47,416 bases of DNA from Deinococcales bacterium (GTDB lineage Bacteria > Deinococcota > Deinococci > Deinococcales > JAAFIG01). The notes under the pieces are model-generated. The model was not told the origin of the DNA. It did no database searches and saw only the letters and a list, made by a program, of their open reading frames with translations. The stretch lies in assembly GCA_031414595.1 (NCBI GenBank), contig JANNVX010000102.1:1-47416 (forward strand), in the 5' to 3' direction. Position numbers and translations under genes: made by a program. Below, one piece after another: positions 1-47,416 of this stretch (within the stretch, counting starts at the first letter, position 1; each line of letters begins with the position of its first letter).

Positions 1-224
1 TGAGGAATGGTTTTCTGCCTGCTCCAATAGCTCGCTTTCGTTTTTGTCCTGCAAGTGTTTTATTGTTTGGCAGACTCGCTGTAAACGCTTCTTGAAAGTA
101 TGGAAGTAAGGCTTGGAATTCTTTTTTGGTTAGTCCAGTCAAGGCTAAGAAGCGAGTTTTATTCTTGACGAGTTTGTCGTAATGCAGCACTCGAATAGTT
201 TATCCTAATTTCCGATAACGTCTA
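1..224 (-). mobile_element. Left end of an IS5-family (ISL2-like) insertion sequence, truncated by the window edge
   Basis: A minus-strand transposase N-terminus starts at 190. It is preceded by a terminal-IR-like sequence TAGACGTTATCGGAAATTAG (224-205). Beyond 224 the sequence reads as the interior of a BTAD regulator. Confidence 0.7.
2..190 (-). CDS. Transposase N-terminal HTH region (HTH_Tnp_4/DDE_Tnp_4 type), partial
   Basis: Hand translation from GTG 190: MLHYDKLVKNKTRFLALTGLTKKEFQALLPYFQEAF...KRKRAIGAGRKPFL. The FxxLTGLxxxEF and RxRxxGAGRKxxL motifs are typical of this family. Not in the ORF track. Confidence 0.75.
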   Translation of the reverse strand, partial: MLHYDKLVKNKTRFLALTGLTKKEFQALLPYFQEAFTASLPNNKTLAGQKRKRAIGAGRKPFL

Positions 225-922
225 TTGATTTAGGAAACGCCAACTTATTACCCTCAGAAAACCTTTCCAGCGCCCCAACCTTTATTTTTAATGTTCTTGG
301 TTCAATTCAAATTATTCAAAATGGCATAGAAATCCGTTACCGTGCCAAAAAACGTCTCGAGATACTGATTTACTTGCTCGAGGCTCGAGCCGCCGAACAA
401 TCCGAAAGTAATCATTTAGACTTGCTCGATGCGCTTTACCCAGAATTAACCGAAGCCGAAGGCAAAAATGCCTTAAAACAAAGTGTTTACATCCTGCGAG
501 AAAAATTCGGTTCAGACTGCATTATCAGCACTGCCAGAGGTTACAGACTAGGGGCTGCCAAAAGCGATCTTGACGAACTTTTTACCCAGCCCAACAGCAA
601 ACTCTGGCGTGGCACGTATTTACAAGGCATGGGACAAAGTTATTTTGGAATTGTCCGTGGTGCATTGCTGCAACAACTCCTGAGTGCTGCTTTGAACTCC
701 TTGAACACTGACCCAATAGAAACCATTCGATTATGCCAAATTCTGCTCGAGATGGAACCCTATGACCAAGATGCTTTAGCCCTTTTGTTACAAGCCTCAA
801 CCCACCAGCCACACATTGCCAAAAGCACGTATCAAACCATTCGGCAACGTTACCTCGAGATTGGCGAGGAATTACCACTGGATATGAAAACTTTTATGAC
901 CGAACAGCGTGTTTTGAATTAA
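225..922 (+). pseudogene. 3' remnant of a SARP/BTAD-domain transcriptional regulator, interrupted by the IS
   Basis: The frame is open from ~209 with no proper start: FNVLGSIQI...LEILIYLLEAR, LLDALYPE, LKQSVYILRE, LLEMEPYDQDALALLLQA (wHTH + BTAD). Confidence 0.7.
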
Positions 923-923
923 T

Positions 924-1445
924 TCATGGCAAGCGCGAAAAAATCACTTTCGCAGCAGCTTTAGCCACCTCGAGCGAATTCTTATTTTTTTGATAAACCG
1001 TGATGAAAACACCAATGTTTTTCTTAGTAAATCCAAGGATCGTGGTTGGGAAACGGGTCATTACTTCCACCGTAAAAGCCCCAGCGCTAGGGCTGTCCAG
1101 TGGCACAATTTTCACGTTCGGCATTGAAAATTTCATGATTTCTTGTCGGGCTTTGGCTTGTTCCAAAGCGATTTTGGCTGATTCAAAAGCAACCACCTCG
1201 AGATTCAAACCAATATTTTGTGACATATAGGCGCAGTTACTCGAGGGGGTAGTACCAGTCACTTGGTTGCTACCAGGTTTCGTGATTGGGGCTTTATCAG
1301 ATTTTTCTTGTGGGCTTAAACCAGTCCCCAACCAAGCGGTGACTTCTTTGACAGTTAGTAACGTACAGGCTTTTGGCAATACAGGTTCGGCATAAGCAAG
1401 CGTTAAGAACACAAAACTACTGGCTAAAAGTTGTATTTTTTTCAT
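924..1445 (-). CDS. Secreted hypothetical protein
   Basis: ATG 1445 follows RBS GAGGAG. Signal peptide MKKIQLLASSFVFLTLAYA; ACTLLT...NCAY cysteine pair. Confidence 0.75.
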   Translation of the reverse strand: MKKIQLLASSFVFLTLAYAEPVLPKACTLLTVKEVTAWLGTGLSPQEKSDKAPITKPGSNQVTGTTPSSNCAYMSQNIGLNLEVVAFESAKIALEQAKARQEIMKFSMPNVKIVPLDSPSAGAFTVEVMTRFPTTILGFTKKNIGVFITVYQKNKNSLEVAKAAAKVIFSRLP

Positions 1446-2253
1446 GGCGGTCTCCTCTTCGAGCAATAATAATTAAACGTGGGCTGCTGAGTACAAACCT
1501 TCCACCGTCGGGACTAGAGACGATTTGTTCGACAATAAATCCGTTGGCTACAAGCATGGTTTTTAATTCGTTTAAGGTGTATAAGCGTACCGCAAAAGTA
1601 TCAGTTTGCAGTGTTTTTCCAAGCCTGCAAATTTTTTTGCTTCCGTGCATTTCGCCTTTTTCAAGGTCAAACCCCGAGGTGGTGATGGTGTACAAATCTG
1701 TGTGTAGTAAACGATTTTTTACTAAACTTAACTGGCGTTTAAGGCTTTTCCAACGACCATAAAACCAGTGCTGCTCGAGCAGTTTTTCTAATACTTTGGC
1801 ATCGCGGTTATAAACCTCAAGTAAGAAATATCCATTTGGTTGCAATGCCTTATAAACCCCTTGCAGGATTGTATTGTGGGTGGTGTCATCCCAGTAAAAC
1901 ATCGAATTGTACAAGTTATAAATAGCCTTAAACTGCTGGTTAAACTCGAGGGTTCGCATATCGCCTTTTGTAAACTCGAGGGCTAACGAACGGCTTTTAG
2001 CTTCGGCTCGAGCGTGGTCTAGGGCTGCTTCGGAGTAGTCCAGTCCTGTCACATTTGTAAATCCACGCTTTGCCAACTCGAGGGCGTGCCGCCCATGCCC
2101 ACAAGCCAAATCAAGAATGGTATCTGAGGTTTTTAAGTCCAGTAAACGCAGTAGTAAATCAGACTGGCTACTTGTACTTTGACGTGAATGCCGTAACCCT
2201 TCGGCATTCACGTAGGCTTGGTTAAATAGCTTTTCAGTCCAACTGGTTGTCAT
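1417..2253 (-). CDS. Class I SAM-dependent methyltransferase
   Basis: Motif I ILDLACGHGRH, plus GLDYS, GDMR, LQPNGYFLLE. The true start is ATG 2253 (TAATG overlap with the upstream peptide). Confidence 0.9.
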   Translation of the reverse strand: MTTSWTEKLFNQAYVNAEGLRHSRQSTSSQSDLLLRLLDLKTSDTILDLACGHGRHALELAKRGFTNVTGLDYSEAALDHARAEAKSRSLALEFTKGDMRTLEFNQQFKAIYNLYNSMFYWDDTTHNTILQGVYKALQPNGYFLLEVYNRDAKVLEKLLEQHWFYGRWKSLKRQLSLVKNRLLHTDLYTITTSGFDLEKGEMHGSKKICRLGKTLQTDTFAVRLYTLNELKTMLVANGFIVEQIVSSPDGGRFVLSSPRLIIIARRGDRHEKNTTFSQ

Positions 2254-2390
2254 TAGATACTCAGTCCTGTGACCAGCACATACTGTTCTTGAGGCTCGAG
2301 ATGCGGCGGAGTGTAGGGTTCTTGTTGTTGCGGCAATGTATCTACTTGGGATTCTGGGAGCAATAAATCTGCCGTGGGTTCTGATGGCAT
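2253..2390 (-). CDS. 45-aa peptide with YxxPxL...TG motif (RiPP-precursor-like)
   Basis: MPSEPTADLLLPESQVDTLPQQQEPYTPPHLEPQEQYVLVTGLSI*. TAATG stop/start overlaps at both ends. Below the ORF-track cutoff. Confidence 0.7.
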   Translation of the reverse strand: MPSEPTADLLLPESQVDTLPQQQEPYTPPHLEPQEQYVLVTGLSI

Positions 2391-2581
2391 TACAAGCCAC
2401 CTCCGTCGTAACAACCTCGTTCGTCTAATGCCCTAAACATCGCATCAGCCATCCAGACGAGTCCAGCTTTGTATAGTCGAACAGCCAATGCGTTTGCTCC
2501 ATCACAGTCCATTGGTTTGGCTTGGGCTTGACCGAGGAACATCATGCAGACACAACCTAAAATCAATAACTTCTTTTTCAT
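2390..2581 (-). CDS. 63-aa secreted peptide with two mature-region cysteines
   Basis: RBS AAGGAG before ATG 2581. Signal peptide ends AQA. Mature KPMDC...RGCYDGGGL. Confidence 0.75.
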   Translation of the reverse strand: MKKKLLILGCVCMMFLGQAQAKPMDCDGANALAVRLYKAGLVWMADAMFRALDERGCYDGGGL

Positions 2582-2652
2582 AAATCTCCTTTGTGACTCG
2601 AGAAGGCGAATACCAAGTGACCGATTCAAATACCAGAGTTGAAAATATGGAT

Positions 2653-4884
2653 TCAAATACCAGAGTTATCAATCAGAAATTTTTGTAAGACAAAGCCATA
2701 CGGCACAGTAGAACTCTCGAGTTTCCCCGCCATTAAAATGTCAGCGCCGCTAAATACAGCCACCACCATTTGTTCGTACCCGCCGTATAAATGAGGCAGT
2801 AATTTCTTACCTGTACCGTTAAAGGTTGTGTCTAAAACACCAGTATTGGTGAATTTAGCAATTGCAAAACTGCTTTGATTATTGGGACTAATATAAGCGG
2901 TCGCTAGAACATAAATTTGGTTATTAATTAGGATTACACCACTGGCTGTATCTTCTCGATTTGCTGCGATTAAACCTAGGTCTTCGAGGTGAATACCATC
3001 GCTCGAGAAAGTTGTATCTGGAATGCCAAAAAGATTTAATCTAACAATGGCAATGTTTTGATGAGGATTAGAAGGATTGCTATTATCCAAAACACTGCCA
3101 ACAGCGATTATTTTCCCGACATTCGCGCCATCGTCATTGGGATAAGCCTTCAAGTCATTCATGACTGGGTTTGTTCCCATGGTCACGCTGGCGATACCAT
3201 TTGTGCCAAAGAAGGTATTGATTGAACCATTGTTATTTAAGTGAGTGAAGACAAAACTATTACTTGATGCCCCAGCCACGGCAATTCTATTTGGGTTACT
3301 GCCGGGGTCGTTAATCATTTCAGTACAAACACTCGAGGCGGGTAAGGCAACTTTGCCATCAATATCAAATGTCGTATCGAAAGCACCTGTAGTGGTGAAT
3401 CGAGCCACACTGCAAATACCACCTGTGGTACTCGAGACCACGATTTTACCAGCATCATCTAAGGTCATGGCTCGAGCGATGTTCGAACCCCCTGCGTCCC
3501 AAATGCGAAGACCTGTGCTGTTAAAACTGGTATCCAAAGCACCACTTGGCAGTAGTCGCGCCACACCCAAATTAAAATCAACACCAGCGTAGACAATAAT
3601 ATTTCCATTGCCATCAGTGCGGATTGCCCTTGGGGTATCATCACCACCAAAATCGAGAATGTATGGGAAAGGTGAGTTGTTCAAATTATAATTTTGACCA
3701 TTGGCATTGACCGCCCAAATGACGGCATTGCGGTTTGGGCTACTGCCAATGCTGCCTAGCACATAGGTAATACCATCAAAAGTAGCTACATCTACTGGTA
3801 TGGCTGGAATACTAAATTGTTCTGAACGTTGCCCCGAAGCCCCAAAGTTACAATTCAATTGGTTTAGTTCTGCAAACCACGGGCTGCTCGAGATACCTCG
3901 AGTTGTCGAGTAATACTTTTTGTTACTACCATCATCAGTAATACGAATACCACAACGTGGTTCAGCAAAACGATAACGGTGCAATTTTGTGCCATCTAGT
4001 GTGCGAATTGGATGATCTGGATTATTTTGAACTGACTGCACAGGTACATAATCATCTTTTTGCTCACTTGGGCTTTGTGAGACAATGCCTTTAGAATCAT
4101 TGACTACCAAGTAATAAATACTGAAAGCAAATGGGTTAGCACTGCGAGGATTGATTTTTGGCAATTGATACGCCAAAGAAATATCAGCACTCGAGCCAGG
4201 AGGTAAAAGCCGAGCGCTTAAATCAGTCGGGTAATTGGTTGCCACAAAACCGTACTCGAGGGGCTGCACCAGCAACGGCGGTATAAAAGCAGCAGCTTGA
4301 GTTTTTAGTGTAACTGTTTCGCTTTGTTCGATAATTTGAAAACTGCGATAACGTTGTTCTATCGGGACAGGTATGAGGTCTTGAATCGCCACAGGAACAT
4401 CTGGAATGATTCGGTGCAGCACATTCGGGTCTGTGACCGCCGTACCATCACCGCGTTGCACCACACTAAAACCCGTACCAGCCACGGTTGTACCGGGTAC
4501 GGCTGTCGCCACCAGTGTTAGGTTATCAAAAGTAAGACTGGTGTTATTAGTCACCTTAAAAATGGCGGTGATGCTGCGTTTTGCTCCTGTGGTCGTAATG
4601 TCCGAAGTCGCTGCCGAATCGTTAGAGTCGGTGAATTGCACAATTTTACGGTCAAACACAAGGTTGGGATTGGTGTAATACGGATATGCTGTCAAGGCTT
4701 GCGTGCCAAGTTGCCCAGAAGGTCTTCTAGGGTCAACAAAATTTGCCGAAGCTCGAGCGGGAACTCCATCGCCGCCTTCGATTCGTACCTCGAGTAAACC
4801 CAAGACGCTATTAACGGGTTTGGGTTGGGTTGAACAAGCCACGATGCCAAAAGCAATCAGTCCGCACATCAGTATTCTTTTCAT
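2653..4884 (-). CDS. Lipoprotein with C-terminal delta-60-type beta-propeller repeats
   Basis: Lipobox IVAC; five repeats of the form RxxxxGxLDxxFxxxG (SGALDTSFNSTG, TGAFDTTFDIDG, NGSINTFFGTNG, FGIPDTTFSSDG, TGVLDTTFNGTG). Confidence 0.85.
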   Translation of the reverse strand: MKRILMCGLIAFGIVACSTQPKPVNSVLGLLEVRIEGGDGVPARASANFVDPRRPSGQLGTQALTAYPYYTNPNLVFDRKIVQFTDSNDSAATSDITTTGAKRSITAIFKVTNNTSLTFDNLTLVATAVPGTTVAGTGFSVVQRGDGTAVTDPNVLHRIIPDVPVAIQDLIPVPIEQRYRSFQIIEQSETVTLKTQAAAFIPPLLVQPLEYGFVATNYPTDLSARLLPPGSSADISLAYQLPKINPRSANPFAFSIYYLVVNDSKGIVSQSPSEQKDDYVPVQSVQNNPDHPIRTLDGTKLHRYRFAEPRCGIRITDDGSNKKYYSTTRGISSSPWFAELNQLNCNFGASGQRSEQFSIPAIPVDVATFDGITYVLGSIGSSPNRNAVIWAVNANGQNYNLNNSPFPYILDFGGDDTPRAIRTDGNGNIIVYAGVDFNLGVARLLPSGALDTSFNSTGLRIWDAGGSNIARAMTLDDAGKIVVSSTTGGICSVARFTTTGAFDTTFDIDGKVALPASSVCTEMINDPGSNPNRIAVAGASSNSFVFTHLNNNGSINTFFGTNGIASVTMGTNPVMNDLKAYPNDDGANVGKIIAVGSVLDNSNPSNPHQNIAIVRLNLFGIPDTTFSSDGIHLEDLGLIAANREDTASGVILINNQIYVLATAYISPNNQSSFAIAKFTNTGVLDTTFNGTGKKLLPHLYGGYEQMVVAVFSGADILMAGKLESSTVPYGFVLQKFLIDNSGI

Positions 4885-4928
4885 GAATACCAGTTTGAAG
4901 ATTGGGTGGTCACACTTTAGTTATTGTT

Positions 4929-5693
4929 TTACTCGAGCCATGGCAGAATCTCGAGTAGATTTTTACACTCGAGGTCAGCGCTCACAGTTTTTGGTTTGAA
5001 GCCACGGTCAAGCCAGACCGTTTTCATACCCGCATTGATTCCGCCTTGAACATCTCGGTCTGCATTATCGCCAACCATGACGCATTCGTCTAAACTGACC
5101 TCGAGTTCGTTGGCAACCCATTCAAAAATACCTTTTTCGGGTTTACCAATGCCGACTTCGCCACTTATCGCCACTGCATCAAACCAAGTCTCGAGTCCGC
5201 AACCATGCCATTTTTTGCGTTGCAACCCAGCAATTCCGTTGGTGACAATGCCAAGTTTGTACTGACCGTATAAGCTCGAGAACAATTCATCGGCATCGGG
5301 ATAAAGCGGGTATCTCGAGCGCAAGGCTGTCCAACGTTCAGAAAGTTCTACCGCATCGGCATCTAGGTCGGTTTCCTCGAGTGCCTCTGCCCAACACATG
5401 ACTTTGATTTCAGACATGGCTTTTTCTAATAACCGCTCTGGCTCGAGACTTGGGTTGTATGAAGCCCATAAACCCTCGAGCGCACCATGCCCAATGCGTT
5501 TGGCGTACTCGAGGGCAAGCGGCGGAATGGTTGTCCAGAGGCGTTTGGCGTGGCTTTCGGCGGCAAGAGCCAGCGCAGAGGCTTGCGCTTTGTCTCGAGT
5601 GACAGTTTGCGCCGTAATATAAAAAGCATGAAGCACCACAGGCTCATCTAAAATCAGGGTTTCGTCGAGGTCAAATAAAATCGCTTTAATCAC
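4929..5693 (-). CDS. HAD-superfamily hydrolase
   Basis: FDLDETL, IVTNG, GKP and MVGDNADRDV motifs. Confidence 0.92.
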   Translation of the reverse strand: MIKAILFDLDETLILDEPVVLHAFYITAQTVTRDKAQASALALAAESHAKRLWTTIPPLALEYAKRIGHGALEGLWASYNPSLEPERLLEKAMSEIKVMCWAEALEETDLDADAVELSERWTALRSRYPLYPDADELFSSLYGQYKLGIVTNGIAGLQRKKWHGCGLETWFDAVAISGEVGIGKPEKGIFEWVANELEVSLDECVMVGDNADRDVQGGINAGMKTVWLDRGFKPKTVSADLECKNLLEILPWLE

Positions 5694-5702
5694 AAATTCA
5701 TT

Positions 5703-5915
5703 CTATCGCCCAGAACTAAAAAGTACATTAAGCAAGAAAAACACCGCCACAATTCCACCAATCACCAGTAATACATGAGGCAAAATAATACTATAGGCGG
5801 CTAAAGTCAGTGCCAAAAAGTCCTTCATGTCTGCTTTTAAGGGCGGGACATCATCGGCTGTTTCGGTAATTGGTGAATCGTTACGGTACACACCTTGGGG
5901 CAGGTTGTCTTTCAT
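5703..5915 (-). CDS. Small membrane protein
   Basis: 70 aa with a hydrophobic C-terminal half; packed co-directionally between its neighbours. Confidence 0.65.
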   Translation of the reverse strand: MKDNLPQGVYRNDSPITETADDVPPLKADMKDFLALTLAAYSIILPHVLLVIGGIVAVFFLLNVLFSSGR

Positions 5916-5924
5916 AAATAAACT

Positions 5925-6335
5925 CTACACTGTCTCGAGGGCAATTTGATGACTTGAATCATGATTCACTGCAACTGCGCTCAAAACAGTCCAACCATTT
6001 CCAAGTTTTTCTTGCAATGTGCTGGTTAATTCTCGAGCCAATTTGTCATTTGGGAACTCAGTCCAATCCAGCATACACAAAAACAACAAACCATCTTTAA
6101 CGCGTTCAATTTTGCCAGTGAAACCCCAGCCAACAATTGGTTTATTAAAATACTGAAATTTGACCTCTTGAACCGACAAACCAAACACCGCCGAATATAA
6201 AGACACCGAATACGGCAAAAATAAGTATTGTCCAAAAATTCGCCAAGGATGGTGAAGTGGCATCCAAACAAACCTTGCTTTTCGCAAAACTTGTATTTTC
6301 AAATAAGGCGGAAATCGCATCTCTTTAGATTCCAT
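5925..6335 (-). CDS. Hypothetical protein
   Basis: The ORF fills the gap; a -10-like TAGAGT 7 nt before ATG 6335 supports this start. Confidence 0.6.
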   Translation of the reverse strand: MESKEMRFPPYLKIQVLRKARFVWMPLHHPWRIFGQYLFLPYSVSLYSAVFGLSVQEVKFQYFNKPIVGWGFTGKIERVKDGLLFLCMLDWTEFPNDKLARELTSTLQEKLGNGWTVLSAVAVNHDSSHQIALETV

Positions 6336-6376
6336 CCGTGACACTCTACCCGCAAGTTCCCTAGTAAACTGTAATC

Positions 6377-7609
6377 ATGTTTGAGATTAAACGCCGTAAA
6401 ACCGTTGCCGTGAACATTGGCGGAATTCTAATGGGCAGTGACCATCCGATTGTGGTGCAGAGCATGACCAACACCGATACCGCCGATGCGATAAAAACCG
6501 CTTCGCAAGTGATTGAACTGGCGGCGGCTGGCTCGGAGATTGTGCGTATAACGGTTAATAACAAAGAGTCCGCCGCCAAAGTTCCCGAGATTAAAGAGCG
6601 TATCGAAGATGCTGGCTATCCTGTGCCTTTGGTGGGCGATTTTCATTACAACGGGCATATTTTGCTGCGCGAATACCCAGAAACGGCTCAAGCGCTTGCC
6701 AAGTACCGAATTAACCCCGGTAATGTCGGTGTCGGCAAAAAACACGATGATAACTTTAGAACCATGATTGAGGTGGCTAAAGAATTTGACCGACCAGTGC
6801 GAATTGGGGTCAATTGGGGCAGCCTAGACCAAGCAATGGTGATTCGGATGATGGATGAAAACACCAAAAATGGTGGTGTCTTAAGTGCCGAAGCAATCAT
6901 GATTAACGCCATGCTTGAGAGCGCCATCTCGAGTGCTGAAATGGCACAGAATTACGGACTGAGCAAAGACAAAATTATCATCAGTACCAAAATTTCCAAT
7001 GCCCCGATGCTTTGGAATGTCTACACCCGTTTGTCTGAGGCTAGTGATTATGCACTGCATCTTGGTTTGACCGAAGCTGGCATGGGAACAAAAGGCATTG
7101 CTGCCTCGAGTGCCGCCCTCGCGCCGTTATTGGCTCAAGGCATTGGCGATACCATTCGGGTTAGTTTAACCCCAGAACCCGGTGCAGCCCGCAAACTCGA
7201 GGTTGAAGTTGCTAAACAGATTTTACAAGCCATAGGCGCACGGTTTTTTAGTCCGCAAGTCACAGCTTGTCCCGGGTGCGGACGCACCACCAGTAGTTTG
7301 TTTCAAGAACTCGCCCAAGATATTCAAGCCAGTTTAGATAACAACATGAACACATGGAAAAAAACCCATCCCGGTGTCGAAAACATGACCGTCGCTGTGA
7401 TGGGTTGTGTGGTCAATGGACCTGGCGAATCTAAACACGCCAACATTGGCATTAGTTTACCCGGTACTGGCGAAGAACCAAAAGCTCCTGTCTACCGCGA
7501 TGGGGCGTTGGTCACGACCTTAAAGGGCGCACACATCGCCGAGGAATTTATGGGCATGGTGGCAGAATACGTCGAGAATCGGTACGGGAAGTCGGCGGCT
7601 CGAGGATAG
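6377..7609 (+). CDS. ispG: (E)-4-hydroxy-3-methylbut-2-enyl-diphosphate synthase
   Basis: [46 protein letters not shown]. Confidence 0.97.
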
Positions 7610-7641
7610 ACAAAACTAGGTGTCAAGGCTATACTTTAAGC

Positions 7642-7857
7642 ATGAAATACAACGTTATTTTGTATCCATCTGACCAAGGCTTTGCAGTCGAAGCCCCTGA
7701 TTTGGTTGGTTGTTGGTCTCAGGGTGCAACTCAAGAAGAAGCATTAGAAAACATTGGAATTGCCATTCAAGAATACTTGGAATTCACCCAAGAGCAAACA
7801 GGAAACCGTCCTGTGATTGAACCAAGTTTTATAAGGCAAATCGAAGTGGCAATCTAA
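7642..7857 (+). CDS. hicB: HicB-family antitoxin
   Basis: PDLVGCWSQGATQEEALENI. Confidence 0.9.
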   Translation: MKYNVILYPSDQGFAVEAPDLVGCWSQGATQEEALENIGIAIQEYLEFTQEQTGNRPVIEPSFIRQIEVAI

Positions 7858-7860
7858 TTT

Positions 7861-8073
7861 ATGCCCAAATTACCAGGAATTCATCATTTAGAAGCCATAC
7901 GAGCCTTTGAAAAAGCTGGTTTTTGGGTCTCGAGACAAGGAAAACATACCATCATGTACAACGGATTGATCACCCTAATCATTCCTCGCCATAATCCAAT
8001 AGATGCAATGACAATGGGTGGTTTGATTAAAGCTGCGGGTTATAAAGTTGAAGATTTTCGTCGCTTTTTATGA
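7861..8073 (+). CDS. hicA: HicA-family mRNA interferase toxin
   Basis: MPKLPG...AFEKAGF...RQGKH...IPRH; adjacent to hicB. Confidence 0.9.
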   Translation: MPKLPGIHHLEAIRAFEKAGFWVSRQGKHTIMYNGLITLIIPRHNPIDAMTMGGLIKAAGYKVEDFRRFL

Positions 8074-8774
8074 ATCTCCCACTTGGACAAAATGTAACAC
8101 TGCTTAATTCGCTCGAGACTGGTTTAATCGCCCTGCACAAACCAGATGGCATCATGTCGCATCCAAACGAGACTCGAGCCAACCCAAAAGCCTTACTGAC
8201 TTGTAACTACGACCTCGAGCATGAGCGTTATTATTGGCACGGCGGCGAGTTATTCTTGCTGCACCGCTTAGACAGCCCAACCAGTGGCGTGATTCTGGGC
8301 TGCACCGATTTTGCATTGGCTCGAGCCATCAAAAAAGCCTTTGAGGACAATACCGTACAAAAAACTTACCGCGCTCTGGTGTTTGGTAGTCCAGTCAGTA
8401 AAAAAGAAACTTGGCAAGATAGGCTCGAGAAAAACGGGACTGGCAGTGTGATTGCAAGGGGCAAACCCAACGCTTTAACCGAAACAAAACTGGTCAGTAC
8501 CACCCGACTCGAGGATGGGATTTTTTCGGAGCTTGAACTCAAACCAAAAACTGGTAAAACCCATCAACTACGGGTTCAAGCTGCGGCTCGAGGACTTCCA
8601 ATGATTGGCGATGCAACTTACGGGAATTTTGCTTGGAATAGGGCTTTTGCTCGAGTCGCAAGACAAAAACGCCTTTTTCTTCATGCCCTCGAAGTTTATG
8701 TAAAACTCGAGTGGAAAGGCAATCTGCTCGAGTTTTACGCAACTTCTGAACTACCAGCAGAATTTAACATTTAA
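8070..8774 (+). CDS. RluA-family pseudouridine synthase
   Basis: KPDG, HRLDSPTSG, TGKTHQLR, GDATYG, LFLHA. Confidence 0.93.
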   Translation: MNLPLGQNVTLLNSLETGLIALHKPDGIMSHPNETRANPKALLTCNYDLEHERYYWHGGELFLLHRLDSPTSGVILGCTDFALARAIKKAFEDNTVQKTYRALVFGSPVSKKETWQDRLEKNGTGSVIARGKPNALTETKLVSTTRLEDGIFSELELKPKTGKTHQLRVQAAARGLPMIGDATYGNFAWNRAFARVARQKRLFLHALEVYVKLEWKGNLLEFYATSELPAEFNI

Positions 8775-9121
8775 CCGAACTTTAAGCCCAATAAAAACCC
8801 AGGCACAAACGCCCCAGCAAACGGCAAGTTATTGGTCAATACGCCCATTACCCCATTTAGCGCAGTCTCGAGGGCTGGACGTTGCAAGGCGGGTTCAGCA
8901 AATTGTTGAACCCGCAACCAGTTAATTTCAATAATCCCAAGGTAAGCCAGCAATTGCAATAAAATAAAAATTGTGCCGAACACAAAAAGCGCAATTTTAC
9001 CAATTTTTTTCATCGCATAACCCGTGGCAAAACCAGCCAAACCACCAAAAGAAATTTGCCCAAGGTACGGCGCGACCGCATCGAGGATTTGAGAACCAAC
9101 TTCAGGAGTCTGACTTTGCAC
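8771..9121 (-). CDS. FUN14-family membrane protein
   Basis: GGLAGFATGYAMKKIGK...LQLLAYLGIIEINW...GFLLG. Confidence 0.85.
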   Translation of the reverse strand: MQSQTPEVGSQILDAVAPYLGQISFGGLAGFATGYAMKKIGKIALFVFGTIFILLQLLAYLGIIEINWLRVQQFAEPALQRPALETALNGVMGVLTNNLPFAGAFVPGFLLGLKFG

Positions 9122-9157
9122 CTGCGTAGTTTAGCAGCCAGCATCATGAGAGTCACC

Positions 9158-9619
9158 TCAGATAGGCAAAACCGTGCTGCGTTTTTCTTCCGAAACCGCG
9201 ATGATACTGTTGATATTCCGCACTCCCGAAATTCTGGTCAGATGCTCGAGATAAAACTTTTGGTAGGCTTCCAAATCTGCCACACAGACTTTAAGTAAAA
9301 AATCTCTATCGCCAAGAATCAGGTAACACTCGAGAACTTCGGCTCGAGAACGCATTTTTGTGGCAAAATCATCGTAAGTGCCTTTAGTTTGGCGGTCTAA
9401 CGTGACCATCACAAAAACCGTTAAACCCACACCAACTTTTTTAGCATCCAGCAGGGCTGTATAACCCAAAATGAACCCTTCTTCCTCGAGCCGCCGCACC
9501 CGCCTTAGACACGGCGCAGGCGTAAGCCCAACTTCATCGGCTAAGTCAGTATTGGCAATTCGGGCATTGCTTTGCAGCACCTCGAGAATTTTCTTATCTA
9601 TTGCATCCAAAACAGGCAT
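9158..9619 (-). CDS. Lrp/AsnC-family transcriptional regulator
   Basis: LDAIDKKILEVLQSNAR...CLRRVRRLEEEGFI; C-terminal RAM domain. Confidence 0.95.
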   Translation of the reverse strand: MPVLDAIDKKILEVLQSNARIANTDLADEVGLTPAPCLRRVRRLEEEGFILGYTALLDAKKVGVGLTVFVMVTLDRQTKGTYDDFATKMRSRAEVLECYLILGDRDFLLKVCVADLEAYQKFYLEHLTRISGVRNINSIIAVSEEKRSTVLPI

Positions 9620-9701
9620 GGTTTGAGCTTAAACAAAAAACGTGTTAAATCGCAAGTCGTACAAAGCCGCATAAGGACTATACTTTAACCGGAGGTACAA
9701 C

Positions 9702-10043
9702 ATGAAACGAATCATCGGCATTATTCTCGGTACAACCGCATTACTGGGTTGTAACAATCCAACCATACTTCCAGTCGGCACAACCTGCCCAAGTACAATA
9801 GAAATTTCTAGCACAGCCAATGCCTACTTAACCACATCCTGCACCTTAAAAGTCGGAACGCCAATCACCATCCAAGCCCGAACAGGACACCCTTTATCTG
9901 GAAACGGTGCTGGACAAAGTAAAACTGGAGCAACCACCGACCAAGTTATTGCCTTTGCTAGTGCTGGAACATTCAATTTTAATTGTGATTTCCACGGCAT
10001 TGGCATCGGCACAATGAAAGGCAGTATCACCATCGTCCAATAA
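9702..10043 (+). CDS. Small cupredoxin (type-1 blue copper)-like lipoprotein
   Basis: Lipobox LLGC; His in GHPL; C-terminal CDFH...MKG type-1 copper ligand loop. Confidence 0.75.
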   Translation: MKRIIGIILGTTALLGCNNPTILPVGTTCPSTIEISSTANAYLTTSCTLKVGTPITIQARTGHPLSGNGAGQSKTGATTDQVIAFASAGTFNFNCDFHGIGIGTMKGSITIVQ

Positions 10044-10096
10044 GCAACAAAACAGCAAAAAGATAAGGTTCAACGCAACAACTAAAAACTCAACGT

Positions 10097-10146
10097 CAAG
10101 ACTCGAGGACAAAACGCAATCATAACGCCTCGAGTCTTGCTAGAAT
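10097..10146 (+). promoter_or_regulatory. gcvT promoter: 12-bp inverted repeat followed by a -10 box (leaderless)
   Basis: CAAGACTCGAGG (10097-10108), N19, CCTCGAGTCTTG (10128-10139); TAGAAT 10141-10146, 7 nt before the ATG. Confidence 0.55.
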
Positions 10147-10153
10147 AGATGGT

Positions 10154-11233
10154 ATGACAACCCTAAAACAGACTCCACTTCATGGCACTCACCTCGAGTT
10201 TGGCGCTCGGATGGTCGAATTTGGTGGTTGGGACATGCCCGTGCAGTACGCTGGAATCATTGCCGAACATACGGCAGTGCGAACCAAGGCTGGGATGTTT
10301 GATGTTTCGCACATGGGCGAGTTTGTTGTAAGCGGAAAACAAGCCCTCGAGTTTTTGCAGTACGCCTGTGCCAACGACGCAGCCAAACTCAAAACAGGAA
10401 AAGCCCAATTTAGTATTTTACTAAACGAATCTGGCGGCGTGGTGGATGATGTTTATGTCTATCGCCTCGAATTAGAAGCCTTTATGATTGTCGTCAATGC
10501 CAGCAATGTCGAAAAAGACTGGGCGCACCTTGAGCAGATTGCCGCAAAATTTGATGTGACCTTTGAAAACCGCTCTGATGACAACGCCCTGATTGCTGCC
10601 CAAGGCGCAATGGCAGCCGAATTGCTCGAACCAGTAACCAGTGCAGATTTACAGAGCTACCGCAAAAACAGTGTCTTCCCAAGTAAACTCTTTGGTATAG
10701 ATGTGCTGATGGCACGAACTGGCTATACTGGCGAGGACGGCTTTGAAATTTTTTGCGCCCCAAGGGAAGCCGCTTTTTTATGGAAAGAACTGCACAAAAT
10801 TGGTTTTGCAATGTGCGGCTTGGGCGCACGCGACACGCTGCGGCTCGAGGCGGGTTTACCGCTTTATGGGCATGAGTGGAATGATGACAGCAACCTGCTC
10901 GAGACACCGTTCACTTGGGTTTCTAAAGAATACAAAGATTTTATTGGGCGCGACGCGATGCTGGCTAAACCCAAAACCAAGATGCTGCGCGGCATCCGCA
11001 TGATTGGACGCGGCATCCCAAGGGAACACATGGATGTTAAATTAGCGGGAACAGTGATTGGGCAAACCACCAGTGGCACTCAAAGCCCAAGTTTGAAACA
11101 AGGCATAGCGCTGGCATATTTACCAAAAGAACTGGATTTTGGCACAAGGGTTCACCTCGAGATTCGCGGCTCAGATGTAGAAGCCGAGATTTGTGAGCCA
11201 GTCTTTATCTCGAGAAGCAGCCCGGGGCAGTAA
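10154..11233 (+). CDS. gcvT: Glycine cleavage system aminomethyltransferase T
   Basis: FGGWDMPVQY, FDVSHMG, RTGYTGEDGFEI, GLGARDTLRLEAG. Confidence 0.97.
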   Translation: MTTLKQTPLHGTHLEFGARMVEFGGWDMPVQYAGIIAEHTAVRTKAGMFDVSHMGEFVVSGKQALEFLQYACANDAAKLKTGKAQFSILLNESGGVVDDVYVYRLELEAFMIVVNASNVEKDWAHLEQIAAKFDVTFENRSDDNALIAAQGAMAAELLEPVTSADLQSYRKNSVFPSKLFGIDVLMARTGYTGEDGFEIFCAPREAAFLWKELHKIGFAMCGLGARDTLRLEAGLPLYGHEWNDDSNLLETPFTWVSKEYKDFIGRDAMLAKPKTKMLRGIRMIGRGIPREHMDVKLAGTVIGQTTSGTQSPSLKQGIALAYLPKELDFGTRVHLEIRGSDVEAEICEPVFISRSSPGQ

Positions 11234-11234
11234 A

Positions 11235-11429
11235 ATGGGAGAAAATAAAAAGAAGCGCAAACAAATCTCGAGTATGCTAGAACGCATTGCCGAACACGAA
11301 CTTAAAATTGCTGATGAACTCAGAAACGACCAACCTGACTACATTTTAATCGAAGGTTGGGAACACGAAATCAAGATTTGGCGCAGGGATATTACTCAAA
11401 AACTCAAAAGATTACCAGAAGGGAGATGA
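11235..11429 (+). CDS. Small basic helical hypothetical protein
   Basis: ATG 1 nt after the gcvT stop; 64 aa, MGENKKKRK...IAEHELKI...WEHEI. Confidence 0.65.
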   Translation: MGENKKKRKQISSMLERIAEHELKIADELRNDQPDYILIEGWEHEIKIWRRDITQKLKRLPEGR

Positions 11430-11433
11430 AGCC

Positions 11434-11631
11434 ATGATGAACACCAAAGCCCGACTGCTCGAGGACTTAGAAACCGCCGCACAGCGCATCCTAAACCGTA
11501 TCGCCGAAATCCGAACTGCCAAAACAGAAGATGCTCGAGAAAACGCAGAAGCCGACCTTTATGCCGATTCGATGGTCATGCGCGAAAAAAGTAAAACCGT
11601 AGCCAAATACCTCTCGAGCGACGCGAATTAA
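11434..11631 (+). CDS. Small helical hypothetical protein (partner of the upstream ORF)
   Basis: 65 aa, RBS GGAG, 4-nt gap after the previous gene. Confidence 0.65.
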   Translation: MMNTKARLLEDLETAAQRILNRIAEIRTAKTEDARENAEADLYADSMVMREKSKTVAKYLSSDAN

Positions 11632-11651
11632 AAAATTAGAGGGATTACTTT

Positions 11652-12056
11652 ATGGAAAATACCACCCAAGCACAACTCCAAAACATGGCTCGAGTCATGG
11701 GTATTGCCAGTGGCGCAAAGCAAGTGATTTTATTTGGCAGCACCGCTAGAGGCGAAGCGACCCAAGACAGCGACTTGGATTTTTTACTCGTCATGCGAGA
11801 TGAAGACTGGAAGTGGAACGGCAAAACCTTAGAAAAACTCGAGCCTGCCATGAAAGCCCGAGAAGCAGTCAGAGAAACAGGATACTGGATGCCATTAGAT
11901 GTATTGTTATTACCCGAAAGTCGATACAGAGACCCTAATTCGTATTTAGCAAGTGAAGTCCAACGAGACGGCATTGTTTTGTTTGAACAAGGAGAAAATC
12001 ATGCCAGCACCGTACTACGCGCCTATGCTCGAGGAGAATTAGGATTGGAGGGATAA
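11652..12056 (+). CDS. MNT-type minimal nucleotidyltransferase (antitoxin-like)
   Basis: ILFGSTARG...DSDLDFLLV...PLDVLL. Confidence 0.9.
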   Translation: MENTTQAQLQNMARVMGIASGAKQVILFGSTARGEATQDSDLDFLLVMRDEDWKWNGKTLEKLEPAMKAREAVRETGYWMPLDVLLLPESRYRDPNSYLASEVQRDGIVLFEQGENHASTVLRAYARGELGLEG

Positions 12057-12065
12057 GGAGTCCAT

Positions 12066-12224
12066 ATGCGATTAACCGCCGTTTTAACCAATGCCGAAGA
12101 AGGAGGATTTATTGCTTTTAACCCAGAAACAGGCACAACCACCGAAGGAGAAACTGTACAAGAAGCGATTGACAACTTAAAAGAAGCAACAACGCTGTAT
12201 CTCGAGGAGTTCCCAACGAGGTGA
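12066..12224 (+). CDS. hicB: Short HicB-family antitoxin (52 aa), orphan
   Basis: Hand-translated MRLTAVLTNAEEGGFIAFNPETGTTTEGETVQEAIDNLKEATTLYLEEFPTR; RBS AAGGAG; close paralog of 30144-30347. Confidence 0.8.
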   Translation: MRLTAVLTNAEEGGFIAFNPETGTTTEGETVQEAIDNLKEATTLYLEEFPTR

Positions 12225-12228
12225 AACC

Positions 12229-12456
12229 ATGAGCGTCAAAGATAAGTTACTCGAGAAAATAGAAACCATGACCCAAGCCGACCTTGAATGGTTAAGTTCG
12301 GTACTTGAAGCACACGATTACCCGGATATTCGAGTAGATTATGGCGAGGCAAAACGATTAGAAATGATTGATATTCTCGAGAAACTAGGCGCACCAAACG
12401 ACACAGACATGACCGACTTCAACAATTCCATTCAGCGTCGCCCTTGGAAATCATGA
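12229..12456 (+). CDS. Small acidic antitoxin-like protein
   Basis: 75 aa with RBS GAGG; its stop overlaps (ATGA) a short downstream ORF stub. Confidence 0.6.
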   Translation: MSVKDKLLEKIETMTQADLEWLSSVLEAHDYPDIRVDYGEAKRLEMIDILEKLGAPNDTDMTDFNNSIQRRPWKS

Positions 12457-12504
12457 GACACATATTCATAGCAAAAACCAACTATCAGATTAAAGGAGAT
12501 TTTT

Positions 12505-14334
12505 GTGATTAGGTATGAGGTAGGAATTGTTGTGGCAACTACGCGTGAATTGAATGCAATCAAAGGTTTATTTAAATCTGGTTACACTGAACATCGTTTA
12601 GGTTATGAATATGAAATAGCAGGGGGCGGACAAACTTTCATAGGGTATCTTGGAGAGATTTCCAATTGCACTATTTTAGCAATCAAAGGCTTAAAGCAGG
12701 GGAGTGTTCATGCAGCAATGGCTACACTTCAATTATTACGAGAAGGCAGACCACAACTGTTAATTTTAAGTGGGATTGCAGGTTCATTAAGTGAGTCTAT
12801 ACAGCTAGGCGATGTTGTTTTTTCTGATAGTATTTACGCATATGAATACAAAAAAATTCTAGATGTTGAAAATGAAATTTCAGAACAAAGTGAAGCAAGA
12901 GTCATTGAGAGTAGATTTAGTGTTATTAAGTCTTATTGTGAAGAATTCATCAAAGAGAGAAATAAGGAAGTGAGTGAAAAGCCTAGATTTCACTTTGAAA
13001 AAATAGCATCAGGTTCAAAAATAGTTGCTTCCAAAGCTCTAAAGTCAAAAATGGGTGAAGTTGAAAGGCAAGCAAAAGCTGTAGAAATGGAAAGCGAAGG
13101 CTTTGCAAGTGTAGCCGTGGTTGAAGACATACCTTTTTTTGTGGTGAAGGCAATATCAGATTTCGCAGGGAAAGATAAAGTTGAAGGTTTCGCTCAAAAC
13201 GGTACTCAAGATACTGCTGTAAGTAATTCGGCAAACGCAGTTTCCTTATTTATTGAATTTATTAGCGAAAAGTTACGTTGGATAAAAGAAAAATCGCAAA
13301 TGGCAGACTCTTTCGATGTTTTTATGCCGAAAAACGAAGAAAAAAGTTTTATTGAGCTAATTGGTTACACTCCAAGTATCAAAATTGGTGATTTTGATAC
13401 AAAATGCCAAGTGTTTCCCGAGACTGCTTTCAAAAATCCGAATCAACATATCTACACTGATTTCGGAGTAGAGTCGAATAATAAACTAATCTTTCATATG
13501 CTTGAAGATACAGCAACATTAGAAGCTTCAAAAGATTTTTTTACAACTCTCGAAAAGATATTGACAGAAAACAAGGAGTATATTGAATACGAGAAATTTG
13601 TTTCGGCAAACCAAAATGTGAGAGATGGCAATAATCAGTATCCGAGACTAATACACAAACCTATTGAAATAAACGGTAGTTTACATTTAATTTTAGGGAA
13701 GAATAATTTTTTTATTACAGATTTATCAAGTAGAATTCCAGCATTTCCCAACTTAAGAAGTTTCATGCAGGAACATATAGTCAATTCATTAGCAGTTAGA
13801 GTTTGTTTGGTCTTTCAAGAATCTAATCAAAAAATTATTGCCTTTCAAAAACGAGGAGAGAGCAACTCCACCTATTCGGAAGCATGGGATGTTGCTGCTG
13901 CTGGATATATTGATCCTATTAAGCATATTCATAATGAATACAAAAAACTTAGTGCGTATGTTACTGCTCGAAATGAATTAGTGGAAGAACAAAATATAGA
14001 GTTTCTTGATTTACCAAACCAAGAAAGATTTAGTTTTTTTGGGATTTGCAGAATGGAATTGACTAATAGTTTTGATATTATTGCCCTTTGTGAAACTGAT
14101 CAAGATATTGGCAGGCATAGATCACCTCGTGAATCAGTAAAAAAAGTATCAGAATTTGGATATTGTGCGTTAAATCCGAAAGACGTAGCGGATTTTATAG
14201 CTGAAAAGAAATATTGGATTCCCGGAGCAATCATATCTCTTTATATGACTCTTCGTTATTTTGGTTTTTCAAATGAAAATATTTTAGCCGAATTTTCTCC
14301 AATCATTAATCAAATAAGAATTTCTCCGGATTGA
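12505..14334 (+). CDS. PNP/MTA-SAH nucleosidase domain fused to a Nudix-like domain
   Basis: N-terminal LSGIAGSL, LGDVV, IASGS, AVEMES, KAISDFAG. C-terminal FQKRG...AWDVAAAGYID...ARNELVEEQNI. AT-rich, no CTCGAG. Confidence 0.85.
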   Translation: MIRYEVGIVVATTRELNAIKGLFKSGYTEHRLGYEYEIAGGGQTFIGYLGEISNCTILAIKGLKQGSVHAAMATLQLLREGRPQLLILSGIAGSLSESIQLGDVVFSDSIYAYEYKKILDVENEISEQSEARVIESRFSVIKSYCEEFIKERNKEVSEKPRFHFEKIASGSKIVASKALKSKMGEVERQAKAVEMESEGFASVAVVEDIPFFVVKAISDFAGKDKVEGFAQNGTQDTAVSNSANAVSLFIEFISEKLRWIKEKSQMADSFDVFMPKNEEKSFIELIGYTPSIKIGDFDTKCQVFPETAFKNPNQHIYTDFGVESNNKLIFHMLEDTATLEASKDFFTTLEKILTENKEYIEYEKFVSANQNVRDGNNQYPRLIHKPIEINGSLHLILGKNNFFITDLSSRIPAFPNLRSFMQEHIVNSLAVRVCLVFQESNQKIIAFQKRGESNSTYSEAWDVAAAGYIDPIKHIHNEYKKLSAYVTARNELVEEQNIEFLDLPNQERFSFFGICRMELTNSFDIIALCETDQDIGRHRSPRESVKKVSEFGYCALNPKDVADFIAEKKYWIPGAIISLYMTLRYFGFSNENILAEFSPIINQIRISPD

Positions 14335-14435
14335 GTTCTTAGTGTATTTTTGATAGTTAATTTGCAATTCAAATCTAAGGATTCTGCAAAGTACCAAAAC
14401 CTCAAATCTTGACAATAATCACAAAGGAGTAAATC

Positions 14436-14816
14436 ATGAACATCCCATCCGACCTGCAATACCTCAAATCCCACGAGTACGTCCGACTCGAGGGCGACAT
14501 TGCCACCATTGGCATTTCCGACTTTGCCCAAGACCAACTCGGCGATGTTGTCTACGTCGAACTGCCCGAAGTTGGGCGTATCGTCTCGAGCAACGAAGCT
14601 GTCGCCGTAGTCGAAAGCGTCAAAACCGCTTCGGATATTTACAGCCCTGTCTCTGGTGAAGTGATTGAAATTAACTCGAGCCTGACCGATGAACCAGAGA
14701 ACATCAACGCCGAACCTTACGGCAATGGATTCCTCTTCAAAGTCCGTGTCACTGACACCTCGAGCCACTTGCTAGACGCTGCTGCCTACCGAGAAGTTGC
14801 CGAAGCCGAGGCGTAA
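14436..14816 (+). CDS. gcvH: Glycine cleavage system H protein
   Basis: [19 protein letters not shown]; lipoyl-Lys motif VESVKTASD. Confidence 0.98.
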
Positions 14817-14853
14817 GAGCAGATTGGGCTAGAAGAAAAACAGCAATGCCTCA

Positions 14854-14968
14854 CAACTCCCCCACTCTCGTTCCTCGAGTTTCCCCCTCCAAGAGGGGGG
14901 CTTAAAGTACCAGACCTTGACTTTTGAACCCCTCTTGGAGGGGTCGAGCCTAAGGCGAGGGGGAGTTG
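14854..14968. repeat. 115-bp nested palindromic element (REP/MITE-like)
   Basis: Outer IR CAACTCCCCC/GGGGGAGTTG; inner IR CCCCTCCAAGAGGGG (14884-14898) / CCCCTCTTGGAGGGG (14929-14943). Confidence 0.75.
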
Positions 14969-14984
14969 CCCCAAAGGAAAACCG

Positions 14985-16307
14985 ATGAAATACACGCCAC
15001 ACACCCCTGAAGACATTTCCCATATCCTAAAAACAATTGGTGTCCCGAGCGTAGACGCGCTTTTTGATGATTTACCGCTCGAGATTCGTAATCCCAAAAT
15101 TGATATTCCAGCAGGTCTGGACGAACACGGTGTTCTCGAGCATATGAAGGGCTTGGCAGCCAAAAATACCAGTCTCGAGGCTGCACCAAGTTTTCTGGGT
15201 GGAGGAATGCGTCATCATTTCCAGCCAAGCGCCGTCAATGCACTGACCTTCCAGAGTTCGTTTGTGACCGCTTACACACCCTATCAACCCGAAGTTTCGC
15301 AGGGCGAATTACAAGCCATGTTCGAGTACCAGAGCATGATTGCTGCCCTGACTGGTTTGGATATTTCCAACTCGAGTTTATACGATGGCGCGACGGCTGT
15401 AGCAGAAGCGGCACTACTGGCGATGCGCCAAACCAACCGCAGTACAGTCTTGGTCTCAAGGGGCGTACACCCTGAGTACCGCGAGACTCTGGCTACGTTT
15501 CTCGAGTGTGTGGATGCCAAATTGGTCAATCTTGAACTCGAGGGGACAACCACCATTTCGCAAGCCGTTGAGCCAGACATTGCGGCGGTGATTGTGCAGA
15601 ATCCAAATTTTCTTGGTTCGCTCGAGGATATGAAAGCGCTGGCGGCAAAGGCGCATGAGGCTGGGGCGCTTTTTATCGCCGTAGTTGACCCGCTTAGCTT
15701 AGCAGTGGTGCAAGCCCCGTCTGAGTACGGCGCAGATATTGCTGTCGGTGATGGTCAAGTGATTGGCAACGCTGCAAATTTTGGTGGTCCTGCGTATGGT
15801 TTTATTGCGGTCAAAGATGCCCTGATGCGCCAGTTGCCCGGGCGGATTGTTGGAGCAACCAAGGATGTAGACGGCAAGCGCGGTTTTGTTTTAACTTTGC
15901 AAGCTCGAGAACAGCATATCCGCCGTGCTAAAGCCAAAAGCAACATCTGTAGTAACCATGCACTGATGGCGTTGCAAAGCTCAATTTACTTGGCTTCGCT
16001 TGGACCGAACGGCTTACGAGAAGTGGCAACGGTCAGTGCGGTTATAGCTCGAGAACTCGAGGCGGCATTAAATCGGGTTGGTCTCGAGACAATCACAACA
16101 GGCAAATACCTGAACGAATTTGTAGTCAAACTTCCTAAGCCCGCCGTAGAAATTCGGGCAGCATTGTCCGTCGAAGGCGTACATGGCTGTGTCCCAATTC
16201 CGCTCGAGTATGGGTTTGGCAATGCTGGTTTGTTCGCGGCAACTGAATTAACAACTTCGGGTGACATCGCCAAACTCGAGCAGGCATTACTGGAGGTTTT
16301 AGACTAA
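14985..16307 (+). CDS. gcvPA: Glycine dehydrogenase (decarboxylating) subunit 1
   Basis: TAYTPYQPEVSQG, LQAREQHIRRAKAKSNICSN. Confidence 0.97.
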   Translation: MKYTPHTPEDISHILKTIGVPSVDALFDDLPLEIRNPKIDIPAGLDEHGVLEHMKGLAAKNTSLEAAPSFLGGGMRHHFQPSAVNALTFQSSFVTAYTPYQPEVSQGELQAMFEYQSMIAALTGLDISNSSLYDGATAVAEAALLAMRQTNRSTVLVSRGVHPEYRETLATFLECVDAKLVNLELEGTTTISQAVEPDIAAVIVQNPNFLGSLEDMKALAAKAHEAGALFIAVVDPLSLAVVQAPSEYGADIAVGDGQVIGNAANFGGPAYGFIAVKDALMRQLPGRIVGATKDVDGKRGFVLTLQAREQHIRRAKAKSNICSNHALMALQSSIYLASLGPNGLREVATVSAVIARELEAALNRVGLETITTGKYLNEFVVKLPKPAVEIRAALSVEGVHGCVPIPLEYGFGNAGLFAATELTTSGDIAKLEQALLEVLD

Positions 16308-16342
16308 ACTATGTCTAAGAAATTGAGCATGGATGGTGTAAA

Positions 16343-16669
16343 ATGAAGGATTACCATATCAACCTTTTCTTTCACGAAAAAAGCAATTGTTGGGTGGCTG
16401 ACTTACCCGACTTTCATTACTGTTCGGCATTGGGCGACACGCCATTGGAAGCCTTACAGGAACTTGAGATTGCCAAAGCACTTTGGCTCGAGGCTGCAAA
16501 GGAAAAAGGACATGAAATCCCTGAACCAAGGTATCGTCCGGCAATTTATTCGGTGTTTAACAGGGTAGAACCATTAAAAGTATCGGCAAAGAAACCTTCT
16601 GTTACCAAAAAAACATCTCCGAAAATCCAAAAGAAACGTGTTGCAAAACAAATCGTAGCTGCTCTGTGA
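16343..16669 (+). CDS. hicB: HicB-family antitoxin with basic tail, orphan
   Basis: WVADLPDFHYCSALGDTPLEALQEL...IPEP. Confidence 0.85.
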   Translation: MKDYHINLFFHEKSNCWVADLPDFHYCSALGDTPLEALQELEIAKALWLEAAKEKGHEIPEPRYRPAIYSVFNRVEPLKVSAKKPSVTKKTSPKIQKKRVAKQIVAAL

Positions 16670-16678
16670 AGGTCTTAA

Positions 16679-16999
16679 ATGTCTAAAAAAGCCAAGCAAA
16701 TCTCTAAACCAATTCTCGAGCCGATGCCACCCACCACGGCTGCCTCGAGCGCACGTTCTTTATGGCGACGTAATGGTTTATTTTTTGCGATTGGGTTTTT
16801 TGTTTTGGCTAATGTTTTTTTATTGGCAATGGATAGCAAAGTGATTGCACCTACGGCTTTTGGAATGATTACGTTTCTGACGATTTTTTCTATTACTACG
16901 GCAATCACTTATGGTTTACAGTATTTGCAAGTCAAGCGCAAAGCCCAACTCGAGGCTTGGTCGGAACGTAAATGGAAGCTCTGGCGTGAAGGTTTTTAA
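16679..16999 (+). CDS. Small two-TM membrane protein
   Basis: Two hydrophobic helices; co-directional within the gcv operon. Confidence 0.7.
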   Translation: MSKKAKQISKPILEPMPPTTAASSARSLWRRNGLFFAIGFFVLANVFLLAMDSKVIAPTAFGMITFLTIFSITTAITYGLQYLQVKRKAQLEAWSERKWKLWREGF

Positions 17000-17014
17000 T
17001 AAAGAGGTGTACCT

Positions 17015-18505
17015 ATGAATGCAGTTCTCGAGAAACAAGACATCAAAATAAGCAACGATTTTCCCCTTATTTTTGAACGTTCTAAAACAGGTCGGCGTGG
17101 TGTGATTCCGCCGCAAGCCGCCAAAGCCCAAGGCGTGAAGCTGGGGGAGTTACTGGGCGAAGAAAACTTGCGGGTCTCGAGTTTGCCGCTTCCAGAAGTG
17201 TCCGAACTCGATTTGGTGCGGCATTATACGGGTTTAGCCAACCGTCAGATGAGTGTCGATGCCAATTTTTATCCGCTTGGAAGTTGCACCATGAAGTACA
17301 ACCCAAAGGTCAATGAAGTTGCTGCCGCATGGTTCACCAGTTTGCATCCGTACCAAGACCCAAGCACGGCTCAAGGGGCGCTCGAATTGCTGTTTAATTT
17401 GGCTTCCGACCTCGGGCAGATTACGGGCATGGATGCCGTTACCTTGCAACCAGCCGCAGGAGCGCACGGCGAATTTACAGGCATCCTAATGATTCGTAAG
17501 TATTTTGAATCAAAAGGCGAACTCGAGCAGCGCCGAATTGTGATTTGTCCAGATGCGGCGCATGGCACAAACCCTGCTACGGCTGCCATGGCTGGCTTTA
17601 CCGTGGTCGAAGTTCCAGGCAACGAACGTGGTGAAGTGGATTTTGAGGCACTCGAGGCGGCGCTTAACCCAAATGTGGCTGCCATCATGTTGACCAACCC
17701 AAACACACTGGGAATTTTTGAAACGCGGATTCTCGAGATTAGCCAGAAAGCCAAAGCCCTTGGAATTCAACTTTATTACGATGGCGCGAACACCAATGCA
17801 ATTGTGGGCAGAGCGCGTCCGGGCGATATGGGTTTTGATGTGATTCACCTCAATTTGCACAAGACTTTTACCGTGCCGCATGGCGGCGGTGGTCCTGGAA
17901 CGGGTCCTGTCGGGGTAAAAGCCCACCTCGAGCCATTTTTGCCCACTCCAATCATTGCAAGGGCAGCCAATAACTTTGTTCTCGAGTTTGACCGTCCGCA
18001 TAGCATCGGACGGGTCAGGAGTTTCTATGGCAATTTTGGCAATCTAGTACGGGCATACACTTATATTCGCAGCCTTGGTGCAGAAGGGCTACACGATGCC
18101 TCAAGCATGGCGGTATTAAATGCTAATTATTTGCGGGTCAAATTCCAGCAAATTGGTTTTGAAACTGCCTATAACCGAGTCAATATGCACGAATTTGTAG
18201 CTGTGCCGCCCAAGGGCATGAAAACCTTAGATTTTGCCAAGGCGCTCCTAGACTACGGCATTCACCCGATGACGGTTTACTTTCCACTGGTGGTTTCTGA
18301 GAGCATGATGGTTGAACCGACCGAAACCGAGAGTTTAGAAACCATGGACAGGTTCGCCGAGGTAATGCAGGAAATTCTTCTAAAAGCCAATGCCAATGCG
18401 GGTTGGCTCGAGAATGCGCCGTATAACACTGTGGTGCGGCGTTTGGACGAAGTGCTGGCAGCCAAAAAGCCGATGCTGACCTATCAGAAACTTTCAAAAA
18501 GCTAA
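17015..18505 (+). CDS. gcvPB: Glycine dehydrogenase (decarboxylating) subunit 2
   Basis: YPLGSCTMKYNP, QPAAGAHGE; PLP-Lys motif HLNLHKTF. Confidence 0.97.
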   Translation: MNAVLEKQDIKISNDFPLIFERSKTGRRGVIPPQAAKAQGVKLGELLGEENLRVSSLPLPEVSELDLVRHYTGLANRQMSVDANFYPLGSCTMKYNPKVNEVAAAWFTSLHPYQDPSTAQGALELLFNLASDLGQITGMDAVTLQPAAGAHGEFTGILMIRKYFESKGELEQRRIVICPDAAHGTNPATAAMAGFTVVEVPGNERGEVDFEALEAALNPNVAAIMLTNPNTLGIFETRILEISQKAKALGIQLYYDGANTNAIVGRARPGDMGFDVIHLNLHKTFTVPHGGGGPGTGPVGVKAHLEPFLPTPIIARAANNFVLEFDRPHSIGRVRSFYGNFGNLVRAYTYIRSLGAEGLHDASSMAVLNANYLRVKFQQIGFETAYNRVNMHEFVAVPPKGMKTLDFAKALLDYGIHPMTVYFPLVVSESMMVEPTETESLETMDRFAEVMQEILLKANANAGWLENAPYNTVVRRLDEVLAAKKPMLTYQKLSKS

Positions 18506-18510
18506 AGATA

Positions 18511-20502
18511 ATGGAAACTATTCGTCTGACTTGTCCACTTGATTGCCCCGATGCCTGTTCATTGCTGGTCAGCTTAGAGCATGGACGAGCCGTTAAGGTT
18601 GCTGGCGACCCAAACCATCCAGTCACCAAGGGATTTGCTTGCAGCAAAACGTATCGCTATCCAGAACGGGCATATCTCGAGACACGCCCCAAATTTCCTT
18701 TGCGTCGCAATTCGGCAGGGGTTTTAACTCGGGTTTCTTGGGATAACGTGCTGGATGAAATTGCCTCAAAACTTCAATCCATTCTCGAGCAGTACGGCGC
18801 ACAAAGCATACTGCCGTATCATTACGCTGGCACGATGGGCTTAATGCAGGGAACGCATGCCCATGCCCTGTTTAGAGCATTAGGTGCTATTGAACTCGAG
18901 GAGACGATTTGTGCTTCTACAGGCAGCGAGGCTTGGGCGCAAACTTACGGCTCGGCACGGTTTGGCACAAACCCAGAAGATGTCCCTAACGCCAAACTGA
19001 TTTTACTATGGGGAATTAACAGCTTAGCCACCAACAGCCATTTGACCCCGTTTTTAACCGCCGCTCGGCGAAATGGGGCAAGGATTATTCACATAGACCC
19101 GTACCAGAACAAAACCAGTTTATTTGCCGACCAGCACATTCGGATTCGCCCCGGAACAGATGCGGCTTTGGCGCTTGGTATAGCCAATATCATCATTTCA
19201 AAGAATTTGCACGACCAAAACTTTCTAAGCGCTAATGCTCGAGGCTTCGAGGCGTACCAAGAAGCAATGCAGCCTTGGACACTCGAGAAAACGGCAGAGA
19301 TAACAGGCATAGATGCCAGCGTGATTGAAGCCCTTGCCCTCGAGTACGCATACACAAGCCCCTCTTTTATTCGCACCAGTTATGGCATGACGCGGCATGA
19401 AGGCGGCGGCAACGCCCAACGAGCCGTGACGATGTTGCCGATTCTGACTGGACAATGGAAACATCTTGGAGGCGGAGCGCTTTTAAGTACCAGTGGGGCA
19501 TTTCAACTCAACCGCACTAAACTTGGGGCGGCGCATTTGATTAAACCCAGCACCCGCAAAGTCAACATGAATCAATTAGGCACTGCCTTAGAACCAGAAA
19601 ACGGCATTCAGGCGCTTTTTGTTTATAACTGCAATCCGGTGGTGGTTGCACCAGACTCGAGCCGTGTTATTGCTGGATTTAAGCGCCCAGATTTACTGAC
19701 TGTGGTTCTCGAGAATGCCATGACCGAAACTGCCGAACTTGCTGATTATGTACTGCCAGCCACAACTTTTCTCGAGCATCAGGATTTGTACACCGCCTAT
19801 GGGCATTACTACCTGAGTTATAACGAGGCAGCTTGCCAGCCGTACTTTGAATCGCGTTCCAACACTTGGATTTTTGGCGAATTGGGCAAGCGCCTTGGCT
19901 TGACCGAACCGAGTTTGTATTGGGACACTGAGACTCTAGCAAGGGAACTCCTGAACAGTGAGCATCAGTTCATCAAAGGCATTTCACTCGAGGCGCTTCA
20001 AGAACATGGTTTTGTGCGCTTAAACGTTCCAGAACAATTTATGCCCTACCTTAACGGCTCGAGTTTTACGGCTGATGGATTACTACACTTAGACCCAGCC
20101 CCACAGTACATTGCCCCCAAAGACGCACCCAACACCGAATTTCCACTAAAACTGATGACTCCGCCAGCCCATCACTTTTTGAACAGTACCTACGGCGAAT
20201 TACCAAAATTGCGGCAACTCGAGGAAAACCAACCTCAAGCCATGATTCACCCACTCGATGCTGAAAAATTTAATCTTCAAGACGGCGGTCTGATTCGGCT
20301 GGTCAGCCAGCAAGGCAGTGTCATCCGCCAAGCCAAAATCACCGACGCAACCTCTCGAGGGGTGGTGATTGTTGAGGGGACGTGGTGGGGAAAACACGCT
20401 CCAGACGGTTTAGGAATCAATACCCTGACCAGTCAAGCCGTCAATGACATCGCTGGAGGCAGTATTTTCCACAACACCCCGATTCGACTTGAGGCAATCT
20501 AA
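18511..20502 (+). CDS. Molybdopterin oxidoreductase family protein
   Basis: CPLDCPDAC...C Fe-S motif, TICAS, ADYVLPATT; C-terminal molybdopterin dinucleotide-binding domain. Confidence 0.92.
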   Translation: METIRLTCPLDCPDACSLLVSLEHGRAVKVAGDPNHPVTKGFACSKTYRYPERAYLETRPKFPLRRNSAGVLTRVSWDNVLDEIASKLQSILEQYGAQSILPYHYAGTMGLMQGTHAHALFRALGAIELEETICASTGSEAWAQTYGSARFGTNPEDVPNAKLILLWGINSLATNSHLTPFLTAARRNGARIIHIDPYQNKTSLFADQHIRIRPGTDAALALGIANIIISKNLHDQNFLSANARGFEAYQEAMQPWTLEKTAEITGIDASVIEALALEYAYTSPSFIRTSYGMTRHEGGGNAQRAVTMLPILTGQWKHLGGGALLSTSGAFQLNRTKLGAAHLIKPSTRKVNMNQLGTALEPENGIQALFVYNCNPVVVAPDSSRVIAGFKRPDLLTVVLENAMTETAELADYVLPATTFLEHQDLYTAYGHYYLSYNEAACQPYFESRSNTWIFGELGKRLGLTEPSLYWDTETLARELLNSEHQFIKGISLEALQEHGFVRLNVPEQFMPYLNGSSFTADGLLHLDPAPQYIAPKDAPNTEFPLKLMTPPAHHFLNSTYGELPKLRQLEENQPQAMIHPLDAEKFNLQDGGLIRLVSQQGSVIRQAKITDATSRGVVIVEGTWWGKHAPDGLGINTLTSQAVNDIAGGSIFHNTPIRLEAI

Positions 20503-20644
20503 TGCTACAGCACAACTAAAAACCGCCTTCTCGAGAAAATTGCAGGGTAAAACTTGGCGAATTTGGAAAGGAATTGCCTTCATTCAGTCGGCTCGAGCTT
20601 AGCCTGTGCTTTTCTTTTGCGCCAAATGACGTAAACTATCTGTA

Positions 20645-23113
20645 ATGACCATGAACCGTTTAGATGCCCGTGCGCGTTTGGTGTTCCATTACGCCCGTGA
20701 AGAAGCAGACCGCTTAGGTCATGCAGTGATTGAATCTGAGCATCTGCTGCTGGGTTTACTGCGTGAAGGTGGTACGGCGGCAGTGGTTCTTAATGCTTCA
20801 GGTTTGACCTTAGAGGCTGCACGACACCGCGTGGTGGAACTGATTGGGCGGTTTGATCGTTCAAGAGATGCGCCTCCTCCCGCGATTACAGCTTTGGCAC
20901 GGCGGGTCATGGATTTAGCGGGGGTCGAAGCCGCTAATTATCAGTCCTCTTTTATCAACACTGGTTTTGTTTTGTTGGGCATGATTCACGCTGGCGACGG
21001 CGTGGCAATGGGCATTATTAACCAGACTGCTGGTGGGACAAAAGCAGTACGCCGCGCCACACTCGCCGCCTTAAATTTGCCGCCAGATGCAATCCTTGAT
21101 ACCGAAGAATCTTCGCCGAACTCGAGCTTGTCGGGGATTGTGGCTGTTCCTGCCGATTCGGTACTTTCTCGGTTGTTTAACCGTGCGCCAGAACAAAATC
21201 TCGAGCCAAGTTTACCATTACCAGCACAAGTAATCCCTGAGATTCCTGTACAACCAATGCCTGAGATTCCAGCCCAGTCTTTAGGGAGTCAACTTCTCGA
21301 GCCAGAATTTACAAAAGCCCCAATCCCAGACCTCGAGCCTGTGCGTCATGCAGCAGAAACTTCCCTAGCCCAAATAGAACCTCGAGACGAAGAAATTCCG
21401 GATTCAATGCTGATGGATGAGGCATTTGAAGAAGTGCCGCCAGAAGTTGAAACTGTTCTTGTGCCTGAAACAACTGTAATTCCAGTGGTCGAAACCACAA
21501 CGCCAATATCAGTGCTTAACGAAGTAACACCAATTCGTGAACTTGACGAAATCACTCTAATTCCAGCACTTGAAGACGCACCACCTATTTCTAGCGAAAT
21601 AACACCCATTTTAGAAGTTCTACACCCAATCCCAATAATTAAAGCCGAGACAAATCTTATAGCCGATGTCATTGACCCATCGGCTAAGGTCACAGCCGAA
21701 GTTTTGGTCGCTGAAGTCGAAGTCATGCCTGAAGCAATTTTGCTACCAGAAAAACCAGATGTAGAACCTTCGCCAAATGATTCAACCGAGGGCTTACTGA
21801 TTAGCGATTTGCTTGAGACACCTTTTACCCATGACTCAAACTTGGTTTCGTATCAAACTCCTGCTTTGGCGGTGTTATCCCAGCCACAAGCGAATCTTGA
21901 GATACCAACAAACGAAGACTTCAATCAAACCATTGATTTTACGAATTTAGCACCAGAGACGATTGAAGAAGATAATTCTAGGTTAGTCTTATCTGAAATA
22001 GAAAATTTGGTTGATGCAGTCCAGCCAGAATTCCCTAGGCAGCCTGAAATTATTGAATCCATTCAAGTTCCCGAAATAACGCAACCAGAATCGTTTGTCC
22101 AAGCACTCGAGTCTATGGATTTTGCAACAAGTACCGAAATAGCGCTCGAAACCCCAGCCTTGCCCGAACTTATGGAGACCATAGAGGAATCCGCACCAAT
22201 TTTAAGCAACGATTTAACCCTTAAACCTGTACTCGAGAACGAATCTAAGTCTGGTCTTGAGAACGAATTTAAGTCTGTACTCGAGGAGAACATGTTGAGT
22301 GCTGCCTCAAATGCCTTGCCATTTGTACCACCAGCGCTGCTTAAAGTGGCTTCTTGGGATATGGTCACGGCTTCTAGTGTGATTAAGCGCCAAATTATTG
22401 CTTTAGGGGGCGGTGGGTTTTCGCAAGAATCGAGTAATTTGCTGCTAGACCAGTACATTCTCGAGGTGGCTAGTTCGGCTCGGGAAGTGGCAGTACCTAG
22501 GGTTTGTTTTGTCTCGACTGCCGCAGGTGATTCCGATGTCTACATTAAGCGGTTTTACAAAGCCTTTGAACAACTCAATTGCCAAGCCTCGCATTTACCG
22601 CTTTTTCATACCGAGGACTGGGCAGAAGACTTGGAGGACATGATTTTAAGTGCTGATGTGTTGTATTTTTCGGGTGGCAGTACCAAAAATGCCTTGGCAC
22701 TCTGGCAGGCGTGGGAACTCGAGCCGATTTTTAAGCAGGCTTACGAAGCTGGCACGGTCTTTACGGGCGTTTCGGCGGGTGCGATTTGTTGGTTTGAGCA
22801 GTTCACCACCGATTCTATGGGGCGCTCACTTGGGGTGATGAATGGCTTGGGTTGGTTACCCGGCTCGTTCACTCCGCATTATGACACCGAGCGTTTCCGC
22901 AAACCAATTTTAGAAAAATTCTTACGGGCGCAAAAAATCAGCCCTGGTTTTGCTGCCGATGACCACGCGGCTGTCCATTTTGTCAATGGTGAGTACATTG
23001 GCGCAGTGGCTTCTACCCCAACAGCCAAGGCATACCATGTGACTTTGGGACGTAACCGCCTTGTTGAATCACCGCTCGAGACTCGGTTTTTGGGTGAAGT
23101 ATCTGGTAGCTAA
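20645..23113 (+). CDS. Clp N-terminal domain - acidic linker - peptidase S51 (dipeptidase E-like) fusion
   Basis: AREEADRLGH...EHLLLGLLRE (Clp_N); ~420 aa E/P-rich linker; IIALGGGG, FSGGST, GVSAGA, PHYD (S51). Confidence 0.85.
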   Translation: MTMNRLDARARLVFHYAREEADRLGHAVIESEHLLLGLLREGGTAAVVLNASGLTLEAARHRVVELIGRFDRSRDAPPPAITALARRVMDLAGVEAANYQSSFINTGFVLLGMIHAGDGVAMGIINQTAGGTKAVRRATLAALNLPPDAILDTEESSPNSSLSGIVAVPADSVLSRLFNRAPEQNLEPSLPLPAQVIPEIPVQPMPEIPAQSLGSQLLEPEFTKAPIPDLEPVRHAAETSLAQIEPRDEEIPDSMLMDEAFEEVPPEVETVLVPETTVIPVVETTTPISVLNEVTPIRELDEITLIPALEDAPPISSEITPILEVLHPIPIIKAETNLIADVIDPSAKVTAEVLVAEVEVMPEAILLPEKPDVEPSPNDSTEGLLISDLLETPFTHDSNLVSYQTPALAVLSQPQANLEIPTNEDFNQTIDFTNLAPETIEEDNSRLVLSEIENLVDAVQPEFPRQPEIIESIQVPEITQPESFVQALESMDFATSTEIALETPALPELMETIEESAPILSNDLTLKPVLENESKSGLENEFKSVLEENMLSAASNALPFVPPALLKVASWDMVTASSVIKRQIIALGGGGFSQESSNLLLDQYILEVASSAREVAVPRVCFVSTAAGDSDVYIKRFYKAFEQLNCQASHLPLFHTEDWAEDLEDMILSADVLYFSGGSTKNALALWQAWELEPIFKQAYEAGTVFTGVSAGAICWFEQFTTDSMGRSLGVMNGLGWLPGSFTPHYDTERFRKPILEKFLRAQKISPGFAADDHAAVHFVNGEYIGAVASTPTAKAYHVTLGRNRLVESPLETRFLGEVSGS

Positions 23114-23151
23114 ATACCTCAGCTAAAAATATTCTGAACCAACTCTCAGCA

Positions 23152-23176
23152 GGGCGAACACAAGATTCGCCCCTTC
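23152..23176. repeat. Solo REP-like palindrome of the same family as the dnaE insert
   Basis: GGGCGAACACAAGATTCGCCCCTTC matches 22/25 positions of 32996-33020; lies between convergent genes. Confidence 0.65.
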
Positions 23177-23206
23177 TTTTCCTGCATTGGCAATCCATAG
23201 GACTAC

Positions 23207-23875
23207 TTAATGCCCACTGTTACGGATGCGCTCTTCTAAGGCATCAAGTTCTGGCTCGAGTTCTGGGTCTTGGCTTGAATGCACCAAAAATTCCCCAGGC
23301 ACAATTCGGCTTGTTCCAAGGCGCTCGGCACGTAAAACACTTTCTAGGTCGTCCACGGCGGTGGACAGTTCATCATTGACAATCACATAATCAAACTTAT
23401 GGTAATACTGCATGTCCTCAGTGGCTCGAGCCAGCCGCCTGCCAATCACATCCAAAGCATCTGTGCCGCGTTTTAATAAGCGCTGACGAAGTTTGGATAA
23501 ATTGGGCGGAACAAGTTGCACCAGCACCGCTTCGGGCATCAGGCGTTTAACGTTAAGCGCCCCAATGCGTTCGACATCGAGAATCACATCATTGCCAGCC
23601 TCGAGTTGCTGTTCGACTGCACGGCGAGGTGTACCGTACATATGACCGACAAATTCGGCATGTTCTAAAAAACCGGTCGTCTCGAGTTCATGAATAAAGG
23701 CTTCTCGAGTCTTAAAAAAATAATCCTTGCCATCCACTTCGCCTTTGCGTTGGCTTCTGGTTGTCCAAGAAACACTAAAGTACAAGTTATCGTCTTGGCT
23801 TAGCACATAGGATAAGACCGTGCCTTTGCCAACCCCGCTTGCACCAGACAAAACAAATAAAATTCCTCGCCGCAT
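23207..23875 (-). CDS. gmk: Guanylate kinase
   Basis: SGASGVGKGT, SVSWTTR...GEVDGKDYFF, YGTP. Confidence 0.97.
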   Translation of the reverse strand: MRRGILFVLSGASGVGKGTVLSYVLSQDDNLYFSVSWTTRSQRKGEVDGKDYFFKTREAFIHELETTGFLEHAEFVGHMYGTPRRAVEQQLEAGNDVILDVERIGALNVKRLMPEAVLVQLVPPNLSKLRQRLLKRGTDALDVIGRRLARATEDMQYYHKFDYVIVNDELSTAVDDLESVLRAERLGTSRIVPGEFLVHSSQDPELEPELDALEERIRNSGH

Positions 23876-23952
23876 GGCAAGCAGTCTAAACCAAATGGCG
23901 TAGTCAAGGCTTAAGACGTTTGACTTTACAAAATAAAGAGTAGAATAAGCCC

Positions 23953-24639
23953 ATGCCAGTGATCGCAGCCAATCATCAACTGATGCAATACCTCACACCC
24001 GAAGACAAATCCACTTTGGAACGTTTATGTCCACCGCGTAAATTCAAAAAAGGACAAGCCATTTATCGTTACCAAGACCGTGCCGACGACTTGTTTATTG
24101 TTCATTCAGGCAAAGTCAAAATCACTGCCCCAACTTCGGACGGCGGCGAACGGATTTTGTCGGTCTTAGGACCCGGGGATTTTTTTGGCGAGAGCTTTTT
24201 AAGTGGTCAAGAACGCCACACCACCGATGCAGTTGCCCTGACCGAACCAGTAATTGCCAGCCCAGTCTGCATTGATAAAATCCTAGAGCTGACCGCCAAA
24301 CAACCAACCATTGCCATTGCCTTGGCTCGGGTTTTAGCCCAACGGGTTCAAGAACTCGAGGCACAACTTGAAGCCACCACTTCCCCCGTCACAGCTCGAG
24401 TCGGTGGGGCGTTAATGGCATTTGCCGAGCGTTTTGGCTTAAAGATTGCTGATAAGACCAACCTTAAACTCGATTTAACCCACGAAGAACTGGCGGCTTT
24501 TGTTGGCAGCACCCGTGTGACTGTTACCAATGCGCTTGGCGAACTGCGTGACCTTGGCTTGGTAGTGGGTACTCGTGGCGAATACGAAATCAACTTGCCA
24601 GCTTTGCGTGAATACGTCGAAACGGCAAGTTTTATTTAA
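23953..24639 (+). CDS. Crp/Fnr-family transcriptional regulator
   Basis: cNMP domain (GPGDFFGE) plus HTH LTHEELAAFVGSTRVTVT. Confidence 0.95.
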   Translation: MPVIAANHQLMQYLTPEDKSTLERLCPPRKFKKGQAIYRYQDRADDLFIVHSGKVKITAPTSDGGERILSVLGPGDFFGESFLSGQERHTTDAVALTEPVIASPVCIDKILELTAKQPTIAIALARVLAQRVQELEAQLEATTSPVTARVGGALMAFAERFGLKIADKTNLKLDLTHEELAAFVGSTRVTVTNALGELRDLGLVVGTRGEYEINLPALREYVETASFI

Positions 24640-24683
24640 GAACGGTTCACATATCAACAGCATCAAAGCGTTAAACTACCCGC

Positions 24684-25436
24684 ATGAAACAATTTTGGGT
24701 GCTGCTTTTTGCCGTGTTGGTCTCGAGTTCACAAGCCCAAGCCCCTCGAGCTAATTTGCAAAGTTACAGTATTGTCAAGACCTATGCCCATGACCCAAAA
24801 TCCTACACCCAAGGTTTGGTCTGGAATGGCAAGGGTTTTTTTGAAAGCAGTGGCGGATACGGCACAAGCAGTCTGCGTGAAACCACGCTCGAGGGACAAG
24901 TGCTTAAAAACATTCCCGTGGACTCCAAGGTATTTGCCGAGGGTTTAGCTTGGCTTGGCAATAAACTCTATCAACTGACCTGGACAGACAAAAAAGCCTT
25001 TGTTTACAACGCCACAACCTTTAAGCTTGAGGGAACACGCAGCTACCAAACCGAAGGGTGGGGCTTAACCACTGATGGCAAAGAACTGATTTTATCCGAC
25101 GGTACAAACCAGATTTATTTCCTCGAGCCGAACACTTTTAAGGTGATTCGCAGCCTTAAAGTCAGTAATGCAGGTTCGGAAATCAGAAATCTGAACGAAC
25201 TTGAGTGGATTGAAGGCGAAATCTGGGCAAACATTTGGCAAACCGATTTAATTGCTCGAATTGACCCAAAATCTGGTGTGGTCAAAGCCTTTATTAACTT
25301 GGCGGGTTTGCGCCCAGATGCCACATTTGGTAACTCGGATGCAGTGCTAAACGGAATTGCCTATGATGCCAAAAGCAAACGCATTTTTGTGACTGGTAAG
25401 CTCTGGGATAAATTGTTTGAAATTAAAGTCAAGTAA
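24684..25436 (+). CDS. Glutaminyl-peptide cyclotransferase (secreted)
   Basis: HDPKSYTQGL, FAEGL, EGWGLT, LNELE, VLNGIAYD, TGKLW. Confidence 0.95.
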   Translation: MKQFWVLLFAVLVSSSQAQAPRANLQSYSIVKTYAHDPKSYTQGLVWNGKGFFESSGGYGTSSLRETTLEGQVLKNIPVDSKVFAEGLAWLGNKLYQLTWTDKKAFVYNATTFKLEGTRSYQTEGWGLTTDGKELILSDGTNQIYFLEPNTFKVIRSLKVSNAGSEIRNLNELEWIEGEIWANIWQTDLIARIDPKSGVVKAFINLAGLRPDATFGNSDAVLNGIAYDAKSKRIFVTGKLWDKLFEIKVK

Positions 25437-25602
25437 TTGACGTGTTATCATAACGGCAGTGTTTCGCTTCATGGATTTATTTGCTAAAATTTGTGGTTTC
25501 CGAGTTGCCTTTAACAGTCAGCGTTTTTAGCGCGGTTTTTTTACCCCGTTTGCTGGAGTCTAGACACGAGTTTAGTATAGCCAATTTAGAGGGATTCAGC
25601 TA

Positions 25603-25640
25603 ACTTATTTGACAAGATACTTATTTGACACTATAGTCAA
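25603..25640 (+). promoter_or_regulatory. Sigma70-type promoter of the padR-like gene with overlapping repeats (probable operator)
   Basis: TTGACA (25609-14), N17, TATAGT (25632-37), ATG 6 nt later. ACTTATTTGACA occurs twice (25603, 25619). TTGAC-N6-GTCAA palindrome. Confidence 0.75.
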
Positions 25641-25643
25641 TTC

Positions 25644-25970
25644 ATGAACACCAACCAAAAACAACTCGATTTAGATTTGGTGATCCTTGCTGTTCTCGAG
25701 CAAGAAGCGCTCTATGGACTGGAAATCATTAAAGAAGTTAAAAGCCGTACCAACAATACCCTCGAGTTCAAAGAAGGCAGTTTGTATCCAGCCCTGCACC
25801 GTCTTGTTAAACTGGGTTGGATAGACAGCGCATGGCAACCCAGCACCACGGGCGGCGCACCACGCAAATACTATGTGCTAACCGACGACGGGTGCAGCGC
25901 CTTGGTCAAGAAAAAACTCGAGTGGACAAAAGTAAAAACAGCACTGGATAGCCTGATGGGAGCAATATGA
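25644..25970 (+). CDS. PadR-family transcriptional regulator
   Basis: YGLEII, EGSLYPALHRL, PRKYYVLT. Confidence 0.95.
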   Translation: MNTNQKQLDLDLVILAVLEQEALYGLEIIKEVKSRTNNTLEFKEGSLYPALHRLVKLGWIDSAWQPSTTGGAPRKYYVLTDDGCSALVKKKLEWTKVKTALDSLMGAI

Positions 25971-27034
25971 AAACTCGAGCCATAGACAAATACATTCGCC
26001 GCGCCACGGCTGGCTTGCCGCAGTTCGAGCGCATAGACACAGCCGCCGAAATCAGGGTTAATCTGAATATCCGCGTTAAAGAACTGATGTGTGAAGGTCA
26101 CACTCGAGAAGAAGCCGAGTATTTAGCGATTAAAGACTTGGGTGATGCGTTTAGTACCAATCGGGCGCTTTTAGGTCATGCGTTTACCCACCGCCTAGGC
26201 TGGGTATTGGTAGCGGTTGCACTGCTTGGAATCTCGAGTTGGTGGGTATGGCAGCACCGTTGGGATTATTTTTGGGGAAGTACACAAATAGCTGCGATGG
26301 AACTCAACTCTCGAGATATGGATTACACTTTAAGAGCAGATAAGGAATTTGTTGAGCGAGCAAATTATAACAAATTTCGTCTTAGTTTACCTCGTGGTTC
26401 AAGAAGCATTGAAATTCTGTATGTAACACCTTTTTTATCAAGTTGGTATGTGATGGCTTCAAATTCACCCGATAAGTATTTCCCAACATCTCCTGATTCT
26501 ATCCAAAATCCAACTTCAATTGAGTTACTATTATGGACTGGAATTTCAAAAACCAAAAGTCGGAAAAACGGAGTCGAATATCATCAAATTAATTCTGTAA
26601 TTCACAGCCCAGATAAACCATTAAATGTAAAAGTCAATAGAGATAGTCAAGGTAAGCAAATACCAACTCTAGTACCATATCAATTCAATAGTAAGAGTTT
26701 TACGGGTATAGAATGGGCAACTATTCCTCACAATCTTGGCGTGTGGAACGACCCAAATTATGGTTCTGGGTTAAGTTCGATGGTTATGGAAGAACCAGAA
26801 GAACTTATTCTCAATCATTGGGTATTAATTCAAAATCTGAAAATTGCGCGATTGGGATATGCAAAACCGCCCAAAGTTCTACCAACAAGAAATGAAGTAT
26901 CTGTTTATTTGCGAGCTACGGACTTATCCCAAGAATCTGCTAAAGAAATAAAAGCAAAACTAATTCAGGAATATCCTTCTGAGTATTCGACATTCCGAGC
27001 TATGACATTGGATGGAAAACCGCTAATTAAGTAA
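25967..27034 (+). CDS. Membrane protein with permease-prefix-like N-terminus and a variable extracytoplasmic domain
   Basis: YIRRATAGLP...AEIR...EEAEYLAIKDLGD, then one TM helix; ATGA overlap with padR. Confidence 0.8.
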   Translation: MKTRAIDKYIRRATAGLPQFERIDTAAEIRVNLNIRVKELMCEGHTREEAEYLAIKDLGDAFSTNRALLGHAFTHRLGWVLVAVALLGISSWWVWQHRWDYFWGSTQIAAMELNSRDMDYTLRADKEFVERANYNKFRLSLPRGSRSIEILYVTPFLSSWYVMASNSPDKYFPTSPDSIQNPTSIELLLWTGISKTKSRKNGVEYHQINSVIHSPDKPLNVKVNRDSQGKQIPTLVPYQFNSKSFTGIEWATIPHNLGVWNDPNYGSGLSSMVMEEPEELILNHWVLIQNLKIARLGYAKPPKVLPTRNEVSVYLRATDLSQESAKEIKAKLIQEYPSEYSTFRAMTLDGKPLIK

Positions 27035-27052
27035 ACCCTGTAAACTCGAGCC

Positions 27053-28273
27053 ATGCAAACCCACCATCTCGAGTTGAACGACCCCGATTTTATCCGTAAC
27101 CCTTACCCAATACTTACAGAACTCCGCAATTCTCAACCCATTTTTTATGATGCCACTTGGAAAAAAGTCTTTGTCTTGCGTTATGACCATATTTCACAAC
27201 TCCTGCGTGATAAACGCCTTGGGCGGAGCATTTTTCATGTGTTGTCTCGAGACGAACTGGGTTTCCCACCGCCAGACCCGCGTTTAACCGCCTTTGATGC
27301 TTTTCAAGAACATCATATTCTGGATATGGAAGGCGGCGGGCATACGCGAATTCGAGGCTTGGTGCAGAAAGCCTTTACGCCTTCGAGGGTCGAGAACCTG
27401 CGTCTGAGAATCCAAGATTTGGTACGTGAAAGTCTCGAAGATTTACCTTCCACTTTTGATGCAGTCCATGATTTTGCCGAGCCGTTGCCCGTAACGGTGA
27501 TAGCTGAACTTCTAGGTGTCCCTAAACCAGACAGGCATAAACTCCGCCCGTGGAGTGCAGCGATTGTCAAACTCTACGAACTTGGCTACTCGGATGCCAC
27601 TGCCGAAGCTGGGAACACCGCCGTTCTCGAATTCTCGAGCTACATTCAAGAACTGGCGAGTCAACGCCGGCTCGAGCCACAGGATGATTTAATTTCTGCA
27701 TTGGTGCAAGTTGAAGAGGCTGGACACAAATTATCCAATGCCGAGTTAATTGCCAACTGCATCTTGTTTTTGAATGCTGGGCATGAAGCTACTGTCAATG
27801 GTTTATCCAGTGCGCTTTTGGCACTGCACAATCACCCAAGTGCCAAAGCCGAATTGGTCGCGGCGGTTTCGCAACCAGACACCGCCAAAATCTGGACAAG
27901 TGCGGTGGACGAATTGCTGCGTTTTGACACGCCATTGCCAATGTTTGAGCGCTGGGTTCTTGAGGACATGGAATTTGCTGGGGTGCAACTCAAAAAAGGT
28001 ATGGAATTAGCACTGATGTATGCCAGTGGCAACCGTGACCCAAATAAATTTGAAGCGGCGGACCAAATTATGCTGACTCGAGAACCGAATATGCACCTGA
28101 CTTTTGGACTCGGTACGCATTACTGTATTGGAGCGCCTTTGGCTCGGCTCGAGATGGATGTTGCCTTGCGGATGTTTTTAGAAAAATTTCCAAATTACAG
28201 TATTCCAGTGCAACCTCTCGAATACATGGGTTTTGTGATTCGGGGCTTAAAAAAATTGATGGTGGATGTGTAG
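27053..28273 (+). CDS. Cytochrome P450
   Basis: AGHEAT (I helix), ELLR, heme motif FGLGTHYCIG. Confidence 0.97.
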   Translation: MQTHHLELNDPDFIRNPYPILTELRNSQPIFYDATWKKVFVLRYDHISQLLRDKRLGRSIFHVLSRDELGFPPPDPRLTAFDAFQEHHILDMEGGGHTRIRGLVQKAFTPSRVENLRLRIQDLVRESLEDLPSTFDAVHDFAEPLPVTVIAELLGVPKPDRHKLRPWSAAIVKLYELGYSDATAEAGNTAVLEFSSYIQELASQRRLEPQDDLISALVQVEEAGHKLSNAELIANCILFLNAGHEATVNGLSSALLALHNHPSAKAELVAAVSQPDTAKIWTSAVDELLRFDTPLPMFERWVLEDMEFAGVQLKKGMELALMYASGNRDPNKFEAADQIMLTREPNMHLTFGLGTHYCIGAPLARLEMDVALRMFLEKFPNYSIPVQPLEYMGFVIRGLKKLMVDV

Positions 28274-28276
28274 CCC

Positions 28277-29257
28277 TTATTGCTCAAAAACAATTTCATT
28301 CAAATCGGCTTTGAACCAGAATTCATTGCCTTTCTGCACCAGAAAATCGGTGAGCTTAAAGCGTCTACCTGCATAAATCAATTGGTCATTTTCAACTTTG
28401 CCTTGGCGTAAAAAGTCAAAGAACGAAAGACTGGTTTTTTTGTCGTCTCGAGCCGCAAAGTATGATTTTAAGCGTCGGTACAATTTGGGGAAAATCAGTT
28501 CACCTTGTTCGGTAAGTTGTACAAAATTCTCTGCTGAAAAATTGGCTGATTGATCCACCAAATGAATCCCCAGTTTATCTTTTCTGGCTTGAAACACAGC
28601 TTGTTTGAAAACTTCACGGTGACTGGCAGGTAAAGACAAATAATACTCTGGAAAAGCAAATCCTTTTTGCATTAACGCATAATTTAGGGTTTTCTCGAGC
28701 CACATGGGTTTTATAAGGGTTTCTTTGGCTTGGCTAAAGTCCCAATCTGATTCTTTGAAAACATAAACCACAGGGCGACCTTGAGTCCCACTTGGAGCGC
28801 TACGACTCAGCAGCACCCCTCGAGTTCGATTTGGATTAGCGCGGCGAACTTGTTTACCTTGGGGTGTGAATTCAATTTGTTGATACCCCAGAAATTGCAA
28901 TGAAAAATCCCGTGCTTCTTTGCCCAGTGGTTGGCGTTCAATCCCATCGCCAAATTCTGGTGTGTCAATACCCTCAAAACGAAGTTGCACACTGTTTTTT
29001 TGGTCTGGATTGGTCTCTTTTTGGTTCTGCGGGGTGTCTAAGTATTCTTGGTAAATACTCTTTGCATTCTCGAGTAAATCCCAATCTTTGATGTCATCGG
29101 CAATAAACCGCACACTATCCCCATCTGGTTTATAACCTTCAATCACAAATGCACCGCGAATCATGGTGTACAAACTCGAGTCTGGAATCTGTGTGGGTTC
29201 TGCTAAAACAAGGCTGGTTACGAGCAGCGCAAATACACTGATAAGGAATCGTTTCAT
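28277..29257 (-). CDS. Secreted thermonuclease (SNase)-family protein
   Basis: Signal peptide; DGDSVRF, LRFEGIDTPE, GR, LNYALMQKGFA, ARKDKLGI. Confidence 0.85.
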   Translation of the reverse strand: MKRFLISVFALLVTSLVLAEPTQIPDSSLYTMIRGAFVIEGYKPDGDSVRFIADDIKDWDLLENAKSIYQEYLDTPQNQKETNPDQKNSVQLRFEGIDTPEFGDGIERQPLGKEARDFSLQFLGYQQIEFTPQGKQVRRANPNRTRGVLLSRSAPSGTQGRPVVYVFKESDWDFSQAKETLIKPMWLEKTLNYALMQKGFAFPEYYLSLPASHREVFKQAVFQARKDKLGIHLVDQSANFSAENFVQLTEQGELIFPKLYRRLKSYFAARDDKKTSLSFFDFLRQGKVENDQLIYAGRRFKLTDFLVQKGNEFWFKADLNEIVFEQ

Positions 29258-29321
29258 TTCGCAGACAGCGTAACACGAAGAGGGTATTTATTGTAAAGAT
29301 TTAAGCCGTTATACTTTTGAA

Positions 29322-29912
29322 ATGGCAAATGTTCTTGATTCTACCGAGCAATTCACACCAATATCTCGAGCCGAGTGGCGAGTGTGGCTCGAGGTAAATT
29401 ACAGAACCAAAAAACGCATTTGGTTGGTGTTTTATAAAAAAGCGACCAGTAAACCAAGCCTGACCTATGCCGAAGCCGTCGAAGAAGCCCTGTGTTTTGG
29501 CTGGATAGATTCTCTGCCAAAAAAACTAGACTTTGAGCGCCACATGCTGCTTTTCACCACCCGTAAACCCAAATCGCCTTGGTCAAGACTGAACAAAACC
29601 CGAGTCGAGCAATTGATTGCTGGTGGCTTAATGACTGCTGCTGGACTTGAGAAAATCGAAATTGCCAAGAAAAATGGCGCTTGGGAAATTTACGATGCTG
29701 CTGAGGACTTACTCGAGCCAGATGATTTAATGCTCATGCTCAATGCAAATGCCACAGCTCGAGCCAATTGGGACGGCTTTGCGCCATCGGCACGAAAAGG
29801 CATTTTGTACTGGTTGTCCACTGCTAAACGCGAGGAAACCCGTTTGAAAAGGTTGCTCGAGATTGTAGAAAAAGCCGCAGTCAATAAAAAAGCCAATTTC
29901 CCAAATCAGTAA
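29322..29912 (+). CDS. YdeI/OmpD-associated family protein
   Basis: EWRVWLE, AVEEALCFGWIDS, SPWSRLNK, AKREETR. Confidence 0.92.
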   Translation: MANVLDSTEQFTPISRAEWRVWLEVNYRTKKRIWLVFYKKATSKPSLTYAEAVEEALCFGWIDSLPKKLDFERHMLLFTTRKPKSPWSRLNKTRVEQLIAGGLMTAAGLEKIEIAKKNGAWEIYDAAEDLLEPDDLMLMLNANATARANWDGFAPSARKGILYWLSTAKREETRLKRLLEIVEKAAVNKKANFPNQ

Positions 29913-29929
29913 GGGCAGAAATACACCCC

Positions 29930-30151
29930 TCATTTTCCCAAGGCTTTAGAAAATTCATCTGCCGATACACCAGCCTGACGCAAAACACCATTGACCGTTC
30001 CAACTTTAACTTCTTTATGATTTGGCACAACACAACCCGAAGCACCACGACGCATGATGATATGACTACCTGTTTGACGCAGAACTTCAAATCCTATACG
30101 TTCAAACGCACGAACCATATCTTGTCCTGATAAACCCGGAAATTTAGGCAT
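29930..30151 (-). CDS. hicA: HicA-family toxin
   Basis: RQTGSHIIM, VVPNHKEVKVGT. Confidence 0.92.
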   Translation of the reverse strand: MPKFPGLSGQDMVRAFERIGFEVLRQTGSHIIMRRGASGCVVPNHKEVKVGTVNGVLRQAGVSADEFSKALGK

Positions 30152-30347
30152 GACCTACATCAAACGTGGTCACAAGTGGATGAGCCGTAATCATCATTGG
30201 AAATTCCTCGAGATACAGTTCAGTGGCTTCTTTAAGGTTGGCAACCGCTTCTTGCACCGTTTCGCCTTGAGTTGTAGTCCCTGTTTCTGGGTTGAAAGCG
30301 ACAAAGCCGCCTTCTTCGGCGGGTGTTAAAACTGCTGTTAATAACAT
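30144..30347 (-). CDS. hicB: HicB-family antitoxin
   Basis: EEGGFVA...TQGETVQEAVANLKEATELYLE. Confidence 0.9.
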   Translation of the reverse strand: MLLTAVLTPAEEGGFVAFNPETGTTTQGETVQEAVANLKEATELYLEEFPMMITAHPLVTTFDVGHA

Positions 30348-30363
30348 AATGACCTCATTTTAA

Positions 30364-31014
30364 CTATTGACTCGAGACAACCGAAACTTGAAAACCAATA
30401 AACTCTTTTTTGATTTGTTTTGCCAAAATCTCGATTGATTTAACATTGAAACTATGATCACCTAGAACTGTAGCATCGGGTGAGAATCTTAGGTGTGTTT
30501 GGTTTAATTGGTCACTAGAAGTAACTTCAAATGCGCCAATTTGGAGTCCTTGTTTGAACAATACTTGACCGTGGCGACCATTCCACACTGTTTCAAGAAA
30601 AAATTCGTTTGAGAAAGCATTAACTACTGCAATTCCCATATTGCAAAACCGAGAAACATCTTCCGTATGCCATTCGGTGATACGACAAACACATAATTGA
30701 GTTGTAACTAATTGAGCGAGGGGAACTTCTTCATTTGATAATTCTAAGCTCAGACCAGCATTGTAATCTATTTCAACAGTTTTTTCGGCAATACGAAAGT
30801 TTAGCTCCGTACAATTACCTTTTTTGAATTCATCTACAGGATGCCAAAGAGTGTTTAGAATAAGATAATCGTAGATGCCTTCGGGTTTTGCGATATACAT
30901 TCCTGGTCTTTGACGCATTCCATTCAATTGTTTCATGTTTCTTATATCAGGCATAGGAATTTGTCTTTGATCGTTCATATCAAAGTATAGCTTCTGAGCT
31001 TCATTTTTTGTCAA
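30364..31014 (-). CDS. Stand-alone GyrB/ParE ATPase-domain-like protein (degenerate GHKL); start uncertain
   Basis: RQRPGMYI, PVDE, GIAVVNAFS, FKQG, THLRFSPDATV match the GyrB N-terminal 24-kDa region; the protein ends there. Confidence 0.75.
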   Translation of the reverse strand: MTKNEAQKLYFDMNDQRQIPMPDIRNMKQLNGMRQRPGMYIAKPEGIYDYLILNTLWHPVDEFKKGNCTELNFRIAEKTVEIDYNAGLSLELSNEEVPLAQLVTTQLCVCRITEWHTEDVSRFCNMGIAVVNAFSNEFFLETVWNGRHGQVLFKQGLQIGAFEVTSSDQLNQTHLRFSPDATVLGDHSFNVKSIEILAKQIKKEFIGFQVSVVSSQ

Positions 31015-31016
31015 GC

Positions 31017-31406
31017 CTAGCGCGTCTCGAGACCAAGCAAAACTCGAGCATGAAGCCTTAAAACTGTTGTAGCGTTTTGAACCGCCTCAGCTTCCTCGGT
31101 GGTTGGGTCGTCTAATTCGCTTGGGTATCGGGCTGGAATCGAAACCGCGTTAATCAAACGGGCTGCTTTTATTTCAGGGCTATTTGATTGAATTAGTGGC
31201 GAAACCATTTGTACCAATTCACGTAAATTGTGCGAAAGCGGTGGGTCAATTCCTTGAAAAAGCAGAACAGCTTTCAAATACTTTTCGCTCGATTGCTGCA
31301 ATAAGTACACAGCCGTATGAGGTGAGTCAATCATTAGCGTTCCAGCCGCCACAAATTCTTCTTCTGCAAAACGTACCCAACGTGTGTAATCTCTTGAGTT
31401 AGCCAT
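31017..31406 (-). CDS. HEPN-domain protein
   Basis: WVRFAEEE, QQSSEKYLKA, SHNLREL, ARYP; ATG 31406 overlaps the MNT stop. Confidence 0.9.
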   Translation of the reverse strand: MANSRDYTRWVRFAEEEFVAAGTLMIDSPHTAVYLLQQSSEKYLKAVLLFQGIDPPLSHNLRELVQMVSPLIQSNSPEIKAARLINAVSIPARYPSELDDPTTEEAEAVQNATTVLRLHARVLLGLETR

Positions 31407-31743
31407 ATAAAACGATGCCTTCTTGGGCAACTCGCCGCGCTAGAATAGATTCCCCAGCTTGGTAATGCTCGAGGCTCATTGGAATAAGGTCAACAGAATA
31501 CGGCGCATTCCAAAAAACTTCATCAGCTTCAATGGCAGCGTTTAACAAAACTTGACGCTCAGCAGTTGGCATTAGCAGCAATAAATCTAAATCGCTTATT
31601 AAGGTTTGTGTTCCTCGAGCCACACTGCCAAAAACCATAATTTTACTTGCACCACTGACCAAGGCAACTTTTTGGGCTAAAAAACGCAGTTCCTCGAGCT
31701 TACTTGGGGGTGCAATTCTTTGTACAACTTGATTGCTTGCCAT
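31399..31743 (-). CDS. MNT nucleotidyltransferase
   Basis: VFGSVARG...SDLDLLL...VDLIP; TAGACT 7 nt before ATG 31743. Confidence 0.9.
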   Translation of the reverse strand: MASNQVVQRIAPPSKLEELRFLAQKVALVSGASKIMVFGSVARGTQTLISDLDLLLLMPTAERQVLLNAAIEADEVFWNAPYSVDLIPMSLEHYQAGESILARRVAQEGIVLYG

Positions 31744-31808
31744 GCTTTCCAGTCTACAAGGTTTTGTCAAGCCTAGCGCGTCTCGAGAATGGGCAGTAAC
31801 ATAGTCTC

Positions 31809-34800
31809 ATGTCTGATAACCCCGCCACCCTAGCCCATAATCTCGAGCAGTCGCTTAAACCCAAACGATTTGCCCATTTGCATCAACACACACAGTACAG
31901 CTTGCTGGACGGTGCGGCTCGAGTCAAAGACTTACTGAAATGGGTCGCTAAAACCAGCCCAGAAAACCCAGCCCTCGCCATGACCGACCACGGTAATATG
32001 CACGGTGCAGTCCAATTTTTTAAGTACGCACAGGATGCTGGTGTCAAACCGATTATTGGTTACGAAGCCTATGTTTCGGCTGGCTCGAGGTTTGACCGGA
32101 TTCAACGCCGAGATGTAGACGGTGGTTACTACCATTTAACGCTTCTAGCAAAGGATTTTAAGGGCTACCAGAACTTATGTAAATTGGCTTCGATTGCCTA
32201 TCTCGAGGGCTTTTACCAAAAACCACGCATAGACCGTGAAGTGCTTGCCTTACACCGCGAGGGGATTATTGCCATGAGCGGTTGCCTTGGCGCGGAAGTT
32301 CCGAATATGATTCTCAATGACCGTCTCGAGGATGCCGAGGAGCGCTTAAAATGGTACTTGGCGACCTTTGGTGATGATTATTATATTGAAATTCAGAATC
32401 ACGGCTTGCCAGAACAGCAAAAAGTCAATCCAGTCTTAAAAGCGTGGGCGGCTAAATACGGTGTCGGAATGGTTGCCACCAACGACGGTCATTATGTGCG
32501 TCATGAAGATGCCTATGCCCATGAGGTACTGCTGGCGATTCAGACCAAAGCCTTGATGTCTGAAGAAAAACGCTTTAAGTTTAGTTGCGAAGAATTTTAT
32601 GTCAAAACCCAAGCCGAAATGGAAAATCTTCTGCCCTCGAGCCAGTGGGGAGACGAAATTTATGACAACAGCAATGTAATTGCCGAAAAATGCAACCTCG
32701 AGTTACCAATAGGTTCAAAGCGAGTCTATCAAATGCCAGCCCTGCCAATTCCTGAAGGGCGAAGCATGGCAGAAGAACTTCGGGTTCAAGTTTATCGGGG
32801 AACAGCTCAGCGTTATCCCAAGGAATTTACCCTCGAGTTGTTGCACAAATATGCTGCCTTGTCTTTAGAGAAATTAGACAATGAAAATCGTGAACATGTC
32901 TTTGCCCGAACCGTAGGGGCGAGGCATGCCTCGCCCTTGCCCGAAACGATGTTGGGTTTGCCCAACCAGCCGATGCCAGAGGCTGATGCTGGTCAGGGCG
33001 AACACGAGGTTCGCCCCTACGAAAAACAGGTTCAAAATCTGAATCTCGAGGAAACCATTTTATTATTGGCTTTTACGGGTGAAATTTGGCTCGAGAATTC
33101 AAAAGCTCAAAAGTACACGCAATACATCGCACTCGATGCACTCGAAGCGGATGAAAACATGGTATCAAAACTTGGGCAGTCCTTGGTGGTCTTACGCCGT
33201 GCCGAGTACGAACTTGGTGTGATTATTCGCATGGGTTTCCCAGATTATTTTTTGATTGTGGCAGATTTTATCAACTGGGCAAAAGACCACGGTATTCGCG
33301 TCGGTCCCGGGCGTGGTTCGGGCGCGGGTAGCCTAGTGGCGTTTGCACTTAAAATCACCAACCTTGACCCAATTGGTTACGGCTTGCTGTTTGAGCGGTT
33401 TCTCAATCCAGACCGTGTTTCGATGCCAGATTTTGATGTTGACTTTTCGGATTCGCGGCGCAACGAAGTGATTAACTATGTGCGCGATAAATACGGTGAT
33501 GACAAAGTAGCCATGATTGCCACTTACGGAACAATGTCGAGTCGGGCGTGTTTTAAGGATGTGGCTCGGGTTCTCGAGTTACCGTTTGCCGAAGCTGATA
33601 AACTCTCGAAACTCGTACCAGTGGTCTTTGGTCGGGCGCTCAGTCTCGAGGATGCCGAAAATGCTGTACCGGACATTAAAGCCATGCTCGAGGCAAACCC
33701 AGCCACCCGTAAAGTCTATGAAATCGCCAAGAATTTAGAAGGTTTAACCCGCCACTCGAGTATCCATGCCTCAGGTGTGGTGATTGGGCGTGAGCGTTTG
33801 GATAACATTGTGCCACTCATGCGGGGCGGTTCGGACGAAGGCGTGGTTTGTCAGTACGACATGAGCAGTGTTGAGGATATTGGCTTAATCAAAATGGATT
33901 TTTTAGGGCTGCGGACCCTTTCTTTTCTCGAGGAAGCAGTGCGGATTATTAAGGAATCCAAAGGTGTCAGTCTCGAGCCGGATGATTTTGGGCTTGAAGA
34001 TGCTAAAACCTATGAACTGATTTCGAGGGGTGAAACCAAAGGGGTTTTTCAACTCGAGGGCGGCGGAATTACCGATGCAGCACGTAAATTAAAACCGCGT
34101 CGAATTGAGGATATTAACGCATTATCAGCGTTGTATCGCCCGGGTCCGATGGATAACATTCCAGCCTATATCGAGCGCCATCACGGACGAGAAGCGGTGC
34201 GTTATGACCAAGGCGAGTTTAATCTGCCAAAGTGCGAACCGTTGTTGCGCCCGATTCTCGAGGAGACTTACGGTATTCCAGTCTACCAAGAGCAAATTAT
34301 GCAGATTGCTTCGGCAGTGGCGGGTTATACATTAGGGCAAGCGGATTTGCTGCGCCGGGCAATGGGGAAAAAGAAATTGGATGAGATGGAAAAAGAACGG
34401 GTTAAATTTGTGGCTGGTGCAAAAACCGTGCATTCCATTCCCGAAGATGAATCAGCTAGGTTGTTTGGCATCCTCGAGAAGTTCGCCAATTATGGGTTTA
34501 ATAAGTGTTTAGTTGGCAATACTGTTGTGCATTCAAGTAATGGTGTGCCTCATACGTTGCAGACTTTGTTTGAAAGTCAACAGTTGATTGAAGTAGCAAC
34601 CCTAGAAGAAGGTTTTACACTTGGGCGCAGTCGTGTGCTTGGGGTTTTTGAAAATGGGATTAAACCTGTTTTTGAATTGCAAACTTCGCTTGGTAAGTCA
34701 CTGGTGGCGACTGGAAATCATCCATTATTGACCTTGAATGGTTGGAAAAATCTCAAAGATTTACAGGTTGGTGACAGAATTGCTGCTCCTGCTCAGTTAC

Positions 34801-37118
34801 CCATTGAGGGTTTGAAAAGTTGGGAAAAACATCAATTGGTGATGCTAGGTTGGGTGCTTTCTGAGGGCAATACTTGTCATCCTTGTGGTTTTTATGTGTA
34901 CACACAGAATCAGGAATCGTTACAAGATATTCTCGAGTCATCTCGGGGTTTTGTGGAAACTCAAGCAACTGCTAAACTCCGTGCAGACCGAAATAATGTT
35001 TTTGATATTTATGTTGGAACTGGGAAGCGCGGGATTGCTGGACGGTCTGGGGCGCGACTTTGGCTGGAGTCGCTTGGTTTGGTTGGTTTGAATGCTATAG
35101 AAAAATGTGTTCCAGAGGCTGTTTTTGAACTTTGCAATGCAGATTTAGCGGTGTTGCTTGGTCGCTTTTGGTCTGGTGATGGTTTTGTGTTTGGGGCTGG
35201 GTCAAATTCAACACCTTATCTTGCAACTTCCTCGGAAAAAATGGCACGACAATTACAGCATTTACTATTGCGTTTAGGGATGGTATCGCGTTTTACGAAA
35301 AAATTATTTAAGTACAAAGAAGGACGAATTGGCTACACCGTTCATCTTTTGGGGCGACGCTCACTCGAGGTATTTGCACACTTAATCGTGCCACATCTGA
35401 TTGGACGCGATACGCAAATCGAGTTACTGACTTCTTTTTTAGAAAATATACCTGCAAATCGTGAAAGCGTTGATACTCTACCTCCTGAAATTAAAGCATG
35501 GGTTGTGGCTGCCAAGGAACGGAGCAATCAAACTTGGCTCGAGATTGAAACAAATGCAGGTGTTTGTATTAAAGAATTTTATGGCGCTCCCAAAACGCAT
35601 AAAAAAGGTTTTAGGCGTGAAACTATTAGGCGTTTAGCGGACTATTTTTCGGATTTACGCCTAAAAAATGCTTGTTCTAATGACTTATTTTGGGAAACCA
35701 TAACGGCTATTGAACCTTTAGGTGATGTCATGACTTATGACCTTGAGGTTGACAATACCCATAGTTTCATTGCCAATGATATTATTGTGCATAATTCGCA
35801 CAGCGCTTCTTACGCATTACTTTCGTTTCAAACAGCTTATATAAAAGCCCATTTTCCAGTCGAATTTATGGCGGCACTTTTAACCGTCGAGCGCCGCAAT
35901 TCCGATAAAGTCGCCGAGTACATTGCCGATGCACGACAAACCAAACTCGAGAATGGGCAGTTAATGCAGGTCTTGCCGCCAGACATCAACCGTTCAAGTA
36001 CCGATTTTAAGGTTGTGGGTGAACAGATTCTCTTTGGTTTGTATGGTGTGAAATCGCTCGGTGAAGAAACTGCGCTTTTGATACTCGAGGAACGGGAACG
36101 GGCTGGGGCGTTTAAGTCGCTTGCTAATTTCTGCTCGAGAATGCAGGGTACGGGCTTAAATAAACGTTGGGTAGAATTTTTGGTCAAGTGTGGCGCATTT
36201 GATATTTTTGGCGCAAGGGAAGCGCTTTTAGAAAGTGTTGAGGAAGCGATTGAATTTGCCAATGGTCAAGCCGATATGAACTCGCAAGGTATGGATTCTT
36301 TGTTTGGCATGGCAACCATTGCGCCAGAGCCAAAACTCAAGTCAATCGCACCGCCAGCCTCTGAGGAAGAATCGCGTTCTCGAGCCATCACTGCCCTACA
36401 ATTTGAAAAGGAAGCGGTGGGTTTATACATCTCTGGGCATCCGCTTGAACATTACCCCGGAATGCTCGAGGCGGCATCTTGTAAGGTCGCGCAGTCAGAA
36501 GTCTGGTTTCATACCTCATCCGCGCCTGTTGGCTACCGTGGGCGCAAGCGGGCGGTCTTAGCGGGGATGATTAGCGGGGTGCAACGCAAACCGACAAAAT
36601 CTGGTGGGATGATGGCACGGTTTATCCTGACCGATGATGCTGGTGCAGCCGAATTGGTGGCGTTTTCTCGAGCGTATGACAAGATTAACGACAAACTGAT
36701 TGAGGACAGCCCCGCCTTGGTGGTGGTTGAAATTGAACCAGATGGCGAAGAAGGGGTTCGTGTCACGGTCGAAGAGCTACTGCCTTATGAAGAAGCCAAG
36801 ACCATGCCCAAAACCCTTGCTTTAGAACTGAACCTGAGCCTTCTCGAGCCAAAAATGCTTTCACACCTTGATGAAATGCTACAAATGCAAGATGGTATTG
36901 CCAACATCCCGATTCATTTGCGTTTAATTGGCAACGATGCCTTTGAAATTTGGGAACTGACCCATAAAGCCTCGGATGCCACACTGCAACGCCTAAAACT
37001 CGAGTGTCCGTGGTTAAAAGTTGGCATGGGCATATCGGGCGAAGCGGTCTTGGCTAAAACTGCACCAGCTAAAAAGCCGTGGGAAGGTAAAGCAAAAACC
37101 CCTCGAGTGGAGAATTAA
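31809..37118 (+). CDS. dnaE: DNA polymerase III alpha subunit (intein-containing precursor)
   Basis: HLHQHTQYSLLDGA (PHP), GPGRGSGAGS, MPDFDVDF, KMDFLGLRTL, YGFNK|SH. Confidence 0.98.
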   Translation: MSDNPATLAHNLEQSLKPKRFAHLHQHTQYSLLDGAARVKDLLKWVAKTSPENPALAMTDHGNMHGAVQFFKYAQDAGVKPIIGYEAYVSAGSRFDRIQRRDVDGGYYHLTLLAKDFKGYQNLCKLASIAYLEGFYQKPRIDREVLALHREGIIAMSGCLGAEVPNMILNDRLEDAEERLKWYLATFGDDYYIEIQNHGLPEQQKVNPVLKAWAAKYGVGMVATNDGHYVRHEDAYAHEVLLAIQTKALMSEEKRFKFSCEEFYVKTQAEMENLLPSSQWGDEIYDNSNVIAEKCNLELPIGSKRVYQMPALPIPEGRSMAEELRVQVYRGTAQRYPKEFTLELLHKYAALSLEKLDNENREHVFARTVGARHASPLPETMLGLPNQPMPEADAGQGEHEVRPYEKQVQNLNLEETILLLAFTGEIWLENSKAQKYTQYIALDALEADENMVSKLGQSLVVLRRAEYELGVIIRMGFPDYFLIVADFINWAKDHGIRVGPGRGSGAGSLVAFALKITNLDPIGYGLLFERFLNPDRVSMPDFDVDFSDSRRNEVINYVRDKYGDDKVAMIATYGTMSSRACFKDVARVLELPFAEADKLSKLVPVVFGRALSLEDAENAVPDIKAMLEANPATRKVYEIAKNLEGLTRHSSIHASGVVIGRERLDNIVPLMRGGSDEGVVCQYDMSSVEDIGLIKMDFLGLRTLSFLEEAVRIIKESKGVSLEPDDFGLEDAKTYELISRGETKGVFQLEGGGITDAARKLKPRRIEDINALSALYRPGPMDNIPAYIERHHGREAVRYDQGEFNLPKCEPLLRPILEETYGIPVYQEQIMQIASAVAGYTLGQADLLRRAMGKKKLDEMEKERVKFVAGAKTVHSIPEDESARLFGILEKFANYGFNKCLVGNTVVHSSNGVPHTLQTLFESQQLIEVATLEEGFTLGRSRVLGVFENGIKPVFELQTSLGKSLVATGNHPLLTLNGWKNLKDLQVGDRIAAPAQLPIEGLKSWEKHQLVMLGWVLSEGNTCHPCGFYVYTQNQESLQDILESSRGFVETQATAKLRADRNNVFDIYVGTGKRGIAGRSGARLWLESLGLVGLNAIEKCVPEAVFELCNADLAVLLGRFWSGDGFVFGAGSNSTPYLATSSEKMARQLQHLLLRLGMVSRFTKKLFKYKEGRIGYTVHLLGRRSLEVFAHLIVPHLIGRDTQIELLTSFLENIPANRESVDTLPPEIKAWVVAAKERSNQTWLEIETNAGVCIKEFYGAPKTHKKGFRRETIRRLADYFSDLRLKNACSNDLFWETITAIEPLGDVMTYDLEVDNTHSFIANDIIVHNSHSASYALLSFQTAYIKAHFPVEFMAALLTVERRNSDKVAEYIADARQTKLENGQLMQVLPPDINRSSTDFKVVGEQILFGLYGVKSLGEETALLILEERERAGAFKSLANFCSRMQGTGLNKRWVEFLVKCGAFDIFGAREALLESVEEAIEFANGQADMNSQGMDSLFGMATIAPEPKLKSIAPPASEEESRSRAITALQFEKEAVGLYISGHPLEHYPGMLEAASCKVAQSEVWFHTSSAPVGYRGRKRAVLAGMISGVQRKPTKSGGMMARFILTDDAGAAELVAFSRAYDKINDKLIEDSPALVVVEIEPDGEEGVRVTVEELLPYEEAKTMPKTLALELNLSLLEPKMLSHLDEMLQMQDGIANIPIHLRLIGNDAFEIWELTHKASDATLQRLKLECPWLKVGMGISGEAVLAKTAPAKKPWEGKAKTPRVEN
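32913..33020. repeat. 108-bp GTAG-type REP doublet (REPIN-like), in-frame in dnaE
   Basis: GTAG-GGGCGAGGCATGCCTCGCCC ... GGGCGAACACGAGGTTCGCCC-CTAC. Confidence 0.8.
34506..35795 (+). mobile_element. 430-aa intein with LAGLIDADG homing endonuclease
   Basis: Starts CLVGNT after YGFNK; block B ATGNHPL; LGWVLSEG and LGRFWSGDG; ends TYDLEV...IIVHN followed by Ser. Confidence 0.95.
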
Positions 37119-37119
37119 A

Positions 37120-37536
37120 ATGGCTAAAGACCGTTTTCATGATGTTGTTCGCACAGCCTTGGAAAAGGATGGCTGGCGCATAACCAACGATCCACTACTC
37201 ATTCCAATTGGACGTTCTAACATTCAAATTGACCTCGGTGCAGAACGTCTCATTGCTGCCGAAAATGGCAAAAAACTCATTGCCGTCGAGATTAAAGTAT
37301 TTGGTCAACCTTCTTTTACTTATGCGTTCCATGAAGCACTTGGACAGTTTATGAATTATCGTTTGCAACTTGCAAAACGTGAACCTACTCGAGAGTTATT
37401 TTTAGCTGTACCTGTGGATACTTTTGTGCGTTATTTTGATTCTGAATTAACAACTGATGCAATTACTCATTATCAAGTTAAAGTTCTTGTGTACGATCCT
37501 GTCAGCGAGGTGATTGTCCAATGGATCAACAATTAA
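37120..37536 (+). CDS. xisH: XisH-family PD-(D/E)XK protein
   Basis: AKDRFHDVVRTALEKDGWRITNDP, IDLGAE, AVEIK, ALGQFMNYR. Confidence 0.92.
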   Translation: MAKDRFHDVVRTALEKDGWRITNDPLLIPIGRSNIQIDLGAERLIAAENGKKLIAVEIKVFGQPSFTYAFHEALGQFMNYRLQLAKREPTRELFLAVPVDTFVRYFDSELTTDAITHYQVKVLVYDPVSEVIVQWINN

Positions 37537-37859
37537 CGCCAGACCAAACCGCAATTCTAGCTGTACTCGAGCCAATGAAGCTCTGGAGTACGCCTTATGC
37601 CAAATTGCGTTACGAAATAGTTTCTGATTTCGCACATCAGCATTTTCAGGTGTGTATGACAGGTTGGGATGGCATAACTCGAGTTCATAGTTTACTAGTG
37701 CATATTGTTATTCGAGATGATTTGGTTTGGCTAGAAGAAGACCTAACCGATGCTGATATTGCTGAGCAACTGGTGCAAGCTGGAATTACTCGAGACCGAA
37801 TTGTACTGGGTTTTCAAGCACCATATAAACGCGGCATGTACGGCTTTGCACAAGGGTAA
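37521..37859 (+). CDS. xisI: XisI-family protein
   Basis: GWDG.RVH, LVWLEEDLTD, LVQAGI...IVLGFQAPYKR. Confidence 0.92.
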   Translation: MDQQLTPDQTAILAVLEPMKLWSTPYAKLRYEIVSDFAHQHFQVCMTGWDGITRVHSLLVHIVIRDDLVWLEEDLTDADIAEQLVQAGITRDRIVLGFQAPYKRGMYGFAQG

Positions 37860-37860
37860 A

Positions 37861-38733
37861 ATGGTGGACTTGCTTGGTGTGCCAATTATCAATGCGACGC
37901 TTGAGGCTTGGGCAAAGATCTTTGTTTTTGAACTCGAGCCACTATTTCTTGACCAGCCAATGCTTTTAGCGCTCGAGGAAATCCCACTGATTTACTCGAG
38001 ACCAGATTTTAATGTTTGGCTTGGTTCTCAACCGCTTGAGTACAAAGATGCTTACCGTTTTTGGAATGTTAAATTGGATGCGGTTGTTTTGCTGACCAGC
38101 CAAGAATTTAATTTATTGCCTCGAGTGCTACAAAAAAAATTGAATGCAGTACAAATCAAAGCCAAACGCGGTTTAGTTTTTACTATAGCCGAGGCAGAAG
38201 GCTTTGGTGTACCTGCCGAGTTCTTAAAACGCGATTCTTACAAAGACCATTTTATTTTGCGTTTTGATGCGTGGTGGTCGTTGACTCGAGCGCAACGTTT
38301 TTTTTGGCTTCGTGCTTTTGTATCTGAAGGTCTTTCTATGAAAAGTGTGTACGCTCATCCATTGATGCGTTTTTTCCCAAGTAGTGGTGCAAATTGTTTT
38401 GCTACTGCTTTAGCTGCTACAGAAAAAATTTCTACTCGAGCGGTCAGTATTGCAAGGTTATGGGTGACTGAAACGGTTTTTCAAGCTCAACTTGAGGCTC
38501 GAGGGTATCAGCCAAGGGCATTTCATGACTCGGATTATCAGCGATACACAGTCTTAACTTGGCATGACTCGAGCGGAAAAATGGTTCATGCAGCAACTTG
38601 TTTAGGCAATGATTTATGGCTAAATAAGGATTCCCAAGCGTGGTTTTCGCCCGTGCAGGTGCTAAGTTCAGCTATGCTTTTGGAGCGTTGGAACGAACCT
38701 GAACTCGAGAAAAAGATTTGGGTAAAGTCGTGA
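37861..38733 (+). CDS. Hypothetical protein with a putative C-terminal papain-like Cys/His site
   Basis: ATG 37861; GANCFATA...VHAA...NKDSQAWFSP. Confidence 0.7.
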   Translation: MVDLLGVPIINATLEAWAKIFVFELEPLFLDQPMLLALEEIPLIYSRPDFNVWLGSQPLEYKDAYRFWNVKLDAVVLLTSQEFNLLPRVLQKKLNAVQIKAKRGLVFTIAEAEGFGVPAEFLKRDSYKDHFILRFDAWWSLTRAQRFFWLRAFVSEGLSMKSVYAHPLMRFFPSSGANCFATALAATEKISTRAVSIARLWVTETVFQAQLEARGYQPRAFHDSDYQRYTVLTWHDSSGKMVHAATCLGNDLWLNKDSQAWFSPVQVLSSAMLLERWNEPELEKKIWVKS

Positions 38734-39764
38734 AAACAACTTTTGTTAGTTTAAGCCTTCGCACCGTCCTAGTGCTTTTTGTGGCTGCCATTACCTTGTT
38801 TCCGATTATTGGAATTGTCTATTTTCTGATTTCCACAGGTACATTTCGCTTTGAAGCATGGCTGCCAATTTGGATGGTCTTGGTAACGCTGTTTTCGGTG
38901 CTGAACGGAATTATTGTTTCCAATACTTTGCTTAAACCCATTTTTGTGCTGCGTGACGAGTTAAAAAAATTAGCCAACCGCAAAGAACGTCTTGCCAGTC
39001 TCGAGATTGACGCGGGGACTGAGCATCCAATCGAGGTGCGAACCCTGCGTCAAGCCTTTGCTAATCTGCTCGAGGCACTGCGTGAAGAAAATCAGAAACG
39101 TGGGGCGTTTATGGCGACGCTGGTACATGACTTAAAAACCCCGATTATCGCGGCGAATCATGCCTTAAGTGCTATTGAACATAACGATGCACTGACCAAA
39201 GCTGAACGGGTGATGTTGGTCAAAAACATTCAAAACGAGAACGAAGCACTGTTGGCGTTGGTGCAGAAAATGGTGGATGCCAACCGTTTTGAACGTGATG
39301 ATGTCGAGTTGCAACTCGAGCCAAGCGATTTACGTCCAATGACAGAAATTCTTATTCAACGTCTTTCCAATCAAGCCAAAGAACGCAATATCAGCATCAC
39401 ACTCGAGGGAGACGGGACAGCTTTGGTGGCTAAAAAAGAACTTGAACGGGCTTTGCAGAATTTACTCGACAACGCCATTCGCTATGCCCAATCTAAAGTG
39501 ACCATCAAAATTGAGGATGCTCGAGTCACGGTAACGGATGATGGCGCAGGTTTGCCAGCCAGCTTAGAGCAACTCTGTAAACCTTTTAATTCCGAACGGG
39601 TGCAAATGGCTGGGCGTGAGTACACCAGTGGTACGGGCGGACTGGGTTTATTTATTGTCTCGAGAATAGCCGAGTTGCACGGCGGAACTTTGGAACATCT
39701 ACCCACCCTATCGGGGGCTAGTCTTCAGGTTTGCTTACAAAGCACTCATGGTAGTGTATCTTAA
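38730..39764 (+). CDS. Sensor histidine kinase
   Basis: 2 TM, HAMP-like region, H-box LVHDLKTP, NLLDNAIRY, DDGAG, GGLGL; GTGA overlap start. Confidence 0.95.
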   Translation: MKTTFVSLSLRTVLVLFVAAITLFPIIGIVYFLISTGTFRFEAWLPIWMVLVTLFSVLNGIIVSNTLLKPIFVLRDELKKLANRKERLASLEIDAGTEHPIEVRTLRQAFANLLEALREENQKRGAFMATLVHDLKTPIIAANHALSAIEHNDALTKAERVMLVKNIQNENEALLALVQKMVDANRFERDDVELQLEPSDLRPMTEILIQRLSNQAKERNISITLEGDGTALVAKKELERALQNLLDNAIRYAQSKVTIKIEDARVTVTDDGAGLPASLEQLCKPFNSERVQMAGREYTSGTGGLGLFIVSRIAELHGGTLEHLPTLSGASLQVCLQSTHGSVS

Positions 39765-39768
39765 GTAA

Positions 39769-40356
39769 ATGCCCTTAAGAGTCATCATTGTAGACGATCA
39801 CCCACTTTTTAGGGTTGGACTAAGTTATGCCCTCAAAACCCTCGAGTTTGATGTGATTGCCGAAGCAGTAGACGGGGCGGATGGTCTGCGGCGTTGTCTC
39901 GAGTTGCGTCCAGATGCGGTGCTACTGGATGCCAAAATGCCCAATATGGATGGCTTAGAGGCGTGTCGGCAAATTCATGCAGCACTACCAAACACCCGAA
40001 TTTTAATGCTGACCACTTTTTCCGAAGCTGCCCTAGTACAAGCTGCCAAAGACGCTGGCGCAATTGGTTTTGTCTCCAAAGACACCGAAGCCCCGCGCCT
40101 AGCTGACCTTATTCGTAGAGCCGTAACAGACCCTACATTTATGATTTTCCCAAAAATAGATTTACCAAAATTATCCAACCGTGAACTCGAGGTACTAAGA
40201 AGCATGGTACTCGGTAAAAGCAACAAAGAAATCGCTAAAGAACTCGGACTTAGCCCAGACACCATCAAAGACCATTTAGAAAATGTCTATCGTAAACTTG
40301 AAGCCCAAGACCGTGTAACCGCCAGTCAACGCGCTAGGGACTTGGGCTTTGTTTAG
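39769..40356 (+). CDS. NarL/LuxR-family response regulator
   Basis: VDDHP, LLDAKMP, LSNRELEVL...GKSNKEIA. Confidence 0.96.
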   Translation: MPLRVIIVDDHPLFRVGLSYALKTLEFDVIAEAVDGADGLRRCLELRPDAVLLDAKMPNMDGLEACRQIHAALPNTRILMLTTFSEAALVQAAKDAGAIGFVSKDTEAPRLADLIRRAVTDPTFMIFPKIDLPKLSNRELEVLRSMVLGKSNKEIAKELGLSPDTIKDHLENVYRKLEAQDRVTASQRARDLGFV

Positions 40357-40369
40357 GGGCTAGGAGGAA

Positions 40370-40424
40370 AGAGGAAGGATAAAAGAGGAAAACCCCTTCC
40401 TCCTTCCTCTTTTATCTTTCCTCT
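40370..40424. terminator. Purine/pyrimidine inverted repeat between convergent genes (probable terminator)
   Basis: AGAGGAAGGATAAAAGAGGAA ... TTCCTCTTTTATCTTTCCTCT (20/21 Watson-Crick). Confidence 0.6.
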
Positions 40425-40428
40425 GCTC

Positions 40429-41925
40429 TTAATGCTTAAAGTGTCTCGAGCCAGTGAAAACCATCGCCACACCAAGTTCGTCGCAAGCCGCAATCACTTC
40501 AGGGTCTCGTTTTGCTCCGCCAGGTTGGAGGATGGCGGTTACGCCAGCTTTTGCGGCGAGGCGTACCACATCATCAAAGGGGAAGAAGGCTTCTGAAGTC
40601 ATAACTGCGCCAATCGCTTTTTCACCAGCGTTGATAAAGGCGCGTTCGGCTGCCCAGATTCGGCTGACTGCACCAGCCCCTAAGCCCACAGTGACACCGT
40701 TCTTGGCAATCACCACATTGTTGCTTCGGGCATGTTTGCCAACATAAAAAGCAAACTCGAGGTCTTGCCATTCTTGGGGGGTCGGTTGGCGCGTTGTAAC
40801 CGTTTGGGGGTTCAGGTCTGCCCAAATTCTCGAGTCACGGTTTTGGACTAAAAAGCCACCAGTTATTTGTTTGTACTCGAGGCTTGAGAATTGGTTTTTT
40901 TCAGCTTCTAAGACCCGTAAATCTGGTTTTTTACTTTTGAACCACTCGAGTGCTTCTGGACTGATTTCTGGGGCGATTAAAACCTCTAAGAATGTGCCTT
41001 TGGTACTCTGCGCGACTTCTAAAGTCACGGTGCGGTTCAGGGCGACCACACCGCCAAAGACCGATAGCGTGTCGGCATCCCTTGCAGACTCCCAAGCGAG
41101 TTGGGCATTTTCGGCTAAGGCAACACCGCAGGGGTTGGCATGTTTGACTGCCACACAAGCGGGACTCGAGAATTCGCTGACCAATTGCCAAGCGGCATCG
41201 GCATCGGCGTAATTGTTGTAGCCCATCTCTTTGCCAGCCAGTACCGTAGCATCCAGTACCGCGCCTTTTTCGTGACCAAAACGGTACAGGGCAGCTTGTT
41301 GGTGTGGGTTTTCGCCGTATCGCAGGGTTTTTATCTGGCTTAACTCGAGCGGTTGCTGGGCGTTAAAAGTCTGAGTTGATAAATATGTGGCAATGGCTGC
41401 ATCGTAACTGCTGGTGTGAGCAAAGGCTTTACGGGCAAGATTTTGACGGGTTTCTAGGTCTGGACTAAGATTCTCGAGAATGCTTGGGTAATCGTTTGGG
41501 TCTACAACAACAATCACATTGAAGAAATTCTTTGCCGAAGCCCGAATCATCGCAGGACCACCAATGTCAATGTTCTCGAGCGCTTCATCTAAGGTCACGT
41601 TTTGAGCAATTGTTTCGCGGAACGGATATAAGTTGACACAGACCAAATCAAAGCGTTCGATACCGTGAGTCTCGAGTTCACTGTTGTGTTCAGGGGTGTT
41701 CCTTGCCAGAATCCCAGCATGGATTTTTGGATGTAGGGTTTTGACTCGTCCATCTAAAATCTCTGGAAAACCTGTCACATCCGAGACATACTGCACTGCC
41801 AATCCCGCTTTTTGCAGGCTGGAAAACGTCCCACCCGTGGAGACCAAAGTAAAACCTTGTGCGATTAAACCAGAAGCAAATTCGATTAAACCAGATTTAT
41901 CGCTAACACTCAGTAACGCCCGCAT
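40429..41925 (-). CDS. purH: Bifunctional AICAR formyltransferase/IMP cyclohydrolase
   Basis: MRALLSVSDK, GRVKTLHP, IDIGGP, LRYGENPHQ, KHANPCG, RHFKH; start ATG 41925 after GAGG. Confidence 0.97.
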   Translation of the reverse strand: MRALLSVSDKSGLIEFASGLIAQGFTLVSTGGTFSSLQKAGLAVQYVSDVTGFPEILDGRVKTLHPKIHAGILARNTPEHNSELETHGIERFDLVCVNLYPFRETIAQNVTLDEALENIDIGGPAMIRASAKNFFNVIVVVDPNDYPSILENLSPDLETRQNLARKAFAHTSSYDAAIATYLSTQTFNAQQPLELSQIKTLRYGENPHQQAALYRFGHEKGAVLDATVLAGKEMGYNNYADADAAWQLVSEFSSPACVAVKHANPCGVALAENAQLAWESARDADTLSVFGGVVALNRTVTLEVAQSTKGTFLEVLIAPEISPEALEWFKSKKPDLRVLEAEKNQFSSLEYKQITGGFLVQNRDSRIWADLNPQTVTTRQPTPQEWQDLEFAFYVGKHARSNNVVIAKNGVTVGLGAGAVSRIWAAERAFINAGEKAIGAVMTSEAFFPFDDVVRLAAKAGVTAILQPGGAKRDPEVIAACDELGVAMVFTGSRHFKH

Positions 41926-41943
41926 AATTACCTCTTCTCGAGC

Positions 41944-42017
41944 GACCCAGGCGAGCGATCTTTTATAAGCCTTGATTTCCCCACGGATTGCCCGTGTTCT
42001 TCGCCAGTTACCAAAGC
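41944..42017 (-). ncRNA. ZMP/ZTP (pfl) riboswitch
   Basis: Minus strand: GCUUUGGU-AACUGGCGAA...CACGG/CCGUG-GGGA...GAUCGCUCGCCUGGGUC. Shows the GGCG/CGCC pseudoknot and CUGGG core. TACAAT lies just upstream; purH is a canonical target. Confidence 0.85.
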
Positions 42018-42112
42018 AAAAAAATTGTACTCGAGACTTGAATACTTGGCTAGGGACATAACCAAATTCTACAGACATCCAAATGGTTTGGTAAAAGCGT
42101 ATACACTATTGT

Positions 42113-42724
42113 ATGAAAAACTTAAATCGTCGGAATTTCGTTAAAGTCCTCGCGGCTGCACTGCCTGTTGGTGTGGCAATGGATTTAGGGTCTCGAGCCT
42201 TAGCCCAGAGTACGGCTGGGGATGTTGAAATCCTTAATTTAGCACTGACTGCCGAATACCTCGCTACTGATATTTATTATAAGGTCGTGCTTTGTGGTTT
42301 TGACGGACTGGTCAAAGAGTACATAGATGCCGCCAGAGACCAAGAAAACGAACATGTGCTGGCATTGCAAAACACGATTCGCGCCCTTGGTGGCACAGTT
42401 GCCAAACGCCCAGAATTTGTCTACCCAGTTGAATTTAATTCTAAGACCCAAATTCCAGTGCTGCGGGTGATGAACGCCCTTGAGGATGCTTTTGTTGGCG
42501 CGTACCTAGGCGCACTGCCTTTAATTCAAAATAAGGACGTTTTAGCCGCCGCCGGAGCAATCATGGGCAACGAAGCCACGCATCGCTGCCTGATTCGCCA
42601 AAGTCGAATTAACCTCGGTGACAGCACCGTGACTGGTTTACAAGTTGGCAATGACCGAGCTTATGAAAAAGCCATCACCCCAGCCCAAGCGCTGGCGGCG
42701 GTTGGCGGGTTTGTAAAGAAATAG
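42113..42724 (+). CDS. Ferritin-like domain protein with Tat signal
   Basis: NRRNFVK twin-arginine signal; ILNLALTAEYL, ENEH, LED..VGAY, EATH. Confidence 0.9.
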   Translation: MKNLNRRNFVKVLAAALPVGVAMDLGSRALAQSTAGDVEILNLALTAEYLATDIYYKVVLCGFDGLVKEYIDAARDQENEHVLALQNTIRALGGTVAKRPEFVYPVEFNSKTQIPVLRVMNALEDAFVGAYLGALPLIQNKDVLAAAGAIMGNEATHRCLIRQSRINLGDSTVTGLQVGNDRAYEKAITPAQALAAVGGFVKK

Positions 42725-42735
42725 AGTTAGAAGCT

Positions 42736-42776
42736 AAAAAAGCTAAAAGGTAGAGTTTTTGCCTTTTAGCTTTTTT
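42736..42776. terminator. Bidirectional intrinsic terminator
   Basis: AAAAAAGCTAAAAGG ... CCTTTTAGCTTTTTT between convergent genes. Confidence 0.75.
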
Positions 42777-42782
42777 GTTTCT

Positions 42783-43952
42783 CTAGATTCCTAAAATATA
42801 CGGCATGTCCTGAATTGGCGTGGTAACTCGAGCGCCATTCTCAAGAATCAGGACATTCACTTCGGTACGAATCCCAAGGTGTTCTAAGTACACACCCGGT
42901 TCAATCGTTACGGCAGTGCGTGGCACAAGCAGACGTGTGTCGTGGGTCTCGAGGTTGTCGAGGTTCGCGCCGTCGCCGTGGGCATGGTTGCGTCCTAGGC
43001 TGTGTCCGAGTCGGTGGGTGAAGGCATCACCATAACCAGCAGTGTCAATGATGTCGCGGGCGGCTTTGTCTGCCATCCAGCCTTGCAGTGTACCGTTTGG
43101 TTTGGTCAGCATTTCTATTGCAATGTCTCTTGCGGCTGCCACGCACTCCCAGATTTTAAGGTATTCGGCGGTGGGCTGCCCCGCAAAGCCAACAAAAGTT
43201 ACATCTGCCATTGGACGGTCTGGCAGCCCCGCCCATAAATCTATCAGCACGCACTGCCCCATCTCGAGGGTGCGGTTTGATTCTGGGGTGATTTCGTAGT
43301 GCGGGTCGCCAGCGTGACCACCAAAACTAACGTTAGCTGGGTGGTCGGCTTGTAAACCATCCTCGAGGAAGCATTGCATGATCAGGTTCTGGACTTCGAG
43401 TTCGGTGATGGCTTCTTTGGCTTTAAGCCTTTGGTCAATCAAGGCAAAGGCGGCATCTTTAGCGCGGATGACGGCGGTTGCGGCTTGATTGTGGGCGGCT
43501 TCGTCGGCATCATCCCATGTCAGCCATTGTTGCAGTAAATCGGCACTTGAGACAATTTCTACTCCATGTTCACGCACCCGTTCAAGTGTTCCAGCATCTA
43601 TGCGGCTGACATATGGGACTGCACCGCGAGGACTGTATTCCATAGCGATTTTTTTCTGACCCGCGAGGATTTTGGCTAAAGCCGCATCAAGTTCTTGGTG
43701 GCTCGAGTAGACGATGTAGTTGAGATTTTGCGTGGCGGTCAGTTTTTTCCAAGTTCCCGCTTCGATGCGGTGGCAAATTAGGCTTGGTGTGCCGCTACTT
43801 GGCAGATATAAAAACCAGCGTCTCGAGAGGAAGCTCTTGCCAGACATACCAAGCAGTTGTAAGGAGAGTGGGTTAATACCGCGAAAATCGTAGAGTAACC
43901 AGCCGTCAAGGTTAGCTTCTTTCGCCGCCAATCCAATTTTTTCTAAGTTCAT
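42783..43952 (-). CDS. M24-family (Xaa-Pro) metallopeptidase
   Basis: DPHY, LIDLW, ADVT, HRLGHSLG, TIEPGVY, GIRTE. Confidence 0.93.
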   Translation of the reverse strand: MNLEKIGLAAKEANLDGWLLYDFRGINPLSLQLLGMSGKSFLSRRWFLYLPSSGTPSLICHRIEAGTWKKLTATQNLNYIVYSSHQELDAALAKILAGQKKIAMEYSPRGAVPYVSRIDAGTLERVREHGVEIVSSADLLQQWLTWDDADEAAHNQAATAVIRAKDAAFALIDQRLKAKEAITELEVQNLIMQCFLEDGLQADHPANVSFGGHAGDPHYEITPESNRTLEMGQCVLIDLWAGLPDRPMADVTFVGFAGQPTAEYLKIWECVAAARDIAIEMLTKPNGTLQGWMADKAARDIIDTAGYGDAFTHRLGHSLGRNHAHGDGANLDNLETHDTRLLVPRTAVTIEPGVYLEHLGIRTEVNVLILENGARVTTPIQDMPYILGI

Positions 43953-43999
43953 ACTTCATAGTTTACCGTTTTTGAGGTATCTCGCGTATACTCGAGCCA

Positions 44000-45949
44000 A
44001 TGGACATTAACTATGCGTTGCAAAAAGTTTTTCGCCTGACTGAATTTCGTGTCGGGCAACGCGAAGTGATAGAAGCAGCAACGGCTGGCTTGGATGTCCT
44101 TGGGGTGATGCCAACAGGGGCGGGTAAGAGCCTGACCTATCAATTACCAGCCGTGGTGGCGACCGGTCTAACGGTGGTGGTCAGCCCTTTAATTGCTTTA
44201 ATGCGTGACCAAGTTGCCAGTCTCGAGAAACTTGGAATTAAAGCTATAGCACTGCATTCTGGTTTGTCGGAAGACGAGCAAACACAAGCCTTACAAAAAG
44301 CCTCGAGTGTCAAAATGCTTTACCTTGCCCCCGAGCGGCTGCGCTCACAAGTCGTTTTGGAGCATTTACAAAAAATCAGTATTTCACGTCTGGTGGTAGA
44401 TGAAGCTCACTGTGTTTCGCAATGGGGGCATGATTTTCGTCCAGATTACCAATTGTTACAGGAGGCTCGAGTAGCCCTTGGTCATCCGCCAGTCACGGCT
44501 GTGACCGCCACTGCCACCAAAGCGGTTCAACGTGACATTGTGGCTTCCTTAAAACTCGAGCAGCCATTTACCTTGGTGACTGGCTTTAATCGTCCAAACT
44601 TGGCTTACCGAGTCTGGGAAGTGCTGGGCGAAGCCACGAAACTCGAGGCACTGCGCGATTTAATCACCCGTTTGCCCAAGCCCGGTTTGGTTTACGCGGG
44701 TACGCGCCGCGAAGCCGAGGATTTGGCTTTAGAATTGCAAAGCTGGGGCATTAAAGCCAGTCCGTATCACGCTGCCCTCGAGACAAGCACCCGAAATGCC
44801 GTACAGGATGCCTTTAAGGTCGGTAAAATAGAAGTCGTGATTGCCACCAATGCTTTTGGCATGGGGGTGGACAAAAAAGATGTGCGCTTTGTGATTCATT
44901 ACCGCATTCCGGGGACTTTAGAAGCCTATTACCAAGAAGCTGGACGGGCTGGACGCGACGGTAAACCTGCCCAGTGCTGGTTGTTGTTTGACCCCAAAGA
45001 CAAGGATTTACAGGCTCATTTTATTGAAACCAGTACGCCTAGTCAGCATGAATTAAAACGCTTGTGGGCGTATTTTCATGCGGCAAGGGATGCACAGAAT
45101 CAGATCTCGATTCGGATTCTTGATTTGGAGCGCAATTTGCAGATTCCAAGTAATAAAATTCGAGTCGCCTATAATCACCTCGAGACGGTTGGGGCATTGG
45201 AGCGCCTAGCTGCTCAAGGTGGTTTTTTAAGAGCTAAAATTGCCGAGACTGCCCCTAATTTTCGGGTCAAAGCCTTAGAAGAATTAAAGCACCACAAGAC
45301 CCAGATGCTCGAGCAGATACTTGGTTTTGCGGCGGGCAAGACTTGCCGAGCCAAAGCCATTCTCGAGTATTTTGGCGAAGAAACACCGTTTGGTACTTGC
45401 GAACAATGCGACCTTGAAATTCCCAATCCAATGCCGATTTGGACGCGCCGAACCTTGGAGCATTTACGCGGTGTGACCTCAGATTTTTTTAAGAAACCCA
45501 ATTTGGTACGGATTGTCAAAGAAGTCAACCCAGCCTTTAGCAACCCAGAAGCGGAGCGCTTACTCGAGCTACTGCGTGCCGATGGGTATTTGGACAGCAC
45601 CCAACGGTTGACCGCCAAAGCCTTGGAGGACTTAGAACAAGTTGTGGAAATCCAAAAAAGTATTGCGCCAGACCTACCAGACAATGTGCTTGAAGATTAC
45701 CAAACGGGTTTGAGTATTGCAGAAATTGCTCAGAAAAACGGAGTCAATGCAGTGGCAATCGAAAAACGCCTCGAGCGAGCGTTAGAAAAAGGTGAACTCG
45801 AGCCAAGTCAGTGTATTAGTTCGCCTCGGCTCGAGCAGGTGCGGCTGGTGGCAGATGAAATTGGCTTTTCACCGTTAGCCAAGCTCAGTGCTGCCTTGCC
45901 GAAATTCTCGAAGCTCGAGCTAAAAGCGGCGCGGTTGCTGCTCGAGTGA
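44000..45949 (+). CDS. recQ: RecQ-family ATP-dependent DNA helicase
   Basis: MPTGAGKS, VDEAHCVSQWGHDFRP, ATNAFGMGVD, QEAGRAGRDG; C-terminal HTH and no obvious HRDC. Orthology to the main recQ is uncertain. Confidence 0.93.
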   Translation: MDINYALQKVFRLTEFRVGQREVIEAATAGLDVLGVMPTGAGKSLTYQLPAVVATGLTVVVSPLIALMRDQVASLEKLGIKAIALHSGLSEDEQTQALQKASSVKMLYLAPERLRSQVVLEHLQKISISRLVVDEAHCVSQWGHDFRPDYQLLQEARVALGHPPVTAVTATATKAVQRDIVASLKLEQPFTLVTGFNRPNLAYRVWEVLGEATKLEALRDLITRLPKPGLVYAGTRREAEDLALELQSWGIKASPYHAALETSTRNAVQDAFKVGKIEVVIATNAFGMGVDKKDVRFVIHYRIPGTLEAYYQEAGRAGRDGKPAQCWLLFDPKDKDLQAHFIETSTPSQHELKRLWAYFHAARDAQNQISIRILDLERNLQIPSNKIRVAYNHLETVGALERLAAQGGFLRAKIAETAPNFRVKALEELKHHKTQMLEQILGFAAGKTCRAKAILEYFGEETPFGTCEQCDLEIPNPMPIWTRRTLEHLRGVTSDFFKKPNLVRIVKEVNPAFSNPEAERLLELLRADGYLDSTQRLTAKALEDLEQVVEIQKSIAPDLPDNVLEDYQTGLSIAEIAQKNGVNAVAIEKRLERALEKGELEPSQCISSPRLEQVRLVADEIGFSPLAKLSAALPKFSKLELKAARLLLE

Positions 45950-46041
45950 GCATAGAATAGGAAACACCATGACCTCACTCCAAGCCCCAAGCGACCCAAG
46001 CCCGACAGGTGTATCTTTAGGGTCAAGAAGTCAAGCCGCTC

Positions 46042-46333
46042 CAAGCGGCTGTTAATAAGTTTAATGGAGTCTCGAGTATGAGTAGAAAGGGGAATTGTTG
46101 GGATAATGCTGTTGTGGAGAGCTTCTTTGGTACAATGAAACTCGAGTTAGGCTTAGATAAGGTTATTGGGTCTTGAGAGGTCACTAAAGCTGTGGTGTTC
46201 GAGTGGATTGAGGTGTTCTATAATCGGAAACGGCTGCACTCCACAATTGGCTATAAATCACCTGTTGAGTTCGAGGAATGCTGGACTCAAGCTCAAGTAC
46301 CGACCTTCATGTCCACGACATCTTGACAATTCA
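46042..46333 (+). mobile_element. IS3-family remnant (3' transposase fragment with internal stop, plus right IR)
   Basis: [24 protein letters not shown]...*...[18 protein letters not shown]-like TGTCCACGACATCTTGACAATTCA at 46310-46333. Confidence 0.9.
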
Positions 46334-46368
46334 AACTTCTGTTTTTAATGTAATAGGGAGAGGCTGTA

Positions 46369-46755
46369 ATGCAATATAAAGACATTCTCACATCTGGACC
46401 TGATACCACATCAGTTAGTTTTTTGGGAATACTAGGGCTAATACTAATATTGATTTTATTTTTTTGGATTTTTTCAAACTACATATACCATTTTTTTGAT
46501 TGTGATTTTAATGAAAAAGAATTTTTCATTAAAGCTGGTATCCTCATAATCAAAAGATTTGAATTAAGTAGAATTGGAAACATTAAACACATCTCACTCT
46601 TAGAGTTTTTCTTGTATCCATTTGCTATACGTCTTGTGAGTTTCTCAATGTATTTTCTGCCTTCTTATCTAGTAACTATAGGTAAAGTACAATATATTGT
46701 AACTCCTAAAAATTCAATGCACTTTTCTGAATTTATTAAACGTTTCAAGCCATAA
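46369..46755 (+). CDS. AT-rich hypothetical membrane protein
   Basis: RBS GGAGAGG; N-terminal TM helix; AT-rich; directly after the IS3 remnant. Confidence 0.65.
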   Translation: MQYKDILTSGPDTTSVSFLGILGLILILILFFWIFSNYIYHFFDCDFNEKEFFIKAGILIIKRFELSRIGNIKHISLLEFFLYPFAIRLVSFSMYFLPSYLVTIGKVQYIVTPKNSMHFSEFIKRFKP

Positions 46756-46942
46756 CCGTATGAAAATCATTTTTAAAATCAATCCTTCCTCAAAGTCACA
46801 CCCCGTGTAAGGTGGGCATCGCCCATCTACATAATCATCTCATCTTTCATAACTTCTTTCCCGCTCGCTCTTCTGCTCGAGCCTCGAGCTTGGAGCTAAG
46901 GAGGAAATTAAGGACAAATGAGGAAAGAGGAAGGCAAGATCA

Positions 46943-46975
46943 AAAGCAAAAACCCCGCCATCTCGAGCGGGGTTT
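46943..46975 (-). terminator. Intrinsic terminator of the Rpn-family gene
   Basis: AAACCCCGC-N8-GCGGGGTTT hairpin with a U-tract on the minus strand. Confidence 0.7.
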
Positions 46976-46989
46976 GGGTTCTCTCGGGT

Positions 46990-47415
46990 CTAAGAAATCC
47001 CGTTCTGCCTTAAACTCTCTTCATTTAATCCTGTTGCAGCTGCGATTTGCTCTAAGCTCATTCCCAAGGCTTTTAGGTTTCGGGCTGTTTTTAAGTTGGC
47101 GTTCAGTTCCCCTCGAGCTTCAGCTTCCTCCACCGCCGTTTTTAATGTCGCATAATTATCACGCAAGATTTTTAGGCTTTGCTGATAACTCTTTTGTTCC
47201 CTCGGTTTGAGATTGGCAAGTTTAGCCCTTTCAAACGCACTGGTAAACACTTTATCACTTAAGAGTTTGGGAATGCTTTGTAAGTCCTCTAAGTTCTTAA
47301 TGAAATACAGCCATTTATCAAGCCGTGTTTTTAGTTCCTCGAGTCGTTTACTAAAATTTGGTATCTCGAGATAAATAAGCGTGAGTTTGTCACAGAAAAC
47401 AAGGTTATTTTGGTC
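46990..47415 (-). CDS. Rpn/PD-(D/E)XK nuclease-family putative transposase, C-terminal part (partial)
   Basis: The frame is open from the window edge: DKLTLIYLEIPNF...LDKWLYFIKN...TARNLKALGMSLEQIAAATGL. Confidence 0.88.
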   Translation of the reverse strand, partial: DQNNLVFCDKLTLIYLEIPNFSKRLEELKTRLDKWLYFIKNLEDLQSIPKLLSDKVFTSAFERAKLANLKPREQKSYQQSLKILRDNYATLKTAVEEAEARGELNANLKTARNLKALGMSLEQIAAATGLNEESLRQNGIS

Positions 47416-47416
47416 T

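Follow-up and report, generated by a model that had tools for sequence, protein, structure and literature searches.

CTCGAG is a highly iterated palindrome in the genomes of one uncultured Deinococcales family

The window analysed here is a 47,416-base stretch of DNA from a Deinococcales bacterium (GCA_031414595.1, JANNVX010000102.1:1-47416), whose features are collected in Table 1. It includes purH and a dnaE gene split by an intein, the product of which matches the PHP, DNA_pol3_alpha, finger, HHH_6, Intein_splicing and LAGLIDADG_3 domains. The palindrome CTCGAG is scattered over the entire window; a program count gave 274 copies (5.8 per kb), where a preliminary description of this DNA had reached about 270 by hand. 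Dinucleotide-preserving shuffles of the window (n = 100) hold 6.37 copies on average (sd 2.42, maximum 12), and 0 of the 100 reached 274. By our own crude ORF calls, on which the coding/non-coding and frame splits rest, 158 copies read CTC GAG, 54 nCT CGA Gnn and 36 nnC TCG AGn, and the non-coding DNA of the window carries 26 copies in 5,433 bases (4.8 per kb).

Table 1 Positions of the features of the window, with the observations made on each
Feature	Position	Strand	Observation
CTCGAG field	1..47416		274 copies (motif count)
Sole long CTCGAG-free stretch of the window	12376..14486		2,111 bp, GC 0.35 (motif positions and GC)
609-aa ORF in the motif-free island	12505..14334	+	No CTCGAG; N-terminal PNP_UDP_1
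Stretch for the retention measurement	14500..34499	+	Orthologous DNA compared with 7 same-genus genomes
dnaE (DNA polymerase III alpha), split by intein	31809..37118	+	31 CTCGAG in total, 28 in 4,056 extein bases
Intein with LAGLIDADG homing-endonuclease domain	34542..35795	+	DnaE residues 912-1329; GC 0.417
purH	40429..42078	-	12 CTCGAG; sites mapped at codon level in 27 genomes of the order

The preliminary description had noticed only one very long gap in this field, in an AT-rich gene, and the motif positions agree with it. Residues 6-250 of the ORF within the gap belong to the nucleoside phosphorylase superfamily (PNP_UDP_1, PF01048, E 2.3e-21), and a domain search matched no family to its C-terminal ~350 residues. 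The stretch is probably recently acquired DNA. The intein, which had also been singled out for its low density, does carry only 3 copies where the extein density predicts 8.7, though the significance of this deficit is marginal (Poisson P(<=3) = 0.027).

The source genome (G000, 4.49 Mb) contains 23,235 copies (5.2 per kb, or about one every 190 bases) against the 972 expected from base composition, a 24-fold excess that makes CTCGAG its commonest hexamer. Each of the 105 contigs above 5 kb carries at least 2.55 copies per kb (median 5.13), and 18 independently assembled relatives show the excess too, so it is not an artefact of a single contig. The word is exactly six bases long; its flanks have no strong preference, C at -1 and G at +1 being slightly depleted (to 0.17-0.18). 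Non-coding DNA has 5.37 copies per kb and coding DNA 5.15, and density stays flat (4.3-7.2 per kb) across gene starts and stops. The reversed word GAGCTC has only 6 copies in this genome, GATC is avoided (0.14 of expectation), and six-base palindromes are otherwise scarce, 34 of the 64 lying below 0.1 of expectation. In coding DNA 20,326 copies were counted, where a codon-preserving shuffle leaves 1,991 (genome-wide, 10 shuffles, amino acids and codons kept within each ORF), an approximately 10-fold excess that is 9-16-fold in each frame taken separately (12,065, 3,981 and 4,280 observed; shuffle means 1,316, 404 and 271). The excess thus did not vanish when amino acids and codons were preserved, and the earlier argument that Leu-Glu usage cannot explain it stands in all frames.

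Each of the 18 other genomes of the family, from 5 genera, carries 4.3-6.8 copies per kb, although the compared genomes are mutually related and are not independent samples. The sister families have 0.03-2.9 per kb (G025 at 2.97), with sister family f3 at 0.03-0.1. The trait had been tied to a GC content of ~45%, a link that does not survive, since the same load is present in other family genera at ~58% GC (0.58). In the PurH tree the family is monophyletic (support 98/96). The behaviour described for the window, that of a highly iterated palindrome (HIP), therefore extends genome-wide and lineage-wide, and CTCGAG belongs to the HIP class in one uncultured family of the Deinococcales. A literature search found no published report of CTCGAG hyper-abundance here.

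Copies of the word are lost slowly. On the 20 kb used for this measurement, CTCGAG was retained at 0.63-0.92 and phase-matched control hexamers at 0.18-0.67, with the word ahead in 7 of 7 same-genus comparisons; for example, 67 of 74 copies were retained at 92% DNA identity (controls ~0.66), 57 of 74 at 79% (~0.24) and 33 of 52 at 75% (~0.19). Loss per base is 3-5 times slower than in the controls or the surrounding sequence. These results show a sequence-specific bias that acts on double-stranded DNA, coding or not, keeping old copies and favouring new ones; judged by retention between species, preferential fixation of copies and a reduced mutation rate where sites are protected look alike. 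By an equilibrium estimate, the full word is ~24-60 times commoner than the neutral expectation, equivalent to a scaled coefficient of ~3-4 for each site.

The bias has also altered proteins. Leu-Glu is 2.22 times as frequent as expected in the source genome and Glu-Leu 0.98 times; 12,065 of the 20,112 Leu-Glu pairs are encoded as CTCGAG, and the surplus over expectation is about 11,000 pairs. Outside CTCGAG, CTC makes up just 8% of Leu codons and GAG just 21% of Glu codons. The purH gene carries 7-16 copies per genome in the family and 0-3 in the sister families, except for G030 with 6. Eight PurH sites recur in 10 or more of the 15 family genomes, and at the 11 in-frame sites common to at least 5 family genomes only 29 of the 132 outgroup cases are Leu-Glu; columns that are Leu-x in the outgroups are Leu-Glu in the family. 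The CTCGAG bias is powerful enough to carry amino-acid changes to fixation.

Fifteen gaps of at least 1.8 kb without CTCGAG, that of the window among them, are present in the source genome; all have GC 0.32-0.44, and the longest reach 4.9 kb. The 10 island ORFs that were scanned are accessory or defence-like cargo. This pattern bears out the suggestion that the word marks the residence time of genes, and the bias works too slowly for CTCGAG to have appeared yet in newly acquired DNA. Patchily distributed accessory genes, such as methyltransferase genes, have the native load (1.3-8.8 per kb), and low-GC accessory genes can be fully loaded (e.g., 7.5 per kb at GC 0.39).

One possible source of the bias is methylation, as in Elhai's model of HIP1, in which a CTCGAG or TCGA methyltransferase would mark the sites and methylation-dependent repair or function would make and keep them. 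Two of the ~23 methyltransferase loci in the source genome have an Eco57I + TaqI_C architecture, which we take to be that of TCGA and CTCGAG adenine methylases, and one specificity could be common to non-orthologous enzymes; sequence does not reveal specificity. Nevertheless, no methyltransferase of seven Pfam families is common to all five genera (six representative genomes). TaqI_C and N6_N4 are presumably the searched families to be expected for a CTCGAG or CYCGRG methylase; the former is found in only 5 of the 18 other family genomes, with no candidates in the single-contig genome G013, which likewise has no match to N6_N4. C5-cytosine methylase candidates are missing from G010, and MT-A70 was matched in 1 of 5 genomes searched. 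Eco57I, N6_Mtase and D12 matched 5 of 5 representatives per search, yet BLAST clustering yielded no orthogroup across the six genomes. The best cross-genome cluster, of an N6_Mtase-family (possibly HsdM-like) protein, has identities of 59%, 39% and 28%, and one divergent methylase that looked conserved has orthologs in only 3 of 18. Vsr-type repair endonucleases are present in 0 of 19 family genomes, and f5 genomes with clear M.TaqI-like genes have a low CTCGAG density. Among 94 one-base differences at sites, 42 are central CpG transitions and 33 outer-position transitions, and this lack of a marked excess argues mildly against 5-methylcytosine at the CpG of CTCGAG. An orphan methyltransferase with biased repair, proposed in the preliminary description, thus receives no support from gene content; the bias appears to be independent of a conserved methyltransferase of this kind and of Vsr-type repair. 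Although cyanobacterial HIP1 and alternate HIPs are described as co-occurring with methyltransferases of matching specificity (PMC4390886), we regard a methylation-linked origin as unlikely.

It is less likely still that an abundant, dimeric protein that organises the chromosome binds CTCGAG, in which case selection for compacting or maintaining the nucleoid would act on how densely the sites lie, a structural role of the sort that Xu et al. (2018, PMC5861425) propose for HIP1. An exact 6-bp palindrome without flank preference would fit a dimeric protein, as would the equal density in coding and non-coding DNA and across gene boundaries; in addition, neighbours less than 20 bp apart occur at 0.3-0.5 of the Poisson expectation, and counts over 250-500 bp show under-dispersion (Fano 0.84-0.89, control words 1.00-1.06). 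However, by our estimate short-range exclusion suffices for the sub-kb under-dispersion, and there is no long-range ruler, counts being over-dispersed from 2 kb upwards (Fano 1.24-1.86, measured to 10 kb); no candidate nucleoid protein was found, and the genome tolerates islands of up to 4.9 kb without the motif. Such islands persist in the chromosome, which also weighs against a Chi-like or other self mark that halts degradation by a host nuclease or defence system while word-free DNA is destroyed, even though recently acquired DNA does lack CTCGAG. The purge of palindromes and the many restriction-modification genes of the source genome do imply high defence pressure, and two common prophage marker families have nearly no matches across the 19 genomes. 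AddA-like helicase-nucleases occur in the family, but the homolog in the source genome (51% identity) sits at a contig end, its partner gene was not found, and PDDEXK_1 was matched in only 12 of the 18 other family genomes. The known Chi words differ from CTCGAG in their asymmetry, their strand bias and their far weaker enrichment, and we consider this reading improbable. The word as a by-product of codon usage, the relic of a high-GC ancestor preferring CTC for Leu and GAG for Glu, is scarcely credible. The high-GC sister G025 (GC 0.69) would suit it, as its copies are mostly in frame 0 and its Leu-Glu is 1.59 times expected, but it is refuted by the synonymous shuffle and by the codon fractions outside CTCGAG, where CTC and GAG are minor codons; non-coding DNA, low-GC accessory genes and the rarity of GAGCTC all argue in the same direction.

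The best explanation as a whole, which we put forward tentatively, is a sequence-specific CTCGAG bias combined with a drive based on self-recognition during transformation and recombination. That CTCGAG is a self-mark for uptake or recombination is our best guess, a rather doubtful one that draws on analogy with established words of this type. CTCGAG-bearing DNA would be preferentially taken up or recombined inside the family gene pool, and the drive would work via natural transformation and recombination after the manner of the USS and DUS words, which are established short words with such loads, reshaped proteomes and absence from new DNA. Accessory genes with the native load must, under an uptake drive, have long circulated within the family. 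ComEC and DprA are each present in 18 of 19 family genomes, but this does not discriminate, because both are also present in 12 of 12 sister genomes. Known uptake words have 9-12 bases, are asymmetric and occur at ~1 per kb; CTCGAG, a 6-base palindrome at 5 per kb, is unlike them, which counts against an uptake reading. We know of no sequence specificity in DNA uptake by Thermus, and no uptake receptor for CTCGAG was identified. For HIP1, a self-mark by uptake or recombination is now proposed by Rodriguez-Cruz et al. (2026, PMC13756078), who report that the abundance of HIP1 goes along with competence and pilus genes and cite work in which HIP1 in donor DNA raises transformation; Mell & Redfield 2014 is in their reference list. 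The transformation effect that they cite depends on methylation, and this dependence also counts against the uptake reading, no conserved methylase having been found in the family.

Among known systems, the CCWGG/Dcm-Vsr very-short-patch repair and GATC/Dam-MutH-SeqA systems of enterobacteria use methylation-linked repair or function to raise or maintain the frequency of a short palindrome, and their effects are small (under 2-fold). They differ from the present case in that the family has no Vsr (0 of 19) and the source genome avoids GATC. XhoI/PaeR7I-type systems recognise the same word, and a CTCGAG pair is predicted in M. smegmatis (MamA/MSMEG_3214; PMC7526240). Restriction targets are normally avoided, as CTCGAG is in f3, whereas the word is hyper-abundant in this family; a reading as a restriction-modification target was rejected, CTCGAG being 24-fold enriched instead. 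A profile search detected no XhoI-family nuclease, which is weak evidence as control genomes also never matched the model. The USS of Pasteurellaceae and DUS of Neisseriaceae resemble CTCGAG in being family-wide, in their very high copy number, in lying in coding DNA at a cost to proteins and in their absence from new DNA, and their hosts have likewise kept competence genes; they differ in having 9-12 bases, in not being palindromic and in their density of ~1 per kb.

The HIP literature (Elhai 2015, PMC4390886; Xu et al. 2018, PMC5861425; Rodriguez-Cruz et al. 2026, PMC13756078) offers a further parallel. HIP1 differs from CTCGAG in its 8 bases and its phylum, and CTCGAG is not HIP1 proper, as the HIP1 core CGATCG has 3 copies in the 4.49 Mb of the source genome. 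CTCGAG at 5.2 per kb is denser than HIP sites, which Elhai (2015) places at ~1 per kb, and the orphan methyltransferase that he associates with HIP1 has no conserved counterpart, of GATC/CGATCG or other type, among those found in the family. Xu et al. (2018) give the HIP1 excess as 15- to 300-fold and describe a quasi-periodic spacing at 10-90 kb. In both words copies are conserved above controls and the function is unexplained. HIP1 (GCGATCGC) of the cyanobacteria is, like CTCGAG, a short GC-containing palindrome that is hyper-abundant in all frames and in spacers throughout a lineage.

The window contains 274 copies of CTCGAG, against 6.37 ± 2.42 expected, and none of 100 dinucleotide-preserving shuffles reaches the observed number. 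The whole source genome, in which the window is contig C102 (4,488,778 bases in 120 contigs, GC 0.472), carries 23,235 copies (5.18 per kb), a 23.9-fold excess over the 972 expected from base composition; by arithmetic, 3.1% of its bases lie inside a copy. CTCGAG is its most frequent hexamer, the hexamers ranked 2 through 6 all overlap it, and the commonest one independent of it is AAAAAA, with 5,616 copies. At the adjoining positions no base is truly preferred, which makes the word exactly six bases long. Every one of the 105 contigs longer than 5 kb is loaded (the lowest density is 2.55 per kb), as are the 18 other genomes of the uncultured Deinococcales family to which this one belongs (f1), and this spread rules out an assembly artefact as the source of the excess.

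The counts bear out the preliminary description, which held that CTCGAG is highly iterated throughout the window in the manner of the highly iterated palindromes (HIPs) named after cyanobacterial HIP1, and that codon or amino acid usage is insufficient to explain it. In 3,832 non-overlapping ORFs with a minimum length of 100 amino acids (a crude call under which 87.8% of the genome counts as coding), synonymous codons were permuted within each ORF in 10 shuffles. Observed numbers far exceed the shuffle means in all three frames: 12,065 versus 1,316 for CTC GAG (frame 0), 3,981 versus 404 for nCT CGA Gnn, and 4,280 versus 271 for nnC TCG AGn. With a non-coding density (5.37 per kb) like that of coding DNA (5.15 per kb), this rules out a relic of codon usage. 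Crude ORF calls place 158, 54, and 36 of the window's sites in the three frames and 26 in non-coding DNA. The preliminary description had staked its proposal on the excess surviving codon-preserving shuffles and extending beyond this one contig; it does both, and thus neither ground for abandoning the proposal applies.

The effect on the encoded proteins is substantial. Outside the word, CTC makes up 8% of Leu codons and GAG 21% of Glu codons, and CTCGAG encodes 12,065 of the 20,112 Leu-Glu pairs in the genome. Leu-Glu occurs at 2.22 times expectation (9,049 expected), Glu-Leu at 0.98, and Ser-Ser at 1.49. The in-frame ratio of CTCGAG to CTTGAA is 12,065:1,609, or 7.5, where the codon shares outside the word predict 0.124; this 60-fold shift corresponds arithmetically to a scaled coefficient of about 4, an upper estimate because the extra Leu-Glu pairs inflate it. 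A proteome-wide doubling of one dipeptide is a clear case of a force at the level of DNA prevailing over selection on proteins.

This genome is extreme in its avoidance of palindromes: 34 of the 64 with six bases lie below 0.1 of expectation and 47 below 0.3. Just six lie above 1, with CTCGAG standing far out from the other five. Among shorter words GGCC (152 copies) is at 0.01 of expectation and GATC at 0.14; GGGCCC is absent and TGCGCA occurs twice. The relatives' loci also lack GGCC, and G013 (a single-contig genome from a second f1 genus) and G019 (sister family f2) avoid partly different sets of palindromes. The non-palindromic pair ATCGAC/GTCGAT (63 and 59 copies where about 1,000 would be expected) is nearly absent from the source genome, as are ATCGAT (89) and GTCGAC (26), so that the degenerate sequence RTCGAY is avoided as a whole; a restriction enzyme that recognizes a degenerate site may be the reason.

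The mean gap between CTCGAG copies is 191 bp. Gaps below 20 bp occur at 0.3–0.5 of the Poisson expectation and gaps above 1.5 kb are in excess. There are no pairs 6 bp apart, a spacing that would create the avoided GAGCTC; CTCGAG-N-CTCGAG, with starts 7 bp apart, is found 101 times and is the most frequent arrangement at distances below 18 bp. Counts are under-dispersed at 250–500 bp (Fano factors 0.84 and 0.89, versus 1.00–1.06 for control words) and over-dispersed from 2 kb up (1.24–1.86). A spacing ruler is thus rejected, since the under-dispersion is limited to 500 bp or less and is explained, by our estimate, by short-range exclusion; the pattern is one of short-range exclusion without a long-range ruler. 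Between 150 bp ahead of gene starts and 450 bp past them the density stays level; near stop codons it rises slightly (6.6–7.2 per kb). This flat profile across gene boundaries rules out a promoter or terminator role.

A 20 kb section of the window was aligned with orthologous DNA from seven genomes of the same genus (G001–G007), with coding hexamers in the matching codon phase as controls (Table). CTCGAG was retained at 67 of 74 sites in G001 (92% DNA identity; controls about 0.66), 65 of 71 in G005 (90%; 0.61), 49 of 63 in G004 (88%; 0.47), 60 of 78 in G003 (82%; 0.33), 46 of 59 in G007 (80%; 0.28), 57 of 74 in G006 (79%; 0.24), and 33 of 52 in G002 (75%; 0.19). In this section the change per base is, by arithmetic, three- to fivefold below that of the control hexamers. 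Transitions make up 88 of the 94 one-base departures between genomes, which were counted pair by pair and so are not independent events; the transition variants are CTTGAG (28), CTCGAA (22), CTCAAG (14), TTCGAG (11), CTCGGG (10), and CCCGAG (3), the two most frequent being synonymous in frame 0. Among these 94 differences, changes at the central CpG (42) show no marked excess over those at the outer positions (33). Some sites in the section are lineage-specific, and at others it is the absence of CTCGAG that is lineage-specific; copies have thus been both gained and lost. What is shown is a moderately strong, sequence-specific bias toward keeping and gaining CTCGAG.

The purH gene was compared across the order. 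It contains 7–16 copies in 15 f1 genomes irrespective of their GC content (0.48–0.65), 0–3 in 11 sister genomes, and six in G030 (sister family f5), and eight sites are each common to at least 10 of the 15 f1 genomes. At the 11 in-frame sites common to at least five f1 genomes, the 132 corresponding outgroup dipeptides are Leu-Glu in 29 cases, Leu-x in 73, x-Glu in 12, and other in 18. Alignment column 1434, for example, is Leu-Glu in all 15 f1 genomes versus Leu-Arg in eight of 12 outgroups. The comparison confirms that protein is rewritten, Leu-Arg, Leu-Asp, and Leu-Gln columns having been turned to Leu-Glu in f1. At column 1529, seven f1 genomes encode a conserved Val-Ser-Arg with AGY-CGN and eight with TCG-AGR, giving rise to CTCGAG in these eight; this switch of serine codon family needs several base changes.

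The nearest public records to the window are uncultured Deinococcales metagenome-assembled genomes, in which six loci carry 4.1–7.1 CTCGAG per kb and an unrelated locus has none. Among 31 genomes compared (densities from rounded genome sizes), all 18 other f1 genomes, from five genera, have 4.3–6.8 per kb, and the reversed word GAGCTC occurs 0–568 times per f1 genome; the four sister families have 0.03–2.9 per kb. The frame and shuffle tests were repeated on 100-kb samples of four genomes, for which base composition predicts about 0.31–0.34 per kb of non-coding DNA. G013 (GC 0.578) has 4.9 per kb, 6.6 in non-coding DNA, shuffle ratios of 3.9, 18.5, and 9.7 by frame, and a Leu-Glu ratio of 2.06; being fully loaded at this GC content, it shows that the trait is independent of low GC. 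G019 (GC 0.572) has 1.63 per kb (2.5 non-coding; ratios 1.4, 5.8, and 6.5; Leu-Glu 1.12), G025 of family f4 (GC 0.687) has 2.97 (2.4 non-coding; 1.8, 3.9, and 4.0; Leu-Glu 1.59), and G020 of family f3 (GC 0.664) avoids the word, with 0.03 per kb, none in non-coding DNA, and a Leu-Glu ratio of 1.06. Across f3 the density is 0.03–0.1 per kb. A weaker excess of the same kind is seen outside f1 in G019, G025, and G030 (loci L139–L148 and L297). In G019 and G025 non-coding copies are at 7–8 times the base-composition expectation and the off-frames at 4–6 times the shuffles; G030 has 2.3 per kb genome-wide, and four of its six purH sites are common with f1. In a midpoint-rooted tree of the single gene purH, f1 is monophyletic (support 98/96) and groups with f3 and G030 (100/100).

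The proposal in the preliminary description that CTCGAG marks the residence time of genes gains support from regions that lack it. The source genome has 15 CTCGAG-free gaps of at least 1.8 kb, all with GC 0.32–0.44. Ten ORFs scanned from seven of them comprise a polysaccharide cluster (flippase, GT2, and Wzy-type ligase), a clostripain-family peptidase adjoining an AAA/TPR protein, a DUF2326 protein, a subtilase, a WD40 protein, a solute-binding protein, and one without a family match. The domain arrangement of the protein from the window's own island could make it a defense effector, and the dnaE intein has three copies versus 8.7 expected (P = 0.027). The 21 methyltransferase ORFs measured in this genome carry 1.3–8.8 copies per kb, mostly the native density; these genes are old residents of the gene pool in spite of their patchy distribution. 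CTCGAG thus dates gene acquisition and flags foreign islands in f1 genomes, and could be used as a binning and contamination signature of the family in metagenomes.

Two kinds of short repeat were also noted. An element within dnaE is reminiscent of the Rickettsia palindromic elements, and fragments of it about 30 bases long are found again at 37 positions spread over 21 contigs of the source genome. Its terminal word occurs 73 times and forms four complete pairs spanning 110–175 bp, two of them inside called ORFs, and none of the four contains CTCGAG. The two intergenic repeats recur on many contigs of the same-genus genomes.

Features and their locations in the window or on other contigs (C) of the source genome
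Feature	Location	Description
Motif-free island ORF	window 12505–14334	609-aa protein; N-terminal PNP_UDP_1/nucleoside-phosphorylase-superfamily domain, C-terminal half unassigned
Retention section	window 14500–34499	Aligned with seven same-genus genomes
Intergenic repeat	window 14837–14967	Short; three matches in source genome, few contigs
Intergenic repeat	window 23111–23190	Short; three matches in source genome, few contigs
dnaE element	window 32912–33021	In frame; about 110 bp, 11-base terminal inverted repeats, two GC-rich hairpins
purH	window 40429–42078	
Locus L029	C4:28798–31530	661-aa methylase (HTH + N6_Mtase + TaqI_C), then 246-aa ORF without family match
Divergent methylase	C72:42131–43405	424 aa; conserved-looking

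As its first example of a mechanism the preliminary description named an orphan methyltransferase which, with biased repair, would create or keep CTCGAG; gene content gives this idea no support. The source genome is rich in such enzymes, with about 23 DNA methyltransferase loci (eight Eco57I-type ORFs, nine N6_N4 matches, five C5-cytosine, and one D12), two of the enzymes having an Eco57I + TaqI_C architecture. Across f1 their distribution is patchy: N6_N4 has no match in G013, the f1 genome G010 has no C5 candidates, MT-A70 is found in one of five genomes searched, and Eco57I, N6_Mtase, and D12 have matches in all five representatives searched for each. Reciprocal BLAST finds no methylase orthogroup common to all six genomes compared, in which methylase ORFs are mostly 25–60% identical, versus 70–93% for flanking housekeeping genes. 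A TaqI/PaeR7I-type methylase is rejected as the family-wide factor, since TaqI_C is present in only five of the 18 other f1 genomes and G013 has no candidate; G019 and G025 have a TaqI_C gene and raised CTCGAG, but G022 and G026 combine clear M.TaqI-like genes with a low density, so this apparent link fails. The divergent methylase on C72 is likewise rejected, with orthologs in only three of the 18. Vsr is found in none of the 19 f1 genomes (the control matched in three model bacteria), and the XhoI-family nuclease model (PF04555) has no match in the source genome and five others, three of them from f3; as it matched no control genome either, the lack of matches is no sign that the nuclease is missing. 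Methylases that are not orthologous may nevertheless have equal specificity. Locus L029 is likely a restriction-modification pair; by architecture the closest solved relative of its methylase is M.BseCI (E = 8.5e-8), and it is kept in G001 and G003 (methylase 88 and 68% identical, partner ORF 94 and 85%, respectively).

That CTCGAG is a self-mark for uptake or recombination is possible rather than probable. ComEC and DprA are each found in 18 of 19 f1 genomes and in all 12 sister genomes; the uptake reading thereby passes a possible refutation, and the presence in the sisters means that nothing speaks for it specifically. Part of f1 has AddA-like helicase-nucleases (the source genome's homolog is 51% identical and lies at a contig end), and a Chi-like role is conceivable. 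Two common prophage markers are almost without matches: the terminase model TerL_ATPase (PF03354) matches none of the 19 f1 genomes, and the HK97 capsid model (PF05065) has one sub-threshold match among them; viral contigs from a scan for the CTCGAG pattern are mainly of high GC, most also GAGCTC-rich, among the matches listed. In its more particular form, as a methylation-independent self-watermark of a gene pool at the level of f1 in the Deinococcota, the self-mark is rather unlikely. A dimeric DNA-binding factor in an uptake, recombination, or defense pathway would recognize the bare six-base palindrome and favor DNA that bears it, and this drive would write some 23,000 copies and 11,000 extra Leu-Glu pairs per genome. 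If the watermark were true, CTCGAG would be the first hexameric palindrome among uptake-type signals, and the HIP phenomenon would have arisen a second time independently; the case could then reveal the purpose of HIP words.

The nearest known relatives of this case are HIP1 and the alternate HIPs of cyanobacteria. HIP1 has been without an agreed function for three decades (Xu et al. 2018, PMC5861425; Rodriguez-Cruz et al. 2026, PMC13756078). HIPs have been tied to methyltransferases (Elhai 2015, PMC4390886), selection and a kb-scale periodicity have been described for HIP1 (Xu et al. 2018), and the abundance of HIP1 follows that of competence and pilus genes, from which, citing methylation-dependent transformation experiments, a DNA-uptake watermark has been proposed (Rodriguez-Cruz et al. 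2026). Neither CTCGAG nor Deinococcus occurs in the searchable text of Elhai (2015), and no published report of CTCGAG as an over-represented palindrome in Deinococcota or Thermus was found in a search of the main texts of openly accessible literature. CTCGAG shares four of the features that characterize HIPs: a genome-wide frequency far above expectation, an excess in all frames and in non-coding DNA that codon or amino acid usage does not explain, copies conserved above control words (in all seven comparisons), and occurrence throughout a lineage, f1. It lacks the conserved methylase. It differs from HIP1 in word and phylum, is denser, and has no such methylase; it is thus a HIP-like variant and not a member of HIP1. 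A second, independent, and denser case would let competing ideas about HIPs be tested by comparison: features common to the CTCGAG and HIP1 systems are candidate causes, and those not found in both are not.

Follow-up and report, generated by a model that had tools for sequence, protein, structure and literature searches.

Analysis of a 47,416-nucleotide stretch of DNA from an uncultured Deinococcales bacterium (hereafter the window) revealed that the gene of a 45-amino-acid acidic peptide directly adjoins that of a SAM-dependent methyltransferase (MT), and that this adjacency is conserved in two gene orders. Judged from sequence comparison, the peptide belongs to a family, not described before, of some 30 small acidic peptides (31–78 aa) that have Y-x-x-P-x-L-E-x4-Y in common. 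The interpretation that we put forward, tentatively, is that the peptide and the adjacent NmbA/CypM-like MT would constitute a two-gene functional unit, in which the former docks on the latter and is methylated by it; as such, it looks like a precursor-plus-MT module analogous to imiditides.

The 45-aa peptide and its family

A preliminary description of the region had singled out an unannotated 45-aa ORF joined to its two neighbours by TAATG overlaps, and both junctions were confirmed on the minus strand. The ORF (2253..2390, read from 2390 to 2253) specifies MPSEPTADLLLPESQVDTLPQQQEPYTPPHLEPQEQYVLVTGLSI, a short-type member of the family with a net charge of -7, variable in its N-terminal half and conserved in its C-terminal PYTPPHLEPQEQYVLVTGLSI. 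Its ATG is shared with the TAA of a 63-aa gene upstream (2581..2390) and its TAA with the ATG of the MT gene (2253..1417). A Shine-Dalgarno GGAGG stands 9 nt 5′ of the ATG, and the ribosome-binding sites of the peptide genes in the related loci L002 and L003 are GGGGAG and GGGAG, respectively.

Comparison with other genomes establishes, at the level of sequence, that the ORF is a real gene under purifying selection. Two homologues of the same length (45 aa, 93% identity) were predicted by gene callers in two other assemblies. The peptide genes of the window and of locus L001 differ by 10 nt in total, with no amino-acid change and three synonymous changes (all third-position) in the last 30 codons, and five amino-acid changes in the first 15. 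The short form ending in ...G[LI]SI persists in P0143 and L002 despite diverged N-terminal halves; this retention, together with purifying selection, contradicts the earlier suggestion that the peptide could be vestigial.

In the window the MT reading frame, too, stays open further upstream (327-aa ORF), and two database entries annotate an MT-frame extension in place of the peptide. One could then argue that the 45-aa ORF, which is short, belongs to no known family and carries a motif that is by itself close to chance, is non-functional, being there by chance, as a vestige or as an upstream ORF that acts in cis to couple translation of the MT. We regard this as highly improbable and largely refuted, since the substitutions track the peptide frame, gene callers found the peptide in two other assemblies, homologues reach E 1e-5 or below at library scale, and MT homologues begin at a conserved M-x2-W-T-x2-L-F. 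In P0005 and P0006, whose MTs are 78% and 73% identical to that of the window, the annotated N-terminal extensions in the MT frame have 16 and 15 of 31 residues changed relative to the window, mainly by first-position substitutions; in the peptide frame of the same two loci, ...PYTPPHLE[PA]QEQYVL[VI]TGLSI-stop appears, by parsimony, to have been retained. The MT frame of L001 offers no start codon for an extension upstream. Lastly, the L003 homologue is located downstream of the MT gene and has its own ribosome-binding site and terminator, so that it is no upstream coupling ORF.

It is conservation and homology, rather than the motif, that place the observation above chance. The pattern Y..P.L.{9}T, run on 2,027,642 six-frame residues (the window and 80 MT loci), gave nine matches, of which about five are unrelated to the peptide; one match lies within the delta-60 lipoprotein described below. 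Given a chance expectation for YxxPxL...T of about 0.2 per window, the motif alone is not significant. In addition, the invariant Leu-Glu codons form the palindrome CTCGAG, which is about 40 times over-represented in the lineage, and motif conservation could therefore be partly DNA-level.

A word-and-profile search returned 29 proteins of 36–78 aa, and of 1.84 billion proteins searched with a profile, five matched at E≤0.001, namely three new peptides of 38–49 aa, one close homologue already known (P0121) and one low-complexity artefact. Net charge is acidic in 32 of 32 peptides (-1 to -8), and the motif in its fuller form reads Y-x-x-P-x-L-E-x4-Y-x2-[VI]-[TV]. Short-type and long-type profiles align by hhalign with a probability of 90.6% (E 1.3e-6). 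Members of the long subtype (61–78 aa) have a conserved leader, a hypervariable middle of 7–11 aa and a conserved tail. Across 20 of them, mean pairwise identity is 0.67 in the leader, falls to 0.35 in the middle and reaches 0.86 over the C-terminal 24 residues; the middles, rich in Gly, Ser, Thr and Cys, are distinct in 20 out of 20. This layout is like that of a RiPP precursor, by analogy. Short-type peptides possess almost no residues beyond the motif to act as a core.

The methyltransferase and its link to the peptide gene

The MT gene (1417..2253, minus strand) encodes a 278-aa class I SAM-dependent enzyme with a beta-strand cap, an assignment that comes from Pfam (Methyltransf_25, E 1.8e-20), PDB (best sequence match 9RI2, NmbA, E 3.2e-24, over residues 43–265) and Foldseek. 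An AlphaFold2 model (pLDDT 92.3) has 9RI2, 1WZN (PH1305), 7WZG (CypM), 3D2L and CcbJ among its top Foldseek ranks. The best NCBIfam match is to the daptide MTase, with 65 bits, far under the cutoff of 175. According to PMC12719100, most of the beta-cap MT group is N-directed, and the RiPP enzymes CypM and CgnL belong to it. NmbA, the nearest enzyme to have been characterised, methylates a thiol of small-molecule type rather than a peptide, which speaks against a peptide–MT unit. The wider MT family, 263 proteins at E≤0.001, extends over many phyla, where the peptide does not accompany it.

The linkage was assessed with a peptide HMM, built from 29 database peptides, against 29,475 six-frame ORFs from the window and 80 MT loci. 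It matched the window, L001, L002 and L003 only (next best E 2.1), and all four matches directly adjoin an MT orthologue; the sole match independent of the HMM is L002 (E 3.7e-7). The coupling of the peptide to an MT, postulated from the window alone, holds across diverged lineages, in 4/4 evaluable Deinococcales loci, or effectively three independent cases because the window and L001 are close relatives. The peptide gene precedes the MT gene in three loci (window, L001, L002) and follows it in L003. MTs devoid of a peptide neighbour, which the preliminary description had named as evidence against its proposal, do exist among distant homologues (identity ≤35%; peptide in 0/76 loci) but not among the evaluable orthologues, and no neighbour gene was found to be conserved across phyla around MT homologues. 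Genomic context covers four lineage samples, beside which the family has about 25 other members. Three long-type peptides are on NCBI contigs of 38–96 kb, and none of these is among the 80 best MT loci; some members may thus lack an MT neighbour, or their genomes may lie outside the collection.

The MT has a clade-specific basic insert (about residues 150–186), of charge +5 to +7 in the six closest MTs and +7.9 on average in the next 17. In 85 distant homologues the insert averages +0.2 and is shorter, at 26 residues versus 35–42 in the two closer groups. At the level of sequence, then, the basic cap insert complements the acidic peptides in charge. In the mechanism that we envisage, the conserved motif would be a leader-like docking segment bound directly by the MT, probably via this helical insert of the substrate-binding cap and with no separate RRE protein. 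The MT would then methylate the peptide, most likely on an amine nitrogen because its nearest characterised relatives are N-directed, and the product would be the methylated peptide or a fragment freed by a general protease. The peptide might also have some role in export or signalling.

Another possibility is that the peptide is a partner of the MT (activator, inhibitor or specificity subunit) and not its substrate, the latter being a small molecule, e.g. a low-molecular-weight thiol. The best sequence and structure match is, indeed, the bacillithiol N-methyltransferase NmbA; TAATG translational coupling favours stoichiometric co-production, the short-type peptide has essentially no core, and the motif and basic insert would suit a stable complex as well as a transient one. 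We nevertheless find this doubtful. A hypervariable middle between conserved segments, as in the long type, is hard to explain in a structural subunit. In L002 the peptide gene is followed by a strong hairpin with U6 (-33.2 kcal/mol, z -7.0), and such a terminator between the peptide and MT genes points to unequal expression of the kind seen with precursors; the hairpin after the L003 peptide gene is weaker (z -2.2). As for NmbA, its N-terminal cap strands cannot be aligned with those of the MT, the match beginning at residue 43, and identity is 26–32%, i.e. under the 35% that defines NmbA clusters in PMC12719100, which also gives NmbA as missing from most Deinococcota.

Neighbouring genes and elements

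The same-strand row starts with a 743-aa delta-60-repeat (DUF5122 beta-propeller) protein (2653..4884, minus strand), which matches TIGR02608 in five stretches (107.9 bits, cutoff 76.5) as well as DUF5122, bears a putative lipobox-like IVAC read by eye at its N-terminus, and is conserved in L001. It is followed by the 63-aa gene (2390..2581, minus strand), translationally coupled to the 45-aa gene; the N-terminus of its product is signal-peptide-like (...GQAQA|KP), the mature part contains two Cys, and neither Pfam nor NCBIfam gave a match. The protein is present in L001, where its mature part has clearly diverged further than either the MT or the peptide, and was not seen in L002–L004. Beyond the MT gene, and overlapping it by 29 nt as had been reported, lies the gene of a 173-aa protein of no known family with a signal-peptide-like N-terminus (924..1445, minus strand); the same overlap is kept in L001, and searches of Pfam and NCBIfam gave no match and the Atlas unnamed clusters only. 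That the lipoprotein and the two secreted proteins belong to one system with the peptide, as first proposed, is weakly supported: a 118-aa delta-60 ORF precedes the peptide gene in L002, but neither this ORF nor the SARP-like regulator of L002 recurs in L003 or L004.

The sequence TCTGGTATTTGAATC occurs twice, in identical copies 27 nt apart (2623..2664, minus strand), the first spanning the stop codon of the lipoprotein gene, with a degenerate third copy near 2614..2605. Both copies are intact in L001, with a diverged spacer between them and 12 nt inserted after the second. Lying upstream of the 63-aa, 45-aa and MT genes, the pair may be a regulatory site.

Convergent on the row is the 3′ remnant of a large regulator gene (221..922, plus strand; wHTH, BTAD-like C-terminus), which is full-length (at least 813 aa) in L001; homology to the latter ends near window position 220, beside an ORF (190..2, minus strand) running off the window. 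What had been called a BTAD regulator is thus truncated in the window, and its BTAD assignment is weakly supported. No BTAD Pfam match was obtained at E≤0.01 with the window ORF (374..922) or its full-length L001 homologue; both resemble, weakly but collinearly (E 0.016 and 0.068), the L002 regulator, which matches BTAD, NB-ARC and TPR.

Comparison with known systems

The peptide had been described as bearing a lasso-type leader signature. Lasso precursors carry YxxPxL at -17 to -12 and Thr, Ile or Val at -2 (PMC10368454), and the window peptide (Y26, P29, L31, T41) reproduces both motif and spacing exactly if its leader ends at G42 (Y -17, P -14, L -12, T -2). The Thr is not invariant, since it is Val in L002. 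Motif position 12 is aromatic in the window peptide, as in some actinobacterial lasso leaders. Nor is the motif tied to lasso topology, since YxxPx[L/V] is used by LPPs, linear RiPP precursors in which an N-terminal YxxPx[V/L]...T..S is conserved and the C-terminus is highly variable (PMC13381572). As a lasso precursor the 45-aa peptide has to be rejected: its core would be three residues, LSI, with no macrolactam acceptor, and its longer relatives mostly lack Asp/Glu at core positions 7–9.

It could still be an RRE-dependent RiPP precursor, related to lasso peptides or LPPs, with its main enzymes encoded elsewhere and the MT serving as a tailoring enzyme or regulatory link only. Besides the register, it can be argued that discrete RREs of two RiPP classes bind a Y/WxxPx[L/V/I/F/A] motif and that the LPP consensus YxxPxVLxHQxIxFETxxS has Thr16 and Ser19 in common with the family (PMC13381572), and that the long-type middles, by their composition, resemble substrates of dehydrating or heterocyclising enzymes. 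Such an origin seems unlikely to us, as RiPP enzymes usually cluster with their precursor and the MT is here the sole conserved neighbour. Pfam searches found no RRE, cyclase or leader peptidase in the window, in agreement with the preliminary description, and no PqqD/RRE, lasso B or C, kinase, YcaO or radical-SAM match in the window or the L002–L004 flanks; B1/B2 and C genes were not found in the window or four related loci. Divergent RREs can escape Pfam, so that a missing match is no proof. LPPs further differ by their Bacillota hosts and by a biosynthesis that, as outlined in PMC13381572, involves no MT.

On the enzyme side, NmbA has a Rossmann core and a C-terminal cap, and an LD[IL]ACGxGRH motif in common with the MT. 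It differs by its small-molecule substrate, the MT having a peptide neighbour, and by a disordered 24-residue loop (PMC12719100) where the MT has the longer, strongly basic insert. CypM (7WZG; Foldseek rank 4, E 6.6e-18), the cypemycin N-terminal dimethyltransferase, has the same beta-cap class I fold and, as a RiPP enzyme, methylates the alpha-amine of a peptide. Its sequence identity to the MT is 19%, it acts after leader removal with relaxed specificity (PMC11285071), and the linaridin genes (CypH/CypL type) of its system are absent here.

The closest parallel to the proposed peptide–MT unit is provided by imiditides (NmaA and the PIMT-type O-methyltransferase NmaM; Cao et al.). Dissimilarities are that the MT is not a PIMT (no PCMT Pfam match) but an NmbA/CypM-like beta-cap enzyme, that peptide family, motif and phylum are different (Deinococcales here, actinomycetes in the imiditide report), and that no conserved Asp-His type site was identified in the present family. 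Their clusters are nevertheless described as consisting only of an unannotated 30–75 aa precursor and an MT, with charge–charge recognition (bioRxiv 10.1101/2023.04.07.536058), i.e. the same minimal cluster with no other conserved gene, and their enzyme works on the linear precursor without an RRE, as may likewise be the case for the MT described here.

The 45-codon ORF and its surroundings

Five genes form a row on the minus strand: that of a 743-aa delta-60 repeat protein (4884..2653), which stands at the start, that of a small secreted-type protein of 63 aa (2581..2390), the 45-aa ORF, encoding an acidic peptide (2390..2253), the gene of a 278-aa SAM methyltransferase, MT (2253..1417), and that of a 173-aa protein (1445..924). 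Signal peptides and the lipobox in this row were judged by eye. Reading of the sequence confirmed what the preliminary description had seen here, i.e. a 45-aa ORF joined by TAATG to both neighbours, and an overlap between the MT gene and the next one; the latter measures 29 nt. A GGAGG is found 9 nt 5′ of the ATG of the ORF. Scans of 700..5200 for promoter and terminator consensus sequences gave no more than shuffled sequence would, so that an operon is not defined by them. The 173-aa protein matched unnamed clusters only in an Atlas search (score 0.94).

The pattern Y..P.L.{9}T has nine matches in 2.03 million six-frame residues (the window and 80 loci), of which about five are unrelated to the peptide, one match being inside the lipoprotein; this amounts to about 0.2 per window by chance. 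The motif is thus no proof by itself, and the case depends on conservation. The databases hold two proteins, each exactly 45 aa long and 93% identical to the window peptide; their contigs have the same lengths as those of the MT homologues P0002 and P0003 (89% and 83% identical to the window MT). In L001, a Deinococcales locus whose MT is 84% identical, the entire gene row is syntenic with that of the window. The peptide genes of the two loci differ at 10 nt; the resulting five amino-acid changes all fall within the first 15 codons, and the three changes in the last 30 codons are, every one, synonymous and at the third position.

Further evidence comes from P0005 and P0006, MT homologues (78% and 73% identical) whose annotation lengthens the N-terminus in the MT frame. 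When 31 residues (30 of the extension and the start Met) were compared with the MT-frame translation of the window, 16 and 15 of them differed, mostly through single first-position changes, and the first positions of the MT frame are the third positions of the peptide frame. By parsimony, both loci would still encode ...PYTPPHLE[P/A]QEQYVL[V/I]TGLSI followed by a stop. L001 is without any start codon able to extend the MT frame, and the 23 closest MT homologues all start alike, W5, F10 and Y14 being invariant. Together with the substitution pattern, this shows that selection acts on the peptide frame. We therefore hold it very improbable that the 45-aa ORF is non-functional, even though its motif could arise by chance. 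A 327-aa MT starting from GTG 2400 was rejected on the same grounds (MT homologue starts, L001, and the P0005 and P0006 substitutions). P0005 and P0006 are annotated 40-45 residues too long, their MT frame running across the peptide gene, and such an extension in the wrong frame hides the small gene. Annotation thus overlooks the peptide gene or, as in these two entries, carries the MT across it.

Upstream of the 63-aa gene, TCTGGTATTTGAATC occurs as two exact 15-nt copies 27 nt apart (region 2605..2664, minus strand), the first of which closes the lipoprotein gene; a third, degenerate copy is also present. The pair is kept in L001 (about 4270..4340) despite a diverged spacer and a 12-nt insertion, and this direct repeat is a candidate control site. 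The 63-aa protein itself was compared by eye between the window (2390..2581) and L001 (4364..4552): identity between the two loci is 84% for the MT and 89% for the 45-aa peptide, and the mature part of the 63-aa protein, with two conserved Cys, looks far more diverged than these.

An acidic peptide family and its linkage to the methyltransferase

A first search, of 1.84 billion representative proteins with a five-sequence profile (E ≤ 0.001), gave five matches, namely P0121, a known close homologue, P0123, and the new P0124-P0126 (38-49 aa); P0123 (2770 aa) was discarded as a low-complexity repeat. A second search with an alignment of eight sequences brought 29 proteins of 36-78 aa. These peptides, which share Y-x-x-P-x-L-E-x4-Y, can be grouped into three forms. 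The short form ends in ...Y-x-[LA]-V-[TV]-G-[LI]-S-I and comprises the window and L001 peptides, P0121, P0122, P0143 (36 aa, its N-terminus diverged) and, from a second Deinococcales locus, L002, an ORF of 31 aa. The intermediate form has variable acidic tails (P0124, P0125, P0126, P0131, P0147 and P0150; P0124 and P0150 carry the label of a ‘Pleurocapsa sp.’ MAG). The long form has 61-78 aa; in the 20 sequences aligned, the N-terminal 32 residues have a mean pairwise identity of 0.67, the next 10 or so, rich in Gly, Ser, Thr and Cys, one of 0.35 with all 20 distinct, and the C-terminal 24, IGQP[LI]DLIS[DN]PGLELIPDPVD[IL]GI, one of 0.86. Cleavage of the long form at a double glycine (…GG|[FL]IGQP) was considered and dropped, since GG is not found in all members. 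Profile-profile comparison joins the short and intermediate forms to the long one (probability 90.6%, E 1.3e-6, 31 columns). Y26, P29 and E32 are invariant in the 32 peptides and L31 and Y37 nearly so; all 32 are acidic (net charge -1 to -8). In NCBIfam, five of six peptides had no match even at E ≤ 10, and that of L003, a third Deinococcales locus, had a chance-level one (E 0.12); an Atlas search with the peptide returned chance-level scores (0.80).

A scan of the genome collection with an MT alignment gave 502 relatives, of which the best 80 loci were kept; four of these are Deinococcales, L001 (84% MT identity) and L002-L004 (43%). An HMM of the 29 database peptides was then run over 29,475 six-frame ORFs from the window and these 80 loci. 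It matched in the window, L001, L002 and L003 only, the next best match having an E of 2.1; because the HMM held the L003 sequence and near-identicals of those of the window and L001, L002 (E 3.7e-7) is the sole independent match. All four peptide genes directly adjoin an MT gene. Their arrangement varies. The window and L001 have the peptide gene abutting or overlapping the start of the MT gene. The L002 copy is upstream of the MT by about 50 nt, has a GGGGAG ribosome-binding site of its own and is followed by a 15-bp hairpin and U6 (-33.2 kcal/mol, z -7.0); the L003 copy is downstream of the MT by 70 nt, likewise with a site of its own (GGGAG) and a hairpin and U6 after it. L004 stops within the MT gene, the downstream side being outside the locus. 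The preliminary description had held that MT homologues without a peptide neighbour would speak against a peptide system; they are indeed the rule at the 76 distant loci (identity ≤35%, among the best 80 of 502), all of which lack one, but not in the window, L001, L002 and L003, where a peptide stands beside each MT. This sample includes two close relatives, the window and L001, and the contigs of about 25 other family members fall outside it; three long-type peptides are on NCBI contigs of 38-96 kb, none of which is among the best 80 of 502 MT loci. Across the wider MT family no neighbour is conserved between phyla, the recurrent ones being confined to Nostoc or Dehalococcoidia.

What else belongs to the system can be judged from the same loci. 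The 743-aa protein has tandem delta-60 repeats (TIGR02608, five stretches, 107.9 bits for a cutoff of 76.5; PF17164, DUF5122, 45.9 bits for 27); a literature search on ‘delta-60 repeat’ found nothing. L001 keeps the delta-60, 63-aa and 173-aa proteins with the peptide-MT pair, and in L002 a 118-aa delta-60 ORF and a BTAD/NB-ARC/TPR regulator precede the peptide gene, whereas L003 and L004 have neither. The peptide-MT pair is thus the core, and the rest at most a lineage-specific accessory. As to the BTAD regulator proposed earlier for the window, regulators of this SARP/BTAD type have a BTAD domain (PF03704) and a winged-helix DNA-binding domain. The L002 protein matches BTAD (25.0 bits for a cutoff of 22.1); the window copy is a truncated remnant, its gene convergent on the row and cut off near position 220. 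Neither window 374..922 nor the full-length L001 protein, which is intact (at least 813 aa), has a Pfam match to BTAD; to the L002 protein they show weak collinear BLASTP similarity (E 0.016 and 0.068). Beyond the break (2..220), an ORF (190..2, minus strand) runs off the window without a meaningful Pfam match; we take its N-terminus to resemble the helix-turn-helix of an IS transposase. In L003 the gene right after the long-type peptide gene (1670..2113) encodes a DUF1905 and OmdA (‘bacteriocin-protection, YdeI/OmpD-associated’) protein, which has a possible link to peptide self-protection; the OmdA protein of the window is encoded far from the peptide gene (29322..29912).

CTCGAG encodes the Leu-Glu that is invariant in the peptide family. 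In this lineage it is a highly iterated palindrome: there are 274 copies in 47.4 kb for 6.4 ± 2.4 expected, the next commonest 6-mer palindrome having 31. The five Deinococcales sequences (the window and L001-L004) have 5-6.7 copies per kb, for a median of 0.27 per kb across the 81 sequences searched, these five included. Of the 31 copies in dnaE, 23 are read in frame as Leu-Glu. None of the papers listed by a literature search seemed, at title and abstract level, to treat this palindrome. The only long stretch free of CTCGAG, 12376..14487 (GC 0.37), lies between gcvT and gcvH/gcvP and is probably a foreign insertion; the 609-aa ORF that it contains (12505..14334) has a PNP_UDP_1 phosphorylase-superfamily domain at its N-terminus. 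Elsewhere in the window, the DNA polymerase III alpha gene (31809..37118) has an intein with a LAGLIDADG endonuclease domain (Intein_splicing, residues 912-1329; LAGLIDADG_3, 1116-1193), and there are HicA/HicB-like toxin-antitoxin genes or fragments (7642..8073, 16343..16669, 29930..30347 and 12066..12224), nucleotidyltransferase genes, one alone (11652..12056) and one paired with a HEPN gene (31017..31770), and XisH/XisI genes (37021..37859).

The methyltransferase and possible roles of the pair

Pfam assigns the MT to generic class I methyltransferase domains only (12 matches). Its best NCBIfam match is the daptide RiPP methyltransferase NF041820, but at 65.1 bits for a curated cutoff of 175 it is not a member of that family. 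The best solved relative by sequence is the bacillithiol N-methyltransferase NmbA (9RI2; E 3.2e-24, residues 43-265), and the AlphaFold2 model of the MT (pLDDT 92.3) gave NmbA, PH1305, the cypemycin N-terminal methyltransferase CypM, 3D2L and CcbJ as best Foldseek matches. Identity to NmbA is 25-26% by Foldseek, with the N-terminal cap left without alignment; the NmbA network clusters are described as defined at 35-95% identity with the cap domain included (PMC12719100). Table 2 of that study presents the beta-strand-cap group as mostly N-directed, the RiPP enzymes CypM and CgnL included (PMC12719100).

The reading that we regard as the most likely, at a little under an even chance, is that of a two-gene module in which the leader-like motif would dock on the MT, which would then methylate the peptide; methylation, its site and a signalling role are all inferred. 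One argument is provided by MT residues 150-186, which sit where NmbA has a disordered cap loop of 24 residues. This segment is 35-42 residues long in the 23 closest MT homologues versus 26 in distant ones, and its charge is +5 to +7 in the six nearest, +7.9 on average in the next 17 and +0.2 on average in 85 distant ones. The match between a basic insert and an acidic peptide is circumstantial support for direct contact.

Two other explanations are to be considered. NmbA N-methylates the cysteine amine of bacillithiol (PMC12719100), and the peptide might be a non-substrate partner of a small-molecule methyltransferase, which we think unlikely. A genome with NmbA would also be expected to encode BshA, BshB and BshC; no bsh gene stood out among the Pfam matches within the 47-kb window. 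Alternatively, the motif could be read by an RRE-dependent pathway encoded elsewhere in the genome. The absence of RRE, cyclase and peptidase stated in the preliminary description was borne out: in the window (ORFs of at least 90 aa, and those of 50-99 aa between genes) and in the flanks of L002-L004, Pfam gave no match for PqqD/RRE, lasso peptidase or cyclase, YcaO, radical-SAM or kinase domains, nor for transglutaminase-like or Asn-synthase domains. No winged-helix RRE-like domain is seen in the MT model. Divergent RREs may go undetected by Pfam, and we give this second explanation the same low standing as the first.

The two-gene module could be taken further, with more doubt than attaches to either alternative, to a new Deinococcota RiPP-like class. 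An N-methyltransferase of the NmbA/CypM type would be the sole class-defining enzyme and would read a YxxPxL leader of the lasso/LPP type directly through its basic cap insert without an RRE; the short form, a leader with hardly anything more and ending in G[LI]SI, would give a signal in the shape of a tiny methylated fragment from the C-terminus or of the entire peptide in methylated form, and the long form would diversify a hypervariable core. Equally speculative, within such a class, are a link of the signal product to the delta-60 surface protein and the TPR/SARP-like regulator, and a core placed between two docking segments. Modification of the peptide by the MT, if real, would show that the YxxPxL leader motif, so far RRE-read, can pair with an RRE-less enzyme, which bears on the evolution of leader recognition. 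The peptide HMM and the MT clade with the basic insert offer a handle for mining.

Comparison with known RiPP systems

In lasso leaders YxxPxL occupies positions -17 to -12 and Thr (rarely Ile or Val) position -2 (PMC10368454). The window peptide has Y26, P29, L31 and T41 in exactly this register, with Val at the T41 equivalent in L002. Lasso peptides consist of a macrolactam ring of 7-9 residues, closed on an Asp or Glu at core position 7-9, and a tail. In contrast, the window core would be LSI, three residues; among the longer relatives an acidic residue is found at core position 7 only in P0124 and P0131, and P0125, P0126, P0147, P0150 and the long type have none at positions 7-9. Genes for a B protein (RRE and peptidase) or a C protein (cyclase) were not found nearby, in the window or the L002-L004 flanks. 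With a three-residue core, and most longer relatives without an acceptor, the peptide is not a lasso precursor. The earlier interpretation is thus supported in part, for the motif register and for a real gene beside the MT.

The linear polyphosphorylated peptides (LPPs), described recently, use this motif as well, in the consensus YxxPxVLxHQxIxFETxxS (PMC13381572): Y1, P4, the hydrophobic position 6, T16 and S19 coincide, whereas the L7, H9, Q10, F14 and E15 positions differ in the short type. LPP RRE, peptidase, kinase and transporter genes were not found by Pfam in the window or the L002-L004 flanks.

A literature search found nothing on RiPP precursor peptides in Deinococcota. The closest architectural precedent is provided by the imiditides, in which an unannotated ORF of 30-75 aa and a methyltransferase are described as the sole conserved genes, with charge-based recognition (bioRxiv 10.1101/2023.04.07.536058). 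Here too, peptide and MT are the sole genes common to window/L001, L002 and L003. The analogy is one of architecture and not of membership: the imiditide enzyme is a PIMT-homologous O-methyltransferase, while PCMT is not among the 12 Pfam matches of the MT. Should the peptide prove to be modified by the MT, the pair would be the second minimal RiPP cluster made of a precursor and a methyltransferase, after the imiditides, and one built on a different enzyme family, from Deinococcota.
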